From an uncultured bacterium (GTDB lineage Bacteria; Patescibacteriota; Minisyncoccia; Phycocordibacterales; UBA9973): a stretch of DNA of 33,466 nt. The position numbers and the translations under genes were made by a program. Of this stretch, positions 1 to 33,466 are shown piece after piece. The notes beneath the pieces are model-generated. The model searched no databases, had not been told where the DNA came from, and saw only the letters and a list, made by a program, of their open reading frames with translations. Positions within the stretch are counted from its first letter, which is position 1. Each line of letters begins with the position of its first letter. The DNA is taken from positions 1-33,466 of the forward strand of contig CAIOXR010000054.1 in NCBI GenBank assembly GCA_903862375.1, read 5' to 3'.

Positions 1-141
1 GTTGAGCCAAGTGAGCAGGTAGCCAAAGTCAATAAGAATAAGAATGGAGACTATACTTGTTGATACTGCGATTGTATAGATATAGAAGACTATACTTGTT
101 ATTGTCCAATGTGTGGTAGAAAGTTATCACGAGTAGACTAA
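1..141 (+). CDS. partial CDS (3' end), Cys-rich zinc-ribbon-like C-terminus
   Basis: Frame 1 is open from the window edge to TAA 139-141 with one in-frame TGA (61-63). It reads ...NKNGDYTC(G)YCDCIDIEDYTCYCPMCGRKLSRVD. The 12-nt unit gactatacttgt occurs twice. Confidence 0.4.
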
Positions 142-198
142 TCCCGAAAATAAACCAATAGGTTGGCAGTATAATAACATCTCTCAATCACATTACAA

Positions 199-363
199 TG
201 AGCTACTTCCATCAAGGATGTGATAAAAACTGCAATAGGTATCGGTTGAAATGTAGCATCGATACTGGTATAAGTCTGGACGAGATATGCGATTCAGTTC
301 GTGATGTCAAATCACTTAGCAAGGACAACAAACATCCGTGAGAGGTTAATACAGATTGGTAGG
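199..363 (+). CDS. hypothetical small Cys-rich protein (uncertain)
   Basis: ATG 199 to TAG 361-363 with one in-frame TGA: MSYFHQGCDKNCNRYRLKCSIDTG... It lacks the usual upstream U-rich motif and is GC-richer than its neighbours, so it may instead be part of a structured RNA. Confidence 0.25.
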
Positions 364-444
364 TATAAAGATAGATATAGTTAGCGATAAAATTAGGTTC
401 GACTCCTGCACGGTGCCGTTGCTATATCTATCTCTCTACTTACC
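358..444 (+). other. long imperfect stem-loop with a T-arm-like hairpin in its loop
   Basis: Arm 358-380 (ggtaggtataaagatagatatag) pairs with 422-444 (ctatatctatctctctacttacc), about 21 of 23 bp. The 41-nt loop contains tagg-TTCGACT-cctg and is followed by a T-rich tract. Confidence 0.45.
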
Positions 445-482
445 AACCAATACAATCCTTTTATCTTTTTATTATTTATGCT

Positions 483-707
483 ATGAACGAATTAACTTAT
501 GGAATGAAAGCAGTCGGATTAACATTTAATCCATCTGGAGACGAGAAAGTAACAGAAGTAAAAACACTTTGTGCTAAAGTTATTGATTTGCTTAATGAAT
601 TAAGAGCAGACCAAAGAAACGAACAGAGTAGATTATTGTCTGTCGCTATTACAGAAATGCAGACAGCTCAAATGTGGGCAGTAAAATGAATTACTTGGAA
701 AGATTAG
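483..707 (+). CDS. small helical protein, possible Acb2/Tad-type nucleotide sponge
   Basis: Track ORF 483..689 ends at a TGA. Read-through adds G-ITWKD up to TAG 705-707. Motifs GLTFNPSGD...LLNELRA...SVAITEMQTAQMWAVK(G)IT match my recollection of a common small phage helical-hairpin family. The U-rich motif lies upstream (458-471). Confidence 0.7.
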
Positions 708-714
708 TTATTCT

Positions 715-897
715 CCCCGCTAGTCCGTAAAGACTGGTGGGTGATAGACTAGGTAGTATTGGTTTCTATGCACTGATACAAGCCTATAGATTGGATAGAC
801 TATTTCGGATAGAGTCTCCCAAAAACACTATGTGAAAATCATAGAGGCATCCGACATAGGTATACGATTTTGTCCTGCTAGAGGATGTATACCTATG
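715..897 (+). ncRNA. structured non-coding region (candidate phage ncRNA or 3' UTR)
   Basis: No ORF in any code. Hairpins: 716-725/732-741 (10 bp including GU pairs), and 855-865/887-897 (perfect 11 bp) with inner stem 872-876/882-886. GATAGACTA occurs at 743-751 and 794-802. GC-richer than the surroundings. Confidence 0.3.
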
Positions 898-931
898 GAA
901 ATATAAAAAAACAAGGTAATAATCGCTAATT

Positions 932-968
932 AAAAAAACCCTCGCTATCACTAGCGGGGGCTATTTTA
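932..968 (-). terminator. rho-independent terminator ending the leftward late operon (possibly bidirectional)
   Basis: Stem ccctcgcta (939-947) / tagcggggg (952-960) with loop tcac. On the minus strand it is followed by TTTTTTT (complement of 932-938), and on the plus strand by ctatttta. Confidence 0.75.
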
Positions 969-980
969 TGTTTACTCTTA

Positions 981-1826
981 TTATTTAAGTATTTGATTAC
1001 AATCAATTATTTTTGCTAACATAATTTGCTTAGTTTCATCTATATGACTCTGGAATATACTATCATTGCTTAGTGTTTTAGATGCTGTACATAAATCTGA
1101 GATTTGCTGACAGTTAGCTCTTAGTTGTGTTGTCCTTTTTATCTTGTCTTTATCGATAGTTTCTGGTGTTTTGATAAAGAAATAAACATTACAATTATAT
1201 ACTGAGTTTTGAAATAATGCTGGTAACTGGTCTATCTTATATCTGTTATATGTATTACCAGAAGATGAATCATTTACATACATAACTCATGTATCTAACT
1301 CTTGTAATGTACAATGTCAGTAAGTAGTAGCACCAAATTTAGATCCGTTTAATTCATTATCCACCTGATAATCTTTATTATAAGCATAATTACCCTGATA
1401 ACTAAATATAGCTGGATATCATTTTTTTAATAGATCAGAATATTCTGGACTACTTCGTAATGTCTTAAAAGATATCAAATCTATCCCATTACGCTCTTTG
1501 ATAAACTTTCTTACTATATCTATCGCTCAACTAACTCATCGTGGTGTTCATGGTATATAATGTACTGTACTGGTAGCATAATCTATTAAATCTAGATAAT
1601 CTTGTGTTGTAGGTTGTATTCACGCTATATAACACGCTTGTCTATAACTATTAACAAACGTACATCATGATTTAGTTTTACTGTAAGCATACTGATTAAA
1701 TTGTGGGATTATTCATTTAGGTATATGTGGTAAACTATCTATATCTATCCCTAGATCACCAAACAAGAAATTATTTAATTTATCTGGTTCATTTATCACT
1801 CCATTAGTTTGCATAAATACTTTCAT
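981..1826 (-). CDS. Cys-peptidase-like protein (papain/C39/CHAP-type), endolysin candidate
   Basis: 281 aa. ATG 1826 to TAA 981 with no TAA/TAG in frame and several in-frame TGA; track ORF 981..1283 is its 3' part. ...KSGCTFVNSYRQACY... and ...TTYGHCTLQELD... look like a Cys/His catalytic pair. It is the last gene of the late block. Confidence 0.75.
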
Positions 1827-1835
1827 AGTTTTAAA

Positions 1836-1994
1836 TTAAGATTTAAAATCTAACCTTGCTTGTATACTCTCACGCTCATTTATCAGTTGTTTGAGTGTTT
1901 GTACGTCCAATCAAGACTGTAGTTTAAGCTCATCAATCTTACGATTAACTTCTTCTAGTTCTGTTTTTAAATTTTGTTTCTGAAATTCTAACAT
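1836..1994 (-). CDS. small coiled-coil protein
   Basis: 52 aa, MLEFQKQNLKTELEEVNRKIDELKLQSGLDVQTLKQL... The ATG overlaps the upstream stop (ACATGTTAG). An alternative in-frame ATG exists at 2036. Confidence 0.5.
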
Positions 1995-2194
1995 GTTTTC
2001 TGTAGTGTATTTAAAAGTTCTTCTGCTACCTTCCATTCTCAACCTTGCAACTTATCTAAGATAGCTAAACACAATTCGCGGTTTACACATTTACAGCGTT
2101 CTTTTATGTCTTGTTTAGTGATGATTTCGTTCTCTCAACTCATTACACTGTTTCTTTCTAAGATAGTAGGTTTGCAGTCAGTAATAGTTTTCAT
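1988..2194 (-). CDS. hypothetical small protein
   Basis: 68 aa, MKTITDCKPTILERNSVMSGENEII... Motif TTTTTAACCTTAA lies 16 nt upstream of ATG 2194. Alternative upstream ATGs at 2251 and 2257. Confidence 0.5.
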
Positions 2195-2237
2195 ATTTCG
2201 CTCGTTAAGGTTAAAAACTTTATATTCTCAGTACCCT

Positions 2238-2477
2238 CTATGTATTGTCATAGACATCTTTAGTGTGGTTATGATGTAAATTCTTAGGGAATTTATTGTT
2301 CTCTAAGTATCTTACGTTCTCTCGTTTATCCTCACATTTATGTCATTCCTTACATCTTAGACATTCAGAAATTAAGTCTTTCGCATGTACTATTACTGGT
2401 GACATACTCTCTCATCTAGGAATAAGCATGTATAATCAGTCCACCTCCTCTGGATGTAAGTTTTCACATCAAGCCAT
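2238..2477 (-). CDS. hypothetical Cys/His-rich small protein
   Basis: 79 aa, MAGCENLHPEEVDGLYMLIPRGES...SECLRCKEGHKCEDK...HHNH. Starts 1 nt after the upstream TAA. Frame checked. Confidence 0.55.
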
Positions 2478-2478
2478 C

Positions 2479-2709
2479 TTATGATTGGTAAAAATTAAAT
2501 ATTATATCTAACTCTTTCTTTATTATCTCTATAAACATTTCTTTGTTATTTTCAAATAATTCTACTAATTGTTTAGCTCATATTTCAGTACATTCAGCTA
2601 TAGCGAATCTAATGGGTTTTAATTCAGTTTCATAACAAAACTCGTTCCGTCTATTAGCGGTAGCTACTCAATAACTCTTTTTGTCTTGATAAAGTACGAG
2701 TTTCATCAT
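2479..2709 (-). CDS. hypothetical small protein
   Basis: 76 aa, MMKLVLYQDKKSYGVATANRRNEFCYETELKPIRF... Frame checked from TAA 2479 to ATG 2709. Confidence 0.55.
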
Positions 2710-2711
2710 AG

Positions 2712-3665
2712 TTAAAGTTTAATAAATTTCATCCCTATTTTAGTTCAACCTGTTTTATCTATCTCTACCTCTATTATCCAACCTCCTATAGTATTATCTA
2801 GGTTGAATCTTTTAGCAAGTAGATTCTCTTTTAAGAACGCTCAAGGTAAAAAACTATGTATCTTACGATAAAATACATATAGTGCGGTATGTCGGTGACC
2901 CGCAGCAAACACATTTGGTTGGTTCTTAGGATCTATATTCTCTAATAACTTCTGTATTTTATATGATTTTGCGTAACTCATCCCTCAACCACCATGATGT
3001 AGATTGATATCAACTCCATTAAGTTTAATCCTAGCATCATAGAACCCTAGATTGATTAAATCTTTACGTACTTCACTTATAGCTCTACTTATATCTCAAC
3101 CAGTCTTTTTTAGAAATGACTCATCATGATTTCCGCCAATAAAGTAAGTATCTAATCATATATTAGGATAACTTTTGATTATATCTTCTAGTTGTGAATC
3201 AAAACCTATTTTGTCTTGTTCATAAATCTGACCTGTATATACACTATCTCAGTCCACTATATCTCATCAGTGCATAAAACATTCTACTCAATCAGATTTC
3301 GCTATATCATAAAATTCTCAAAGTTCGTTTCTAGCACACTCTTTATTACCTAGATGAGTATCGCTAACTAATCAGAACTTTAAATATCATGGTTCTCATA
3401 TAACTTTTTCTATATTTTGTTTAGAATCTAATTTTAATCTATAAAGTATCTCTTTAAGTTGTTCTGGAGTATATTGTTGTATCAAATCTAATTTCTTTTT
3501 CTCTTGACTAGAAAAAACCTCTTTTATCTCCTCCTTTTTGTATTGATGTCTTGCTACACTAGTCTTTCCTACACCTAAGATTTTTGCTATCTCTCTCTGA
3601 CTTTTTCACTCAGATGATAACTGCTTTATCTCGTTAATCTTTCATTGTTCAAGAGGTTTTTGCAT
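2712..3665 (-). CDS. HTH domain fused to a calcineurin-like metallophosphoesterase
   Basis: 317 aa, frame checked. N-terminal HTH is SQREIAKILGVGKTSVARH. Metallophosphoesterase motifs are LVSDTHLG, MHGGDIVDG (3249-3275; three of its Gly are TGA), GGNHD, HHGG and GHRH. Confidence 0.9.
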
Positions 3666-3728
3666 ATATAATTTGTTAAATTATAAATCTATCTAAATAG
3701 TAAATATAGTAAATATAGATATCATCCA

Positions 3729-3944
3729 TTATTTAGGTAGGTTATTTCCTCTCGAATAATATTCACTTAATTTTATGAGTGAGCTTATAGCTGCACCTAA
3801 TACAAATGCTGTGGTGATTTCCTGACCAGACTGTACTGCTGTGAGTAGAGTGATAGCCATAGGTAAAAAGAAAATAGCGATGTTCTTTAACAGACTTTTG
3901 ATGTCTATCCAATTTAAACTGTTTTCTGGTGATGTTGTATCCAT
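3729..3944 (-). CDS. holin-like small membrane protein (2 TM)
   Basis: 71 aa from the track, with a genuine TAA stop. Hydrophobic segments are IAIFFLPMAITLLTAV and AFVLGAAISSLI. U-rich motif upstream. Confidence 0.7.
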   Translation of the reverse strand: MDTTSPENSLNWIDIKSLLKNIAIFFLPMAITLLTAVQSGQEITTAFVLGAAISSLIKLSEYYSRGNNLPK

Positions 3945-3978
3945 AATATATAATTAAGGAATAAAAACTACTTTAATC

Positions 3979-4115
3979 GGGTGACTGTGGGATTCTAACC
4001 CACCCTATCACATAGGCTCGTTTAACTACTACTGAGTTCTTACTCTTTTAGCTTATGATAGTTTCAGCTCCTTTTCGTTTGGCTTTGGCTTAAGATTTTG
4101 CCCAGAGCAGTCACC
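3979..4115 (-). ncRNA. tRNA-like element (acceptor stem plus T-arm mimic around a 105-nt insert)
   Basis: On the minus strand, GGTGACT (4115-4109) pairs perfectly with AGTCACC (3986-3980). Just upstream of the latter is GTGGG-TTAGAAT-CCCAC (4003-3987); the discriminator is C (3979). An internal helix is CTATCA/TGATAG. It sits in the 172-nt gap between two CDS and starts 2 nt after a TAA. Confidence 0.55.
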
Positions 4116-4116
4116 A

Positions 4117-4359
4117 TTATTTTACTACTTGTGATACCATCGCTCATATAACGGCAACAAGTATGATTCATATCAACCCTTTGATTACCCATTCTGTCCA
4201 TTTACTAGCATATTTTCTATCAAGTTTATCTAACAGGTTATCTAACTTAAAATTAGTTTCTTTCTGACATTCTTTAATTTCTGCGATGTCTTTACTCATC
4301 TGATTCTGTATTACTGATAAAGTTGTTAGCTTCTCTATTTGGATACAAGGTACTGTCAT
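4117..4359 (-). CDS. membrane-anchored coiled-coil protein (holin/spanin-like by position)
   Basis: 80 aa. Track ORF 4168..4359 extends through two TGA to TAA 4117, which creates a C-terminal TM helix: WVIKGLIGIILVAVIGAMVSQVVK. Confidence 0.7.
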
Positions 4360-4414
4360 AGTATGAGATAAAAAATAAATAATGTCGGAGAGGATAGAAC
4401 CCTCCCCTCTATGT

Positions 4415-4621
4415 TTACTCTACTACTTCTCATTCTACCTCCTTTGGTTCTCTTACTGTCTCTTCTACTGGGCTTCCTCAAGCTACTGGTGTTTCTTCTA
4501 GTACGACTTCTTTTGGTGCTTGCATTCTGTTTCTAATCTCGTTGATAATTACTTGTAAATCATTGCTTAGATCAAAGTGCATAGCTTTCAACTCTACTAG
4601 AGATAATTTTGTAATATCCAT
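4415..4621 (-). CDS. small acidic protein
   Basis: 68 aa, MDITKLSLVELKAMHFDLSNDLQVIINEIRNRMQ... with an acidic Pro/Glu/Val tail. Frame checked. Confidence 0.55.
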
Positions 4622-4671
4622 AATCAGTAATTAAAATATAAAAGTAAGTGAATTATACTCTTTTTTTCAAA

Positions 4672-4944
4672 TTATTCAAGAGGCTCTTCAATAACTGGTT
4701 CTTCTACTACTGGCGTTTCTACGATTTTAGGTTCTGGGAATGTATCCAAGAGTGCCTGTAATCCTTCGTTCTCGCTAGTTCTCACTGCGATATTAGAAGT
4801 GTAGAGAGCGATAGCTTCCTCATTTTCTCTAATCCTGTCAGTAAGTTCTTGTCTGTTGATGATTGTTTCAACGACTTTGGTTTCTTTTACATTATACTCA
4901 TCGATAGATACGATAGATGGACTAATTCATTCTTTGATTGGCAT
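4672..4944 (-). CDS. small acidic protein
   Basis: 90 aa, MPIKEGISPSIVSIDEYNVKETKVVETIINRQEL... Motif TTTTTAACCTTTAA upstream. Frame checked. Confidence 0.6.
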
Positions 4945-4970
4945 TTTAATTAAATTAAAGGTTAAAAAGG

Positions 4971-6860
4971 TTATGCTGTTGTTGGTACTGTTGTTGCTCC
5001 TGTATCTGTTAATACAATAGCCCCATTTACTAGAGATATTTTCCAGTAATTAAGACTTGTTCAAGTAGATTTAAGATATAGATTTCAACCTGTAACTACC
5101 AATCAACCAGCACTATTTAATGCTAATATATCGGCATATCCTCCTCCATTATTATCGTAACCCCAATATAATGAACCTGAAGTCGTAGCTCCTGATGTAG
5201 GTCTTACTTCATTTTTAAAATTAATAGTATTATCCGCTGCAGTAACCGTTGTATTCCACGCTCTTGCTGTAAATATTTGAGCTGGAGAATATCTAACTGG
5301 GACACCTGCCGTAGAAGCCGTATTACTTCTTATTAAAACTCCTGTATATGACGTAGTTGTAAGTCCTGCTCTATCTGATACTATCGTTCCAATAGCATTT
5401 ATGCCGCCTCTACCTGATACCGCTCCATCAAGAGTTATGTCACCTTTTATAGTAACGCCACCGTTACTACCTAAGTTCAGTATTTCTACATATCCACCAC
5501 CGTTATTGTCATATTTGAAACTTAATGAACCAGATGTAGTAGTCCCTGAAACAGGTATTACCTCTTGTCTAAAGTTAATTGAATTATCCGCAGCTGTTGC
5601 AGTTGTATTCCAAGCGTGTGCTGTGAAATCTAAAGTTGGTGAATATCTTACTGGTACACCTGCCGTTGAAGCTGTCGTTTCTTGAGCCCAAAATCCCACT
5701 GTAGAAGTAGTAGTTAAATTAGACCTATTTGAATAAACTCCTTGTATTCCAGTTATTGCTCCTGAAGCACCCAATGCACCAGTAAAATATCCAGAACCTC
5801 CAGAAGATAAATTAAACGCATTTACATACGCTGCACCAGCTCTTGAGTGGTCTATATAAAGCATATTAGAACTTGTAGCCGTTCCACTTGTTGCCTGATT
5901 ATATATTCTCCATTCACTAGCTTGGTCTACTGTCGTATCGGTTGTCCATCTGTGACCTCTGAAGTGAAGTTCTGGGGAATATTGAACGGTATTTACAGCG
6001 TCCGAAGCTGTGTCGTTGGTAAGAAGTAATCCAGCTGTATTTGTTGTTTTTATGTTGTTGTTATATATGGTCAATAATCCAGCAGATGATAAAGACATCC
6101 AGTCTGCGTAGCCACCACCATTATTATCGTAAGCCCAGTATAAAGAACCTGAAGTAGTAGCTCCACTAACTGGTCTGACTTCTTGTATAAAGTTAATAGT
6201 ATTAGAAGCTGGTGTCGTTGTATTCCACGCCCTACCTGTAAACCTTAAAGAAGGAGAATACCTAACTGGTGTTCCTACTAATGCTGCAGTACTTGAATTA
6301 AGTACAACCCCATCTGATGAAGTCGTTGTTAAGTTCGCTTGGTTAGAATTAAGAACTCCAGGGATACTTACACTTGAGCTATCTACATTAAATACCGATG
6401 CTGACGCACCACCATCTACTGCTCTACGTATATAAAACGAACCACCAGTATTTACTAAAAAGTAATTTGAATAGTGGTCTGTTGATGTCCAGTAATGAGC
6501 CTTAAAATCTAAAGTTGGTGAATTTTGAGCTGTATTTACTGCATCTGAAGCTGTATCGTTTAGTAAAAGTAATCCATCAGTATAAGCTGCAAGCAATCAA
6601 GGTCTGCTTATCGTAGGTGCTCCGCCTGTGATGGTTTGGGGCGTAGACTGATTAAGTTTTAAGAATACTGTTGGTGTAGTACCTGAGTCAAGCCAAGCGT
6701 TTGTTCCTGTATCTCGTACCCAAGTGGTATCTGTTGACCCTACAGTAGCGAACCATCAAGCCTGTCCAACAGGATAAGCTGCTGCTAACGCCGCATACGT
6801 AGCAAAATACCCTTTATCGTTGTAACTTCATCCTCAAGCATTTCATTTGATAAATTGCAT
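4971..6860 (-). CDS. tail fibre / receptor-binding protein with internal repeats
   Basis: 629 aa. Track ORF 5103..6596 extends both ways through TGA (ATG 6860, TAA 4971). The unit ..VRYSP..F..RAWNTT....N.INF..EV.P.SG.TTSGSL..YDNNGGGY occurs three times. TASDAVNT.Q.SP.L.F..H.WT occurs twice. Confidence 0.9.
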
Positions 6861-6863
6861 CTT

Positions 6864-7706
6864 TTAGTCGTTATCATTTAAAAACATTTCTTCTAGTTGT
6901 CTTAAAGCTTCGGTATCTGGGTCTTCGTTCTTTCTTGTTATCTTCATATCGTATAAACTTAATATATGACTAGGTATATCTTTAGCTAAGAAACTCTTAA
7001 ACATAGTCTCTACTTTATCGTCTAAGTCTTTTACTGGTTTAATAAATTCGTCTGGTTTATACTGACTTTTTACTTCCATACTCAACTCTTCATTCATCTT
7101 TTGTAACATCCCTGCTATATTTGATTCGATAGATTTAATCTCTTTAGTAAAGTTATCTTTTACCTCATTTATCGATTCTCAGAGCGATAATGTACCACTC
7201 TCTGTGTCTATTCCTCAGATAAGATTTTTGATGTCGTTTATTTGATTTTGTAGTTCAGTGAGAACTGGGATTACTTCGTTTTTCTCCTTTTTTGGCTTGA
7301 TATTGATAGATTTTTCTAACTTTCAGAGTATCTTTTTCACCTCTGTATCGTCATATCATTTAATCGTATCAAATTTACCTTTAATCTCGTCAAGATGTGG
7401 TTGATAGTTTTGGGTTGGGATTGCTGTCCTACCATAAGAGTATTTGAAAGAGTAGGAATCCATCTCGTTGTTCCCAAACTTATATCTTTCGTTAGCTGTC
7501 AACGAAGAGCCTCAATCTATCTGATAGAGATAAATCTTGTTCATATCATAGAGGTCAAAGTTGTATACATAGAAACCTCAAGCCAACTCAGTGAGTGCTC
7601 CATTGGTTACCATCTTATCGCCATTCTGTTGCCAGATATTGATAATAGGAGAAAGTCATAAAGCAGGTGCTCCATTATTAGTAAAGTAGGTACTTACTCT
7701 TTCCAT
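6864..7706 (-). CDS. virion/tail-associated protein with a coiled-coil C-terminal half
   Basis: 280 aa. ATG 7706 to TAA 6864, frame checked; includes track ORF 6864..7109. N-terminus is MERVSTYFTNNGAPALGLSPIINIWQQNGDKMVTNGALTELAGGFYVYNFD. Confidence 0.85.
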
Positions 7707-7719
7707 AGGTTATGGTTAA

Positions 7720-8058
7720 TTATAAAACGTGTTTTCTTAAATCTCAACAGATACCAGCCGTACTTAATGCTAGTCATCTTAGTAGTTCATCCATAGCTAT
7801 ATCTTCATTGGATTTTACCATAACCTGTATTAGTTTCTTTAGTTCCTCCTGTAGTTCATAAGCCTCAGTAGCTACAGATTCTACTGTCGATGACTTCTCT
7901 ATCTCTAGGTCTTGCTTAAGTTCATCTACTTTATGGAATACATCAAAAGCATTCTCATAAGCAGTCTCTAAGTCTTTATGAAATCAGTTTTTGTCTGTCG
8001 TCTTAGTTAGGATATGTATCTCTAAGAGACGTTTATAAATCTGGAAGATCCTATTCAT
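7720..8058 (-). CDS. hypothetical helical protein
   Basis: 112 aa, MNRIFQIYKRLLEIHILTKTTDKNGFHKDLETAYENAFDVFHKVDELKQ... Motif TTTTATCCTTAA lies 15 nt upstream. Frame checked. Confidence 0.75.
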
Positions 8059-8081
8059 AGGTATAGATTAAGGATAAAATT
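8059..8081 (-). promoter_or_regulatory. example of the recurrent U-rich pre-start motif (TTTTATCCTTAA, then 11 nt, then ATG)
   Basis: The minus strand reads aaTTTTATCCTTAAtctatacctATG. The same pattern precedes most genes on both strands. Confidence 0.5.
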
Positions 8082-8122
8082 ATTTTCTTTTTCATCATTT
8101 CTTAGTTCAACAAGACATTGTA

Positions 8123-10069
8123 TTATTGGTTAGAAGTTAAAAACTTTGTTGCTGCTAATGATGTTCATCTATTAATTGCATTTTTAGGTAAATATTTAAT
8201 TGCTTTCTCTATTACTTTAGATGAAATTCATATTATATTTGATAATTCTCATATTAGTCTAGGACTAGAAGCGATAAGTCAAAGTCGCATAGTTGGATGT
8301 AATAAACCTAATATTGCTAATCATCCTGCCTCGATCCTACCCATAAATCATTTAGGTAATAATGGATTAAGTGCCTGACCAGCTATCTGTCATTTAAAAT
8401 TCTTTGTTCAATATTTCTGTAATTCATCAGCAACACTTTGGGAATATTCCTTATTATCGTTTAATAGATTCATTATTTTAGTAATAGCCGTCTGTTTATT
8501 TGTTTTACTGACATTTCAATCTATAGACAGTGCTTGTTTTATTGATTGCTCTGTATCTTTGAATTTAGAATATTGTGTCATCATATCTGCATATTCTGGT
8601 ACGTTTTTTTTTATTTTATTACCTATCTTATTAGAAGCATCTAATATAATTGTATCACTAAGTGTATTTTCAGTTCATCATTTGTAAAGATTTGATACCC
8701 TTTGTTTTAATGTGTCGGCTCATATAGCACTTGTGTCGTTCCGTTTTCTTATCTCATCTACTAAATTTCTTATCTGGTCTTGATGTGTTTTCTGTGATAT
8801 GGTAGATTTAGAAAAGTCTAATGACTTTCAATTTAGAATATAATTTTCATTAGCATCTGTCATTATCTTTATTCATTTATTTTCTAGATTGGATAATATT
8901 TCTTGTCAAGCGGCTGGTAGGTCTATTTGTGCTGTAGATTGCTCCAATTTTTTAGCTCATTTTCCATATATGAGATTTTTCTGAGACTTCATATTCTCTA
9001 CCATATTCTGAGCATTTTCCAATGTAGATTCTATTGGTGTTCATCCTCTAAGAGCTTTCGTAAATTCTTTATTCCCAGCATTTTCTATTGCAGTTTCAAT
9101 AGTTTTTCAAGATGTGCCAGTTAATTTACCAACCACTCATTTTACTATTTTTCATCATAATTTTGTTACTAGCGGTAATGCTTGTCAAAGAGCAAGATTA
9201 AATATACCGAATGTTAGTGCCTCTTCTGGTGTAGTTAATTTATGCTCTGCTATAGCATCATATTTAGACGCATCTAACGTTCATTGCGCAATTGCTTTAG
9301 TTACTGCTTGAGTAACTTTCTGTATAATAGGTCTAGCCTCCTCATTATTAGATAATCGTTTAGATACCTTAGCAACAGTTGAACCTTCTTCTACTAGTTT
9401 ATCTATCATAGGTATTTTAGTTAATCATTCTACTACTCAAACTTCAGTTGGCGTGAACATCTGTATAACATCTGTTGCTGTTTTAGCAGCGTTCCAACCT
9501 ACTGTATTGGGATTACCTCAACTTATTGCCTGTGGTTTATACTGCATAGTCGTATCATTTTCTCAGAATAGTTTATTAGCTCATTTCTCCATAATCTGCA
9601 TAGGAGCAGACAATGAATCCAATATTCAACCTAATATATTGTGTCCCGCTGTTGGTTTTGCCGCTCATTTAGCTTGTTCTTCCTTTATTGAGTCAAATGC
9701 TCGTTGCTTAAAGTCATCCGATAGCTCTGGATATAATCTTGATATTTTAGTTAGATTATCATTGTATTTAGAATCTATAGCGAAATCCATAAGTGGCTTC
9801 CAGTCACTAACAGAAAGTTCTGGGAATTTATTTGTAAGTGTTGGTCAAGATTCATTTTTCATTACTAAATTTACCAGTGCTTGTTTCATAACTGGCTCTT
9901 TACTATTTATAGAGGAAACCCTACCAATAGTAACATTAGTATTTGGTATCTTTGTATTATAAATACCAGTCTTTACTGCAGCAGGCATAGCACTTACTTG
10001 TGTTCATTGTACCCCAGTTACTGCTGGTTTGGTAATTCAAGTTATACCAGTATTAAATCCTAAATCCAT
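8123..10069 (-). CDS. large internal-virion/ejection-type protein (function by position only)
   Basis: 648 aa. ATG 10069 to TAA 8123, every codon checked, many in-frame TGA. C-terminal hydrophobic segment is GGLAILGLLHPTMRLGLIASSP. The plus-strand track ORFs here are antisense artefacts. Confidence 0.85.
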
Positions 10070-10090
10070 TTTTAATATATAAGAAATAAA

Positions 10091-12601
10091 TTATCTTCAA
10101 CTGACTCATCACATAGTACTACCAGCATTTATCTGTGAATTTGTAGTATTTTGTGTTGTAGTAGGTTTATTAATACCAGTTAGTGTATAATATTCATCTG
10201 GGTATGTCATTCAAGGATTAGATTTCATAACCTGTGTTATAACATCTTTTCTTGTAACTTTTTTATTACCCGTAACTCCATTCTCTGCAGAAGCTAATAA
10301 TGCTTCCAATACAGTAAATTTAGCAGTAGCAACATTCTTAGTGTCTGTCACTTTAGGAATATCATTATCTATAGACATATTTATCTCAGTCTGTGTTATT
10401 CTAAATCCAGCCCCTTGTCATCATACCAATGCTTGTAGTGCGGCTATAGCCGAGTTTCTCCAAGTTCAATAACTAGCAATAGCAGAACTTCTAGCATCAG
10501 CTCAAGGTAATTTTTGTGATTTTAGATTCTGTACTTTAGTATATAAATCTCGTGCAGTATTAGGTAGATAACTTTGTATAGCACTTTGTACATTAGCTAA
10601 ATCTTCCATTACTGTAGATATATTGTTTAATTTACTTGCCTGTGTCTTATCTAATATCGGTAATATACCAGCCTTATTTGCTAATTTAGATATTTTAGTT
10701 TTATCTGTTGGGGTCATTCAAGAGAGGTCAATCCATTGAGTGCCTGAGTAACTTTCTTTGATACTATTTGCATAGTCATTCATAAATTGCTGAGATTCTA
10801 TATCTCAAGCGGTTGATTGATATGTTTGTCGTTGTTTCTGTACTTCTGCTAATGGTATACCATTATTAGCACCTAATTGAGCTAGTTGGGCTACGGTGGG
10901 ATTTTTTAATGTATCAAATTGTGAATATAGTGATGTATTTCAATCAGATGGTGTAGTGTTTCATCCACCAAATAATTCTTGCCATAATCAAGGGCTTTCC
11001 TTTTTTATTTGTGCTGATTGGACTAATGATTTTTCATCTGCAGTTAATTGGTTAATTTTCTTTCACATTATATCACTAGATAATCAAACATCTCAAGTAC
11101 CTCGTGATTTAAGATATGTGCTTACTGTAGCATTACCTCGTCTTTGTGTCATAACTATATCATAAGCCTTCATTCAATCCTCTATAGTAGCAAATTTAGC
11201 AAAACTACCTCAATCTTGTGCATTAGTTCAATTAGTTACAACTATTCAAGCATCTTTCCATAATTGTTGTAGAGCAGGACTCGCAGCAGATAATTTAATC
11301 CCAGTAGGATTGTTATTCTTAAATGATGCTTCATTAGGATATTGCGAAGCTAATCCACTTAAATCTCATTTACTTACTGATGTAGAAGTTGATGTGGTAT
11401 CTCATATTCATTGTGTAGTTATATCTCGTACTCAAGTAGTAGGATTCCATTGTGTAATAATTGCTCAAGTTCACAATGGGTTCTGAGATACATTTGGCTG
11501 CATAAGTTCTGCCTGTTGCATCTGTAACGTAGCCATATCCTTTTGCATACCTCGATTAGCGTTAAATAATGCAAGTTGGTCTGTGAACTGTTGTTGCTGC
11601 ATTGTATAAGCATCTTGTTTAGCTTTAATCTGTCAATTAAGTGCTGTAAGTTCTCTTACTTTAGTATTTCTATCTATACTTAAGTCTGCTGTTTGGTCTC
11701 TTACTATTGCAGATAATTGTCCTTTAGATAATGAGCCATAATGAGCTTCAGCATCTTTCTGGATTTGTTCTATCTGTTTATCTATGTCATCTATAGCTAG
11801 CGACACTGTATTAGCTTGTTCTGATACCTTAGATAATTCTGGGTCTGTTGTAGGAATGGTTGGTAATGCAGAAGTAGAACTTGTTGTTCCACCATCAAAT
11901 CCTGCCTGTGTAGCATAAGTAGCAAGAGTATTTTTATTGTCTTCTATATTCTGTTGTTCAGCTCTTTTAGTCATAACTTCGTTATATCTTGCAACATCGT
12001 TTACCTTCATATAATCTAGGTCTGCATCAGTATAGGTTCAGTTTACTAACCCCTTAGCGATGTCATCACTAGGTAACGCTCCTATCCCTCTTTCATAACT
12101 CTTTTGATTATAGAATTTATCTAGTATCCCTTTTTGTGCTGCCGTTCTTTCTCAATAATGATATGTGGTATCAAAAGTTCATCTATCTTGAAATTGTGTA
12201 TTATCTTGAGCATATTGAGTAGTTAAGTTATTCTGTATCTCTAATAATCTTTTTTCGCTATCATCTGTATAACTAGATTCAGTCTTAACTGGTGTTACTA
12301 CTGGTTCTGTTACTGGTTCTACTTTATCATTTACTGGCTCTACTTTAGTAGTTGTGCCATTTCATAATTTATTAGTACCCTTATATCAAGGTTGTAACGC
12401 CATAGGGTCAGTCATACTAGTTTTTGTTGGATTAACTGGTGTTACTGGTGCTGTAGCATACTGCATATTATATTTAGCTGGATCAAAAGTAGGATTCTTT
12501 TTTACGAACGCCTGTTGACCTGCTAAATCCATCTTACTCCAAGCCTCTGTAGCTTTAGTTGGTACTACTGTAGATTCTGGTGTTACTACTGGTTCTGCCA
12601 T
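10091..12601 (-). CDS. large internal-virion/ejection-type protein
   Basis: 836 aa. It joins same-frame track ORFs 12386..12601, 11633..12010 and 10502..10717 through TGA codons, checked codon by codon. The N-terminus is Pro/Val/Thr-rich. A central segment reads ...NNNPTGIKLSAASPALQQLWKDAG...FAKFATIEDGMKAY... Confidence 0.9.
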
Positions 12602-12621
12602 TTAGATTATTTAAGGATAAA

Positions 12622-13128
12622 TTATGATAGTTTGAATGCTTTAAGTTTTGTTGTAACATTTAGTGGTCATCAACTAGATTGATATACATCAACTGTAATA
12701 TAATCATTTTTATTTAGGTTGAATATTTCTGTAATATCTATTAACATAGTTACTGATGCTATTGGTAACACATATTTTATTTCTAATGGACTTCAATTCA
12801 AGTTTATTACAATAAATCTTATACCTGTTGCTGTAGCATCTGCTGCAAAAAATCAAATAACATTTAATTGATATGTTCAGTCTGTTGGTATCAAAACTTG
12901 TCAGGTTGTTTTTGCTCGATTATATTTACCAGTTACTGTATATACATATCAAGGTATAGTTGTTAGACTTGATGTTGCTATTGCTCTTGTACTATCTATT
13001 GCTATTACGCTATCTAAATATCTGTTATATGTCTGTGTTCTAGCGTTTATAGGTCTCTGTGTATATCAAGATTGTGTTGTTACTGGTTGTAATATAATAT
13101 CCTTTGGTGGTTCTGATTGGATTCCCAT
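12622..13128 (-). CDS. small beta-rich virion protein (C1q/TNF-like guess)
   Basis: 168 aa, MGIQSEPPKDIILQPVTTQSGYTQRP...TYQLNVIGFFAADATATGIRFIVINLNGSPLE...LNKNDYITVDVYQSS. Alternative in-frame ATGs at 13158 and 13161. Confidence 0.7.
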
Positions 13129-13147
13129 TAGGAATATAAGTAATAGA

Positions 13148-15034
13148 TTAAAAAACATCATTAACTGTATCTGTTTTAATAGATAAATCAAATACCTTAG
13201 GTGTCTTTGTACTTGAACTAGAATTTAGTACAACTTTGAATTGTACCTTATAGAACTTCATACCAGCTGCAGCAGTAATAAAATCTTGTGTCATTACATT
13301 ACTTCTACCATAAGCTGTTGTTGTACCTGTTCAAGTTATAGTCTTTAATAAAGTATAACTTCAATCATCTATCTTAATATATATCTGTATGTTAGTTACT
13401 GACCCTTGTAATTGATAACCTATCTGCATCTTCTCTAGTTTCTTTATAGTGCTGAGTTTATCTCGTACTATAGGATTATATTCTACGAAACCTGTAGTAG
13501 TATAACTAGGAGATGTTGTATTGTTTATATTCTGTAATGAATGTTTGTATACTCGCGGTTTAGTAGCTATTAATCAAGAAGAATAAAGTGCTAATCAATC
13601 TAATCACACCTGTGTTGCTGTTATATCTCATATAGTAGATAGATAATTTTTACTTAGACTTTCTGATAATCAAGGTAACTCGCTACCAAACGAATATAAT
13701 CAACTATTACTTACCATATAGAGTATATCTCTATTAATATCTACTGTCTGTCATCGTTGTGATGTATTACTTATAAATCACATCTTATCTGTAGCATACG
13801 AGTTTATATATGGACTTTGATATAGTTTTACTTTATCCCAACCACTAACTTTATATAACTCCCTATAATTATCTTTACCTGTTACTACATAATCAAATGT
13901 TCAATTATTTTTTACAGCTAATATATTTTTTCTTGGTCGTTCTATCATCTCATCTCGTTCTTTACTTACTCAATCTCGTAGATACTGTCTAGATCTTCAA
14001 TAAAAAGTATAAACACCAGTATCAACACTATATTTATTAGTATAAACATATATTCTTGTTCATATATTAGTCATTCAAATAATAATCTCATCTTTAGCTA
14101 ATATTAAACTATTAACAGATGTTCGTGTAGCTGAAGCAGATATATCTATCTGTGTTACTGTATTATTTCAAGCTACATATAAATAAGGATATAAATTTAT
14201 AAATGGATGATATGTAGAAATTTCCATATTATCTCAAGTTAGTGTTCCAGCCTCTATTTTTGTTGCTTGTACTGATACATCATAAAGAAATATACCTAAA
14301 TCAGCACTTGCAGTAAAAGCAAGTGTTTCGCTAGTCGATGCTGTTGTTCTCCAAAACGAATAAGTACCAGAAGCTGTTACCGTTCATAGTGTTGCTCATC
14401 ACATCTTAACAACTAGAGATGTTCAAGCAGAAAATAAACATCTGAATTGTACTCTATATTCTGTAGTATTTAATACTGTTAATACTTGTGATAAGTCAGA
14501 ACCAGTACCTGCTGTATGTATAGCTCTACCTCATGGTATACTCCAATCAGTACCTTTAGTCCAATCACTATCAGTAATAAACGTACCATTAGTAACAACT
14601 GTTGTTCATAATAATCATAAATCTGCTTTGGTTCAATTATAAACTCGTCTATATAATGCAGCTGTTCACATAACTACTCAATATAAGTTATTTCAACTTC
14701 TAAGTATTGTTGTATTAATATAAAAATAAGAACTATCATATAATGCTCATCAGTTATTAGTATAATTATAACTAGGTGTATAGATATTACCACTATAAGA
14801 TACAAAGTGTGCATAAGTAGCATTATTAATATACATAGCAGTAATTCGATCACTAGAACTATTACTTATCTGACATACAGAAGTAGATAAACTATCTAAA
14901 CAATAATATTTAGCACTCTCTCTAATATTAACTCATTCAGTATTATAAACACTACCTAAAAATCAGTATTCCTCATTAGAGATACCTCTAGTCACATCAC
15001 TTCGTGTTAAATTATTGTTTTGTTCTTTAGCCAT
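13148..15034 (-). CDS. large tail protein, nozzle/tubular-B-like by position
   Basis: 628 aa. ATG 15034 (the only possible start) to TAA 13148, every codon checked. Overlaps the upstream gene by 8 nt (ATGGCTAA). Confidence 0.85.
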
Positions 15035-15746
15035 AATATGAAAGATCTGGGATAAATGATTCTTCTCATAATATATTTTTATTCATCATCTGATTTATTA
15101 CTCTTAACTTTTCACTCTCATAAAACTGTTTAGCTTGTATTCTTCTATCTTCAAAGTTTACTCACATATTACCATAGAACCGATATTTAAGTCATTCTAC
15201 TATTATTGGATGTGCTGCTGGTGGTATTATTATCATACCCTCAACATCTTCAGTACTAGCTGATTTAGGTACTACTGCTTTAGGTCACATTATCTGTAAT
15301 CCACTAGTTATACTTGTATCAGGTGTAGGGAAGATAACTATACTATCACTACCTACTAAATAAGCTGTAGGTTGGTTTTTATCTGTTGTTGCAGCATAGA
15401 AATCAGGTAAGTTTAAATATCATTCAACATATTTAACTTGTACTGGTGTATAATAAGTATCTGTGCTTCTAAGTTTAACTCATATCTTTACTGCTTGATT
15501 TATTCAGAAAGTAGAAGTAATTAATGTTGAAGCTGCTATAGAAGCAGGTAATGTATATGTAGAAGTTCAAGCAACAAGATTAATATTAAATTGGTTCATC
15601 TTATCTCAAGGACTCTCATTACATATATCTCGCCAAAAATCTTCCTCCACTTGATTAAGAAACTGGAAAGATTGTGTAGCACTTACTATATCAGTAGTAC
15701 ATCCTGTTTGGTTTCTTGCTGTAGATATAATTAAACTAGGTATCAT
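15027..15746 (-). CDS. adaptor/tubular-A-like virion protein (by position)
   Basis: 239 aa, MIPSLIISTARNQTGCTTDIVSATQSFQFLNQVEEDFWRDI...STYTLPASI...IVIFPTPD... Frame checked. Confidence 0.8.
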
Positions 15747-15763
15747 TTATTAGTATTTAAGGG

Positions 15764-16612
15764 TTAAATCATATTTAGTAGGAAATTTGCATTAGTTGTT
15801 GGTGCTACATATTCTACCATAGTTCGAGTACCGTCTGTTGTAAATGTATGTAATGTATAAGCACCAAATGTAGATACCGCTCAACCTGTACTAGATGTAC
15901 TTACTCAATCAGAACCATCAGTCTTATATGCTATAACTACTACTCAATCTCATCATTTAGCTCAAGTTACAGTTCAACTATTTCAACCTCATCATCCTCA
16001 TCCTCATCAAGTTCAATCTGTTCCTGCTGTACCATTAGTAGTATTACTTCATCAAGCTCATCATCAGTTAGCTGCTGTTCACGCAGTTCAAGCAAAATAT
16101 ACTCAACCTCAACCACCTCAAGCGAACCATCCACTTGCTCATACTCCTGTTCAAAATACTGCTGAATAATTTACTCCTGCTCATCAGTTACCTGCTGTTC
16201 AAGTAGATGCGTTTGTTCATACGCTTCACATACCTCCTCATCCTCATCAAGGGTATGGACTTGATGTATTATTTACTCATCAATTATATCATGGATTACT
16301 AGTACCTCATATCTTTCAAACTGTACTTCATTCTCAAGCTCATCATCAACATCAACCATTTCTACCATTATTATCATTAGCACCAGAACCACCTCAACCT
16401 AATCAAGTTAATGTGGAGAACGTAGTATTTAATCAATATCATCATGGTATTCAAGCTGGTGCTTTAGTTCAAGCTCATCAAGTTCATATATCTATTGCGT
16501 ATGCTTGTGCTGTTACTGTATGTGCTGCAGAATAAGTTGCTCATCAAGCTCCTCATCCTCATCAAGAACCTCATCATCATCATCATACTACTAATGCCTT
16601 AATCGCTGCCAT
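15764..16612 (-). CDS. glycine-rich domain protein (tail-fibre associated)
   Basis: 282 aa, MAAIKALVVGGGGGGSGGGGGAGGATYSAAH...GDGVVVIAYKTDG... There are 94 Gly, and 65 of them are encoded by TGA. Checked codon by codon. The gene is invisible to standard-code ORF finding. Confidence 0.9.
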
Positions 16613-16634
16613 TTATTATATTAGTAATATAAAA

Positions 16635-17474
16635 CTAACAATTCTGTCAGATAATGAATCCATCATACGTATTTGTTCAAGTTCTTATAAACCCAAAAGT
16701 ATCTCTTTTGTTTAACGTAGCAGTTAAAGTTGGAGCACTTCCTCAAGCTCGTCTTACTGTATTAAATCGTGCTGCTATTGTACTTACTGTTCCACTACCC
16801 TGTAATATACTTACTATAAAGCATTGACTATTAGTGGCATTTGCTACTGTAAATGTTATCGCTGTTCCATCTGTGTGTCCTGTTACTATATGTACGTTAT
16901 TTACTGCACAATCTAATGCTACTGTCTGACTTCATGTTGCTGGTGTATATATTTTTCATACTTCATCTCTACCTGCACTAACAGTTTTGCCTGTCATAGT
17001 TCATCCAGCTTTTGGTAGTGCGTTATCTGCTGCTGTACCTTGTGTTGAAGTAGCGTACGCTGTAGCTGCTGTATATGCTGCTGTACCTAATGTTCATCAA
17101 GTTCAGATAGCTAATGTAGAACTATCAGTACCAGTAAATGTTAATGTATTATCACATTTTAATGTCTTACCTGCCGCTATATTTAATGTATTTGTTCAGT
17201 TAGCTGTAACTATTAACCCATTTGTTGTTGTAGGAGTTATAGCTCATAATGTAAGAGTTATCGCTGGTGTTGTTGTTGCTGTTGCTACACTTCCGCTTAC
17301 CCCGTTAGCTGTTGTTACCGATACGCTTGTTACTGTACCATTTCAACTTCATATCGCATTTGCTTTAACCTTTCTACTTGTTGCTACTCAACCAATAAAA
17401 TCAACAACAGGAATTACTGCATTAGCATCTAATATTAAACTTTCTGTTAGATCTATTATCTTAGTGTTAGCCAT
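16635..17474 (-). CDS. tail fibre protein
   Basis: 279 aa, frame checked. Contains ...GNGTVTSVSVTTANGVSGSVATATTTPAITLTLGAITP... and ...AADNALPKAGGTMTGK..., which are typical phage fibre motifs. Plus-strand track ORF 16987..17493 is antisense. Confidence 0.88.
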
Positions 17475-17478
17475 TGAA

Positions 17479-17628
17479 TTAGTAAAAAACTAAAGGTAAT
17501 CATTGTTGGTCTACTAAAAGATTATCATCCATTGTTAATATGAAAAGATTATCTGTAGTTATTACTTCTACATAATCATACATAAGTGGTGTTTCTGAAT
17601 ATGTTGTATTATTTTCTCAGTAATACAT
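17479..17628 (-). CDS. hypothetical small protein
   Basis: 49 aa, MYYGENNTTYSETPLMYDYVEVITTDNLFILTMDDNLLVDQQGLPLVFY. First gene after the terminator, with motif TTTTTACTTAA upstream. Confidence 0.45.
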
Positions 17629-17644
17629 TAAATGGTAATTTTTA

Positions 17645-17677
17645 AGTAAAAATCAGGGAAGTTTTTTAGGCTTCCCT
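17645..17677 (-). terminator. rho-independent terminator
   Basis: Stem agggaag (17655-17661) / cttccct (17671-17677). On the minus strand it is followed by gattttt. Confidence 0.65.
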
Positions 17678-17682
17678 AATTA

Positions 17683-17991
17683 TTATCAGGGTATTTTGTA
17701 ACCACATTGGATATTTATCTTCTGTGCGTTTATGATTTTCAAATTGTCAATATTAGAATCAAATATATAATGACCCAAATTAACCAACTCTAATCATACA
17801 GCATTAGTTACTGTACTACCATCTAATGATACTCTTACAACTCCTTCAGTATTCAAATAGAATACATTAGGATTAAGTAAAGCAGCAGCATCTCATTTTC
17901 CTGTACTAGCAGTATTCATAAGTGTTCTTAATGATAGTGAGTCAGTAGTTCCTGTTACTTGATTAACTCCTGTTTTTAGTCGTTGTATCAT
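17683..17991 (-). CDS. small virion-associated protein
   Basis: 102 aa, MIQRLKTGVNQVTGTTDSLSLRTLMNTASTGKGDAAALLNPNVFYLNTEG..., ending in TGA TAA TAA. Frame checked. Confidence 0.7.
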
Positions 17992-18013
17992 TATTTAGGT
18001 TTTAGTAATAAAA

Positions 18014-18814
18014 CTACGCATTTGAAGTAAAGACTGGGATATAACAAGCAGCACCATTAACATAAATCTTTAGTACCTTTTGTGCTACTCATCAAGTAGA
18101 CACACCAGCACTACCAGCTCCAGTTCAAGCAGCTACATACATTGTAGATGTATCAACTACAGCTAGGTTTAGTAATGATTCTATCTTACTAGTTTCCAAA
18201 TCTTCACAATAAATCCAAGAACTTTTAGCTGCATTTAATGCAGATTTAAGACTAGAATCTAATCTTAAAGGAGCATAAGTACCAGCATTAAGTGTAAGAC
18301 TTCAAGCAGAAGCTATAGTACCTCTTAATCAAGCAGCTATACCAGCTACTCCAGTTCAAGCGTTTACTTCAGCTGTTGCGTGTATTCCGTGTATTGCTAA
18401 TGGTTTTCCAGTACAAAGTGCGTATGCTCTTACAGCATCTCCACTTACTCCTGTAGCTCCAGTTAATATCATTTTGTTATAGAGATTTCTTACATCTCCT
18501 GTTGTTGCACTGTTTGTTTGGTATGTTTGCAATAGATTACCTCCTGCAGTTAATGTTATAGGAGCACCACTTGTACCGATAAGAGTAGTTCAAGTGATTG
18601 TGAGTGTATCTGTTGCAGTATTACCTATAATAGTATTACCAGTAATCGTTAAATCTACTGGCGTTATTATTCATATTAGATTAACTGAAGGTGCATCTAT
18701 CTTAAGTGTTCATACTGCAGAAGGATAAATAGAACAAGAATAATCTTTCCATTGTATTGAACCTGCATCACTTATAATTAGATTACTTCAGCTAAATTTT
18801 GGACTATCAGCCAT
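18014..18814 (-). CDS. virion structural protein (beta-rich, unknown role)
   Basis: 266 aa, MADSPKFSGSNLIISDAGSIQWKDY...TLTITGTTLIGTSGAPITLTAGG...KIYVNGAACYIPVFTSNA. Frame checked. Confidence 0.85.
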
Positions 18815-18837
18815 TGTTATTTTTTAGAGAAGTAAAA

Positions 18838-19251
18838 CTAATCAGGCGTTCCTCCTGAATCTAATGTTCCATCATCATCTAGTCGATATTGTAACCATTT
18901 TCCTGCACTACCACCAACAACACAAACGAATACTGCTACCCCAGTATTACCAGCCATGGCTAGTGTTTTAGCAGGAGTACATACTGTACCATTGATATAG
19001 TTAGTATAGGCATTAGGTTTAATCTCGAATCCAGTTGTTCATACCTCTTTAATGTATAATACATTACCCAATACTGGAGGAGGAAGAACAATTATATGTG
19101 TTACTGTGTTGGATGTCACACTAGCAAATGAAGTTCAAACTGGTATTACTGCGAGTCAGTCAGCAGATGCGTTAGCTGTAAGTCTTACAGCTCAAGCCTG
19201 CAATCCTGCTTCGGAGGTTTGGACTCCCTTTATGCTTATAGGATTTGTCAT
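18838..19251 (-). CDS. small structural protein downstream of the capsid gene (decoration-like guess)
   Basis: 137 aa, MTNPISIKGVQTSEAGLQAGAVRLTANASADGLAVIPVG... Frame checked. Confidence 0.75.
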
Positions 19252-19269
19252 CTTAAATTTATAATAAAT

Positions 19270-19301
19270 TAAAAGAATTAAAGGAGGAGTTTTCCCCTCC
19301 T
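19270..19301 (-). terminator. rho-independent terminator after the major capsid gene
   Basis: Stem aggagg (19282-19287) / cctcct (19296-19301). On the minus strand it is followed by ttaattctttt. Confidence 0.65.
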
Positions 19302-19309
19302 ATTTATAC

Positions 19310-20518
19310 TTAGGCAACAACTCTAACTCTGATAGCTCTGTTTGCACCTTCTGCGAATGTCTTGATACCATATAATGTGTAGCAAAGATAGTCGTATCCA
19401 GTTTTAAGAGGTTCTTTGTTCTGTTGTACTGTAACGTCTGCTTGGATAACCAAATCAGTACATCAATATTGACCGAATCGGCAATCTGCAACTTGAGTAG
19501 ACCAAGTTCCATAAGATGTGCTTGCAGGTGTGTAAGAACAAGTTATGTTACCATAAGATGTGATGGTAAGAACGTGTGCAGCATAACTTGCTGATACTCC
19601 AGCATTTTTAAGAATATCTCTATTAGCTTGTGTGATGTCGATATAAGTATCTACTCCAGGTGTTCCTGTACCGTTGATAGCAGTAACCAAAGTAGCCATA
19701 CATAAATCTTCTGAGTTTTGGATAGAGAAGTGTCCTACTCCTACTGCAGTGTTATCAGCATCAGCTGTGAACGCTACACCAGCGATAGTAACAATATCTG
19801 TATCAACTAGGATAGCAGAAGTAGTGAACACGTTTGTATGTTTAACTGAATTAGATACAAATACGTTCATATTACCCCAAGTACCCATATAACCCATACC
19901 TTTAAGTGTTCCTTGTAACGCTGCATCTGCTTGGTTGAAACCATTAGCAAGATTAGTCTGTTGCATAAGAGCTTTAAGATTAGGTGTTACAACGAAGAAC
20001 CAAGGTGTAGTATCTTCGATGTTTGCTGTGTTAGCTTTAGCTTCAACAGTAGTGAAAAGTTTGAATACGTTAGATACAGATACTGTAACTGGGTTTCCAG
20101 ATGTTCCTCCGAAATCACCATCAGTTACTGTGTAAGTTGAGTTAGCTACTTCAGCCATGAATGCACCATCAATGTTTTTCTTCAAAGCATATCCGATACG
20201 ATCAATCATTTTATTAGCTACATCATATTTGTTCTGGATCTTATCAATGTTGTCGATATATACTGTAGCTTCTTTTGTTTGATCAACAGTAAGATATTCG
20301 TCAGTAATAGTTACATCTTGAGCAGTTACTGCTGTTCCTTTAGTATAAGAGTTTACTGAAACATCTGAGTGGTACGGTCTATGTACTTTAATACCGTTTG
20401 TTAAAGTTGCTCTTTCTTCCATATTAGAAATCTCTCTTGCTACTAATTTAGCTTTAAGAAGATTCTGCATCCTTGCTGATCGATACTCTGGAGATGCGGC
20501 GGTAAGTGAATTTGCCAT
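19310..20518 (-). CDS. major capsid protein (HK97-fold type)
   Basis: 402 aa. Track ORF 19463..20518 (351 aa) ends at the only TGA in the gene. Read-through adds 51 codons (the TGA glycine plus 50 aa, ...TLYGIKTFAEGANRAIRVRVVA) up to TAA 19310. It lies after a scaffold-like gene and before a terminator. Confidence 0.9.
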
Positions 20519-20528
20519 TTGTTTTTAC

Positions 20529-20549
20529 ATATAAAATAATAAAAGATAT
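20529..20549 (-). promoter_or_regulatory. U-rich pre-start motif upstream of the capsid gene
   Basis: The minus strand reads ATATCTTTTATTATTTTATATgtaaaaacaaATG. No GGAGG-type Shine-Dalgarno is present. Confidence 0.45.
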
Positions 20550-21130
20550 TAGTTAGACATTCCACTAGCCATTCTTGATTCCTTAGCTTTTTGGTTAGAC
20601 CGAGCGATAAACTCTGCTGAAGATTTGAAATCTTCCATAGTAGGGTTCTCTAAATCTCTTGTGTCTTCTTTAGTAACTCAGGTAAGATTGGTTGTTGATG
20701 TCATTTTATTCCTTCATTGCTCATCTAAGAGTAATGTAGGATTGTTTATAGCAGCATATAACTTGAACGCATCATCGTAAGATAACTCTTTTTCAGAACT
20801 TAACTTATCAATCTCTGATTCAAATTGTTTAGCTATTGGGTTTTTAGTAAAGAACTCTGTCTTTTCCTGTTTAGCCTCTGTTTCCAGTGCTTGTTTAGCA
20901 ACTAATTCTTGTAATTCAGACATTTGTTTGGTTAATTTTTCTGTCTCAGTTACTTTTGCTTCTAATTCTGCGTTTCTACTCTTCAGTTCATTACGCTGTT
21001 TGAGTAACTTAACTACTGAACTAGGGCGTTTGTCTTCTGTTTTTGTTTCTTGTGTCACCTCTTCTCATTCTACCTCGGTGTTGGTATCGTCGATTTGTGC
21101 CTCGACATTAGCGATTTCTAAATCATCCAT
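20549..21130 (-). CDS. scaffolding protein
   Basis: 193 aa. ATG 21130, through TGA codons, to TAA 20549; contains track ORF 20714..21058. Acidic coiled-coil protein immediately upstream of the capsid gene. Confidence 0.8.
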
Positions 21131-21244
21131 CTGTAATAATAAGATATAAAATGTGCCTTATATCAGGGCGGGAAGACGAGTGATTATATACGTGGGTAGG
21201 ACTGATGCCCTCCCCAACTATATAATGTCTTAACAACTTTCCGC

Positions 21245-21574
21245 TTAAACACCAACCATTTCTGCTAGATCATCTATCTGTGCTTGTGTATTACTTAATT
21301 CTTCTGCTTCTTTCTGTAATTGTTTCTGTTTCTCTTCTTGGATAATCTCGTCTGGTATCTTCTTCATAACTAACTCTATAAATCTCACTTCGCTTCTTAA
21401 CATATCGTGATAAGAATAATGTGTATCAAAGTCTTTTCCTATCTCTCCTGTTAATCAACATAATATTGTCTTTCTCATCTCTAATCTTCCGTCTAGGTAT
21501 TCTAACATCAACTTCCGTATATCTGTCTCCTTAAATCCCTCCATCATCGATAGTACATCTTTAGTCTTAGCCAT
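21245..21574 (-). CDS. hypothetical protein between portal and scaffold
   Basis: 109 aa, MAKTKDVLSMMEGFKETDIRKLMLEYLDGRLEMRKTILCGLTGEIGKDF... Frame checked. Confidence 0.75.
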
Positions 21575-21595
21575 CTATATAATTAAAAGATAAAA

Positions 21596-23518
21596 TTACA
21601 TTTGTTGGTCTCATCTGTTTGGTGGTGTTGCTGGTTTTTGCATTGCCTGACTTGTTGCTATATTTTGTGTGCTATTAGCTATCTCATTAAATGCTGTAGG
21701 AGCTACTGGTGCTTGTTGTGGTACTTTTATCAATGCCTCTTGTAACGCACCCAATACTACTTCTTTAGCCTTGGTGTTGTCTGCCTTTTGAAGGTATATC
21801 CAGAAAGTTGGTAGATATTCTGGTGGATTACTCATAATAGATTTAGGTATCTCGTTTAAGTTAACTATACTTAGGTAGTCCATCGCTTTACGTTCGTTAT
21901 TAGTTAATGGTACTAATACATTTACTTCGTTAGGTGTTTTACCGTTACATCTTAATAACATCCTTTTAGCTATAAGTTTACTTACTTTCGGAGTATCTGG
22001 ATCTTGTAAGAATAATGCTAGATATTTATCTCGGAATACTCTTTGTTTCTCGTTTTGACCTTCTACTTCACCTTTTGTACCAATAATGATGAACGGAATT
22101 TGACTAGTGAAGAAATCATCCTTCCCGATGGTCAAAGACTTAAATTCAAAGTTCGAGTTGATCGTGAGGTTTTTCTTGTCAGCTGAACTGAAATTCTCCT
22201 GATAACCCTTCCGTCGTTCATATCGGAACATCTTGTCGCCTCGAGAGTTAATTTTGTTGTTGAGCAGACCTATAATGTTCGAATTTGCCTGAGCTATTTG
22301 GCTCTCAGTAGCCGTAACATCTCTAGTAGCGATTACTCATTGCTGTTGATTATCTAAGTTTACATCAAATCTAGCTTCAGAATCGATAGCATTCATCATA
22401 CTAAATGTATCTGTTTTTATTTGACTTCTTGGAATTTCTATTCCCACATTACCTAGAGGCTCTTGTGTATCTACAAATATGTTCCTTCATTGTGTTGTGG
22501 GCTTTAATATATCGTTTTTATTTTTAATAAGTCTTGAATTCCAGATAAAATCTCATCCAAGTGCTTCTTTTTTAGCTTTAATTATATTTAGGTTAAATAG
22601 TATTGTTTTTGCTATCTGTTTATCATCTAATCTATCACATACTGATTCTCCCATAGCATCGTTTCTTCTAGGTTTCCAGTAGTTAAGTATTATAGGAAAA
22701 CTTATAAGATTAGAGTTTTCTTTTTCTTCTTTTAATACTGGTTTAATTTCAGAAACTCTTAATATCTTTGCTCTATCTGCTGTAGTTGTTACACAATACT
22801 TTTTACCATTAAAATTAGTAAAGTGATGATAAATATCTAAACTGAAGTTATGTTTAAGTCATTCTACTGCTGTAGGCATAACATAATTATACGCCATAGC
22901 GTAAGTAGACCGATTAAGTTTTGTTTCTGAACTGAATAAACTAGCTACTATCTCATCCAGTACCTTCTTATCGTATGTTAGGTCTGCTGCTAACTCTAAT
23001 ATAGTAGTAGTCAAATCAAATCAATGATATCTGTAGTTTTTACCATCAAATCTTCCTGTTTGGCTAGGAATAGGATCAGGAATCCAACTTAATGGGTTAA
23101 TTACAGCAAAAAGTGGCACTTTTCTAGTATCATCCCATCCATATCTATGTCTAATACTTACTCCAAAGAAATACCTATCTTGTTCTTTTTGGTAATATAG
23201 TTGCTGATAATCGTCTTCGTTATTATCAAATTCAGCCATAAAATTAAGATTATCAGCCTTCTCTTGACCTATCCATCCATCTTTAGGAGCGAAATTAACA
23301 GTTAATCCATCTGTGTACGAAGTAGCTATCATTGTATCTATTGCGTTAGCTATCATATTAATATTTATCTTATCAACACCTTTTTTCTGCTTATTCCGTC
23401 TTATAACTCTTTGTCTGTACTGGATTCTCTTAGGGTTGATGTAGTTCCACCCCTCTGAATATTCTCTAACTATCTGGGCGATTAATAACGCCTTATCTGC
23501 TTCTGAAAGTTCTACCAT
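21596..23518 (-). CDS. portal protein
   Basis: 640 aa. Joins same-frame track ORFs 23021..23518 and 21611..22231 through 6 TGA, every codon checked. It is the first large gene after TerL. Confidence 0.85.
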
Positions 23519-23559
23519 TTAGTATGCAGGATATAAATATAATCCTCATAATCATTTAT

Positions 23560-23591
23560 ATATAAAAAGAAAGTGTATACTAGGTATACAC
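23560..23591 (-). terminator. rho-independent terminator after terL
   Basis: Perfect 8-bp stem gtgtatac (23573-23580) / gtatacac (23584-23591). On the minus strand it is followed by tttcttttt. Confidence 0.6.
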
Positions 23592-23628
23592 ATTTACTTA
23601 TTATTAGTTAATATAGATAATCAATATA

Positions 23629-25020
23629 TTAATATAAAAATCAACTATAATCTACCTCAAATACTCATTCTAACGAACTATTAGTAGCTTCTAGATCTCT
23701 TACCACCCATCGCATCCTCATCATTATAGCATCAGCGAAGTCTGAACTCCTATTTATCCTTTTTCTTAATAACTCTTTAGATTCTATCATTATCTTACCT
23801 TCTTTATCAGTATTTTTAACATAAATATTCTCTAATTCTCTCATTAGGTTCTCTTTAGTACTTCATTCGTTTTCTATCCTTATTAATCTTTTTTCCATAA
23901 GTTCCTTTAATTTGAAATAGCATTGAGTTTTCATATTACCGAAGTTTTTGATAACAAAACCAGTCTTTTCTGAGTTATTCTTAAACGGTGTAGCTGAATT
24001 AACGAAATTAACACACCCCCTTAACATATCTGCTACCCCTCCTCCTACTCAATCACTATCTATCAAGATATTAGCTCTCCTTATCTCAAATTCTGTCTCT
24101 AACTCCTTTATCCTTTGTGCTACCTCTGTAGTAGTGTTCTGTGCATACGTGATAATCTTAAAACATTTAAGTCATTTCCATAGTGCTATAACGGTTTTAT
24201 CGTCTCAAAGTCTAGCTACATCACAAGTTAAATACGCAGTTGGGTCTGATTCTATGTTATTCCTAAATAAATCATATATCTCGTCATATCTAAACACTTT
24301 ACCTTCATCATCACTCCAATCAAAGTTACCATAAAGCAACCTCTGTCTAGTTATCTCGTCAGAGTTCTGTAGCTGTACTATATATTCAGGGTCGATATAC
24401 TTGTTATCAGTAGCTAAAGCTGGTATAAATTGTCTTATTTCTGATATTTTCTTCTCTTTATATGGTATCCAGAACCTTTCCTTTACGTGTCATTGGTCAG
24501 GGTTAAATGTCTCTAGTAATTTAGGGATAATACCATATTCTCTGTTCTTTTGTCTTGAAATACGTGTCTTTAGGATAGTAATAGCCTGTAAATCTACCTC
24601 GTTTGATTCGTCTATAAACCCTCAAGTCAACTCTAACGACCCAAATCTAGTGTATAATGGGTCTGATGGCTGCTGAGCACAATCTAATAGTAGAATCTCT
24701 GATTTATTAGGGAACTTAATAATATTATACTTCTTATCTAACTTTCACATAAGCTCTAACGGTATCTGATAATCCTCTCAGAACTTATAATATGAGTTTA
24801 ATGTCGTTTTCATTAAGTTAGAAAGCTCTCTACGTCACATAAAGTAACGCACTCAAGGATATTTATTAACCATCATCCATAACCAAGCTACTCAGATATA
24901 TGATTTACCTCATCATGCCCCTCATCCATACCCTACCTCTCTAGTTACGTTATCCATAAGATACTGCATAGCCATCGCTTGTTTCTCTGATGCTTTAAAC
25001 TCGAGTTTGAATTCTTGCAT
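23629..25020 (-). CDS. terL: terminase large subunit
   Basis: 463 aa, every codon checked. P-loop is VGYGGGAGGGKSY (24901-24927; three of its Gly are TGA). Walker B-like segment is LELTGGFIDESNEV. Plus-strand track ORFs 23948..24334 and 24401..24676 are antisense. Confidence 0.93.
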
Positions 25021-25039
25021 ATATATAGTAGTGATAAAA

Positions 25040-25312
25040 CTATTTCTTCTTAGTTATCTTCTTTAACGCTTTCATCTCTTTCTTCTTTTGTTCTTTATCC
25101 TCTTTATCAGCGATATCGAGTTCGCAGAAAAGAAACGTTACCACATCAGCGATACTTAGATACGCTTCAGCTCCGTTCTTCTCTATTAGACTTATACCTT
25201 CCAATCTTACCTGTCATTTACCGTCCTCTAGATACTCTAATCTATATCCTCTATTACCTTTCTTGGTTACCGCTTTCTCATAAGTATTTTTGCTTAAATC
25301 TGTTTTTTTCAT
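25040..25312 (-). CDS. hypothetical basic protein between terS and terL
   Basis: 90 aa, MKKTDLSKNTYEKAVTKKGNRGYRLEYLEDGKGQVRLEG... with a Lys-rich tail. Frame verified base by base. Confidence 0.7.
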
Positions 25313-25333
25313 AATAATATTTAATTAATAAAA

Positions 25334-25804
25334 CTAACGATCAATACTTATATTTATAGAACCTACATACCAGTTACCCTCTCATCCTCAGATTCATGGT
25401 TTATCGCCTACCCCTGCTCTATTAAGTCTATCTTTTATGGCATCATTTCTCACACTTGCTGGTGTCTTCTCGTTCTCTATCATCCCCATCTGTATCTTCA
25501 AACATTTGTTAGCTGTCTCCTCTAGATACTTTATTACCTTCGGGTTGTTCCTCATCGAGTACCCTTGCTGTCATGGTAACTTAGCATCAGGGTTGACCTT
25601 CCTCATTGCCTTGGTACTATTTCCTCCGTTACTTAAATACTCCTGCACATATTTCACCTGTGCATCATTCAACATATATTTGTTCGCTAAAGCGTCTCTT
25701 TTTACTTTAGGTGCTTCACTTACTACAACTCACTCTTCTTTAAACTTCTCTACACTCTCTGTAGAGCTATCGGGACTGAGTTCTACCTCTATTTCTTCAA
25801 CCAT
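25334..25804 (-). CDS. terS: terminase small subunit
   Basis: 156 aa. ...LNDAQVKYVQEYLSNGGNSTKAMRKVNPDAKLPGQQGYSMRNNPKVIKYLEE... fits the Terminase_2-type HTH signature. Located upstream of terL. Confidence 0.8.
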
Positions 25805-26118
25805 TCGCTCTTCTTAGATTCTAAATTCTTTAACTGCTCCTCTTTCCTTCTATCAGTTATCCTTACTTTGATCTCGTCCATAGTCCATCATCCAAACGGT
25901 TTCTTCTTGAACAACGAGTAATACTCTATCTGTAGCGATTCCTTTCCTTTCTCTTTCTCGTTCTTATCCTCCCGTTCCATATCGCTTATCTTATCCAATA
26001 ACTTATCACAAAAATCTATACTTATACTCGTGTAGTTCACCTCCTTTAATGTCTCCTCATCTCTGAAGTCGTTTATAAACTTCTTAATTAGTTCCATTGT
26101 CTGTCTAATCTGTACCAT
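25789..26118 (-). CDS. hypothetical protein
   Basis: 109 aa. Track ORF 25888..26118 extends through TGA to TAG 25789. Charged and helical. Confidence 0.7.
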
Positions 26119-26308
26119 TTATTTGTTTAAGATATAAAACAACTCATTCATAATCTACCTTCCATCAATTCTTGCTAAACTCGTTCTTTATCGTCTTACG
26201 TTTCTTTCACGTCAAAAGCTCTAAGAGATTCAACATCTCTCGGCTTGTCCTCTTCGGCATAACCTTAAAGCTATACCCTCATCTATAATCTATCCCATTT
26301 ACTTCCAT
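26105..26308 (-). CDS. small basic protein, apparently leaderless first gene of the leftward operon
   Basis: 67 aa, MEVNGIDYRGGYSFKVMPKRTSREMLNLLELLTGKKRKTIKNEFSKNGWKVDYEG... The ATG lies 6 nt downstream of a TATAAT box. Frame checked. Confidence 0.5.
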
Positions 26309-26314
26309 AATGAC

Positions 26315-26342
26315 ATTATACCCCTCCTCCGTCTAATTGCAA
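26315..26342 (-). promoter_or_regulatory. sigma70-like leftward promoter
   Basis: The minus strand reads TTGCAA (26342-26337), a 16-nt spacer, then TATAAT (26320-26315), then gtcattATG. The spacer is the conserved G-rich box AGACGGAGGAGGGGT. Confidence 0.55.
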
Positions 26343-26535
26343 TAGATTTTTATATATTATTCGTTTAAGGATTCCAGCCCTTGTGTTGTGTCCCATTTAT
26401 ACCTATTTATTAGTATACTAGATATTAATATCTCCCGTATTGTGTCCCAAATGGTATATGCTTTGAATCCCGCGGGGACAGGTATAAAATTAAATTACCC
26501 CACGCCGATCGCTGCGGTACACCCCTCCTCCGTCT
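26320..26535. repeat. 15-nt direct repeat ACCCCTCCTCCGTCT (two copies)
   Basis: Perfect copies at 26320-26334 and 26521-26535, 201 nt apart. On the minus strand each lies between a -35-like hexamer (TTGCAA / GTGACA) and a -10-like position. Confidence 0.8.
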
Positions 26536-26561
26536 GACTGTCACAGGGTGACACAACACAA
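26381..26561. repeat. GC-rich palindrome-dense island bounded by a 12-bp perfect inverted repeat
   Basis: ttgtgttgtgtc (26381-26392) is the reverse complement of gacacaacacaa (26550-26561). Inside are TTGTGTCCCA twice (26386, 26440), the palindromes tagtatacta, gatattaatatc and cccgcggg, and tgtcac-agg-gtgaca. Confidence 0.75.
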
Positions 26562-26632
26562 CAATACAGTAACTAAGCACAAACAATCGGGGTATATGAC
26601 ATATTATATCACATATATTACAACTGTATACC

Positions 26633-26662
26633 TTGCACAATGTATATTGTGTAACGTATATT
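26633..26662 (+). promoter_or_regulatory. sigma70-like rightward promoter with overlapping operator-like palindromes
   Basis: TTGCAC (26633-26638), 18 nt, TATATT (26657-26662). Palindrome CACAATgtatATTGTG (26636-26651) lies in the spacer. AACGTAtatTACGTT (26653-26667) lies over the -10. The 14-mer ataccttgcacaat recurs at 26771-26784. Confidence 0.4.
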
Positions 26663-26878
26663 ACGTTGTTTGGCTTACTGTAGCGTGTAAGCGTGTGCGC
26701 GTTTGGGTGCTTTATGGAGGTTTTGGCGTTAATGGACTATTACGAATATGCGTTGTAACGTGTATTTATGATACCTTGCACAATACTATAATGTATAGTA
26801 TGTATATGTTCTTAATATGTATGTAAGTATCTTATAGTATTTATATGTTATTCTATTAGTCTTTTATTTGCTTATAGG

Positions 26879-26919
26879 TTTATATTATATTTATAGATTA
26901 TTTATATTATTTTTTATAT
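26879..26919. repeat. phased AT-rich iterons (TTTATAT/G)
   Basis: Copies start at 26879, 26890, 26901 and 26913 (11-12 bp phasing), plus one at 26840. They lie within a coding-free AT-rich stretch. Confidence 0.5.
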
Positions 26920-27069
26920 GCTTAGGTTTTATTTATTATTTATCTGTGATCTATTCTAATTTTATCAGATTTTATACTAATATATCATTTTAGGCGACTT
27001 ATTTATACAACTTCGATGATTAAATTTTGGCTTCTAAACTACATACTTTTTTTACAATGTCATTTACTC

Positions 27070-27128
27070 TTGATTTTTGATATATTATCAGTATACTTAC
27101 ACTGTCGCTAAGGAAACAATGTATTGTT
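27070..27128 (+). promoter_or_regulatory. candidate early promoter plus downstream operator-like palindrome
   Basis: TTGATT (27070-27075), 16 nt, TATACT (27092-27097). Palindrome AACAATgtATTGTT (27115-27128) shares ACAATGTAT with the 26636 site. The first early gene starts at 27196. Confidence 0.35.
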
Positions 27129-27195
27129 ATACATACTTTACTAGCTACACAATCTCTATCTATTCAATACCTTTTTATTCTTTATTCTTTACAAG

Positions 27196-27462
27196 ATGGA
27201 AACTCCAAAAGTTTATGAATTAACACTAGTCAACAGCAGAAAATCATTCTATGGTAAATGCAGAGTAATAGATGATTGAGTAACTGCAAAACTCCAATCC
27301 TATTCAACTATTGTTGCTGAATTTGACCACGGCACAAACAAAATGAAAGTAAATGGTCGATATTCAATGACAACTGCTAGTCATATAAATTCCTTTCTAG
27401 TGCATTTCTGATTTGATACTGCTACCAAAAACCAAATTGAAACACGAAACAATGCGAAATAA
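27196..27462 (+). CDS. hypothetical early protein (SFYGK...SYsT.VA family, function unknown)
   Basis: 88 aa, METPKVYELTLVNSRKSFYGKCRVIDDGVTAKLQSYSTIVAEFDHG...TTASHINSFLVHFGF. Two in-frame TGA. U-rich motif at 27170-27190. Confidence 0.75.
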
Positions 27463-27558
27463 TGCCAGTCCCTACCGTTCCCGCTAATCTCTACACGCTT
27501 GTAGAATTGGTGAGGTGGTAGTTAGTGCCACTTATATCTTTTTATATTCTTACAACCT

Positions 27559-27852
27559 ATGGAAATGATCAAAACTTTCAAAAAATGTCTTTATTCTGAT
27601 GCTTCACGTATCGTATGTTTTGATGAAAATGACAAGTTTCTATGTAAAACAGAGTCAAAAAGCTCCCACAGACTACGAAAATGACTAATGAAATTGACTA
27701 ATAAATTCTTATATGCTGATATTACTGATTACCAAGTTTGTATGAACAACAATCTTATATTTAAAAGCTGACAAATAGAAAAATGAAATGTATTTGCTAT
27801 CCTATTTGAAAACGAATATATTGGAGATTGACAATTTTGCTTTACTTCTTAA
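27559..27852 (+). CDS. hypothetical early protein
   Basis: 97 aa, MEMIKTFKKCLYSDASRIVCFDENDKFLCKTESKSS... Four in-frame TGA. Motif at 27534-27552. Frame verified. Confidence 0.65.
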
Positions 27853-27863
27853 CTTTATATAAA

Positions 27864-27989
27864 ATGGAGGATTTGGATGGAATGATAGATACAATTAAAC
27901 AATTAGAAGAAGAAATAAAAGAATTAAAAAGAGAAAATGAAGACCTATCTAAAAAAATAAAAGAAGCTATAAGCATACTAAAACGATAA
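27864..27989 (+). CDS. small coiled-coil peptide
   Basis: 41 aa, MEDLDGMIDTIKQLEEEIKELKRENEDLSKKIKEAISILKR. Confidence 0.4.
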   Translation: MEDLDGMIDTIKQLEEEIKELKRENEDLSKKIKEAISILKR

Positions 27990-27990
27990 T

Positions 27991-28010
27991 ATATCTTTTT
28001 ATCCTTTATA
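27991..28010 (+). promoter_or_regulatory. U-rich pre-start motif example
   Basis: ATATCTTTTTATCCTTTATAcattacaagATG. The core TTTTAT lies 17 nt before ATG 28020. Confidence 0.5.
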
Positions 28011-28019
28011 CATTACAAG

Positions 28020-28181
28020 ATGGAACGCTTAAACAACAAACAACTCCATGTTATGGTTTTATCTGATGAATTAGCTTGAATATGCTCTGATGTTGCTGAT
28101 TGAGGTATTGAACGAAAAGATTTACCTTGAATACTTGAGGCTCGAGTAGAAAAGAATTGTACTGACCAATACAGAGACTAA
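28020..28181 (+). CDS. hypothetical small protein
   Basis: 53 aa, MERLNNKQLHVMVLSDELAGICSDVADGGIERKDLPGILEARVEK... Confidence 0.55.
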
Positions 28182-28205
28182 TTTTTATCCTTTCCCTTAT
28201 TACTT

Positions 28206-28412
28206 ATGCATAAAATCAAAGCCTATAAAATCAAAGACCTCGCAAAACTAGATAATAAACACTTCCAAACCATACGCCAACGCATAAGGGCTTGAAAGTA
28301 TGTAGGCGTTGAGATTGAGGAATGAAAACATACAAAGACTAGATATTTAGACAAAACTAATTCTTTACTTCTTAAAAATTGAAATGCAACCAATCAAACT
28401 CTATTACCCTAA
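28206..28412 (+). CDS. small HTH-like DNA-binding protein (Xis/AlpA-like guess)
   Basis: 68 aa, MHKIKAYKIKDLAKLDNKHFQTIRQRIRAGKYVGVEIEEGKH... Motif at 28181-28199. Confidence 0.6.
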
Positions 28413-28505
28413 AAATAAACTTTCTATTACTGAAGCTTTATTACTTGGATTTCTTTTTTGAAGCTATTGTTTTACTATTATCTTTTTACTTTGTAAATAG
28501 TGAAA

Positions 28506-28646
28506 ATGTATATCCCTGTTATTGTTTTTATAATTATTGTAGTAATATGTTGAAGTTATTTTGATGAAATGGAAGAGAAAATTGATGAACTCAATGAAAA
28601 ATTAGACGAAAAAGATAATTATTATCCTGATGACTATGATTATTAA
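28506..28646 (+). CDS. small membrane peptide with an acidic tail
   Basis: 46 aa, MYIPVIVFIIIVVICGSYFDEMEEKIDELNEKLDEKDNYYPDDYDY. Motif at 28478-28495. Confidence 0.45.
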
Positions 28647-28749
28647 AATGTAAATATTAAAATTATAATATTCTGATTTATTGTTTATGATTTGATTTCA
28701 TATCATCAGATTAACTTGATTTTCTTATTTTATTATATATAAGCCAATT

Positions 28750-28830
28750 GAGCAAAAATATTCTGGACTTTTCTATTAGCTGTAATACTTCGGCAGGAAG
28801 CCCTAAAGTCCATAAAAAGATTTTTTGCTC
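28750..28830 (+). ncRNA. nested stem-loop RNA element / structured leader upstream of the replication module
   Basis: Outer stem gagcaaaaa (28750-28758) / tttttgctc (28822-28830). Middle stem ggacttt (28765-28771) / aaagtcc (28805-28811). Apical hairpin cttc-ggcag-gaag (28788-28800). An alternative partner, cttcctg (28832-28838), exists for caggaag (28794-28800). Confidence 0.4.
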
Positions 28831-28872
28831 ACTTCCTGTCTAAGTATTATGGCTTTTATTTTATCTGAATAA

Positions 28873-29613
28873 ATGGAAGGTCGAATAAAAATACATAGGA
28901 AAATCAATAAACGATGACGGTATACAGATGCTAATACTTTCCGTGTATTTTTTCATCTGCTTACAATAGTATCATATTGAGAACAAAATTGGAGATGACA
29001 AAAAACAATACCATGACAATGTACAGTATGAAGAAAATATCTAGCTCACGAATTACATCTATCAGAGCAACAAGTAAGACGTGCAATAATCAACCTACAA
29101 ACAACCAACGAAATAACAGTCCAGACAACCAACAGATTTTCTTTGATAACTATATGCAAATGGGAAGAATACCAATCAGAAGAAATAAAACAACCAACAA
29201 AACAACCAACAAAAAGTTTAGAATTCAACCAACAAACAACCACTACTAAAGAAATACAAGAAGAAAAGAAAGAAATAAATATAGATATACCAAAATTTCT
29301 AAAACAAACAATTAAAGAATTTATAGAGATGAGAAATAAAATAAAAAAACCATTAACAAATAAAGCATTAAATATGCTATTAAACAATTTGAATAAGCTA
29401 GGCAAGAATGACCCCGAAAAAATTATGATACTTGAACAATCTATATTTCATTGCCGACAAGGTATATTTCCCCTTAAAGATGAATATAAACTTGATAACC
29501 CTAGAATATTTAGAAAATATATGGAAGAGTGAAAATCTGAATATCTTAAAGAAATGCTTGGTATGGAAAAATTTACTGAATTAAAAGATATTTATCTTAT
29601 TACCCCTAAATAA
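28873..29613 (+). CDS. replication initiator-like protein with N-terminal winged HTH
   Basis: 246 aa, frame checked; contains track ORF 29143..29532. ...FRVFFHLLTIVSYGEQNWRGQKTIPGQCTVGRKYLAHELHLSEQQVRRAIINLQTTNEITV... is the usual phage replication/DnaD-type wHTH pattern. Confidence 0.8.
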
Positions 29614-30416
29614 TGGAAATAAATTATAAACAGACACCATTTACTCGAGGACTTAAAAAGATAGACAAGGCACTAGGAAAACCAGATTATCGTGAACTTA
29701 TAATATTTTTCTGATATTATTCATCTTGAAAGACTGAATTTACATATTTTATGGCTAGGAAAAATATAAAGAATTGACAGAAGGTATGTTATATGTCACT
29801 AGAACTTCCTGAATATGATATGAAATTAAGAATAGCAAGAAAAATGGCTTGAATTAAAAAATATGATTTCCAGACTTGAAATTATAATGAAACACAAAAA
29901 CAGATTATGGAAACTAATTTTAGAGAAATAGATAACCTGACGGATTTATATATTGTAAAACCAAAAACAAATGAAATATCAGAAATAGAAAATATAATAA
30001 GACAATATTATGATAAATGATGTAGATTATTTATTATAGATAATTTAGATAAAATAGGGTGAAATGAAATAGATAATATAAGATACCAACAAATATCATC
30101 AACACTTCAAGACTTAAAAAACGAAAACAATATATGTATATTTCTTATACATCACGCTAAAAAACCATGAAGTAAAGACAGACAATATGAACCAGCTGGT
30201 ATATCTTGAAGTAGATGAAGTCAGAAAATTATAGATAATGCTACACAATCAATAGAGATATGGAGAGATTTAGACCCAGAACAACTTGATGAAAAACACA
30301 AAGCAAAAGTATATCTTTATCAATATAAAGATACAATGGAAGGTAATAATAATGTAATAGATATTTATTTTAATAAATGAAATTATGAGGAAGAATACGA
30401 AAAACCAATCTTTTAA
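29613..30416 (+). CDS. DnaB C-terminal-like (RecA-fold) replicative helicase/ATPase
   Basis: 267 aa, frame checked. Walker A is GYYSSGKT (29712-29735), and both of its glycines are TGA. Walker B is LFIIDNLDKIG. Also present: ...HHAKKPGS... and AGISGSRGSQKIIDNA. The start overlaps the upstream stop (TAATG). Confidence 0.88.
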
Positions 30417-30735
30417 CTTCAAAGACGTAATAGTTAAATATGATGAGCTAGATAAGCGTAAGAAACTTATATACGCTTATTATCTGACTACTAATCATAA
30501 ATATAATAAAGAGATAAACGATATAATTATAGACTTCTGATATACTAGGAACAGACTGGTAAGGAACTATCCTACCTTAAACCGACGAGATGAGTTTGAA
30601 TATGAACGACTAGGTATATATGTGGAAAACAAACACCTAGAGGAATTGAAAGCAGAAATAAATAGACGAGATAAAATCAGAGAATGACATAATGCTTTTA
30701 TTTCTTGAACGCTATTAAATAATGAAGAAAACTAA
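30385..30735 (+). CDS. hypothetical protein
   Basis: 116 aa, MRKNTKNQSFNFKDVIVKYDELDKRKKLIYAYYLTTNHKYN... Overlaps the helicase 3' end by 32 nt. Frame verified. Confidence 0.6.
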
Positions 30736-31147
30736 GAAACCAAAAAAACCTAGCAGAAGTAAATTAGTCAGAAAATTAGACTCTATATTCAGTCAGTACA
30801 TCAGATTAAAGTATTCTGACAGTAAATGAAATTGTACTTGCTATACCTGCTGACAGAAAGCTCATTGGAAAGAGATGCAAAACTGACATTTCTTATCAAG
30901 GTCTAATTATAAATATCGTTGGTCTGAGGATAATTGTAGAGTTCAAGACTACCGTTGCAACGTAATTTATAAATGAAATTACAAAATATATACCATTAAA
31001 ATGATAGAAGAATACGGAAAAGAGAATATAGAATATATAATAAACGATAAAAGTCTAATAAAAATAAAGACATACGAAATAGAAGAAATGATAGTTAAGT
31101 ACACAGAACTTGTAAAAAAATTAGAAACTAAATTACAGAAATCATAA
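30722..31147 (+). CDS. ninG: NinG-like (lambda NinG/Rap family) protein
   Basis: 141 aa. ...LDSIFSQYIRLKYSDSKGNCTCYTCGQKAHWKEMQNGHFLSRSNYKYRWSEDNCRVQDYRCNVIYKGNY... The Gly of GHF and of GN are TGA. Frame verified. Confidence 0.8.
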
Positions 31148-31215
31148 AAATCTCTTGATTTATTAATTGAATTGATTATACGTACAGTATCGGTTTTATA
31201 TCTTTATTAAAGAAT

Positions 31216-31479
31216 ATGTTGGAGATAACAGATAAGTTCAAAGCATTCCTCAAGTGATATGGAGTGAAATCTATGAAAGAATATTATGGACTAACACAGA
31301 AAGAGAAATCTAATCTAGCGAAAGAATATCTTAGAGTGATAAACAAGAGGGTATATCCTATGTGAGAAAATGGAGTAGGTAAGATATTACAATCTATTGT
31401 TGATGAAATGCCTACGTATTGAGACCCTGATAATGATTATGATAGAGAAAGAGATAATTCAATATGATATGATTTTTAA
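31216..31479 (+). CDS. hypothetical protein
   Basis: 87 aa, MLEITDKFKAFLKGYGVKSMKEYYGLTQKEKSNLAKEYLR... Motif at 31193-31210. Confidence 0.6.
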
Positions 31480-31482
31480 TTG

Positions 31483-31707
31483 ATGACTAACAAGAAACAG
31501 ATGAGAAATAATCGAAATGATAGAGATGAACAATATAAAGTAATGAATAGTGATATGTCTGATGATGAAAAATTAACACTTTTGAAAAGAATGTATAATG
31601 CTGTATGATTATATCGAAAAGTATTTGAATTTTATGAGAAATTAATGGAAATGAAGAAATATTCATCTCATAGTAAAAAAGAAGTGTTAAAATCGTGAGT
31701 GGATTAG
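31483..31707 (+). CDS. hypothetical protein
   Basis: 74 aa, MTNKKQMRNNRNDRDEQYKVMNSDMSDDEKLTLLKRMYNAVGLYRKVFEF... Confidence 0.55.
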
Positions 31708-31754
31708 AATATAGCCAATATTTCAATGTATTTTTACTCTTTAAATATTTTAAA

Positions 31755-32162
31755 ATGTATAAAACATCAAAAATTTCTACCATTCAATTTATCAAAGAAA
31801 GAACCAATCAATTTTGAACAACTTATTATTTTGATATTACATTTGAAAACGGAGACAGTTGAAGCATCTGAAAAAAAAGGATGGATGCGTTATCAGTAGG
31901 GATGACATTAAACTATAATCTTATTATGGAGAAATGATTTCCTCATATCAAAGAGGTATCAGATTATGATTTGAATAAATGAGGATTTGCTACTACACCA
32001 GTTAATCAATCTACACCTGTTTCAACACCTAGTAGAAGTAGCTCACAAAATGCTTCGTTTGCATTGAGCTATGCAAAAGATTTAGTCAATGGTAAATCTA
32101 TAGAGTTCAAAGATTTATTACCTACTGCTGATGTTTTATTGGAACGATTAAACAGTAAATAG
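31755..32162 (+). CDS. hypothetical protein
   Basis: 135 aa, MYKTSKISTIQFIKERTNQFGTTYYFDITFENGDSGSIGKKRMDALSVG... Motif at 31728-31746. Minus-strand track ORF 31487..31783 is antisense. Confidence 0.7.
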
Positions 32163-32212
32163 TTTTATAAACGATATATATTTCATATCGTAATAAGGAA
32201 GTTTATTCGGTC

Positions 32213-32228
32213 TTGAGATATATCTCAA
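32213..32228. promoter_or_regulatory. perfect 16-bp palindrome TTGAGATATATCTCAA (operator-like)
   Basis: Lies in the 244-nt gap between genes. The half-site TTGAGATAT recurs at 32394-32402, just before ATG 32407. Confidence 0.4.
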
Positions 32229-32406
32229 TCCCTCTTAAACATTTATTTACTTTTGTTTCCATCAAAATCAAGCTTATTGATAACCATCTATATCTTTATT
32301 TGGCTTATAAACCAATGTTAGAGAAAAAATACTACTTTACACAAATAAAAAATGATTTATACTTTTTATGGTCAGATATTAAAATTTTATTTTTTGAGAT
32401 ATTCCT

Positions 32407-32841
32407 ATGGAAAAACTGATTAAAGAAATAGAAGATTTAATAACCAATATCAATGCTGATGCTACACGTAAAAAGCTATCAGATTTATGTATCAAACTTA
32501 TCGAGCTTTCTCATCTCTATTGAGATGCTAAGATGTTTACTATCCGTAGTAAAGCGATGCTAGAGATGGCTATGGTAGAAAAGAAAGATGATATTAAAAC
32601 ACAATTTGAAAAAATACAAGACTGATTGGAGGAAATAAAAAAAGAAAATAAAACACGAAAGAGAGCTAAATTGACAGTTGATGAATTAGATACACAAGTT
32701 AGGTTGACTCAAGAGATAAAAGATTTTATGAACGCCAAACTCGCTAACGAAGAAATATCGGTAAGATTAGAACCATTATTAAAATCATATTACGAATTTA
32801 TAACAAATATAAGATTTTTAGATAATCAGAAACCGCTTTAA
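32407..32841 (+). CDS. coiled-coil protein
   Basis: 144 aa. ATG 32407, through two TGA, joins track ORF 32626..32841. TTTTAT lies 16 nt upstream. Confidence 0.75.
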
Positions 32842-32857
32842 TCATTAACCTAAGAAT

Positions 32858-33079
32858 ATGAATAATAAACTATTAAAGTTTTTAACTAATAACTGGAGAA
32901 GATTTAGTTCAACTCAACGACATGATATGACTGGATATTCTTGTGTATTATTAAAAAAAATGATTAGAGATAAAAATATAAGTAAGAAACAAGAAGAATT
33001 TATATGTACTAATCTTATTGAGTGGATAGATTCACTTCAAAGCGATATTATTGATATCTGTAATAAAAAAAATGGATAA
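32858..33079 (+). CDS. hypothetical protein
   Basis: Track ORF of 73 aa with a genuine TAA stop and no TGA. Confidence 0.7.
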   Translation: MNNKLLKFLTNNWRRFSSTQRHDMTGYSCVLLKKMIRDKNISKKQEEFICTNLIEWIDSLQSDIIDICNKKNG

Positions 33080-33281
33080 ACAAATGGATTTAGAGAGCTG
33101 AAATACGATAGTTATGACGTTTGATGAATATGTTGAATGGTTATGATATAAAAATATAAAAGAGCTATCATTATCATATCAACTAGAGATATCAGAAGAG
33201 TTCTTTTATATGAATAGATTTTTATTCACTAAATCAGATAATAATGCTTTTCTGAACAACTACCTTAAACACTATAACTAA
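33072..33281 (+). CDS. hypothetical protein
   Basis: 69 aa, MDKQMDLESGNTIVMTFDEYVEWLGYKNIKELSLSYQLEISEEFFYMNRF... Its ATG overlaps the upstream stop (ATGGATAA). Confidence 0.55.
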
Positions 33282-33333
33282 GACAAAGATAACTAACTGA
33301 ATATTATTCACGTTAAGGTCAGCTGATTGACGT

Positions 33334-33466
33334 ATGAGAAAACAATGAATATACCATAATGGGATATTTACTACTACTACAAGGAACGAACGTAATCTAT
33401 TTGAGAAATTTAATGGGTTCTGATTATCACTTGAGGTATTACACGAATTACAGAAAGATGATAAGA
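33334..33466 (+). CDS. partial CDS (5' end) running off the window
   Basis: MRKQGIYHNGIFTTTTRNERNLFEKFNGFGLSLEVLHELQKDDK..., open to the window edge. Confidence 0.5.

What the first reader, a model, noticed from the sequence alone, without database searches (positions are those of the whole stretch)
1..33466. Genome-wide TGA-to-glycine recoding (translation table 25): phage of an SR1/Gracilibacteria-type host
Under the standard code only a handful of ORFs exceed 150 aa in a 33-kb stretch with almost no obvious non-coding space. Reading through TGA gives about 50 contiguous genes separated by 0-60 nt. In-frame TGA codons sit exactly on invariant glycines: both G of the helicase Walker A GYYSSGKT (29712-29735), three G of the TerL P-loop YGGGAGGGKS (24901-24927), the GD..DG metallophosphoesterase motif (3249-3275), and the GHF and GN of the NinG-like protein. 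Tryptophan (code 4) would destroy each of these motifs. Code 25 is known only from Absconditabacteria/SR1 and Gracilibacteria, whose phages are poorly described.
Basis: partly seen in the sequence, partly recalled or inferred. Interest (0 to 1): 0.85.

Follow-up and report, generated by a model that had tools for sequence, protein, structure and literature searches.

The report
Phage written in the SR1 code

Summary
With table 11 the window has 6 ORFs of at least 150 aa. With TGA read as sense it resolves into 49 strand-coherent genes at 89% coding density, and 47 of them contain in-frame TGA.

TGA is glycine, not tryptophan. In TerL, the TGA columns face Gly in 61% of cells from 80 standard-code homologues and Trp in 2% (log-odds +18.8 bits for Gly). 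Profile scores drop or vanish when Trp is substituted. In 27 recoded relatives, TGA interchanges with GGN.

New here: CGA and CGG behave as tryptophan. Of 28 alignable CGA/CGG columns, 21 face TGG in relatives and one faces an Arg codon. Standard-code homologues have W/F/Y at these sites. Profile scores rise 3 to 12 bits with Trp. CGA and CGG supply 69 of 136 Trp codons.

UGA=Gly with CGA/CGG=Trp is the code Shulgina & Eddy (2021) predicted for Absconditabacteria. The reconstructed ~40-kb genome has no tRNA, and early genes are the most recoded, so the phage must rely on a host that reads this code natively.

Code-25 phages are already published (Borges 2021; Liu 2023). I found no report of phages using CGA/CGG=Trp. 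A direct host link (CRISPR spacer or prophage) could not be obtained.

The parts
1..33466 (.). About 84% of a roughly 40-kb circular or circularly permuted tailed-phage genome written in a variant code (TGA=Gly, CGA/CGG=Trp, stops TAA/TAG only). It holds 49 genes, 361 in-frame TGA, 58 CGA and 11 CGG.
   Evidence: The window is 100% identical to parts of contigs L118 (from a 39,986-bp contig) and L122, which join the window's end to its start.
23629..25020 (-). Terminase large subunit with 16 TGA. The P-loop YGxGAxxGKS at 24901-24930 contains three TGA.
   Evidence: Pfam Terminase_6N/6C hits appear only or better with Gly. Against 80 standard-code homologues the TGA columns are 61% Gly and 2% Trp, with log-odds of +18.8 bits for Gly.
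21596..23518 (-). Portal protein (SU10-like) with 6 TGA and 7 CGA/CGG. The cluster W..W..WW at 22211-22243 is encoded by CGA, CGA, CGA and CGG.
   Evidence: The SU10_portal hit appears only with Gly. Six of the seven CGA/CGG columns face mainly TGG in 25 relatives; the seventh, residue 435, faces CGA 13 and TGG 12. Database relatives show W/R and G/W mixtures at these columns.
19310..20518 (-). Major capsid protein. Only 1 of its 28 Gly codons is TGA. CGA codons sit at 20480-20482 (residue 13) and 19478-19480 (residue 347).
   Evidence: phrog_267 scores 83.8 bits with Trp and 75.0 with Arg. Residue 13 faces W in both standard-code outgroups. Both CGA codons face TGG in relatives.
15764..16612 (-). 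Glycine-rich virion protein. 65 of its 94 Gly codons are TGA.
   Evidence: phrog_2295 scores 129 bits (E 4.6e-37) with Gly and gives no hit with Trp. Pfam Gly_rich_2 scores 58 bits.
15027..15746 (-). SU10-type head-tail adaptor.
   Evidence: Pfam SU10_adaptor scores 33.9 bits against a cut-off of 27.
8123..15034 (-). Four tail or virion genes (8123-10069, 10091-12601, 12622-13161, 13148-15034) with 105 TGA and 21 CGA/CGG in total. Functions are unassigned.
   Evidence: In the gene at 13148-15034, 7 of 10 CGA codons face TGG in relative L084.
16635..17474 (-). Tail-fibre-like protein with 14 TGA. The antisense + ORF at 16654-17493 is spurious.
   Evidence: The codon-model score is 174.6 for the minus ORF and 51.3 for the plus ORF. 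phrog_9017 (tail fiber) matches. The same gene is called in contig L116.
25334..25804 (-). Terminase small subunit.
   Evidence: phrog_51. A weak Terminase_2 hit is recorded for relatives.
2712..3665 (-). HTH plus metallophosphoesterase protein with 15 TGA. The motif MHxxDIVDx lies at 3249-3275.
   Evidence: Pfam Metallophos scores 39.9 bits with Gly and 25.4 with Trp. phrog_7339 and phrog_1649 also match.
28873..29613 (+). DnaD-like helicase loader or replisome organiser. Its N-terminus is MEG[CGA]IKIHRKINK[CGA][TGA][CGG]Y (CGA 28882-28884, CGA 28912-28914, TGA 28915-28917, CGG 28918-28920).
   Evidence: phrog_2514 scores 79.5 bits (Gly, Trp), 67.3 (Gly, Arg) and 68.9 (Trp, Trp). In 11 standard-code phage homologues the three CGA/CGG sites are W/F/Y, W in 5 of 11, and W in 5 of 11 with the rest hydrophobic. 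None is R. TGA at residue 48 faces G in 11 of 11.
29613..30416 (+). DnaB-like helicase with 11 TGA. The Walker A motif xYYSSxKT lies at 29712-29735.
   Evidence: Pfam DnaB_C scores 67.7 bits with Gly and 44.5 with Trp. phrog_239 scores 107.5 bits.
30722..31147 (+). NinG/Rap-like endonuclease with 4 TGA.
   Evidence: phrog_5034 scores 85.9 bits with Gly and 70.4 with Trp; phrog_171 scores 78.2 and 54.7.
483..707 (+). Acb2/Tad1-hairpin family protein, a candidate anti-defence sponge.
   Evidence: Pfam PF24729 scores 54.5 bits against a cut-off of 27. The family is also on record for the same gene in other contigs.

Best explanation
The window is most of the genome of a lytic-type tailed phage with SU10-like portal and adaptor proteins and a genome of about 40 kb. 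Its genes are written in the code predicted for Absconditabacteria (SR1): UGA is glycine, CGA and CGG are tryptophan, and only UAA and UAG terminate.

The phage carries no tRNA, and no release-factor or tRNA-synthetase gene was recognised. Its early genes use the reassigned codons as heavily as its late genes, or more so. Translation therefore has to be done from the first minute of infection by a host that natively decodes UGA with a tRNA-Gly(UCA), lacks RF2, and decodes CGA/CGG with Trp-accepting tRNAs.

In a standard-code cell, 47 of 49 genes would be truncated and 69 tryptophans would be replaced by arginine, so the code also acts as a host-range lock.

**Shown:** the meaning of the three codons (by comparison with homologues), the gene map, and the absence of tRNA genes.

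**Inferred:** the host identity, the host tRNA and release-factor mechanism, and the lytic lifestyle (no integrase was recognised).
For: **TGA = Gly.**
- TerL TGA columns face Gly in 61% and Trp in 2% of cells across 80 standard-code loci. This matches ordinary GGN columns (51% Gly).
- Log-odds are +18.8 bits for Gly; the next best residue, Ser, scores -56.
- Gly beats Trp in every profile test: Metallophos 39.9 vs 25.4 bits, DnaB_C 67.7 vs 44.5, Terminase_6N 19 vs none, NinG 85.9 vs 70.4, glycine-rich protein 129 vs none.
- In 27 recoded relatives the window's TGA faces TGA (335 cells) or GGN (312) out of 906. The window's GGN faces TGA in 395 cells. The window's TGG never faces TGA.

**CGA/CGG = Trp.**
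- Window CGA faces TGG in 118 of 204 cells and AGA in 1. Window CGG faces TGG in 107 of 121.
- 21 of 28 CGA/CGG columns have Trp as the main alternative; 1 has Arg.
- A check of all 64 codons shows that only TGA, CGA and CGG deviate from the standard code.
- Standard-code evidence agrees. The helicase loader gains 12.2 bits, the capsid protein 8.8 and the helicase 3.0 with Trp instead of Arg. Eleven cultured-phage homologues have W/F/Y at the three N-terminal CGA/CGG sites and never R. Capsid residue 13 is W in both standard-code outgroups.
- Composition becomes normal with the full code: Gly 7.4% and Trp 1.4%, against 3.9% and 0.7% otherwise.

**Dependence on the host.**
- No tRNA is found in the window, in the rest of the genome (L118, L122), or in 27 relatives apart from one tRNA-Tyr. 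Rfam gives no hits.
- Early genes encode 63% of Gly with TGA and 66% of Trp with CGA/CGG; late genes 45% and 47%.

**Match to the host code.** Shulgina & Eddy (PMC8629427) predict CGA and CGG = Trp together with UGA = Gly in Absconditabacteria, with low GC (0.26-0.38) and AGA as the main Arg codon. The window has GC 0.325 and 215 AGA among 289 true Arg codons.
Against: - No direct host link was obtained. Scans of 185,579 GTDB species genomes with the capsid alignment and with TerL found no related prophage or binned contig. No CRISPR spacer search was possible.
- The host code itself is a computational prediction that has not been confirmed by proteomics.
- The nearest standard-code TerL relatives are phages of Bacteroidota (Cellulophaga, Flavobacterium, Bacteroides; 36-38% identity). 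This shows ancestry of the packaging gene, not the host.
- Seven of the 28 CGA/CGG columns do not face Trp, and a few face Y, I, P or A. Ambiguous decoding cannot be excluded.
- Most small genes are unannotated, so a novel decoding factor cannot be formally excluded.
Confidence: 0.8

Rival explanations
1. Plain table 25: TGA is Gly, but CGA/CGG remain arginine, and the CGA/CGG-to-TGG correspondences are real Arg/Trp substitutions or alignment noise.
For: Seven of the 28 CGA/CGG columns do not face Trp. One capsid site (residue 347) faces R in outgroup L106. The metallophosphoesterase and helicase CGA sites are not diagnostic.
Against: - True Arg codons (AGA, AGG, CGT) interchange with each other and with Lys, and essentially never with CGA/CGG. 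Only 1 of 124 Arg columns does so.
- 225 CGA/CGG-to-TGG cells across 21 columns arose in alignments that penalised R against W.
- Standard-code profiles and 11 cultured-phage homologues prefer Trp or an aromatic residue.
- Without CGA/CGG as Trp, tryptophan content would be 0.7%.
Confidence: 0.05
2. The host is not Absconditabacteria. It is a Gracilibacteria lineage, or a still unsampled lineage, that shares UGA=Gly and has also reassigned CGA/CGG.
For: Shulgina & Eddy report that some Gracilibacteria are predicted to read CGG as Trp. No direct host evidence was obtained here.
Against: CGA=Trp, which accounts for 58 codons here, was predicted only for Absconditabacteria. Published code-25 phages are mostly assigned to Absconditabacteria: 44 of 50 predicted Absconditabacteria phages larger than 20 kb are clearly recoded, against 4 of 38 for Gracilibacteria.
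Confidence: 0.12
3. A recoded phage of a standard-code host such as Bacteroidota, which switches the code during infection in the way Lak or crAss-like phages do.
For: TerL is nearest to Bacteroidota phage terminases. Recoded phages of standard-code hosts are common in gut samples.
Against: - The complete genome has no suppressor tRNA, and no release-factor or tRNA-synthetase gene was recognised.
- 47 of 49 genes are recoded, and early genes are the most recoded. This is the opposite of the late-gene pattern described for such phages.
- A sense-codon change (CGA/CGG to Trp) cannot be imposed by a suppressor while the host's Arg tRNAs are still present.
Confidence: 0.03
4. Code 4: TGA is tryptophan, implying a Mycoplasma- or Spiroplasma-type host. 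This is how public protein databases currently translate these contigs.
For: The database proteins for this window and its relatives carry W at TGA positions.
Against: - Log-odds strongly favour Gly: no residue other than Gly scores above -56 bits.
- All profile scores fall with Trp, and the glycine-rich protein loses a 129-bit hit.
- Walker A and the P-loop would read WYYSSWKT and YGWGAWWGKS.
- Trp content would be about 4%.
Confidence: 0.01

Closest known systems
[quoted passage not shown] 2023, PMC10746230)
   Same: TGA is read as Gly. About 90% or more of genes carry in-frame TGA. There is no need for a phage suppressor tRNA. Gene calls collapse under code 11.
   Different: Those papers do not mention CGA/CGG (zero occurrences in Liu et al.). 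Here half of all Trp codons are CGA/CGG.
Absconditabacteria genetic code predicted by Codetta (Shulgina & Eddy 2021, PMC8629427)
   Same: The same three reassignments (UGA=Gly, CGA=Trp, CGG=Trp), low GC, and AGA as the dominant Arg codon.
   Different: In the bacteria, CGA stays below 37 and CGG below 7 per 10,000 aligned Pfam-domain codons in all but one species. In this phage they are about 58 and 11 per 10,000 codons of the whole gene set and rival TGG (about 67). The prediction was made for cells, not phages.
Phages predicted to read AGG as Met, from the same samples as AGG-reassigned RFN20 Bacilli (Shulgina & Eddy 2021)
   Same: A phage mirrors a host sense-codon reassignment and carries no tRNA for it.
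   Different: A different codon, amino acid and host lineage. Here a stop reassignment and a sense reassignment are combined.
TAG- or TGA-recoded Lak, crAss-like and other gut phages of standard-code hosts (codes 15 and 4)
   Same: Stop codons are used as sense codons in phage genes.
   Different: Those phages often carry suppressor tRNAs, release factors or synthetases, and concentrate recoding in late genes. This phage has none of these, and its early genes are the most recoded.
SU10-like podophage structural module, and TerL of Cellulophaga phage phi10:1 and Flavobacterium phage 11b
   Same: Pfam SU10_adaptor matches above threshold and SU10_portal matches weakly. TerL is 36-38% identical to these Bacteroidota phage terminases.
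   Different: Only TerL is shared with those phages. Most structural proteins have no PHROG or Pfam match.

Membership tests
NCBI translation table 25 (SR1/Gracilibacteria code) | UGA encodes glycine | tested here: met
NCBI translation table 25 (SR1/Gracilibacteria code) | UAA and UAG remain the only stop codons | tested here: met
   All 49 genes end in TAA (36) or TAG (13). Reading TAG or TAA as sense does not give a coherent gene map.
NCBI translation table 25 (SR1/Gracilibacteria code) | All 61 standard sense codons keep their meaning | tested here: not met
   CGA and CGG behave as Trp. Table 25 would mistranslate 69 codons.
Absconditabacteria code as predicted by Codetta (UGA=Gly, CGA=Trp, CGG=Trp) | CGA encodes tryptophan | tested here: met
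   22 informative columns with mean Trp share 0.66. Standard-code homologues have W or an aromatic residue at the helicase-loader residues 4 and 14 and at capsid residue 13.
Absconditabacteria code as predicted by Codetta (UGA=Gly, CGA=Trp, CGG=Trp) | CGG encodes tryptophan | tested here: met
   6 informative columns with mean Trp share 0.97; 107 of 121 cells face TGG. There are few codons (11), so this rests on a small sample.
Absconditabacteria code as predicted by Codetta (UGA=Gly, CGA=Trp, CGG=Trp) | Low GC, with AGA as the main arginine codon and CGN depleted | tested here: met
   GC is 0.325. Arg codons: AGA 215, AGG 44, CGT 24, CGC 6.
Phage of an Absconditabacteria host | Direct link: CRISPR spacer match, prophage in a host genome, or physical linkage | tested here: inconclusive
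   Scans of GTDB genome contigs with the capsid alignment and with TerL found no relative. A spacer search was not possible with these tools.
Phage of an Absconditabacteria host | Uses the host's code without carrying its own decoding genes | tested here: met
   No tRNA in the window or in the rest of the genome. No gene outside the structural module exceeds 317 aa, and none matches a release factor or a synthetase.
NCBI translation table 4 (UGA = Trp) | UGA encodes tryptophan | tested here: not met
Code-switching phages of standard-code hosts (Lak, crAss-like) | A phage-encoded suppressor tRNA or release factor, with recoding enriched in late genes | tested here: not met
   No tRNA. Early genes have the highest share of reassigned codons.
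Caudoviricetes (tailed dsDNA phage) | Terminase large subunit, portal, HK97-type major capsid protein and head-tail adaptor | tested here: met
   TerL; weak SU10-type portal hit; major head protein phrog_267 at 83.8 bits; SU10_adaptor. The capsid fold itself was not modelled.

The most novel reading that the evidence does not exclude
This phage and its clade are the first viruses shown to use the CGA/CGG-to-Trp sense-codon reassignment on top of UGA-to-Gly. The clade has hundreds of database representatives; one relative's contig record is labelled cattle.

Because CGA/CGG supply about half of all tryptophans here, against 10-27% in relatives and far less in the bacteria, the clade gives the strongest comparative evidence yet that the Codetta prediction for Absconditabacteria is real. 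It also offers abundant virion proteins in which the prediction can be tested directly by mass spectrometry.

The heavy use of CGA/CGG could also be an adaptive code lock, or could track a host lineage at an advanced stage of reassignment.
Probability: 0.5. Interest if true: 0.7.

Novelty: new variant of a known kind. Interest (0 to 1): 0.55.

Why it matters
- **Independent support for a predicted code.** The sense-codon reassignment in Absconditabacteria was predicted from rare codons only. Here it rests on many codons and many alignment columns, and it can be tested by proteomics on abundant phage proteins.
- **Host assignment from the code alone.** A three-codon fingerprint can assign uncultured phages to a CPR host lineage without CRISPR data.
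- **Mistranslation in public resources.** Databases currently translate this clade with code 4, which puts Trp at every TGA-encoded glycine and Arg at every CGA/CGG-encoded tryptophan. Table 25 would still leave the second error. This corrupts homology searches, structure prediction and virome annotation for these phages.
- **Biology of CPR hosts.** The phage carries an Acb2/Tad1-type gene, which hints that its host uses cyclic-nucleotide defence systems.

Tried and rejected
- Host link through GTDB genomes: a capsid-alignment scan and a TerL scan both returned no relative.
- tRNA and ncRNA: ARAGORN on the window, on the rest of the genome and on 29 related loci found no tRNA(UCA) or tRNA(UCG/CCG). 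The Rfam gathering scan gave zero hits.
- Terminal repeats: none were found within the window. Circularity was inferred from overlapping contigs in other samples instead.
I used TGA-free ORFs instead.
- Sample accessions were not found in the paper library, so the environment of the window's own samples is not established. Only one relative's record is labelled 'Cattle'.

**Limits of annotation.**
- Most virion proteins have no PHROG or Pfam hit.
- Apart from TerL, only one small early gene (31755-32162; 3 of the 80 loci) is shared with the 80 loci found through TerL.

**Ideas rejected.**
- Code 4, TAG or TAA as sense, and a plus-strand gene at 16654-17493.
- I first took relatives L083 and L084 for standard-code phages because their database gene calls are long. 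ORF statistics showed they are TGA-recoded and had been called with an alternative table.

Full report
**1. The observation**

The window is AT-rich (GC 32.5%). Under table 11 it has only 6 ORFs of at least 150 aa, two of them on the wrong strand.

The share of the window covered by stop-to-stop ORFs of at least 150 aa is 0.18 under table 11 and 0.90 with TGA read as sense. The controls give 0.24 (TAG as sense) and 0.57 (TAA as sense, which in AT-rich DNA mostly adds overlapping off-frame ORFs).

With TGA as sense the sequence resolves into a strand-coherent map:
- Late and structural genes lie on the minus strand at about 980-26300. Early and replication genes lie on the plus strand at about 27200-33300.
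- My curated set has 49 genes and 88.9% coding density. All stops are TAA (36) or TAG (13), and 47 genes carry in-frame TGA.
- The same gene lengths appear in independent database gene calls on identical contigs.

Two small corrections apply. The TerL P-loop is 24901-24930, and nine intergenic gaps exceed 100 nt, the largest being 887 nt at 26309-27195.

**2. What TGA means**

*Standard-code references.*
- TerL has 80 homologues in IMG/VR at 36-43% identity. These loci have normal table-11 ORF coverage (median 0.66).
- With TGA entered as X, so that the alignment is not biased, the 14 alignable TGA columns face Gly in 61% of cells and Trp in 2%. Ordinary GGN columns face Gly in 51%, and TGG columns face W/Y/F.
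- A Codetta-style log-odds over those columns gives +18.8 bits for Gly. The next best residue, Ser, scores -56.

*Profile scores, Gly against Trp.*

| Family | Gly (bits) | Trp (bits) |
|---|---|---|
| Metallophos | 39.9 | 25.4 |
| DnaB_C | 67.7 | 44.5 |
| Terminase_6N | 19 | no hit |
| SU10_portal | 18.2 | no hit |
| NinG (phrog_5034) | 85.9 | 70.4 |
| Glycine-rich protein, 65 TGA (phrog_2295) | 129 | no hit |

*Recoded relatives.*
- The capsid and portal proteins have hundreds of database relatives.
- I fetched 27 loci with capsid identity of 55-82%. All are TGA-recoded: table-11 coverage is 0.07-0.33, against 0.41-1.15 (median about 0.9) with TGA as sense.
- In codon-level alignments the window's TGA faces TGA (335 cells) or GGN (312) out of 906. 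The window's GGN faces TGA in 395 cells. The window's TGG never faces TGA.

TGA is therefore a synonymous alternative to GGN. Code 4 is excluded.

**3.

The codon tables showed window 'Arg' facing Trp far too often. Split by codon:
- CGA faces TGG in 118 of 204 cells and AGA in 1.
- CGG faces TGG in 107 of 121 cells.
- CGT faces CGT, AGG or AGA in 131 of 156 cells.

By column, 21 of the 28 alignable CGA/CGG codons have Trp as the main alternative and one has Arg. Conversely, only 1 of 124 AGA/AGG/CGY columns has CGA/CGG as its main alternative.

A check of all 64 codons shows that only TGA (to Gly), CGA (to Trp, 0.66) and CGG (to Trp, 0.97) deviate. The other flags are single-codon amino acids or codons with one or two columns. 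These alignments were made with R in the query, so they were biased against this result.

Standard-code evidence agrees:
- PHROG scores rise when CGA/CGG are read as Trp: helicase loader 67.3 to 79.5 bits, capsid protein 75.0 to 83.8, helicase 104.5 to 107.5.
- The loader's N-terminus MEG[CGA]IKIHRKINK[CGA][TGA][CGG]Y aligns with the GWIxLHRKILEWEWY motif of 11 phages of Staphylococcus, Vibrio, Klebsiella, Cellulophaga, Pantoea, Pseudomonas, Bacteroides and others. At the three CGA/CGG sites these have W/F/Y, W in 5 of 11, and W in 5 of 11 with the rest hydrophobic. None has R.
- Capsid residue 13 is W in both standard-code outgroups.

With the full code, Gly is 7.4% and Trp 1.4% of residues. 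Counting only GGN as Gly and TGG as Trp gives 3.9% and 0.7%. CGA (58) and CGG (11) together equal TGG (67) as Trp codons.

**4. The genome and its dependence on a host**

- The window is 100% identical to parts of contigs from other samples. L118 comes from a 39,986-bp contig; L122, L116 and L123 overlap other parts.
- L122 extends past the window's right end, overlaps L118, and L118 runs into the window's left end. The genome is therefore about 40 kb and circular or circularly permuted, and the window is about 84% of it.
- No tRNA gene is present in the window, the remaining 6.7 kb or the related loci, apart from one tRNA-Tyr and one tRNA-Met in two loci. Rfam gives nothing.
- No gene outside the structural module is longer than 317 aa, and none matches a release factor or a tRNA synthetase.
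- Early genes use the reassigned codons more than late genes: TGA is 63% against 45% of Gly codons, and CGA/CGG are 66% against 47% of Trp codons.

This is the opposite of the late-gene recoding described for code-switching phages of standard-code hosts. It means the code has to be readable at the very start of infection, by the host's own tRNAs and release factors.

**5. Comparison with what is known**

- Code-25 phages are already described. Borges et al. found a TerL clade in which TGA aligns with Gly. Some members had Absconditabacteria as predicted host, and about 90% of genes carried in-frame TGA.
- Liu et al. found that 44 of 50 predicted Absconditabacteria phages larger than 20 kb are clearly code 25.
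- Neither account mentions CGA or CGG: Liu et al. has zero occurrences in the full text, and the Borges passages retrieved do not discuss them. A full-text search found no paper on phages that use CGA/CGG as Trp.
- Shulgina & Eddy predicted CGA and CGG = Trp in Absconditabacteria in addition to UGA = Gly. They noted that the codons are rare in the bacteria, that the prediction needs confirmation, and that only CGG may extend to some Gracilibacteria.

The phage matches this three-codon code. It also matches the associated low GC and the dominance of AGA among Arg codons. It therefore fails strict membership of table 25, because one defining feature (all sense codons standard) is not met. It fits the Absconditabacteria variant.

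The host assignment remains an inference from the code. Two scans of GTDB genomes for related capsid or TerL genes found nothing, and CRISPR spacers could not be searched.

**6. Verdict**

- Its interpretation (genome-wide TGA=Gly, phage of a code-25 host) is supported, but incomplete on the code and overstated on novelty.
- The TGA part is a new member of a published kind.
- The CGA/CGG=Trp usage, shared by a large clade of SU10-like phages of about 40 kb and unusually frequent in this genome, is to my knowledge unreported for viruses. It gives independent, proteomics-testable support for a predicted bacterial sense-codon reassignment.
- Practical consequence: public protein databases translate this clade with code 4, so they have Trp at every TGA-encoded glycine and Arg at every CGA/CGG-encoded tryptophan.

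Noticed in passing
Window-wide. Examples: 28882-28884, 28912-28914, 28918-28920, 20480-20482, 22211-22243.: CGA and CGG codons (69 in total) behave as tryptophan, not arginine.
   Followed up: yes
483-707 (+): A small gene matches the Pfam Acb2/Tad1 hairpin domain (54.5 bits). That family includes phage sponges for cyclic-nucleotide defence signals. It suggests the CPR host has CBASS- or Thoeris-like defence.
   Followed up: partly
19310-20518 (-), and the capsid genes of L081-L108: The major capsid gene almost avoids TGA. In the window 1 of 28 Gly codons is TGA, and in 27 relatives the share is 0.05. TerL has 0.52 and the portal 0.33. Heterogeneity among window genes gives chi-square p of about 1e-15. 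One possible reason is selection for translation efficiency or accuracy in the most expressed gene.
   Followed up: partly
4971-6860 (-): This 629-aa tail-fibre-like gene has internal direct repeats of about 354 and 618 nt and higher local GC. Its TGA use is low (8 of 72 Gly codons) and its CGA/CGG use is low (1, against 14 TGG). It may have been acquired recently from a standard-code source.
   Followed up: no
Window compared with relatives L081-L108: CGA/CGG make up 51% of Trp codons in this genome but only 10-27% in the same genes of relatives. In the portal it is 7 of 14 here against 33 of 327 there. This lineage seems to have accumulated TGG-to-CGG-to-CGA changes.
   Followed up: partly
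P0121 and other database proteins of the clade: The public protein collection translates these contigs with a TGA=Trp table and standard Arg. Relatives therefore show artificial W/G and R/W polymorphism at conserved Gly and Trp columns.
   Followed up: yes
Window ends, with L118 13945-20216 and L122 4870-10567: The window is about 84% of a roughly 40-kb genome that closes into a circle through contigs from other samples. Identical sequence occurs in several independent ENA and Logan assemblies. The missing 6.7 kb holds about 15 small genes, including an HNH_3 gene.
   Followed up: partly
27167-27201 and 27991-28025: A 35-nt direct repeat (89% identical) ends in the ATG of two early genes (27196 and 28020). 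It is probably a repeated early promoter or leader element.
   Followed up: no
26317-26339 and 26518-26540: A 23-nt repeat lies in the 887-nt divergent intergenic region. Its reverse complement contains GGAGGAGGGG. One copy sits just upstream of the minus-strand gene that starts at 26308, so it is likely a strong ribosome-binding site. The second copy may mark an unannotated small gene.
   Followed up: no
L106 and L109: Two IMG/VR contigs with capsid identity of 42% and 31% use the standard stop set. They are the closest standard-code relatives found for the capsid gene and mark the edge of the recoded clade.
   Followed up: partly

Follow-up and report, generated by a model that had tools for sequence, protein, structure and literature searches.

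The question raised by this locus is what a 137-nt segment that starts and ends like a tRNA is doing between two lysis genes of a phage, and whether it is a functional RNA at all. The segment lies on the minus strand at positions 3979-4115 of the window (by which we mean the whole 33,466-nt stretch of DNA that was analysed). The window is part of a tailed phage genome of ca. 40 kb with a circular map, in which the terminase and the major head protein were identified and no recognisable integrase domain was found among the called genes. At least one protein of the counter-defence type, carrying an Acb2_Tad1_hairpin domain, is encoded in the rest of the genome. Read with the standard bacterial code, the window is coding over only 40% of its length, but with TGA as a sense codon it turns into a packed operon, with TGA used 159 times vs 44 for TGG. 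We read TGA as glycine because the metallophosphoesterase motifs DxHxG, GDxxDG, and GNHD appear only under that reading. The phage uses code 25, pointing to a host among the Gracilibacteria or Absconditabacteria, the groups associated with this code (PMC10746230).

The gene upstream of the segment (4117-4359, minus strand) codes for an XhlA-like lysis protein of 80 aa that combines a coiled coil with a membrane helix at the C-terminus, matching PHROG 1193 “hemolysin” (E 1.5e-4). Two of its codons are TGA (Gly), and were TGA not translated here, the TAA at 4119-4117 would not be its true stop. Downstream (3729-3944, minus strand) there is a holin-like two-helix membrane protein of 71 aa with a weak match to Pfam LrgA (E 0.003); a homologue with 69-70% identity (P0002) also matches LrgA weakly. 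The leader of the holin-like gene (TAGTTTTTATTCC..., 3945-3970, minus strand) carries at -22 a TTTTAT motif that precedes about half of the genes (25 of 47, against a background of 5.9%), while a Shine-Dalgarno-like site was found at none of the genes of the window. The element ends 8 nt upstream of this leader, whose own motif is intact. A terminator-like hairpin with a U-rich tail (4387-4407, minus strand) is found just upstream of the XhlA-like gene. The most secure result of this work is this context, a phage with glycine at TGA, its XhlA-like/holin pair of lysis genes, and the distinctive TTTTAT motif at -22 in the leaders, and it stands whichever way the element itself is read. Most gaps in this tightly packed, same-strand operon are shorter than 30 nt, whereas the gap between the two lysis genes, which the element occupies, measures 172 nt. 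Since the element lies inside such an operon, it is almost certainly transcribed, and its placement within a late polycistron by the preliminary description was correct: it is on the transcribed (minus) strand of the late operon.

Read on the minus strand, the element is predicted to form a four-way junction made of a closing stem, two arms, a T-like hairpin, and one trailing base. The closing, acceptor-like stem is formed by GGUGACU (4109-4115) and AGUCACC (3980-3986), a perfect 7-bp pairing in the sequence. It is preceded by U4116 at position -1 and followed by C3979 at the discriminator position, with no CCA encoded. The 3' strand of this stem is directly abutted by a hairpin resembling a T arm, GUGGG-UUAGAAU-CCCAC (3987-4003), with a 5-bp stem (4003-3999 with 3991-3987) and a 7-nt loop (3998-3992) that follows the general T-loop pattern UUNRA, but with A where tRNAs have C56. 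All 12 pairs of this minihelix (7 + 5, contiguous) are Watson-Crick, and the closing stem would stack on the T-like hairpin. The body between the two strands of the closing stem (4108-4004) comprises 105 nt, and in the minimum-free-energy fold it is taken up by two arms. Arm 1 (4067-4108) follows the closing stem with a 0-nt linker and consists of a GCUCU/GGAGC stem with an A-rich 35-nt loop. Arm 2 (4005-4061) is predicted to be a long imperfect hairpin, in which CUAUCAUA/UGUGAUAG is followed by AGCUA/UAGUU, with an 11-nt bulge and an apical GAGU-AAGA-ACUC hairpin. The sequence also allows an extension of the closing stem, GGUGACUG..UGGG with CCCACAGUCACC, that would compete with the T hairpin. 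All the sequence features listed in the preliminary description are present, including the 105-nt insert, its two internal helices (CTATCA 4061-4056 with TGATAG 4010-4005, and GAGT-AAGA-ACTC at 4045-4034), both of which are used in the minimum-free-energy fold, and the short frame GCC AAA ... AGC TAA inside the body.

How far does the likeness to a tRNA go? The element has in common with canonical tRNAs the 7-bp acceptor stem, the abutting 5-bp/7-nt T arm, the discriminator, and the U at -1, and its loop keeps U54, U55, R57, and A58. Beyond this the resemblance ends. Neither a D arm behind a 2-nt linker nor a 5-bp anticodon stem with a 7-nt loop (U33) is present, so a canonical tRNA was rejected; the lack of an anticodon arm had been noted before, and what the fold shows in its place are two unrelated long arms around a body of 105 nt. 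The junction linkers are 0/5/1/0 nt vs 2/1/4-5/0 in tRNA, and the loop UUAGAAU departs from the T-loop consensus UUCRANY by having A56, as also remarked earlier, where C56 would pair with G19. ARAGORN, one of the checks suggested for this element, found no tRNA or tmRNA in the window at default settings. An intron-containing tRNA was considered as well and rejected, as the intron mode of ARAGORN gives a match only when the threshold is lowered to 80%, namely a “tRNA-Thr(AGU)” with a 56-nt intron that spans exactly 4115-3979. In this forced solution only two of four pairs form in the D stem, the anticodon stem is mismatched, the variable region is 17 nt long and unpaired, and the intron is placed at a site that is not canonical. 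The exact T-arm 18-mer was found in no predicted tRNA of one genome each of 185,579 species; the same T arm does occur in one genuine phage tRNA-Ala (L009).

The case for a tmRNA was no better. The tRNA-like domain of tmRNA (SsrA) is also an acceptor/T minihelix around a long insert with a short GCC-started frame. However, the element lacks pseudoknots and a helix P2 around the frame, and instead of the G3:U70 pair, correctly reported as missing, it has U-A at 3:70. It is also only 137 nt long, and tmRNAs measure roughly 260-400 nt. The GCC...TAA frame runs from arm 1 into arm 2, that is, outside any pseudoknotted body enclosed by P2 in which the tag frame of a tmRNA is expected, and the putative tag (AKAKRKGAETIIS) lacks the hydrophobic ending of a degradation tag. 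ARAGORN in tmRNA mode gave 0 genes even with its threshold lowered to 70%, and the covariance models of Rfam, the other check that had been proposed, gave nothing for the element at gathering scores and no tRNA, tmRNA, or Y-RNA match even at E <= 10. Thus, of the earlier suggestion that this is the geometry of a tRNA or of a tmRNA tRNA-like domain, the closing stem on a T-arm-like hairpin followed by one trailing base stands, while ARAGORN and Rfam agree that it is neither of these molecules, and the label tRNA-like holds only for the acceptor/T minihelix. Other identities were discarded too. Ribozymes, riboswitches, and Y RNA gave nothing in Rfam at E <= 10 except for a sub-threshold match to DUF805b (see below). 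A phage attP overlapping the 3' end of a tRNA or tmRNA was rejected, there being no integrase domain among the called genes and 0 matches to GTTAGAATCCCACAGTCACC in one genome each of 185,579 species. A hidden coding sequence was rejected as well, with three to five TAA/TAG stops in all three sense frames under code 25; an ATG overlapping the upstream stop opens only a 25-codon frame, without the -22 motif.

Two explanations then deserve most attention. The one that we favour, tentatively, is that the element may be a real structured RNA in the transcript of the lysis cassette, whose tRNA-like end would be a signal for processing or for stability. Almost equally likely is that it is a functionless insertion with a chance resemblance to a tRNA end, i.e., ca. 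140 nt of foreign or scrambled DNA at a mosaic lysis junction, for instance a scar left by recombination or what remains of a lost gene. How often the geometry arises by chance bears directly on this choice, and it was estimated from dinucleotide-preserving shuffles of the whole window, both strands. With a loose definition (TTNNA loop, G-U pairs allowed) 1.28 matches are expected per window, as would suit a chance resemblance. Against it, an intermediate definition (loop TTNRA, no more than one G-U in each stem, minima of two and three G-C pairs) gives an expectation of 0.013, with at least one match in only 1.2% of the shuffles, and a strict one (Watson-Crick pairs only, G-C pair closing the loop) gives 0.0077, with the geometry in 0.5% of the shuffles. 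The acceptor/T geometry is therefore rarer than chance, about a 1-in-80 event per window, and a scan of 261 kb of related phage DNA with the intermediate definition gave 0 matches. On the other hand, an event with a frequency of ca. 1% per window is also expected by chance now and then when many windows are scanned, and will surface in a large enough survey. If this is what happened here, a perfect acceptor/T minihelix is to be found in ca. 1% of AT-rich 33-kb windows, and no such structure should be called tRNA-like without conservation.

Thermodynamics lends the fold of the element modest support. A 144-nt segment folds with a minimum free energy of -35.5 kcal/mol (z = -1.93 vs shuffles). 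The T-like hairpin is robust, with a pair probability of 0.82-0.96 in every context tested, but that of the closing stem varies with the length of the flanks from 0.13 to 0.99 (0.13-0.73 once flanks are added), and in a 321-nt context the minimum-free-energy fold does without the closing stem and is no better than shuffles (z 0.08). The opposite strand even folds slightly better (z -2.67), which weighs against a sense-strand RNA, and the dependence of the closing stem on context speaks for a functionless insertion. Composition argues in the opposite direction. The GC content of the element (43.8%) is within the top 1.5% of 137-nt windows, compared with 32.5% for the whole window and 14-25% for most other intergenic gaps, and its T content is 19.7% vs 38.5% in the other gaps. 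Of the bases left unpaired, 56% are A and 14% U. Stems rich in GC and loops rich in A are what a structured RNA usually shows when the genome is AT-rich, and such a split is unexpected of random DNA. Moreover, unless the insertion is recent, 44% GC and twelve intact Watson-Crick pairs should need selection to be maintained among spacers of 14-25% GC. Structured intergenic elements that this phage has elsewhere also speak for a structured RNA. It is the rare geometry, the 12 Watson-Crick pairs, and this contrast of GC-rich stems and A-rich loops in an AT-biased genome that lead us to favour the structured RNA.

Comparison with relatives gave no covariation in support of the structured RNA, as no diverged copy of the element came to light. 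An identical copy is present in all seven contigs of this phage that extend across it, and as their full-length identity to the window is 99.93-100%, population variation provides no information. Outside this near-clonal population the element was absent from all the other loci examined. In one related phage (L001) a homologue of the XhlA-like protein (E 4e-5) is followed by a 26-nt spacer without the element and by a different downstream gene. In another (L002), a holin of the same type was recognised by eye (32% identity in the alignment, unconfirmed by tblastn), with a different upstream gene, again a 26-nt spacer, and no element. In a third (L017), the upstream gene matches in architecture and lies only 21 nt from a holin with 70% identity, also without the element. 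With spacers of 21-26 nt in all three, the most parsimonious reading is that this lineage acquired the element by insertion at a mosaic junction, and it does look like a lineage-specific insertion. Wider searches brought no other copy. The element had no significant blastn match among 50,697 phage records, and exact 18-20-mers from both ends were absent from the genomes of 185,579 species (one genome each) as well as from 2.9 million viral contigs. Searches with the holin protein returned only the same phage and the 69% relative, which lacks the element, and those with the XhlA-like protein returned only itself. Relatives of the phosphoesterase (26-67% identity, from viral, metagenome, and genome collections) were without the element, and an alignment scan of viral contigs for the holin gave nothing that was confirmed. 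A covariance model of the element (R1), run over 290 kb, had its best match at the tRNA-Ala of L009 (21.5 bits), a biased result as this locus had been chosen by the T-arm pattern. A further match at 4472-4576 (minus strand) of L003 (11.8 bits, E 0.25-1.7), with a tempting similarity at GUGU-AAGA-ACAC / AAACGAGCC, was rejected as a homologue and attributed to chance, as a conserved reading frame of 76 aa encloses it and its pairwise p (0.013) fails given the size of the search.

Much of this fits a functionless insertion: the junction is mosaic across the three relatives, the element is unique to one near-clonal population, and no RNA-family, tRNA, or tmRNA detector responds to it. Against it, neither the blastn search of phage records nor the scans for exact patterns revealed any source sequence.

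The structured RNA that we tentatively prefer would be a lineage-specific module of the late minus-strand transcript, placed between the stop codon of the XhlA-like gene and the holin leader. Its 7-bp closing stem, stacked on the 5-bp 3' hairpin with a T-loop-like UUAGA, would represent only the acceptor/T minihelix half of a tRNA, the remaining two arms being unrelated to D or anticodon arms. It would act in cis, as a punctuation or stability signal, with the 12-bp minihelix recognised by the enzymes of the host that process tRNA ends. The form of a minihelix-class substrate of RNase P and RNase Z is indeed present (acceptor and T stems of ca. 12 bp, U at -1, and a trailer GAUUAAAG), and a U at -1 and a trailer without CCA after the discriminator suit bacterial RNase P and RNase Z. 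RNase P might cut at U4116|G4115 and RNase Z, or an equivalent enzyme, after C3979. These cuts would separate the XhlA-like and holin messages, uncoupling their stability and translation, and perhaps release a stable RNA of ca. 137 nt. We infer, then, a fold and a cleavage in vivo, and an effect of this cleavage on the expression of the lysis genes. If functional, the element would give phages of code-25 bacteria (Gracilibacteria or Absconditabacteria) their first described structured RNA and be a case of tRNA-end enzymes punctuating a phage lysis operon, with a bearing on the timing of lysis in hosts without initiation of the Shine-Dalgarno type. We consider it rather improbable that the whole of a larger picture applies, namely a new phage tRNA mimic in a virus of the candidate phyla radiation, made of a minihelix and two unrelated arms, excised by RNase P and RNase Z, possibly CCA-tagged, and either timing holin expression or serving in trans as a decoy of the host factors by which tRNA acceptor ends are recognised.

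There are precedents for the proposed logic. RNAs with tRNA-like ends processed by RNase P are known from phages and operons, e.g., the C4 antisense RNA of P1/P7, the stable RNAs of the T4 tRNA cluster, and sites in polycistronic mRNAs. Like these, the element is phage-borne, non-decoding, and intercistronic, with an acceptor-like helix that could direct tRNA-end enzymes. However, it has no sequence relation to any of them and no encoded CCA, and its processing is putative. In mitochondrial tRNA punctuation and in the mascRNA of MALAT1, the ends of the flanking RNAs are set by cuts that RNase P and RNase Z make at a tRNA-shaped module within a long transcript. The same logic is proposed here, although those modules are eukaryotic and fully cloverleaf-like, whereas only the minihelix half of the element is tRNA-like.

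The remaining explanations are less probable. The element could be a decayed tRNA gene, in which insertions have overwritten the D and anticodon regions and left the acceptor and T stems in place. Its acceptor stem and T arm, as well as the spacing of the discriminator, are precisely as in a tRNA, the intron-mode solution of ARAGORN covers the element from end to end, and the rare T arm is common to the genuine phage tRNA-Ala that was also the best match of the covariance model. This last coincidence is circular, though, as that locus had been obtained by means of the T-arm pattern. The ARAGORN solution has broken D and anticodon stems, 17 unpaired nt for a variable region, and a non-canonical position of the intron, nothing was detected at default thresholds or in Rfam at E <= 10, and random decay should have hit the 12 pairs of the minihelix as well. 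In addition, tRNA genes were found in none of the 50 related or same-phage loci scanned. All in all, we regard a tRNA origin of this kind as unlikely.

We give just as little credit to a miniature non-autonomous mobile element (MITE- or PATE-like), whose terminal inverted repeat would be the “acceptor stem” and whose hairpins would be DNA structures recognised by a transposase. The inverted repeats at the termini do extend beyond 7 bp (8 + 4 bp; GGTGACTG(ctc)TGGG vs GGTGACTG-TGGG in the reverse complement of the 3' end), the insertion between a stop codon and the next leader is apparently clean, and the composition is atypical for the genome. Nevertheless, no target-site duplication was found at the ends, nor a second copy or related repeat, either within the window or in what was sampled of the remaining genome (L052 and L053). 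The terminal 18-20-mers, as already mentioned, had no exact match in the genomes and viral contigs scanned. Besides, an 8-bp inverted repeat within 172 nt has a chance of ca. 20% of appearing at random, by a rough estimate (ca. 172^2/2 position pairs vs 4^8 sequences).

An RNA acting in trans as a tRNA mimic, be it a small tmRNA-like molecule, an RNA that is aminoacylated or accepts CCA, or a decoy for host toxins or nucleases that recognise acceptor ends, is very improbable. The minihelix is intact, and a minihelix is the minimal substrate of the CCA-adding enzyme and of several acceptor-end enzymes. There is, too, the 13-codon frame started by GCC inside the body, and the genome codes for the counter-defence-type protein mentioned above. 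Against these, the 3:70 pair is U-A and not G-U, the searches for tmRNA with ARAGORN and Rfam were negative, and the frame spans the two arms where a single-stranded region after a pseudoknot would be expected; its tag does not end like a degradation signal, and nothing ties the element to any defence system. Scarcely credible either is an antisense small RNA from the plus strand, or a site acting at the DNA level, in place of a sense-strand RNA: the plus strand does fold slightly better (-37.9 kcal/mol, z -2.67, as good in one of 200 shuffles), but on that strand the hairpin abuts the 5' strand and the tRNA-like geometry is gone, U-rich loops take the place of the A-rich ones, a search for promoter-like sites near 3900-4000 gave none, and the whole 26-kb region is a minus-strand operon.

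Two known RNAs bear some likeness to the element without being related to it. The bacterial Y RNA YrlA, with its tRNA-like module (Chen et al. 2014; PMC4201824), is a non-coding RNA of ca. 100-130 nt that mimics part of a tRNA and is encoded by phages in some cases. Unlike those of the element, its ends form a Ro-binding helix, and its tRNA-like part contains canonical T and D loops. No Ro orthologue is visible in the phage genome, and the element has, as stated, no Y-RNA match in Rfam. The DUF805b RNA (RF02914) is the sole match of the element in Rfam (4037-4092, minus strand), with AAGCC..GCU..AAAAGAGUA in common. At 15.4 bits (E 0.13) the match is well below the gathering score of 35.6 and needs a 28-nt hairpin insertion, and we take it as due to chance.

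The genetic code used throughout the window (1-33466) is code 25, in which TGA encodes glycine, and this usage implies that the host of the phage is a member of the Gracilibacteria or Absconditabacteria. Under the standard code the coding share of the window is 40%, and when TGA is taken as a sense codon the same sequence becomes a packed operon. In ten long ORFs we counted 159 TGA codons versus 44 TGG, and glycine at TGA is needed for the motifs of the phosphoesterase described below. One example is the gene at 15764-16612 (minus strand), coding for a 282-aa protein that is extremely rich in glycine, with long GGGGG runs, in which many of the Gly codons are TGA; this gene is invisible if read in the standard code.

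Directly after the holin-like gene lies the gene of a 317-aa protein (2712-3665, minus strand) in which an N-terminal helix-turn-helix is fused to a calcineurin-like metallophosphoesterase; its relatives (26-67% identity) are found in many metagenomic phages and on a few contigs of archaeal MAGs. In the tail-fibre-like protein (629 aa), a segment of ~118 aa is repeated internally three to four times (5112-6270, minus strand), and its gene carries direct DNA repeats spaced by 354 and 615-618 nt, with identities of 69-85%. The rest of the phage genome, ~6.5 kb located outside the window, was read from a 40,017-bp contig of the same phage; it encodes an HNH_3 protein, and a 67-aa protein with the Acb2_Tad1_hairpin domain (anti-CBASS/Thoeris sponge type) is also encoded outside the window. 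The gene list of the 40,017-bp contig contained no integrase domain.

No Shine-Dalgarno-like site was found at any gene of the window. A motif, TTT[TA]AT, starts near position -22 from the start codon in 25 of the 47 genes (background 5.9%), as exemplified by those at 3961-3970, 17992-18013 and 25021-25039, all ~22 nt upstream of start codons. It appears frequently in the form TAGTTTTAT, its TAG or TAA being the stop of the preceding gene. This leader motif may be a non-SD signal for initiation or re-initiation, or else a promoter element. A 35-nt repeat present in two copies that are 89% identical (27167-27201 and 27991-28025, plus strand) contains a TTTTTAT motif and has ACAAGATGGAA at its end. 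An early ORF has its ATG where the first copy runs out, and the repeat may represent a repeated early promoter or leader.

The unusual T arm of the tRNA-shaped insert, with A56 in place of C56, was also found in the T arm (GGUGGGUUAGAAUCCCAC) of a predicted tRNA-Ala(UGC) with G3:U70 in an unrelated phage of standard code (locus L009, 5285-5363, plus strand), and therefore this loop variant is possible in a genuine tRNA. In the closest relative having the same holin (L017), the holin is immediately followed by a 400-nt stretch (1630-2031), partly GC-rich and with no called gene, which showed no similarity to the insert.

There are other structured intergenic elements in the window. A terminator-like hairpin precedes the XhlA-like gene (4387-4407, minus strand), and a strong one followed by a U run is located in a 208-nt gap (17475-17682, minus strand). 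We also detected a long hairpin with a GC tip (21131-21244, minus strand; z -3.0) and a hairpin in the early region (27463-27558, plus strand; z -2.1).

What the first reader, a model, noticed from the sequence alone, without database searches (positions are those of the whole stretch)
5103..6596. TGA-free, GC-richer, internally repeated core inside a tail-fibre gene whose termini use TGA normally
In the 629-aa fibre gene (4971-6860), the first 88 codons contain 5 TGA(Gly) out of 13 Gly and the last 44 codons contain 3 TGA. The central 497 codons contain 53 Gly and not one TGA. This core is visibly GC-richer and consists of repeated modules: VRYSP..F..RAWNTT...INF..EV.P.SG.TTSGSL..YDNNGGGY three times, near 6281, 5663 and 5318, and TASDAVNT.Q.SP twice. 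The pattern suggests a receptor-binding cassette recently acquired from a standard-code donor and grafted onto native ends. Alternatively there is selection against TGA in this segment. The repeats also make it prone to recombination.
Basis: seen in the sequence. Interest (0 to 1): 0.65.

Follow-up and report, generated by a model that had tools for sequence, protein, structure and literature searches.

The report
Standard-code fibre cassette in code-25 phage
A phage that reads TGA as glycine carries a tail-fibre gene whose middle 497 codons contain no TGA, most likely because that part was copied from phages using the ordinary genetic code; this shows that gene pieces can cross a genetic-code boundary.

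Summary
The TGA pattern is real. Gene 4971-6860 (-) has TGA at codons 6, 9, 11, 35, 88, 586, 592 and 600. The 53 Gly codons between them are all GGN, whereas 50.6% of Gly codons in the rest of the genome are TGA (P about 6e-17).

The "GC-richer core" is not real. The core is 0.390 GC and the termini 0.409. The gene's GC excess sits at codon position 2, so it reflects amino-acid composition. GC3 is ordinary.

TGA = Gly is confirmed, and the phage is an SU10-like podovirus.

The gene is a chimera:
- aa 1-60 is a native anchor shared with sister code-25 phages, and it uses TGA.
- aa 89-585 is five copies of an unannotated ~93-aa beta repeat.

The repeat's closest relatives look non-recoded or sit in proven standard-code phages. 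Similarity to the best relative starts right after TGA codon 88. Sister phages carry unrelated, TGA-rich genes at this locus. Two other recoded phages show the same TGA-poor patch around the repeat.

Best explanation, at about 0.7: modular fibre exchange from the standard-code phage pool that has not yet acquired TGA.

The rival is selection against TGA. It does operate on the capsid gene, but it does not predict a switch inside one gene.

This is a new variant of a known process.

The parts
4971..6860 (-). Tail-fibre-like gene, 629 aa when TGA is read as Gly. It is the last large gene of the tail module.
   Evidence: ORF under TGA-sense. It lies downstream of the SU10 adaptor and large tail genes. 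Homologues carry Mtd_N or PTL_trimer fibre domains. There is no direct Pfam or PHROG hit.
6681..6860 (-). Native N-terminal anchor, aa 1-60. TGA at codons 6, 9, 11 and 35.
   Evidence: 64% identical to the N-terminus of the L015 fibre, and related to the L013 161-aa protein; both are code-25 sisters. TGA and GGN alternate at conserved Gly sites.
6597..6680 (-). Junction segment, aa 61-88, with the motif TVFLKLNQSTPQTITGGAP. It ends in TGA codon 88 (6597-6599).
   Evidence: The motif is shared with the standard-code fibre of L009 and with recoded P0003/L011. The origin of this short piece is unresolved.
5106..6596 (-). TGA-free core, aa 89-585: 53 Gly codons, all GGN. Inferred to be a cassette acquired from the standard-code phage pool.
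   Evidence: for the TGA statistics. for the nearest relatives.
6357..6596 (-). Repeat unit 1, aa 89-168. A partial, divergent copy (the TASDAVNT.Q.SP type).
   Evidence: hmmsearch with the module profile, score 25.5.
6054..6332 (-). Repeat unit 2, aa 177-269 (the VRYSP...AWNTT...DNNGGGY type).
   Evidence: Score 142.8. Nearest module is P0016_471_563, 81% identical.
5772..6053 (-). Repeat unit 3, aa 270-363 (the TASDAVNT.QYSP type).
   Evidence: Score 108.6. Nearest module is P0016_817_910, 82% identical.
5436..5717 (-). Repeat unit 4, aa 382-475 (VRYSP type).
   Evidence: Score 132.2. Nearest module is P0016_929_1021, 74% identical.
5082..5363 (-). Repeat unit 5, aa 500-593 (VRYSP type). Its last residues overlap the first C-terminal TGAs (codons 586 and 592).
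   Evidence: Score 129.5. Nearest modules are P0017 and P0004, both in standard-code loci, 67% identical.
4974..5105 (-). C-terminal tail, aa 586-629. TGA at codons 586, 592 and 600, which is 3 of 6 Gly.
   Evidence: No homologue was found in any fetched locus.
19310..20518 (-). Major capsid gene, used as a comparator. It is TGA-depleted (1 of 28 Gly) through conserved selection, not transfer.
   Evidence: Weak Phage_capsid_2 hit. Its orthologues in four sister phages have 2/29, 5/27, 4/31 and 1/28. Conserved Gly sites stay GGN.
15764..16612 (-). Glycine-rich protein, used as a comparator. 65 of its 94 Gly codons are TGA. It is internal proof that TGA = Gly.
   Evidence: Runs of five consecutive TGA codons. 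Translated with TGA = Gly it hits Pfam Gly_rich_2 at E=1.9e-15.

Best explanation
The gene encodes the tail fibre of an SU10-like podovirus whose whole genome reads TGA as glycine (code 25, the code of Absconditabacteria and Gracilibacteria).

The fibre is a chimera. The first ~60 residues are the lineage's own virion-attachment anchor. Residues 89-585 are an array of five ~93-residue beta-rich repeats that entered by recombination with a fibre gene from the standard-code phage pool.

A standard-code coding segment has no in-frame TGA, so a code-25 host reads it correctly. The code difference therefore does not block import in this direction. The imported segment has not been resident long enough for GGA-to-TGA changes to build up. 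Under neutrality, 0 of 53 puts the per-codon TGA probability below 5.5% against an equilibrium near 50%, which is less than about 12% of one relaxation time.

Shown:
- the TGA distribution;
- the genetic code of the genome;
- the chimeric homology pattern;
- the genetic code of the homologues for which DNA is available;
- the TGA-rich state of the equivalent genes in sister phages.

Inferred:
- the direction and relative recency of the transfer;
- that P0016 comes from a standard-code phage;
- that the repeats form the fibre shaft or receptor-binding part.
For: Genetic code:
- Coding density is 0.40 under the standard code and 1.23 with TGA as sense.
- The terminase Walker A motif reads GYG#GA##GKS, where # = TGA.
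- The Gly-rich protein hits Pfam Gly_rich_2 only when TGA = Gly.

TGA discontinuity:
- Core 0/53, termini 8/19, genome 347/686.

Homology:
- The repeat family has 3933 cluster representatives. Of the best 158, only the window protein, P0009 and P0003 look recoded.
- All four full window modules have their nearest neighbour in a non-recoded protein (67-82% identity). The best recoded module reaches only 56-65%.
- P0016 is 93% identical over aa 89-225, and the match starts right after TGA codon 88.
- L001, L004 and L009 are proven standard-code loci.

Native anchor:
- aa 1-73 is 64% identical to the L015 fibre N-terminus.

Sister phages:
- Genes at the fibre position in L012-L015 are unrelated beyond the anchor, and 31-73% of their Gly codons are TGA.

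TGA/GGN turnover:
- TGA and GGN interchange freely at conserved Gly sites of the terminase, adaptor and portal orthologues.

Recurrence in other recoded phages:
- The L003 fibre has a 17-Gly TGA-free patch around the repeat, inside TGA-rich flanks.
- P0003/L011 has 5 TGA in its first ~75 codons and then a single one, inside the invariant DNNGGGY motif. TGA is therefore tolerated in the repeat.

Not an assembly artefact:
- The identical protein sits on 14 contigs from different assemblies, with 0-2 nt differences.

Plausible venue:
- Liu et al. 2023 (PMC10746230) predict that code-25 hosts are targeted by both code-25 and code-11-compatible phages.
Against: - No donor DNA exists for the closest relative P0016, because its sample has no file. 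Its genetic code is inferred from its normal Trp content.
- The DNA that is available from standard-code homologues is only 70-77% identical, and four-fold sites are saturated (0.40 identical). None of them is the donor.
- Apart from TGA there is no compositional sign of foreign DNA. GC3 and the other codons are ordinary.
- Selection against TGA demonstrably exists in this lineage, in the capsid gene. The core's 0/53 is statistically compatible with capsid-level depletion (p=0.35).
- TGA codon 88 lies after the junction motif that is itself shared with standard-code fibres, so the left boundary is not a single clean breakpoint.
Confidence: 0.7

Rival explanations
1. Selection against TGA inside the repeat array. 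The segment may be old in this lineage, but TGA is purged there because decoding by tRNA-Gly(UCA) is slower or more error-prone and the glycines of the beta repeats are structurally critical.
For: - TGA avoidance by selection is real in this lineage. The capsid gene has 4-19% TGA in five phages, while conserved Gly sites in other orthologues switch freely.
- Core vs capsid gene is not significantly different.
- All three recoded phages that carry the repeat have few TGA in it.
Against: - Expression-level selection acts on the whole mRNA, but the same gene's termini have 42% TGA.
- Conserved Gly sites in the anchor use TGA.
- Fibre-position genes of sister phages have 31-73% TGA.
- Poorly conserved linker glycines in the core are also all GGN.
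- In P0003/L011 the TGA-free zone extends about 250 aa beyond the repeats, and one TGA sits in the invariant DNNGGGY motif.
- In L003 the TGA-free patch does not follow the module borders.
Confidence: 0.18
2. Reverse or two-way flow. The repeat array is kept TGA-free because it is exchanged continually in both directions between code-25 and standard-code phages. Only TGA-free copies can be exported, so the window copy need not be a one-off recent import.
For: - Recoded and standard-code carriers of the repeat occur in the same sample series: BUCK21 scaffolds, ERZ273130xx and ERZ14268xx.
- P0003 (recoded) and P0002 (standard code) share a nearly identical stretch.
- Code-11-compatible phages are predicted to infect code-25 hosts.
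Against: - Only 3 of the 158 best family members look recoded, so the pool is overwhelmingly standard-code.
- No case of export was observed.
- This is a refinement of the main explanation rather than a contradiction of it.
Confidence: 0.08
3. Assembly chimera or chance. The contig wrongly joins reads from a standard-code phage to a code-25 phage, or the TGA-free run is a random fluctuation.
For: The contigs are metagenomic, and related fibre genes co-occur in the same samples.
Against: - The identical 629-aa protein occurs on 14 contigs from independent samples and assemblers, with 0-2 nt differences in the three fetched.
- The reading frame is continuous across both borders.
- The chance probability is 6e-17.
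Confidence: 0.02

Closest known systems
Modular (mosaic) evolution of phage tail fibres, as in T-even gp37/gp38 and the P2/Mu/lambda fibre genes, where a conserved N-terminal anchor carries a swapped distal part. This rests on established knowledge, not on a test made here.
   Same: The N-terminal ~60 aa is conserved with sister phages. Everything distal to it is replaced by sequence whose closest relatives are in otherwise unrelated phages.
   Different: The exchange crosses a genetic-code boundary. It is visible as a codon-level footprint (no TGA-Gly) rather than through GC content or phylogeny alone.
Code-25 phages, and code-11-compatible phages, predicted to infect Absconditabacteria and Gracilibacteria (Liu et al. 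2023, mBio, PMC10746230).
   Same: The genome is dense in in-frame TGA = Gly, and genes end in TAA or TAG.
   Different: That work classifies whole genomes as either recoded or TGA-free. Here a TGA-free island lies inside one gene of a heavily recoded genome.
Stop-codon-recoded gut phages in which the recoded codon is confined to late genes (Borges et al. preprint, 10.1101/2021.08.26.457843, listed).
   Same: Use of the reassigned stop codon is uneven along a phage genome.
   Different: Here TGA is used in early genes on the + strand as well as in late genes. The exceptions are the capsid gene and the fibre core, not a temporal class.
Amelioration of horizontally acquired DNA (Lawrence and Ochman concept; own knowledge).
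   Same: A lineage-specific codon feature is missing from the acquired segment and is expected to appear with time.
   Different: The marker is a reassigned codon whose starting count in the donor is exactly zero. That gives a cleaner clock than GC drift.
SU10-like (Kuravirus-type) podoviruses.
   Same: The SU10 adaptor domain at 15027-15746 scores E=1.4e-9, above the Pfam cut-off. There is a weak SU10 portal hit, and the gene order matches.
   Different: The genetic code differs, the sequences are very divergent, and the fibre has no Pfam family.

Membership tests
Genome using translation table 25 (TGA = Gly) | Dense in-frame TGA; ORFs collapse under the standard code | tested here: met
   Coding density in ORFs of 100 aa or more is 0.40 under the standard code and 1.23 with TGA as sense. 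There are 347 in-frame TGA outside the fibre gene.
Genome using translation table 25 (TGA = Gly) | TGA aligns with conserved glycine, not tryptophan | tested here: met
   - The terminase P-loop reads GYG#GA##GKS.
- The Gly-rich ORF with 65 TGA hits Pfam Gly_rich_2 at E=1.9e-15 when TGA = Gly.
- In relative L011, TGA sits in the invariant DNNGGGY motif.
Genome using translation table 25 (TGA = Gly) | A tRNA-Gly(UCA) is available | tested here: not met
   ARAGORN finds no tRNA in the window. The tRNA would have to come from the host, or from the part of the roughly 40-kb genome that lies outside the window.
Phage tail fibre / receptor-binding protein | Position at the end of the tail-gene block | tested here: met
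   The order is adaptor, then four large tail genes, two small genes, then this gene. The order is the same in L003, L004 and L012-L015.
Phage tail fibre / receptor-binding protein | Match to a curated fibre family or fold | tested here: inconclusive
   - No Pfam or PHROG hit.
- Homologues carry Mtd_N (P0002) or PTL_trimer (P0003).
- The AF2 model of one repeat is all-beta with pLDDT 78.
- Foldseek finds nothing in the PDB. In BFVD it finds only weak hits (E 3e-3 to 5e-2) to large phage proteins, some named tail fibre.
Horizontally acquired gene segment (mosaic gene) | A sharp discontinuity in a lineage-specific marker inside the gene | tested here: met
   TGA is 8/19 in the termini and 0/53 in the core, p=6e-6.
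Horizontally acquired gene segment (mosaic gene) | The closest relatives of the segment lie outside the lineage, while the flank is native | tested here: met
   The nearest modules are in P0016, P0002, P0017 and P0004, which are non-recoded. The anchor is orthologous to the code-25 sister L015.
Horizontally acquired gene segment (mosaic gene) | The segment is absent from the same locus in sister genomes | tested here: met
   L012, L013, L014 and L015 carry other, TGA-rich proteins there.
Horizontally acquired gene segment (mosaic gene) | Atypical base composition or codon usage apart from the marker | tested here: not met
   GC3 is 0.197, within the genome's range. The codon log-likelihood ratio is +0.005, at the low edge of native genes but not outside them. 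Per-amino-acid usage is similar in native genes, the core and the donor-like gene.
Horizontally acquired gene segment (mosaic gene) | Near-identical DNA in a candidate donor | not testable with these tools
   The contigs of P0016 and P0003 have no DNA on file. Scans of IMG/VR, JGI metagenomes and GTDB genomes found no closer DNA.

The most novel reading that the evidence does not exclude
The ~93-aa fibre repeat belongs to a gene pool shared across the code boundary. The barrier acts as a one-way valve: TGA-free segments from standard-code phages can enter code-25 phages, while segments that have gained TGA cannot leave. The density of TGA-Gly codons would then be a usable clock for dating every acquisition in phages of Absconditabacteria and Gracilibacteria. 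This would also imply regular co-infection of code-25 CPR hosts by standard-code or code-11-compatible phages.
Probability: 0.3. Interest if true: 0.65.

Novelty: new variant of a known kind. Interest (0 to 1): 0.5.

Why it matters
A different genetic code is often thought of as a firewall against gene flow and viral infection. This gene suggests the firewall leaks in one direction at the level of gene segments.

A code-25 phage appears to have renewed its host-recognition apparatus from the far larger standard-code phage pool. The import stays visible because the donor's count of the reassigned codon is exactly zero.

If this is general, it offers three things:
- a simple, alignment-free way to find and roughly date imports in recoded phages;
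- evidence bearing on who co-infects uncultivated CPR bacteria;
- a practical shortcut, since the TGA-free core can be expressed unchanged in E. coli for structure and receptor work.

The side result also matters. Capsid genes in five related phages avoid TGA, while TGA and GGN interchange freely at conserved Gly sites in the terminase, adaptor and portal genes. This indicates that the reassigned codon is not selectively equivalent to GGN.

Tried and rejected
1. GC or GC3 as a sign of foreign DNA. Rejected: the core is not GC-richer than the termini, and the gene's excess is at codon position 2.
2. Synonymous codon likelihood ratio, window model vs L001 model. The core is intermediate (+0.005) but inside the native range, so the test is not discriminating.
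3. Pfam and PHROGs on the fibre protein: no family.
4. Profile search of the word-indexed protein database with the module alignment: no hit, probably because low-complexity words filled the candidate list. The exhaustive HMMER search did work.
5. IMG/VR scan with the core protein: nothing. A Gly-independent DNA pattern (VRYSP-7aa-AWNTT) found two standard-code contigs.
6. The same pattern on GTDB genomes gave 12 hits. Eleven are false positives in GC-rich Oscillospiraceae MAGs. One is a true standard-code hit, L025. This gave no host information.
7. The JGI metagenome scan returned only L011, which is the DNA of P0003's N-terminal half.
8. DNA for P0016 and for the rest of P0003 is not on file, and both are single-member clusters.
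9. Synonymous divergence to P0002 is saturated, so P0002 is not the donor.
10. AF2 plus Foldseek on one repeat: no PDB match and only weak BFVD matches.
11. I tested whether L001 could be a code-25-compatible phage with back-up stop codons. Read-through of its 12 TGA stops would add 1-49 codons, so it looks like an ordinary standard-code phage.
12. Suppressor tRNA in the window: none.
13. Length variants: the three fetched copies of the gene have the same length and differ by 0-2 nt.
Full report
**1. The observation**

The minus-strand ORF 4971-6860 is open for 629 codons only if TGA is read as sense.
- TGA lies at codons 6, 9, 11, 35, 88, 586, 592 and 600.
- The 497 codons between 88 and 586 (nt 5106-6596) contain 53 Gly codons, all GGN.
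- In the other 46 ORFs of the window, 347 of 686 Gly codons are TGA. The chance of 0 in 53 at that rate is 6e-17.
- Fisher tests give p=6e-6 against the gene's own termini (8/19) and p=5e-16 against the rest of the genome. The termini do not differ from the genome (p=0.49).
- Among about 100 genes in six recoded loci, this is the longest run of non-TGA Gly codons. The next are capsid genes with 24, 20 and 18, and another repeat-bearing fibre with 17.

- The core is 0.390 GC and the termini 0.409.
- The gene exceeds the genome mean (0.325) only at codon position 2 (0.55). That reflects a protein rich in Thr, Ser, Ala and Gly.
- GC3 is 0.197, which is ordinary for this genome.

**2. The genetic code and the phage**

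- Coding density rises from 0.40 to 1.23 when TGA is read as sense.
- TGA = Gly, not Trp. ORF 15764-16612 has 65 TGA, including runs of five, and matches Pfam Gly_rich_2 (E=1.9e-15) when TGA is translated as Gly.
- The terminase P-loop reads GYG#GA##GKS, where # = TGA.
- TGA is used in both the rightward early genes and the leftward late genes.
- No tRNA is encoded in the window.
- The phage is an SU10-like podovirus. It has an SU10 adaptor at 15027-15746 (E=1.4e-9), weak SU10 portal and capsid hits, and a terminase at 23629-25020.

**3. What the core is**

- The core holds five copies of one ~93-aa unit. The "VRYSP...DNNGGGY" and "TASDAVNT.Q.SP" motifs are variants of this unit.
- The unit has no Pfam or PHROG family.
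- An exhaustive profile search finds it in 3933 cluster representatives, 2132 of them at E<=1e-10. They are mostly 400-3000-aa proteins with several copies each.
- An AF2 model of one unit is all-beta with pLDDT 78.
- Foldseek finds nothing in the PDB. In BFVD it finds only weak matches to large phage proteins, some annotated as tail fibres.
- Homologues carry Mtd_N or PTL_trimer fibre domains.
- I therefore read it as a fibre shaft or receptor-binding repeat. This is an inference.

**4. Where the core's relatives live**

- Of the 158 best family members, only three have the excess Trp that marks a TGA-recoded gene translated with table 4: the window protein, P0009 and P0003.
- The closest relative is P0016 (1315 aa).
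  - Window aa 89-225 is 93% identical to P0016 383-519, window aa 80-261 is 85% identical, and window aa 262-469 is 77% identical.
  - P0016 has normal Trp content (2.0%) and no Trp at Gly-consensus columns in nine repeats.
  - Its N-terminus resembles that of the standard-code L009 protein.
  - Its DNA is not on file.
- The next relative, P0002, lies in a 42-kb phage in which 12 of 34 genes stop at TGA and none has an in-frame TGA.
- L004/L005 and L009 are also standard-code loci.
- Each of the four full window repeats has its nearest neighbour in a non-recoded protein (67-82% identity). The best repeat from another recoded protein reaches 56-65%.
- The available standard-code DNA is 70-77% identical to the core, and four-fold sites are saturated. 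None of these is the actual donor.

**5. The ends**

- aa 1-73 is 64% identical to the N-terminus of the fibre in L015, a code-25 sister phage (adaptor 49% identical). It is also related to a protein at the same position in L013.
- In that anchor, TGA and GGN alternate between the two phages at conserved Gly sites.
- aa 61-85 (LKLNQSTPQTITGG) is a junction motif also present in standard-code L009 and in recoded P0003.
- Similarity to P0016 starts at aa 89, immediately after TGA codon 88.
- The C-terminal 44 aa have no detectable homologue. Their native origin rests only on 3 TGA among 6 Gly.

**6. Tests of the rival explanation, selection against TGA**

I fetched four sister code-25 phages through their adaptor proteins.

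Selection against TGA is real in this lineage.
- The capsid gene has 1/28, 2/29, 5/27, 4/31 and 1/28 TGA in the five phages, against 45-82% in their tail genes.
- At conserved Gly sites the capsid stays GGN. In terminase, adaptor and portal orthologues the sites switch between TGA and GGN often; for example 12 of 29 sites switch in terminase vs L012.
- On counts alone, the core cannot be told apart from the capsid (p=0.35).

Four observations argue that the core is different.
- Selection on expression acts on the whole message, yet the termini of this gene use TGA at the genome rate.
- The genes at the fibre position in the sisters are TGA-rich: 18/29, 13/19, 61/83, 17/24, and 12/39 in the anchor orthologue.
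- Poorly conserved linker glycines in the core are also all GGN.
- In recoded P0003/L011 the TGA-free zone runs about 250 aa beyond the repeats, and its one TGA sits in the invariant DNNGGGY motif. TGA is therefore tolerated there.

The L003 fibre shows the same kind of patch: 17 Gly without TGA inside flanks where about half of the Gly codons are TGA. That patch does not follow the repeat borders.

**7. Artefact check**

The identical 629-aa protein is on 14 contigs from independent samples and assemblers. The three fetched copies differ from the window by 0, 2 and 0 nt and have the same length. A chimeric assembly is unlikely.

**8. Mechanism**

- The best-supported account is ordinary modular fibre exchange, with the distal part taken from the standard-code phage pool.
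- A standard-code segment has no in-frame TGA and is read correctly in a code-25 host. The reverse move is blocked as soon as TGA accumulates.
- Under neutrality, 0/53 bounds the per-codon TGA probability at 5.5% against an equilibrium near 50%. The segment is young relative to TGA/GGN turnover.
- Carriers of the repeat with both codes co-occur in the same sample series.
- Liu et al. 2023 (PMC10746230) predict that code-25 hosts are targeted by both recoded and code-11-compatible phages, which gives a venue for recombination.
- The array itself predates the transfer, because P0016 and P0002 have orthologous units in the same order.
- The internal repeats are only 69-85% identical, with at most 19 identical bases in a row. 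They are not an obvious recombination hotspot today.

**9. Verdict**

- The residual doubt comes from the missing donor DNA and from the demonstrated selection against TGA in the capsid gene.
- Fibre mosaicism is well known. The code-crossing footprint is a new variant of it. I found no paper describing it in two library searches, which is not proof that none exists.

Noticed in passing
window 19310-20518 (-); L012 5825-7036; L013 6268-7461; L014 5833-7053; L015 6084-7283: The major capsid gene avoids TGA-Gly in all five related code-25 phages (1/28, 2/29, 5/27, 4/31, 1/28), while their tail genes use it for 45-82% of Gly. Conserved Gly sites stay GGN in the capsid but switch freely in terminase, adaptor and portal. 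This looks like translational selection against the reassigned codon in the most highly expressed gene.
   Followed up: yes
window 15764-16612 (-): This is a glycine-rich protein (Pfam Gly_rich_2, E=1.9e-15). TGA makes up 65 of its 282 codons, with runs of five consecutive TGA. It lies just upstream of the adaptor gene (15027-15746) on the coding (minus) strand. It is the clearest internal proof that TGA = Gly.
   Followed up: partly
window 483-707 (+): A 74-aa protein matches the Acb2/Tad1 hairpin domain (PF24729, E=1.3e-14). That family comprises phage sponges for cyclic-nucleotide immune signals, so this is a candidate anti-CBASS or anti-Thoeris gene in a phage of a code-25 host.
   Followed up: partly
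L003 10001-12022 (Logan SRR22387764 contig, recoded): The fibre of an independent recoded SU10-like phage shows the same pattern. Codons ~259-404, which contain its single repeat, have no TGA, while the flanks have many (32 TGA in the gene).
   Followed up: partly
L011 1-2096 (JGI Ga0114951_10067853), which is the DNA of the N-terminal half of P0003: A third recoded fibre has 5 TGA in its first ~75 codons and then only one, at the third Gly of the invariant DNNGGGY motif. Later parts of P0003 are nearly identical to stretches of standard-code P0002.
   Followed up: partly
window 1-33466: ARAGORN finds no tRNA gene, so the window encodes no tRNA-Gly(UCA) of its own. Decoding of about 355 in-frame TGA must rely on the host, or on the ~6.5 kb of the genome outside the window.
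   Followed up: no
window 2712-3665 (-) and 29613-30416 (+): The first is a calcineurin-like metallophosphoesterase with an N-terminal HTH domain, sitting among small genes downstream of the fibre. The second is a DnaB-like helicase in the rightward early block. The strand switch between the late and early blocks lies near 26.3-26.6 kb.
   Followed up: no
L016-L024, L026, L027 (GTDB Oscillospiraceae MAGs): The degenerate DNA pattern for VRYSP-7aa-AWNTT hits a GC-rich (58-66%) locus in eleven MAGs, ten of them titled Oscillospiraceae. None of these loci encodes the repeat, so they are false positives that share some other conserved gene. Only L025 is a true hit.
   Followed up: partly
L001 10001-13297: The standard-code relative P0002 has a major tropism determinant N-terminal domain (Mtd_N, PF18454) ahead of the same repeats. 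I did not check for a diversity-generating retroelement in that phage.
   Followed up: no

What the first reader, a model, noticed from the sequence alone, without database searches (positions are those of the whole stretch)
15764..16612. Glycine-rich tail protein written largely in TGA codons: 65 of 94 glycines
Counted codon by codon, 65 TGA against 29 GGN encode the glycines of this 282-aa protein, with runs such as TGA TGA TGA TGA TGA GGT TCT TGA TGA GGA TGA GGA. Nearly a quarter of all its codons are a stop codon in the standard code, so the gene is invisible to ordinary ORF finders and untranslatable outside a code-25 cell. It is an extreme case of recoded-codon preference, the AT-rich way to write Gly. 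It contrasts sharply with the fibre core at 5103-6596 (0 of 53) and the capsid gene (1 of 28).
Basis: seen in the sequence. Interest (0 to 1): 0.7.

Follow-up and report, generated by a model that had tools for sequence, protein, structure and literature searches.

The report
Glycine-rich phage fibre protein spelled with TGA
This is an ordinary phage host-binding (tail-fibre type) glycine-rich protein whose only oddity is that the phage's altered genetic code writes most of its glycines as TGA, about as often as mutation bias alone predicts.

Summary
Window 15764-16612 (minus strand) is an ATG..TAA gene of 282 codons with 65 TGA, 19 GGT and 10 GGA. TGA = Gly is shown independently by catalytic motifs in other genes, by orthologues, and by masked alignment to standard-code homologues.

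The protein is a full-length member of Pfam Gly_rich_2 (PF21722), the polyglycine-rich fold seen in the Pam3 gp24 tail fibre and Bxb1 gp33. It is 55% identical to a standard-code phage protein. It lies in a variable fibre slot just upstream of the SU10-type adaptor gene.

The "extreme preference" reading fails. The TGA share (0.69) matches other early and tail genes (pooled 0.62, p = 0.30). It is slightly below the neutral expectation (0.76). TGA:GGA is 6.5:1, against T:G of 6.2:1 at four-fold sites. TGA placement within the gene is random.

The real deviants are the TGA-poor genes. The capsid keeps 0.03-0.12 in seven related phages despite synonymous turnover.

Code-25 phages dense in TGA are already published.

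By-product: CGA/CGG behave as Trp, including codon 263 of this gene. That is the Absconditabacteria code, and I found no report of it in phages.

The parts
15764..16612 (-). The target gene. It encodes a 282-aa standalone Gly_rich_2 (polyglycine-rich) protein, with 65 TGA and 29 GGN glycine codons.
   Evidence: Searches give the counts. Pfam PF21722 scores 58 bits against a cutoff of 24.3, covering profile positions 16-226 of 226. PHROG 2295 matches at 7e-37. The protein is colinear with a standard-code phage homologue, 148/267 identical.
16550..16585 (-). They encode the first conserved glycine-rich motif, 'VVGGGGGGSGGGGG'.
   Evidence: G11 is invariant, and G12, G13, G15 and G18-21 are nearly invariant, across 41 homologues.
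16127..16129 (-). TGG codon 162, the Trp of the motif 'SGWFAGGGG' that also appears in homologues P0010 and P0044. The same gene therefore writes Trp as TGG and Gly as TGA.
   Evidence: P0010 'EGWFAGGGGG', P0044 'SGWFASGGGG'.
15824..15826 (-). CGA codon 263, most likely Trp rather than Arg, in 'HTFTTDGT[CGA]TMVEY'.
   Evidence: At this column 31 standard-code homologues have F 20, W 5, Y 4, I 2 and R 0. Six IMG/VR homologues read 'HTFTTSGTWTMVA'.
16635..17474 (-). Upstream neighbour g16635 (279 aa), a fibre-type protein. It carries the N-terminal segment 'MANTKIIDL...' that heads the slot gene in related phages. It is the probable carrier or partner of the glycine-rich protein.
   Evidence: Its N-terminal 38 aa match the N-terminus of the L004 slot gene. 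The same N-terminal segment is visible in the L014 and L015 slot proteins. It has weak PHROG tail-fibre and virion-structural hits.
15027..15746 (-). Downstream neighbour, the SU10-type adaptor protein. In SU10 the adaptor is the dock for the long tail fibres.
   Evidence: Pfam PF24175 scores 39 bits against a cutoff of 27. Orthologues occur in L003, L004, L014 and L015. The SU10 anatomy is from PMC9509320.
19310..20518 (-). Major capsid protein gene, used as the contrast case. It has 1 TGA and 27 GGN.
   Evidence: PHROG 267 major head protein, 1e-20. TGA:GGA is 1:13 although T:G at four-fold sites is 23.5:1. The TGA share stays at 0.03-0.12 in six relatives.
4971..6860 (-). It has 8 TGA and 64 GGN, and the core 5103-6596 has 1 and 53. 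It also avoids CGA/CGG (1 against 14 TGG).
   Evidence: It had no Pfam or PHROG hit of its own.
29712..29735 (+). Walker A motif of the DnaB-like helicase, GYYSSGKT. Both invariant glycines are TGA. This is independent proof that TGA = Gly.
   Evidence: Pfam DnaB_C scores 68 bits.
24901..24924 (-). Walker A motif of the terminase large subunit, GGAGGGKS. Three of its glycines are TGA, including the first motif glycine.
   Evidence: The terminase identification rests on weak, sub-threshold Terminase_6N and Terminase_6C hits, plus 70% identity to the syntenic gene in L004.

Best explanation
The gene encodes a small, standalone polyglycine-rich protein of the Gly_rich_2 family.

Proposed structure and role (inferred). 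By homology it folds into a beta-sandwich plus a lattice of stacked glycine-rich extended strands. This is the architecture solved in the cyanophage Pam3 fibre gp24 and in Bxb1 gp33. The most likely function is as the host-contacting distal part of a tail fibre, carried by or acting with the fibre-type protein encoded immediately upstream (g16635). That fibre would dock on the SU10-type adaptor encoded immediately downstream.

Why so many TGAs. The phage is translated in a host that reads UGA as Gly, and apparently CGA/CGG as Trp, which is the Absconditabacteria code. In this AT-rich genome GGA and TGA differ by one G/T change and are synonymous. Mutation bias therefore drives Gly codons to about 60-75% TGA wherever nothing opposes it. 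This gene sits at that equilibrium. Because a third of its residues are Gly, a quarter of its codons end up as TGA. The TGA density is a by-product, not an adaptation.

Shown here: the counts, TGA = Gly, family membership, synteny, and the equilibrium arithmetic.

Inferred: the fold of this particular protein (modelled on a homologue), its place on the virion, receptor binding, and the identity of the host.
For: TGA = Gly.
- Both glycines of the helicase P-loop, three glycines of the TerL Walker A motif, and the phosphoesterase GDxxDG motif are TGA.
- In orthologue alignments the window's TGA codons face TGA 37 times, GGN 36 times and Trp 0 times.
- In the target, TGA columns are 93% Gly (median) in 41 standard-code homologues, the same as GGN columns and against 3% for other columns. 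This holds when TGA is masked as X before aligning.
- 10 of the 16 invariant Gly columns are TGA.
- Pfam finds nothing if TGA is read as Trp or X.
- All 35 genes stop at TAA or TAG.

Family.
- PF21722 scores 58 bits.
- All 120 listed homologues carry PF21722.
- 14 standard-code phage loci share the C-terminal motif IAYKTDGSDG. One ~277-aa member is 55% identical to the target and colinear with it.

Fold.
- The homologue P0031 has the same architecture and models at pLDDT 92.7, pTM 0.89.
- The best PDB matches are the Bxb1 tail tip 9d93 chains Q and the Pam3 fibre 7ypx (probability 1.0, E about 1e-3). The ALK/LTK glycine-rich domain matches weakly.
- 127 BFVD viral proteins match.
- The family profile hits the Pam3 fibre by sequence at E = 0.007.
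- PMC9608196 describes Pam3 gp24 as a TNF-like domain plus a 39%-Gly domain used for host recognition. PMC13243192 places Bxb1 gp33 and Pam3 in the same PPII-bundle class as S16 gp38.

Placement.
- Homologues sit at the distal end of phage tail modules.
- In the four relatives whose contigs cover it at length (L004, L014, L015 and the P0123 contig), the slot upstream of the adaptor holds one 520-631 aa ORF. The three with DNA available share g16635's N-terminal segment and differ in their distal parts.
- One of those distal parts is glycine-rich.

Neutrality.
- T:G at four-fold sites is 6.2:1 and the target's TGA:GGA is 6.5:1.
- The expected share is 0.76 and the observed share is 0.69.
- The target does not differ from the other high-TGA genes (p = 0.30).
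- There is no glycine-run effect (0.71 vs 0.66). The runs test gives 42 observed against 41.2 expected. The share is even across thirds of the gene.
Against: - The fold rests on a homologue that is strongly similar only in the C-terminal 72 residues by BLAST, although the full-length family alignment is colinear.
- PDB fold matches have modest TM-scores (0.39-0.42).
- The gene lies between head-side genes and the adaptor, not among the distal tail genes. A head-fibre or decoration role is therefore not excluded.
- The neutral expectation uses third-position four-fold sites as a proxy for a first-position G/T change. It ignores context and strand effects.
- The target does exceed the window mean significantly (p = 2e-6). 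It also exceeds a GC-trend prediction (0.29), although that trend is driven by the TGA-avoiding genes.
- The host was not identified directly. Both genome scans were uninformative.
Confidence: 0.8

Rival explanations
1. The TGA richness is adaptive. One version: the phage loads its host-recognition gene with TGA as a code lock, so that it can only be made in a UGA = Gly host. Another version: TGA acts as a translational throttle that sets a low copy number for the fibre tip relative to the capsid.
For: The target has the highest TGA share among genes with many glycines, and it exceeds the window mean (p = 2e-6). Capsid, portal and other head genes are TGA-poor, so TGA share does differ between head genes and the tail and early genes. 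Stop-codon recoding as a regulator of late genes has been proposed for other phages (cited in PMC10746230).
Against: Early replication genes are just as TGA-rich (41 of 65), including the helicase P-loop. TGA therefore does not mark late or structural genes. The share is at or below the neutral expectation of 0.76. TGA placement is random within the gene. Nearly all genes in the window already contain TGA, so the phage is locked to its host with or without this one.
Confidence: 0.1
2. TGA is read as Trp (table 4), as some public gene calls of this phage clade assume, so the protein would be Trp-rich rather than Gly-rich.
For: Database portal proteins of this clade carry W where the window has TGA, for example 'ALGWDF'. 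Table 4 also opens the reading frames.
Against: TGA occupies invariant P-loop glycines. It aligns to GGN 36 times and to TGG 0 times in orthologues. Masked TGA columns are 93% Gly and 0.04% Trp in homologues. There is no Pfam hit with W. The gene's own conserved Trp is written TGG.
Confidence: 0.01
3. It is not a functional gene. It could be an assembly or frame artefact, a decaying pseudogene, or a TCA/TGA-rich simple repeat that only looks coding.
For: It has low-complexity composition and contains a short TGA microsatellite (five in a row).
Against: The identical 849 nt occur on a 29.4 kb contig from another assembly. The gene is full-length and colinear with the family, with no frame break. 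All 16 invariant Gly columns are kept. TGA is in frame 65 times and out of frame 1 and 3 times. Spacing to both neighbours is tight: 22 nt upstream and 17 nt downstream. There is no long ORF on the opposite strand.
Confidence: 0.02
4. The protein is a capsid decoration or head fibre rather than a tail or host-binding protein.
For: The gene order is MCP, three small or medium genes, g16635, the target, then the adaptor. The target therefore sits at the head/tail boundary. None of the intervening genes has a known function.
Against: Family members sit at the distal end of tail modules. The solved relatives are tail fibre and tail-tip proteins. The slot genes in relatives look like fibres, with a shared N-terminal segment and swappable distal parts. 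The adjacent adaptor family carries the fibre dock in SU10.
Confidence: 0.12

Closest known systems
Pfam PF21722 Gly_rich_2: standalone ~280-300 aa 'glycine-rich domain-containing proteins' of uncultured tailed phages (e.g. IMGVR_UViG_3300025087_000313)
   Same: Same length, same domain from the first residue, and the same C-terminal block IAYKTDGSDGVSTSSTGG..YT.HTFT..GTWTMV. Identity is 55%, and glycine content is similar at 33-38%.
   Different: Every relative found writes Gly only as GGN. This one uses TGA for 69% of its glycines and CGA for one Trp. No TGA-written orthologue was found elsewhere, apart from the identical contig.
Cyanophage Pam3 tail fibre gp24 (PDB 7YFW, 7YPX)
   Same: It has a glycine-rich domain (39% Gly) of stacked glycine-rich motifs on a beta-sandwich, and it ends in the same G.G(I/V)(I/V)I..Y strand. 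It matches the homologue model by fold (E = 1.6e-3, probability 1.0) and the family profile by sequence (E = 0.007).
   Different: Pam3 gp24 has an N-terminal alpha-helical domain that docks to a myophage baseplate, and it needs the chaperone gp25. The target starts directly with the glycine-rich domain and sits in a podophage-like genome. Similarity is remote (TM 0.42).
Mycobacteriophage Bxb1 gp33 'tail wing brush' (PDB 9D93 chains Q) and Salmonella phage S16 gp38 adhesin (PDB 6F45)
   Same: Both are small polyglycine-rich (PPII-bundle) proteins on phage tail structures. Bxb1 gp33 is about 230 aa, close in size to the modelled homologue, and is its top PDB fold match. The S16 parallel, a gp38 adhesin that caps the gp37 fibre, would match the arrangement proposed here for g16635 plus the target. 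That arrangement is from my own knowledge plus the description in PMC9608196.
   Different: No sequence-level relation was detected. TM-scores are about 0.39. S16 gp38 itself did not appear among the fold hits.
Code-25 phages of Absconditabacteria and Gracilibacteria (Liu et al. 2023, mBio, PMC10746230)
   Same: These are phage genomes dense with in-frame TGA that share their host's UGA = Gly code and rely on host decoding. In the window, ORF coverage is 21% under table 11 and 76% under table 25.
   Different: That paper reports coding density, not per-gene TGA share, and does not consider CGA/CGG. The window adds a per-gene picture (capsid 0.04, this gene 0.69) and evidence for CGA/CGG = Trp.

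Membership tests
Pfam PF21722 Gly_rich_2 | Whole-protein score above the curated gathering threshold, with near-complete profile coverage | tested here: met
   58 bits against a cutoff of 24.3; residues 3-230 cover profile positions 16-226 of 226. This holds only when TGA is read as Gly; there is no hit with W or X.
Pfam PF21722 Gly_rich_2 | Conservation of the family's invariant glycine columns and the terminal G.GG.G(I/V)V(I/V)I.Y strand | tested here: met
   All 16 invariant and about 40 nearly invariant columns are kept. TGA-masked realignment still places TGA opposite 92.5% Gly (median). 'GGDGVVVIAY' is present.
Polyglycine-rich (PGII/PPII-bundle) phage fibre domains (Pam3 gp24, Bxb1 gp33, S16 gp38) | Three-dimensional lattice of stacked glycine-rich extended strands on a beta-sandwich | tested here: inconclusive
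   Only a homologue (P0031) could be modelled (pLDDT 92.7). It matches the Bxb1 9d93 Q chains and Pam3 7ypx at probability 1.0 but TM 0.39-0.42.
Polyglycine-rich (PGII/PPII-bundle) phage fibre domains (Pam3 gp24, Bxb1 gp33, S16 gp38) | Physical location on the tail or fibre tip, and receptor binding | not testable with these tools
   Only gene neighbourhood is available.
Genetic code 25 (UGA = Gly; Gracilibacteria/Absconditabacteria and their phages) | In-frame TGA at conserved glycine positions, and TGA never used as a stop | tested here: met
   P-loop glycines are TGA. TGA aligns to TGA or GGN 73 times out of 97 and to Trp 0 times. Stops are TAA 27, TAG 8, TGA 0.
Genetic code 25 (UGA = Gly; Gracilibacteria/Absconditabacteria and their phages) | Decoding apparatus: a tRNA-Gly(UCA) and absence of release factor 2 | tested here: inconclusive
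   There is no tRNA in the window and no tRNA(UCA) in the six relative loci scanned. Decoding must therefore come from the host, whose genome was not found. About 6.5 kb of the ~40 kb genome lies outside the window.
Absconditabacteria extended code (CGA and CGG = Trp; Shulgina and Eddy 2021) | CGA/CGG at conserved Trp or aromatic positions and not at Arg positions | tested here: met
   Window CGA/CGG face TGG 30, CGA 15, CGG 8 and AGA/AGG/CGT/CGC 0. AGA/AGG never face TGG, CGA or CGG. MCP codon 13 faces TGG in five distant homologues, four of which have no in-frame TGA in the MCP frame. Target codon 263 faces F/W/Y in homologues, and 'GTWTMV' in six loci. One site, adaptor codon 39, faces Lys in three relatives.
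SU10-like (Kuravirus-type) podophage virion module | Portal, major capsid, adaptor and nozzle genes of the SU10 families in the SU10 order | tested here: inconclusive
   SU10_adaptor is above threshold (39 bits against 27). SU10_portal is below threshold (18 bits against 30). The 628-aa gene after the adaptor has no nozzle-family hit. Gene order is broadly similar to SU10, but five genes lie between the MCP and the adaptor, whereas by SU10 gene numbering only gp10 lies between gp9 and gp11.

The most novel reading that the evidence does not exclude
The window comes from a phage clade that follows its host through three codon reassignments, not one: UGA = Gly plus CGA and CGG = Trp. If so, even a 'table 25' translation of this gene is wrong at residue 263. 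The gene-to-gene spread of TGA use would then be a natural readout of how well a reassigned codon is tolerated. The capsid stays at 0.03-0.12 in seven phages, while this glycine-lattice protein sits at the neutral 0.69. This would be the first phage-level evidence for the Arg-to-Trp reassignments. It would also tie the clade to Absconditabacteria hosts.
Probability: 0.65. Interest if true: 0.6.

Novelty: new member of a known kind. Interest (0 to 1): 0.3.

Why it matters
For the finding as stated, the value is mostly practical and illustrative.

- **Annotation.** The gene shows how badly standard pipelines fail on this clade. The gene vanishes under table 11. Under table 4, which public gene calls of the clade's portal genes appear to use, it would become a protein with 65 tryptophans. 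Under table 25 one residue is still probably wrong.
- **Decoding fidelity.** In solved relatives the fold packs glycine-rich strands tightly. This gene is therefore indirect evidence that UGA = Gly decoding in the host is efficient and accurate enough to make it.
- **Wider interest.** This lies in what the comparison exposed. The capsid gene shows conserved selection against a reassigned codon. CGA/CGG = Trp appears to extend to phages, and both of these are testable.

Tried and rejected
- **Structure of the target.** I used the homologue P0031 instead.
- **NCBIfam.** No hit.
- **Direct sequence search of the PDB.** Nothing.
- **tblastn against GenBank phages.** Nothing.
- **IMG/VR scans.** Scans with the target and with the adaptor found no relatives.
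- **Genome-collection scans.** The MCP found nothing. A portal alignment found only a 29% hit on a contig binned as Woesearchaeota. Host lineage could therefore not be read from a prophage.
- **Campbell et al. 2013.** The paper is not held, so I have no host-side figure for TGA share.
- **Exact look-up of the target.** Neither the Gly-translated nor the Trp-translated protein is in the public collection.
- **Glycine-run hypothesis.** I tested whether TGA is favoured inside glycine runs, for example to avoid G-rich or Shine-Dalgarno-like DNA. It is rejected: 0.71 against 0.66 in the target and 0.41 against 0.43 elsewhere, and TGA GGA itself creates GAGG.
- **Positional gradient or clustering of TGA.** None found.
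- **Capsid recently imported from a standard-code phage.** Rejected. The low TGA share is conserved in six relatives, while about half of the conserved Gly codons and 35-52% of four-fold sites differ. The capsid also uses CGA for Trp.
- **L014's glycine-rich fibre end as a Gly_rich_2 member.** It does not reach the Pfam threshold.
- **tRNA(CCG) in relative L015.** Its identity elements (C20, U73) fit neither the Arg rule nor the Trp rule.
Full report
**1. The observation**

The gene lies on the minus strand of 15764-16612. It starts with ATG, ends with TAA, and has 282 sense codons: 65 TGA, 19 GGT, 10 GGA and no GGC or GGG. TGA occurs 65 times in frame and only 1 and 3 times in the other two frames. 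Under the standard code the longest in-frame open stretch is 38 codons, and no table-11 ORF overlapping the region exceeds 55 aa. Window-wide, ORFs of at least 100 aa cover 21% under table 11 and 76% under table 25. All 35 gene models stop at TAA (27) or TAG (8). An identical copy of the 849 nt sits on a 29.4 kb contig of another assembly (L018), which is shorter than the window and therefore a different record.

**2. TGA is glycine**

Three lines of evidence are independent of this gene's composition.

- *Catalytic motifs.* Both invariant glycines of the DnaB-like helicase P-loop (gYYSSgKT, 29712-29735) are TGA. So are three glycines of the terminase Walker A motif and the two glycines of the phosphoesterase gDIVDgD motif.
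- *Orthologues.* In alignments to orthologues from related phages, the window's TGA codons face TGA 37 times, GGN 36 times, other residues 24 times and Trp 0 times.
- *The target itself.* Columns holding TGA are 93% Gly (median) in 41 standard-code homologues. That matches GGN columns and compares with 3% elsewhere. The result is unchanged when TGA is masked as X before aligning, which removes circularity.

Ten of the 16 invariant glycine columns are TGA. The gene's own conserved Trp (SGWFA) is written TGG. Reading TGA as Trp or X abolishes the Pfam match.

**3. What the protein is**

It matches Pfam PF21722 (Gly_rich_2) at 58 bits against a cutoff of 24.3, over almost the whole profile. It also matches PHROG 2295, of unknown function. 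All 120 listed database homologues carry PF21722.

A degenerate DNA search for the C-terminal motif IAYKTDGSDG found 14 IMG/VR phage loci. All are in the standard code, and many are standalone proteins of about 280-300 aa with 33-38% Gly. One of them is colinear with the target and 55% identical (148/267). The protein is therefore an ordinary member of a widespread phage family.

The structure tool would not accept the table-25 translation. I modelled P0031 instead, a 235-aa standard-code homologue with the same architecture. The model has pLDDT 92.7 and pTM 0.89.

- The best PDB matches are the mycobacteriophage Bxb1 tail tip (9d93 chains Q) and the cyanophage Pam3 fibre (7ypx). Both have probability 1.0 but modest TM-scores of 0.39-0.42. 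The ALK/LTK glycine-rich domain matches weakly.
- 127 BFVD viral proteins match, most of them named 'glycine-rich domain-containing protein'.
- The family profile also reaches the Pam3 fibre by sequence (E = 0.007), ending in the same G.G(I/V)(I/V)I..Y strand.

Pam3 gp24 is described as a TNF-like sandwich plus a 39%-Gly lattice of glycine-rich motifs. Its variable distal tips are proposed to bind the receptor, and it is likened to S16 gp38 and the ALK GRD (PMC9608196). A 2026 paper places Bxb1 gp33 (the 'tail wing brush') and Pam3 in the same PPII-bundle class (PMC13243192).

**4. Where it sits**

The window is a podophage-like genome. On the minus strand it carries terminase, portal (a weak SU10_portal hit), major capsid protein, several small genes, g16635, the target, an SU10-type adaptor (39 bits), a 628-aa protein and large putative ejection proteins. 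Replication genes lie on the plus strand.

Portal relatives at 64-81% identity are numerous and sit on contigs of 35-42 kb. In relatives, the position just upstream of the adaptor varies.

- L003 has nothing there.
- L004 and L015 have a 520-aa ORF with what looks like a beta-helix-like distal part. This is an impression from the sequence and was not tested.
- L014 has a 631-aa ORF whose last 260 residues are 33% Gly.

These slot proteins share an N-terminal segment (MAN.(K/R)IS(E/D)...) with g16635. The slot therefore behaves like a fibre locus with a constant attachment end and swappable distal ends. In the window, the glycine-rich module is a separate ORF 22 nt downstream of g16635.

Elsewhere, Gly_rich_2 homologues sit at the far end of tail modules, next to GpJ-like, collagen-like or tape-measure genes and before the lysis genes. 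In SU10 the adaptor is the dock for the long fibres (PMC9509320). My best reading is a two-piece fibre, with g16635 as carrier and the target as the distal, host-contacting piece. This is inferred from neighbourhood and homology, not shown. A head-fibre role is the main alternative.

**5. Is the TGA share exceptional?**

The per-gene TGA/(TGA+GGN) is 0.69 for the target and 0.43 for the rest of the window pooled (Fisher p = 2e-6). But the distribution has two groups.

| Group | Genes | TGA share |
|---|---|---|
| Early genes (plus strand) | pooled | 41 of 65 |
| Tail and other late genes | 8123-10069 | 0.61 |
| | 13148-15034 | 0.60 |
| | 12622-13191 | 0.73 |
| | adaptor | 0.60 |
| High group pooled | | 0.62 |
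| TGA-poor genes | capsid | 0.04 |
| | fibre 4971-6860 | 0.11 |
| | portal | 0.21 |

Against the high group the target does not differ (p = 0.30).

GGA and TGA differ by one G/T change. The T:G ratio at four-fold degenerate sites is 6.2:1 window-wide, and the target's TGA:GGA ratio is 6.5:1. Gene 8123-10069 shows 6.6:1. From four-fold base frequencies the neutral expectation for the TGA share is 0.76, and the target's 0.69 is just below it.

Inside the gene the choice between TGA and GGN is positionally random. There is no glycine-run effect (0.71 vs 0.66). The runs test gives 42 observed against 41.2 expected. The share is 25/34, 26/37 and 14/23 across thirds of the gene.

So the gene is at compositional equilibrium. 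Its striking TGA density follows from being one-third glycine. 'Extreme preference' is not supported.

**6. The genes that do deviate**

The capsid gene has a stronger AT bias at four-fold sites (T:G of 23.5:1) yet a TGA:GGA ratio of 1:13. Its TGA share is 0.03-0.12 in six relatives. Meanwhile about half of the conserved glycine codons and 35-52% of four-fold sites differ between them. That pattern points to selection against TGA in the capsid gene rather than recent import.

Plausible reasons are speed or accuracy of UGA decoding in the most abundantly made protein. Low-level misreading of UGA has been seen by proteomics in a code-25 bacterium (PMC4032931). U34 wobble ambiguity between UGA and UGG has also been pointed out (PMC8629427). 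These reasons are inference.

The fibre gene 4971-6860 avoids both TGA (8 of 72) and CGA/CGG (1 against 14 TGG). That is more suggestive of import from a standard-code source.

**7. By-product: CGA and CGG**

Prompted by Shulgina and Eddy's prediction for Absconditabacteria, I checked CGA and CGG.

- The window has 51 CGA, 9 CGG and 60 TGG codons.
- In orthologue alignments CGA/CGG face TGG 30, CGA 15, CGG 8, and never AGA, AGG, CGT or CGC.
- AGA/AGG face AGA, AGG, AAA and AAG, and never TGG, CGA or CGG.
- Capsid codon 13 (CGA) faces TGG in five distant homologues, four of which have no in-frame TGA in the MCP frame.
- In the target, codon 263 (CGA) faces F 20, W 5, Y 4, I 2 and R 0 in standard-code homologues. 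Six IMG/VR loci read HTFTTSGTWTMVA where the target has HTFTTDGT[CGA]TMVEY.
- One site, adaptor codon 39, faces Lys in three relatives. The signal is therefore strong but not unanimous.

No paper in the held library reports this reassignment in phages. It points to an Absconditabacteria host. The ENA record names BUCK21-1 and TONG22-1 hint at buccal and tongue samples, but that is only a guess from the labels.

**8. Comparison with what is known, and verdict**

Phages of Absconditabacteria and Gracilibacteria that share code 25 and are 'dense with in-frame TGA' are published (PMC10746230). The protein family, its fold class and its association with phage tails are also known.

The finding is a correct and vivid observation of a new member of known kinds. 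Its interpretation as an outlier in codon preference does not hold. Interest for the finding as stated is low to moderate. The conserved TGA avoidance in the capsid gene, and the apparent CGA/CGG = Trp usage by a phage, are the parts that merit follow-up.

Noticed in passing
window-wide; e.g. 15824-15826 (target codon 263), 20480-20482 (MCP codon 13), portal codons 41, 203, 426, 432, 435, 436, 496 in 21596-23518: CGA (51) and CGG (9) codons behave as Trp, not Arg. In relatives they face TGG 30, CGA 15, CGG 8 and never AGA, AGG or CGT. They face W or F/Y in standard-code homologues. This matches the code predicted for Absconditabacteria. I found no report of it for phages in the held library.
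   Followed up: yes
19310-20518 (MCP); also L003, L004, L005, L014, L015, L016: The capsid gene avoids TGA (1 of 28) although its four-fold sites are the most AT-biased in the window. The avoidance is conserved in six relatives despite heavy synonymous turnover. This implies selection against the reassigned codon in the most highly expressed gene.
   Followed up: yes
It avoids both reassigned codons (TGA 8 of 72; CGA/CGG 1 against TGG 14) and has higher GC. It may have been imported from a standard-code source. It had no Pfam or PHROG hit.
   Followed up: partly
portal 21596-23518 versus database proteins P0122-P0230: Public protein predictions for this phage clade show W where the genomes have TGA (consensus 'ALGWDF', 'NSWWDK'). 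They were therefore called with table 4, the wrong amino acid. The window's own portal is stored as a 586-aa product rather than 640 aa.
   Followed up: partly
L002 / L009 (IMGVR_UViG_3300002026_000970, JFJP01046249.1): A relative with 43% MCP identity has no in-frame TGA and uses CGT/CGA as ordinary Arg codons. The capsid lineage therefore spans standard-code and recoded phages.
   Followed up: partly
L015 674-746; L004 4296-4380: Two relatives carry tRNA genes: tRNA(CCG), which reads CGG, in L015, and tRNA-Tyr(GTA) in L004. The tRNA(CCG) has C20 and U73, so it lacks the main Arg identity element but does not fit the Trp rule either.
   Followed up: partly
L001 4310-6790: The terminase large subunit of this relative is 826 aa. 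It has an insertion of about 350 aa between the parts matching window TerL residues 1-326 and 322-463. The insertion could be an intein or a homing-endonuclease-type element.
   Followed up: no
L016 488-1450: A portal relative at 67% identity carries a tyrosine integrase, so part of this clade is probably temperate. No integrase was seen in the window.
   Followed up: no
26119-27195: A gap of about 1.1 kb without long ORFs separates the leftward late operon from the rightward early genes. AT skew changes sign around here. It is a likely site for divergent promoters or a replication origin.
   Followed up: no
2712-3665: A calcineurin-like phosphoesterase (Metallophos, 40 bits) with an N-terminal helix-turn-helix sits at the end of the late operon, next to a possible holin (4117-4359, one predicted hydrophobic helix seen by eye).
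   Followed up: no
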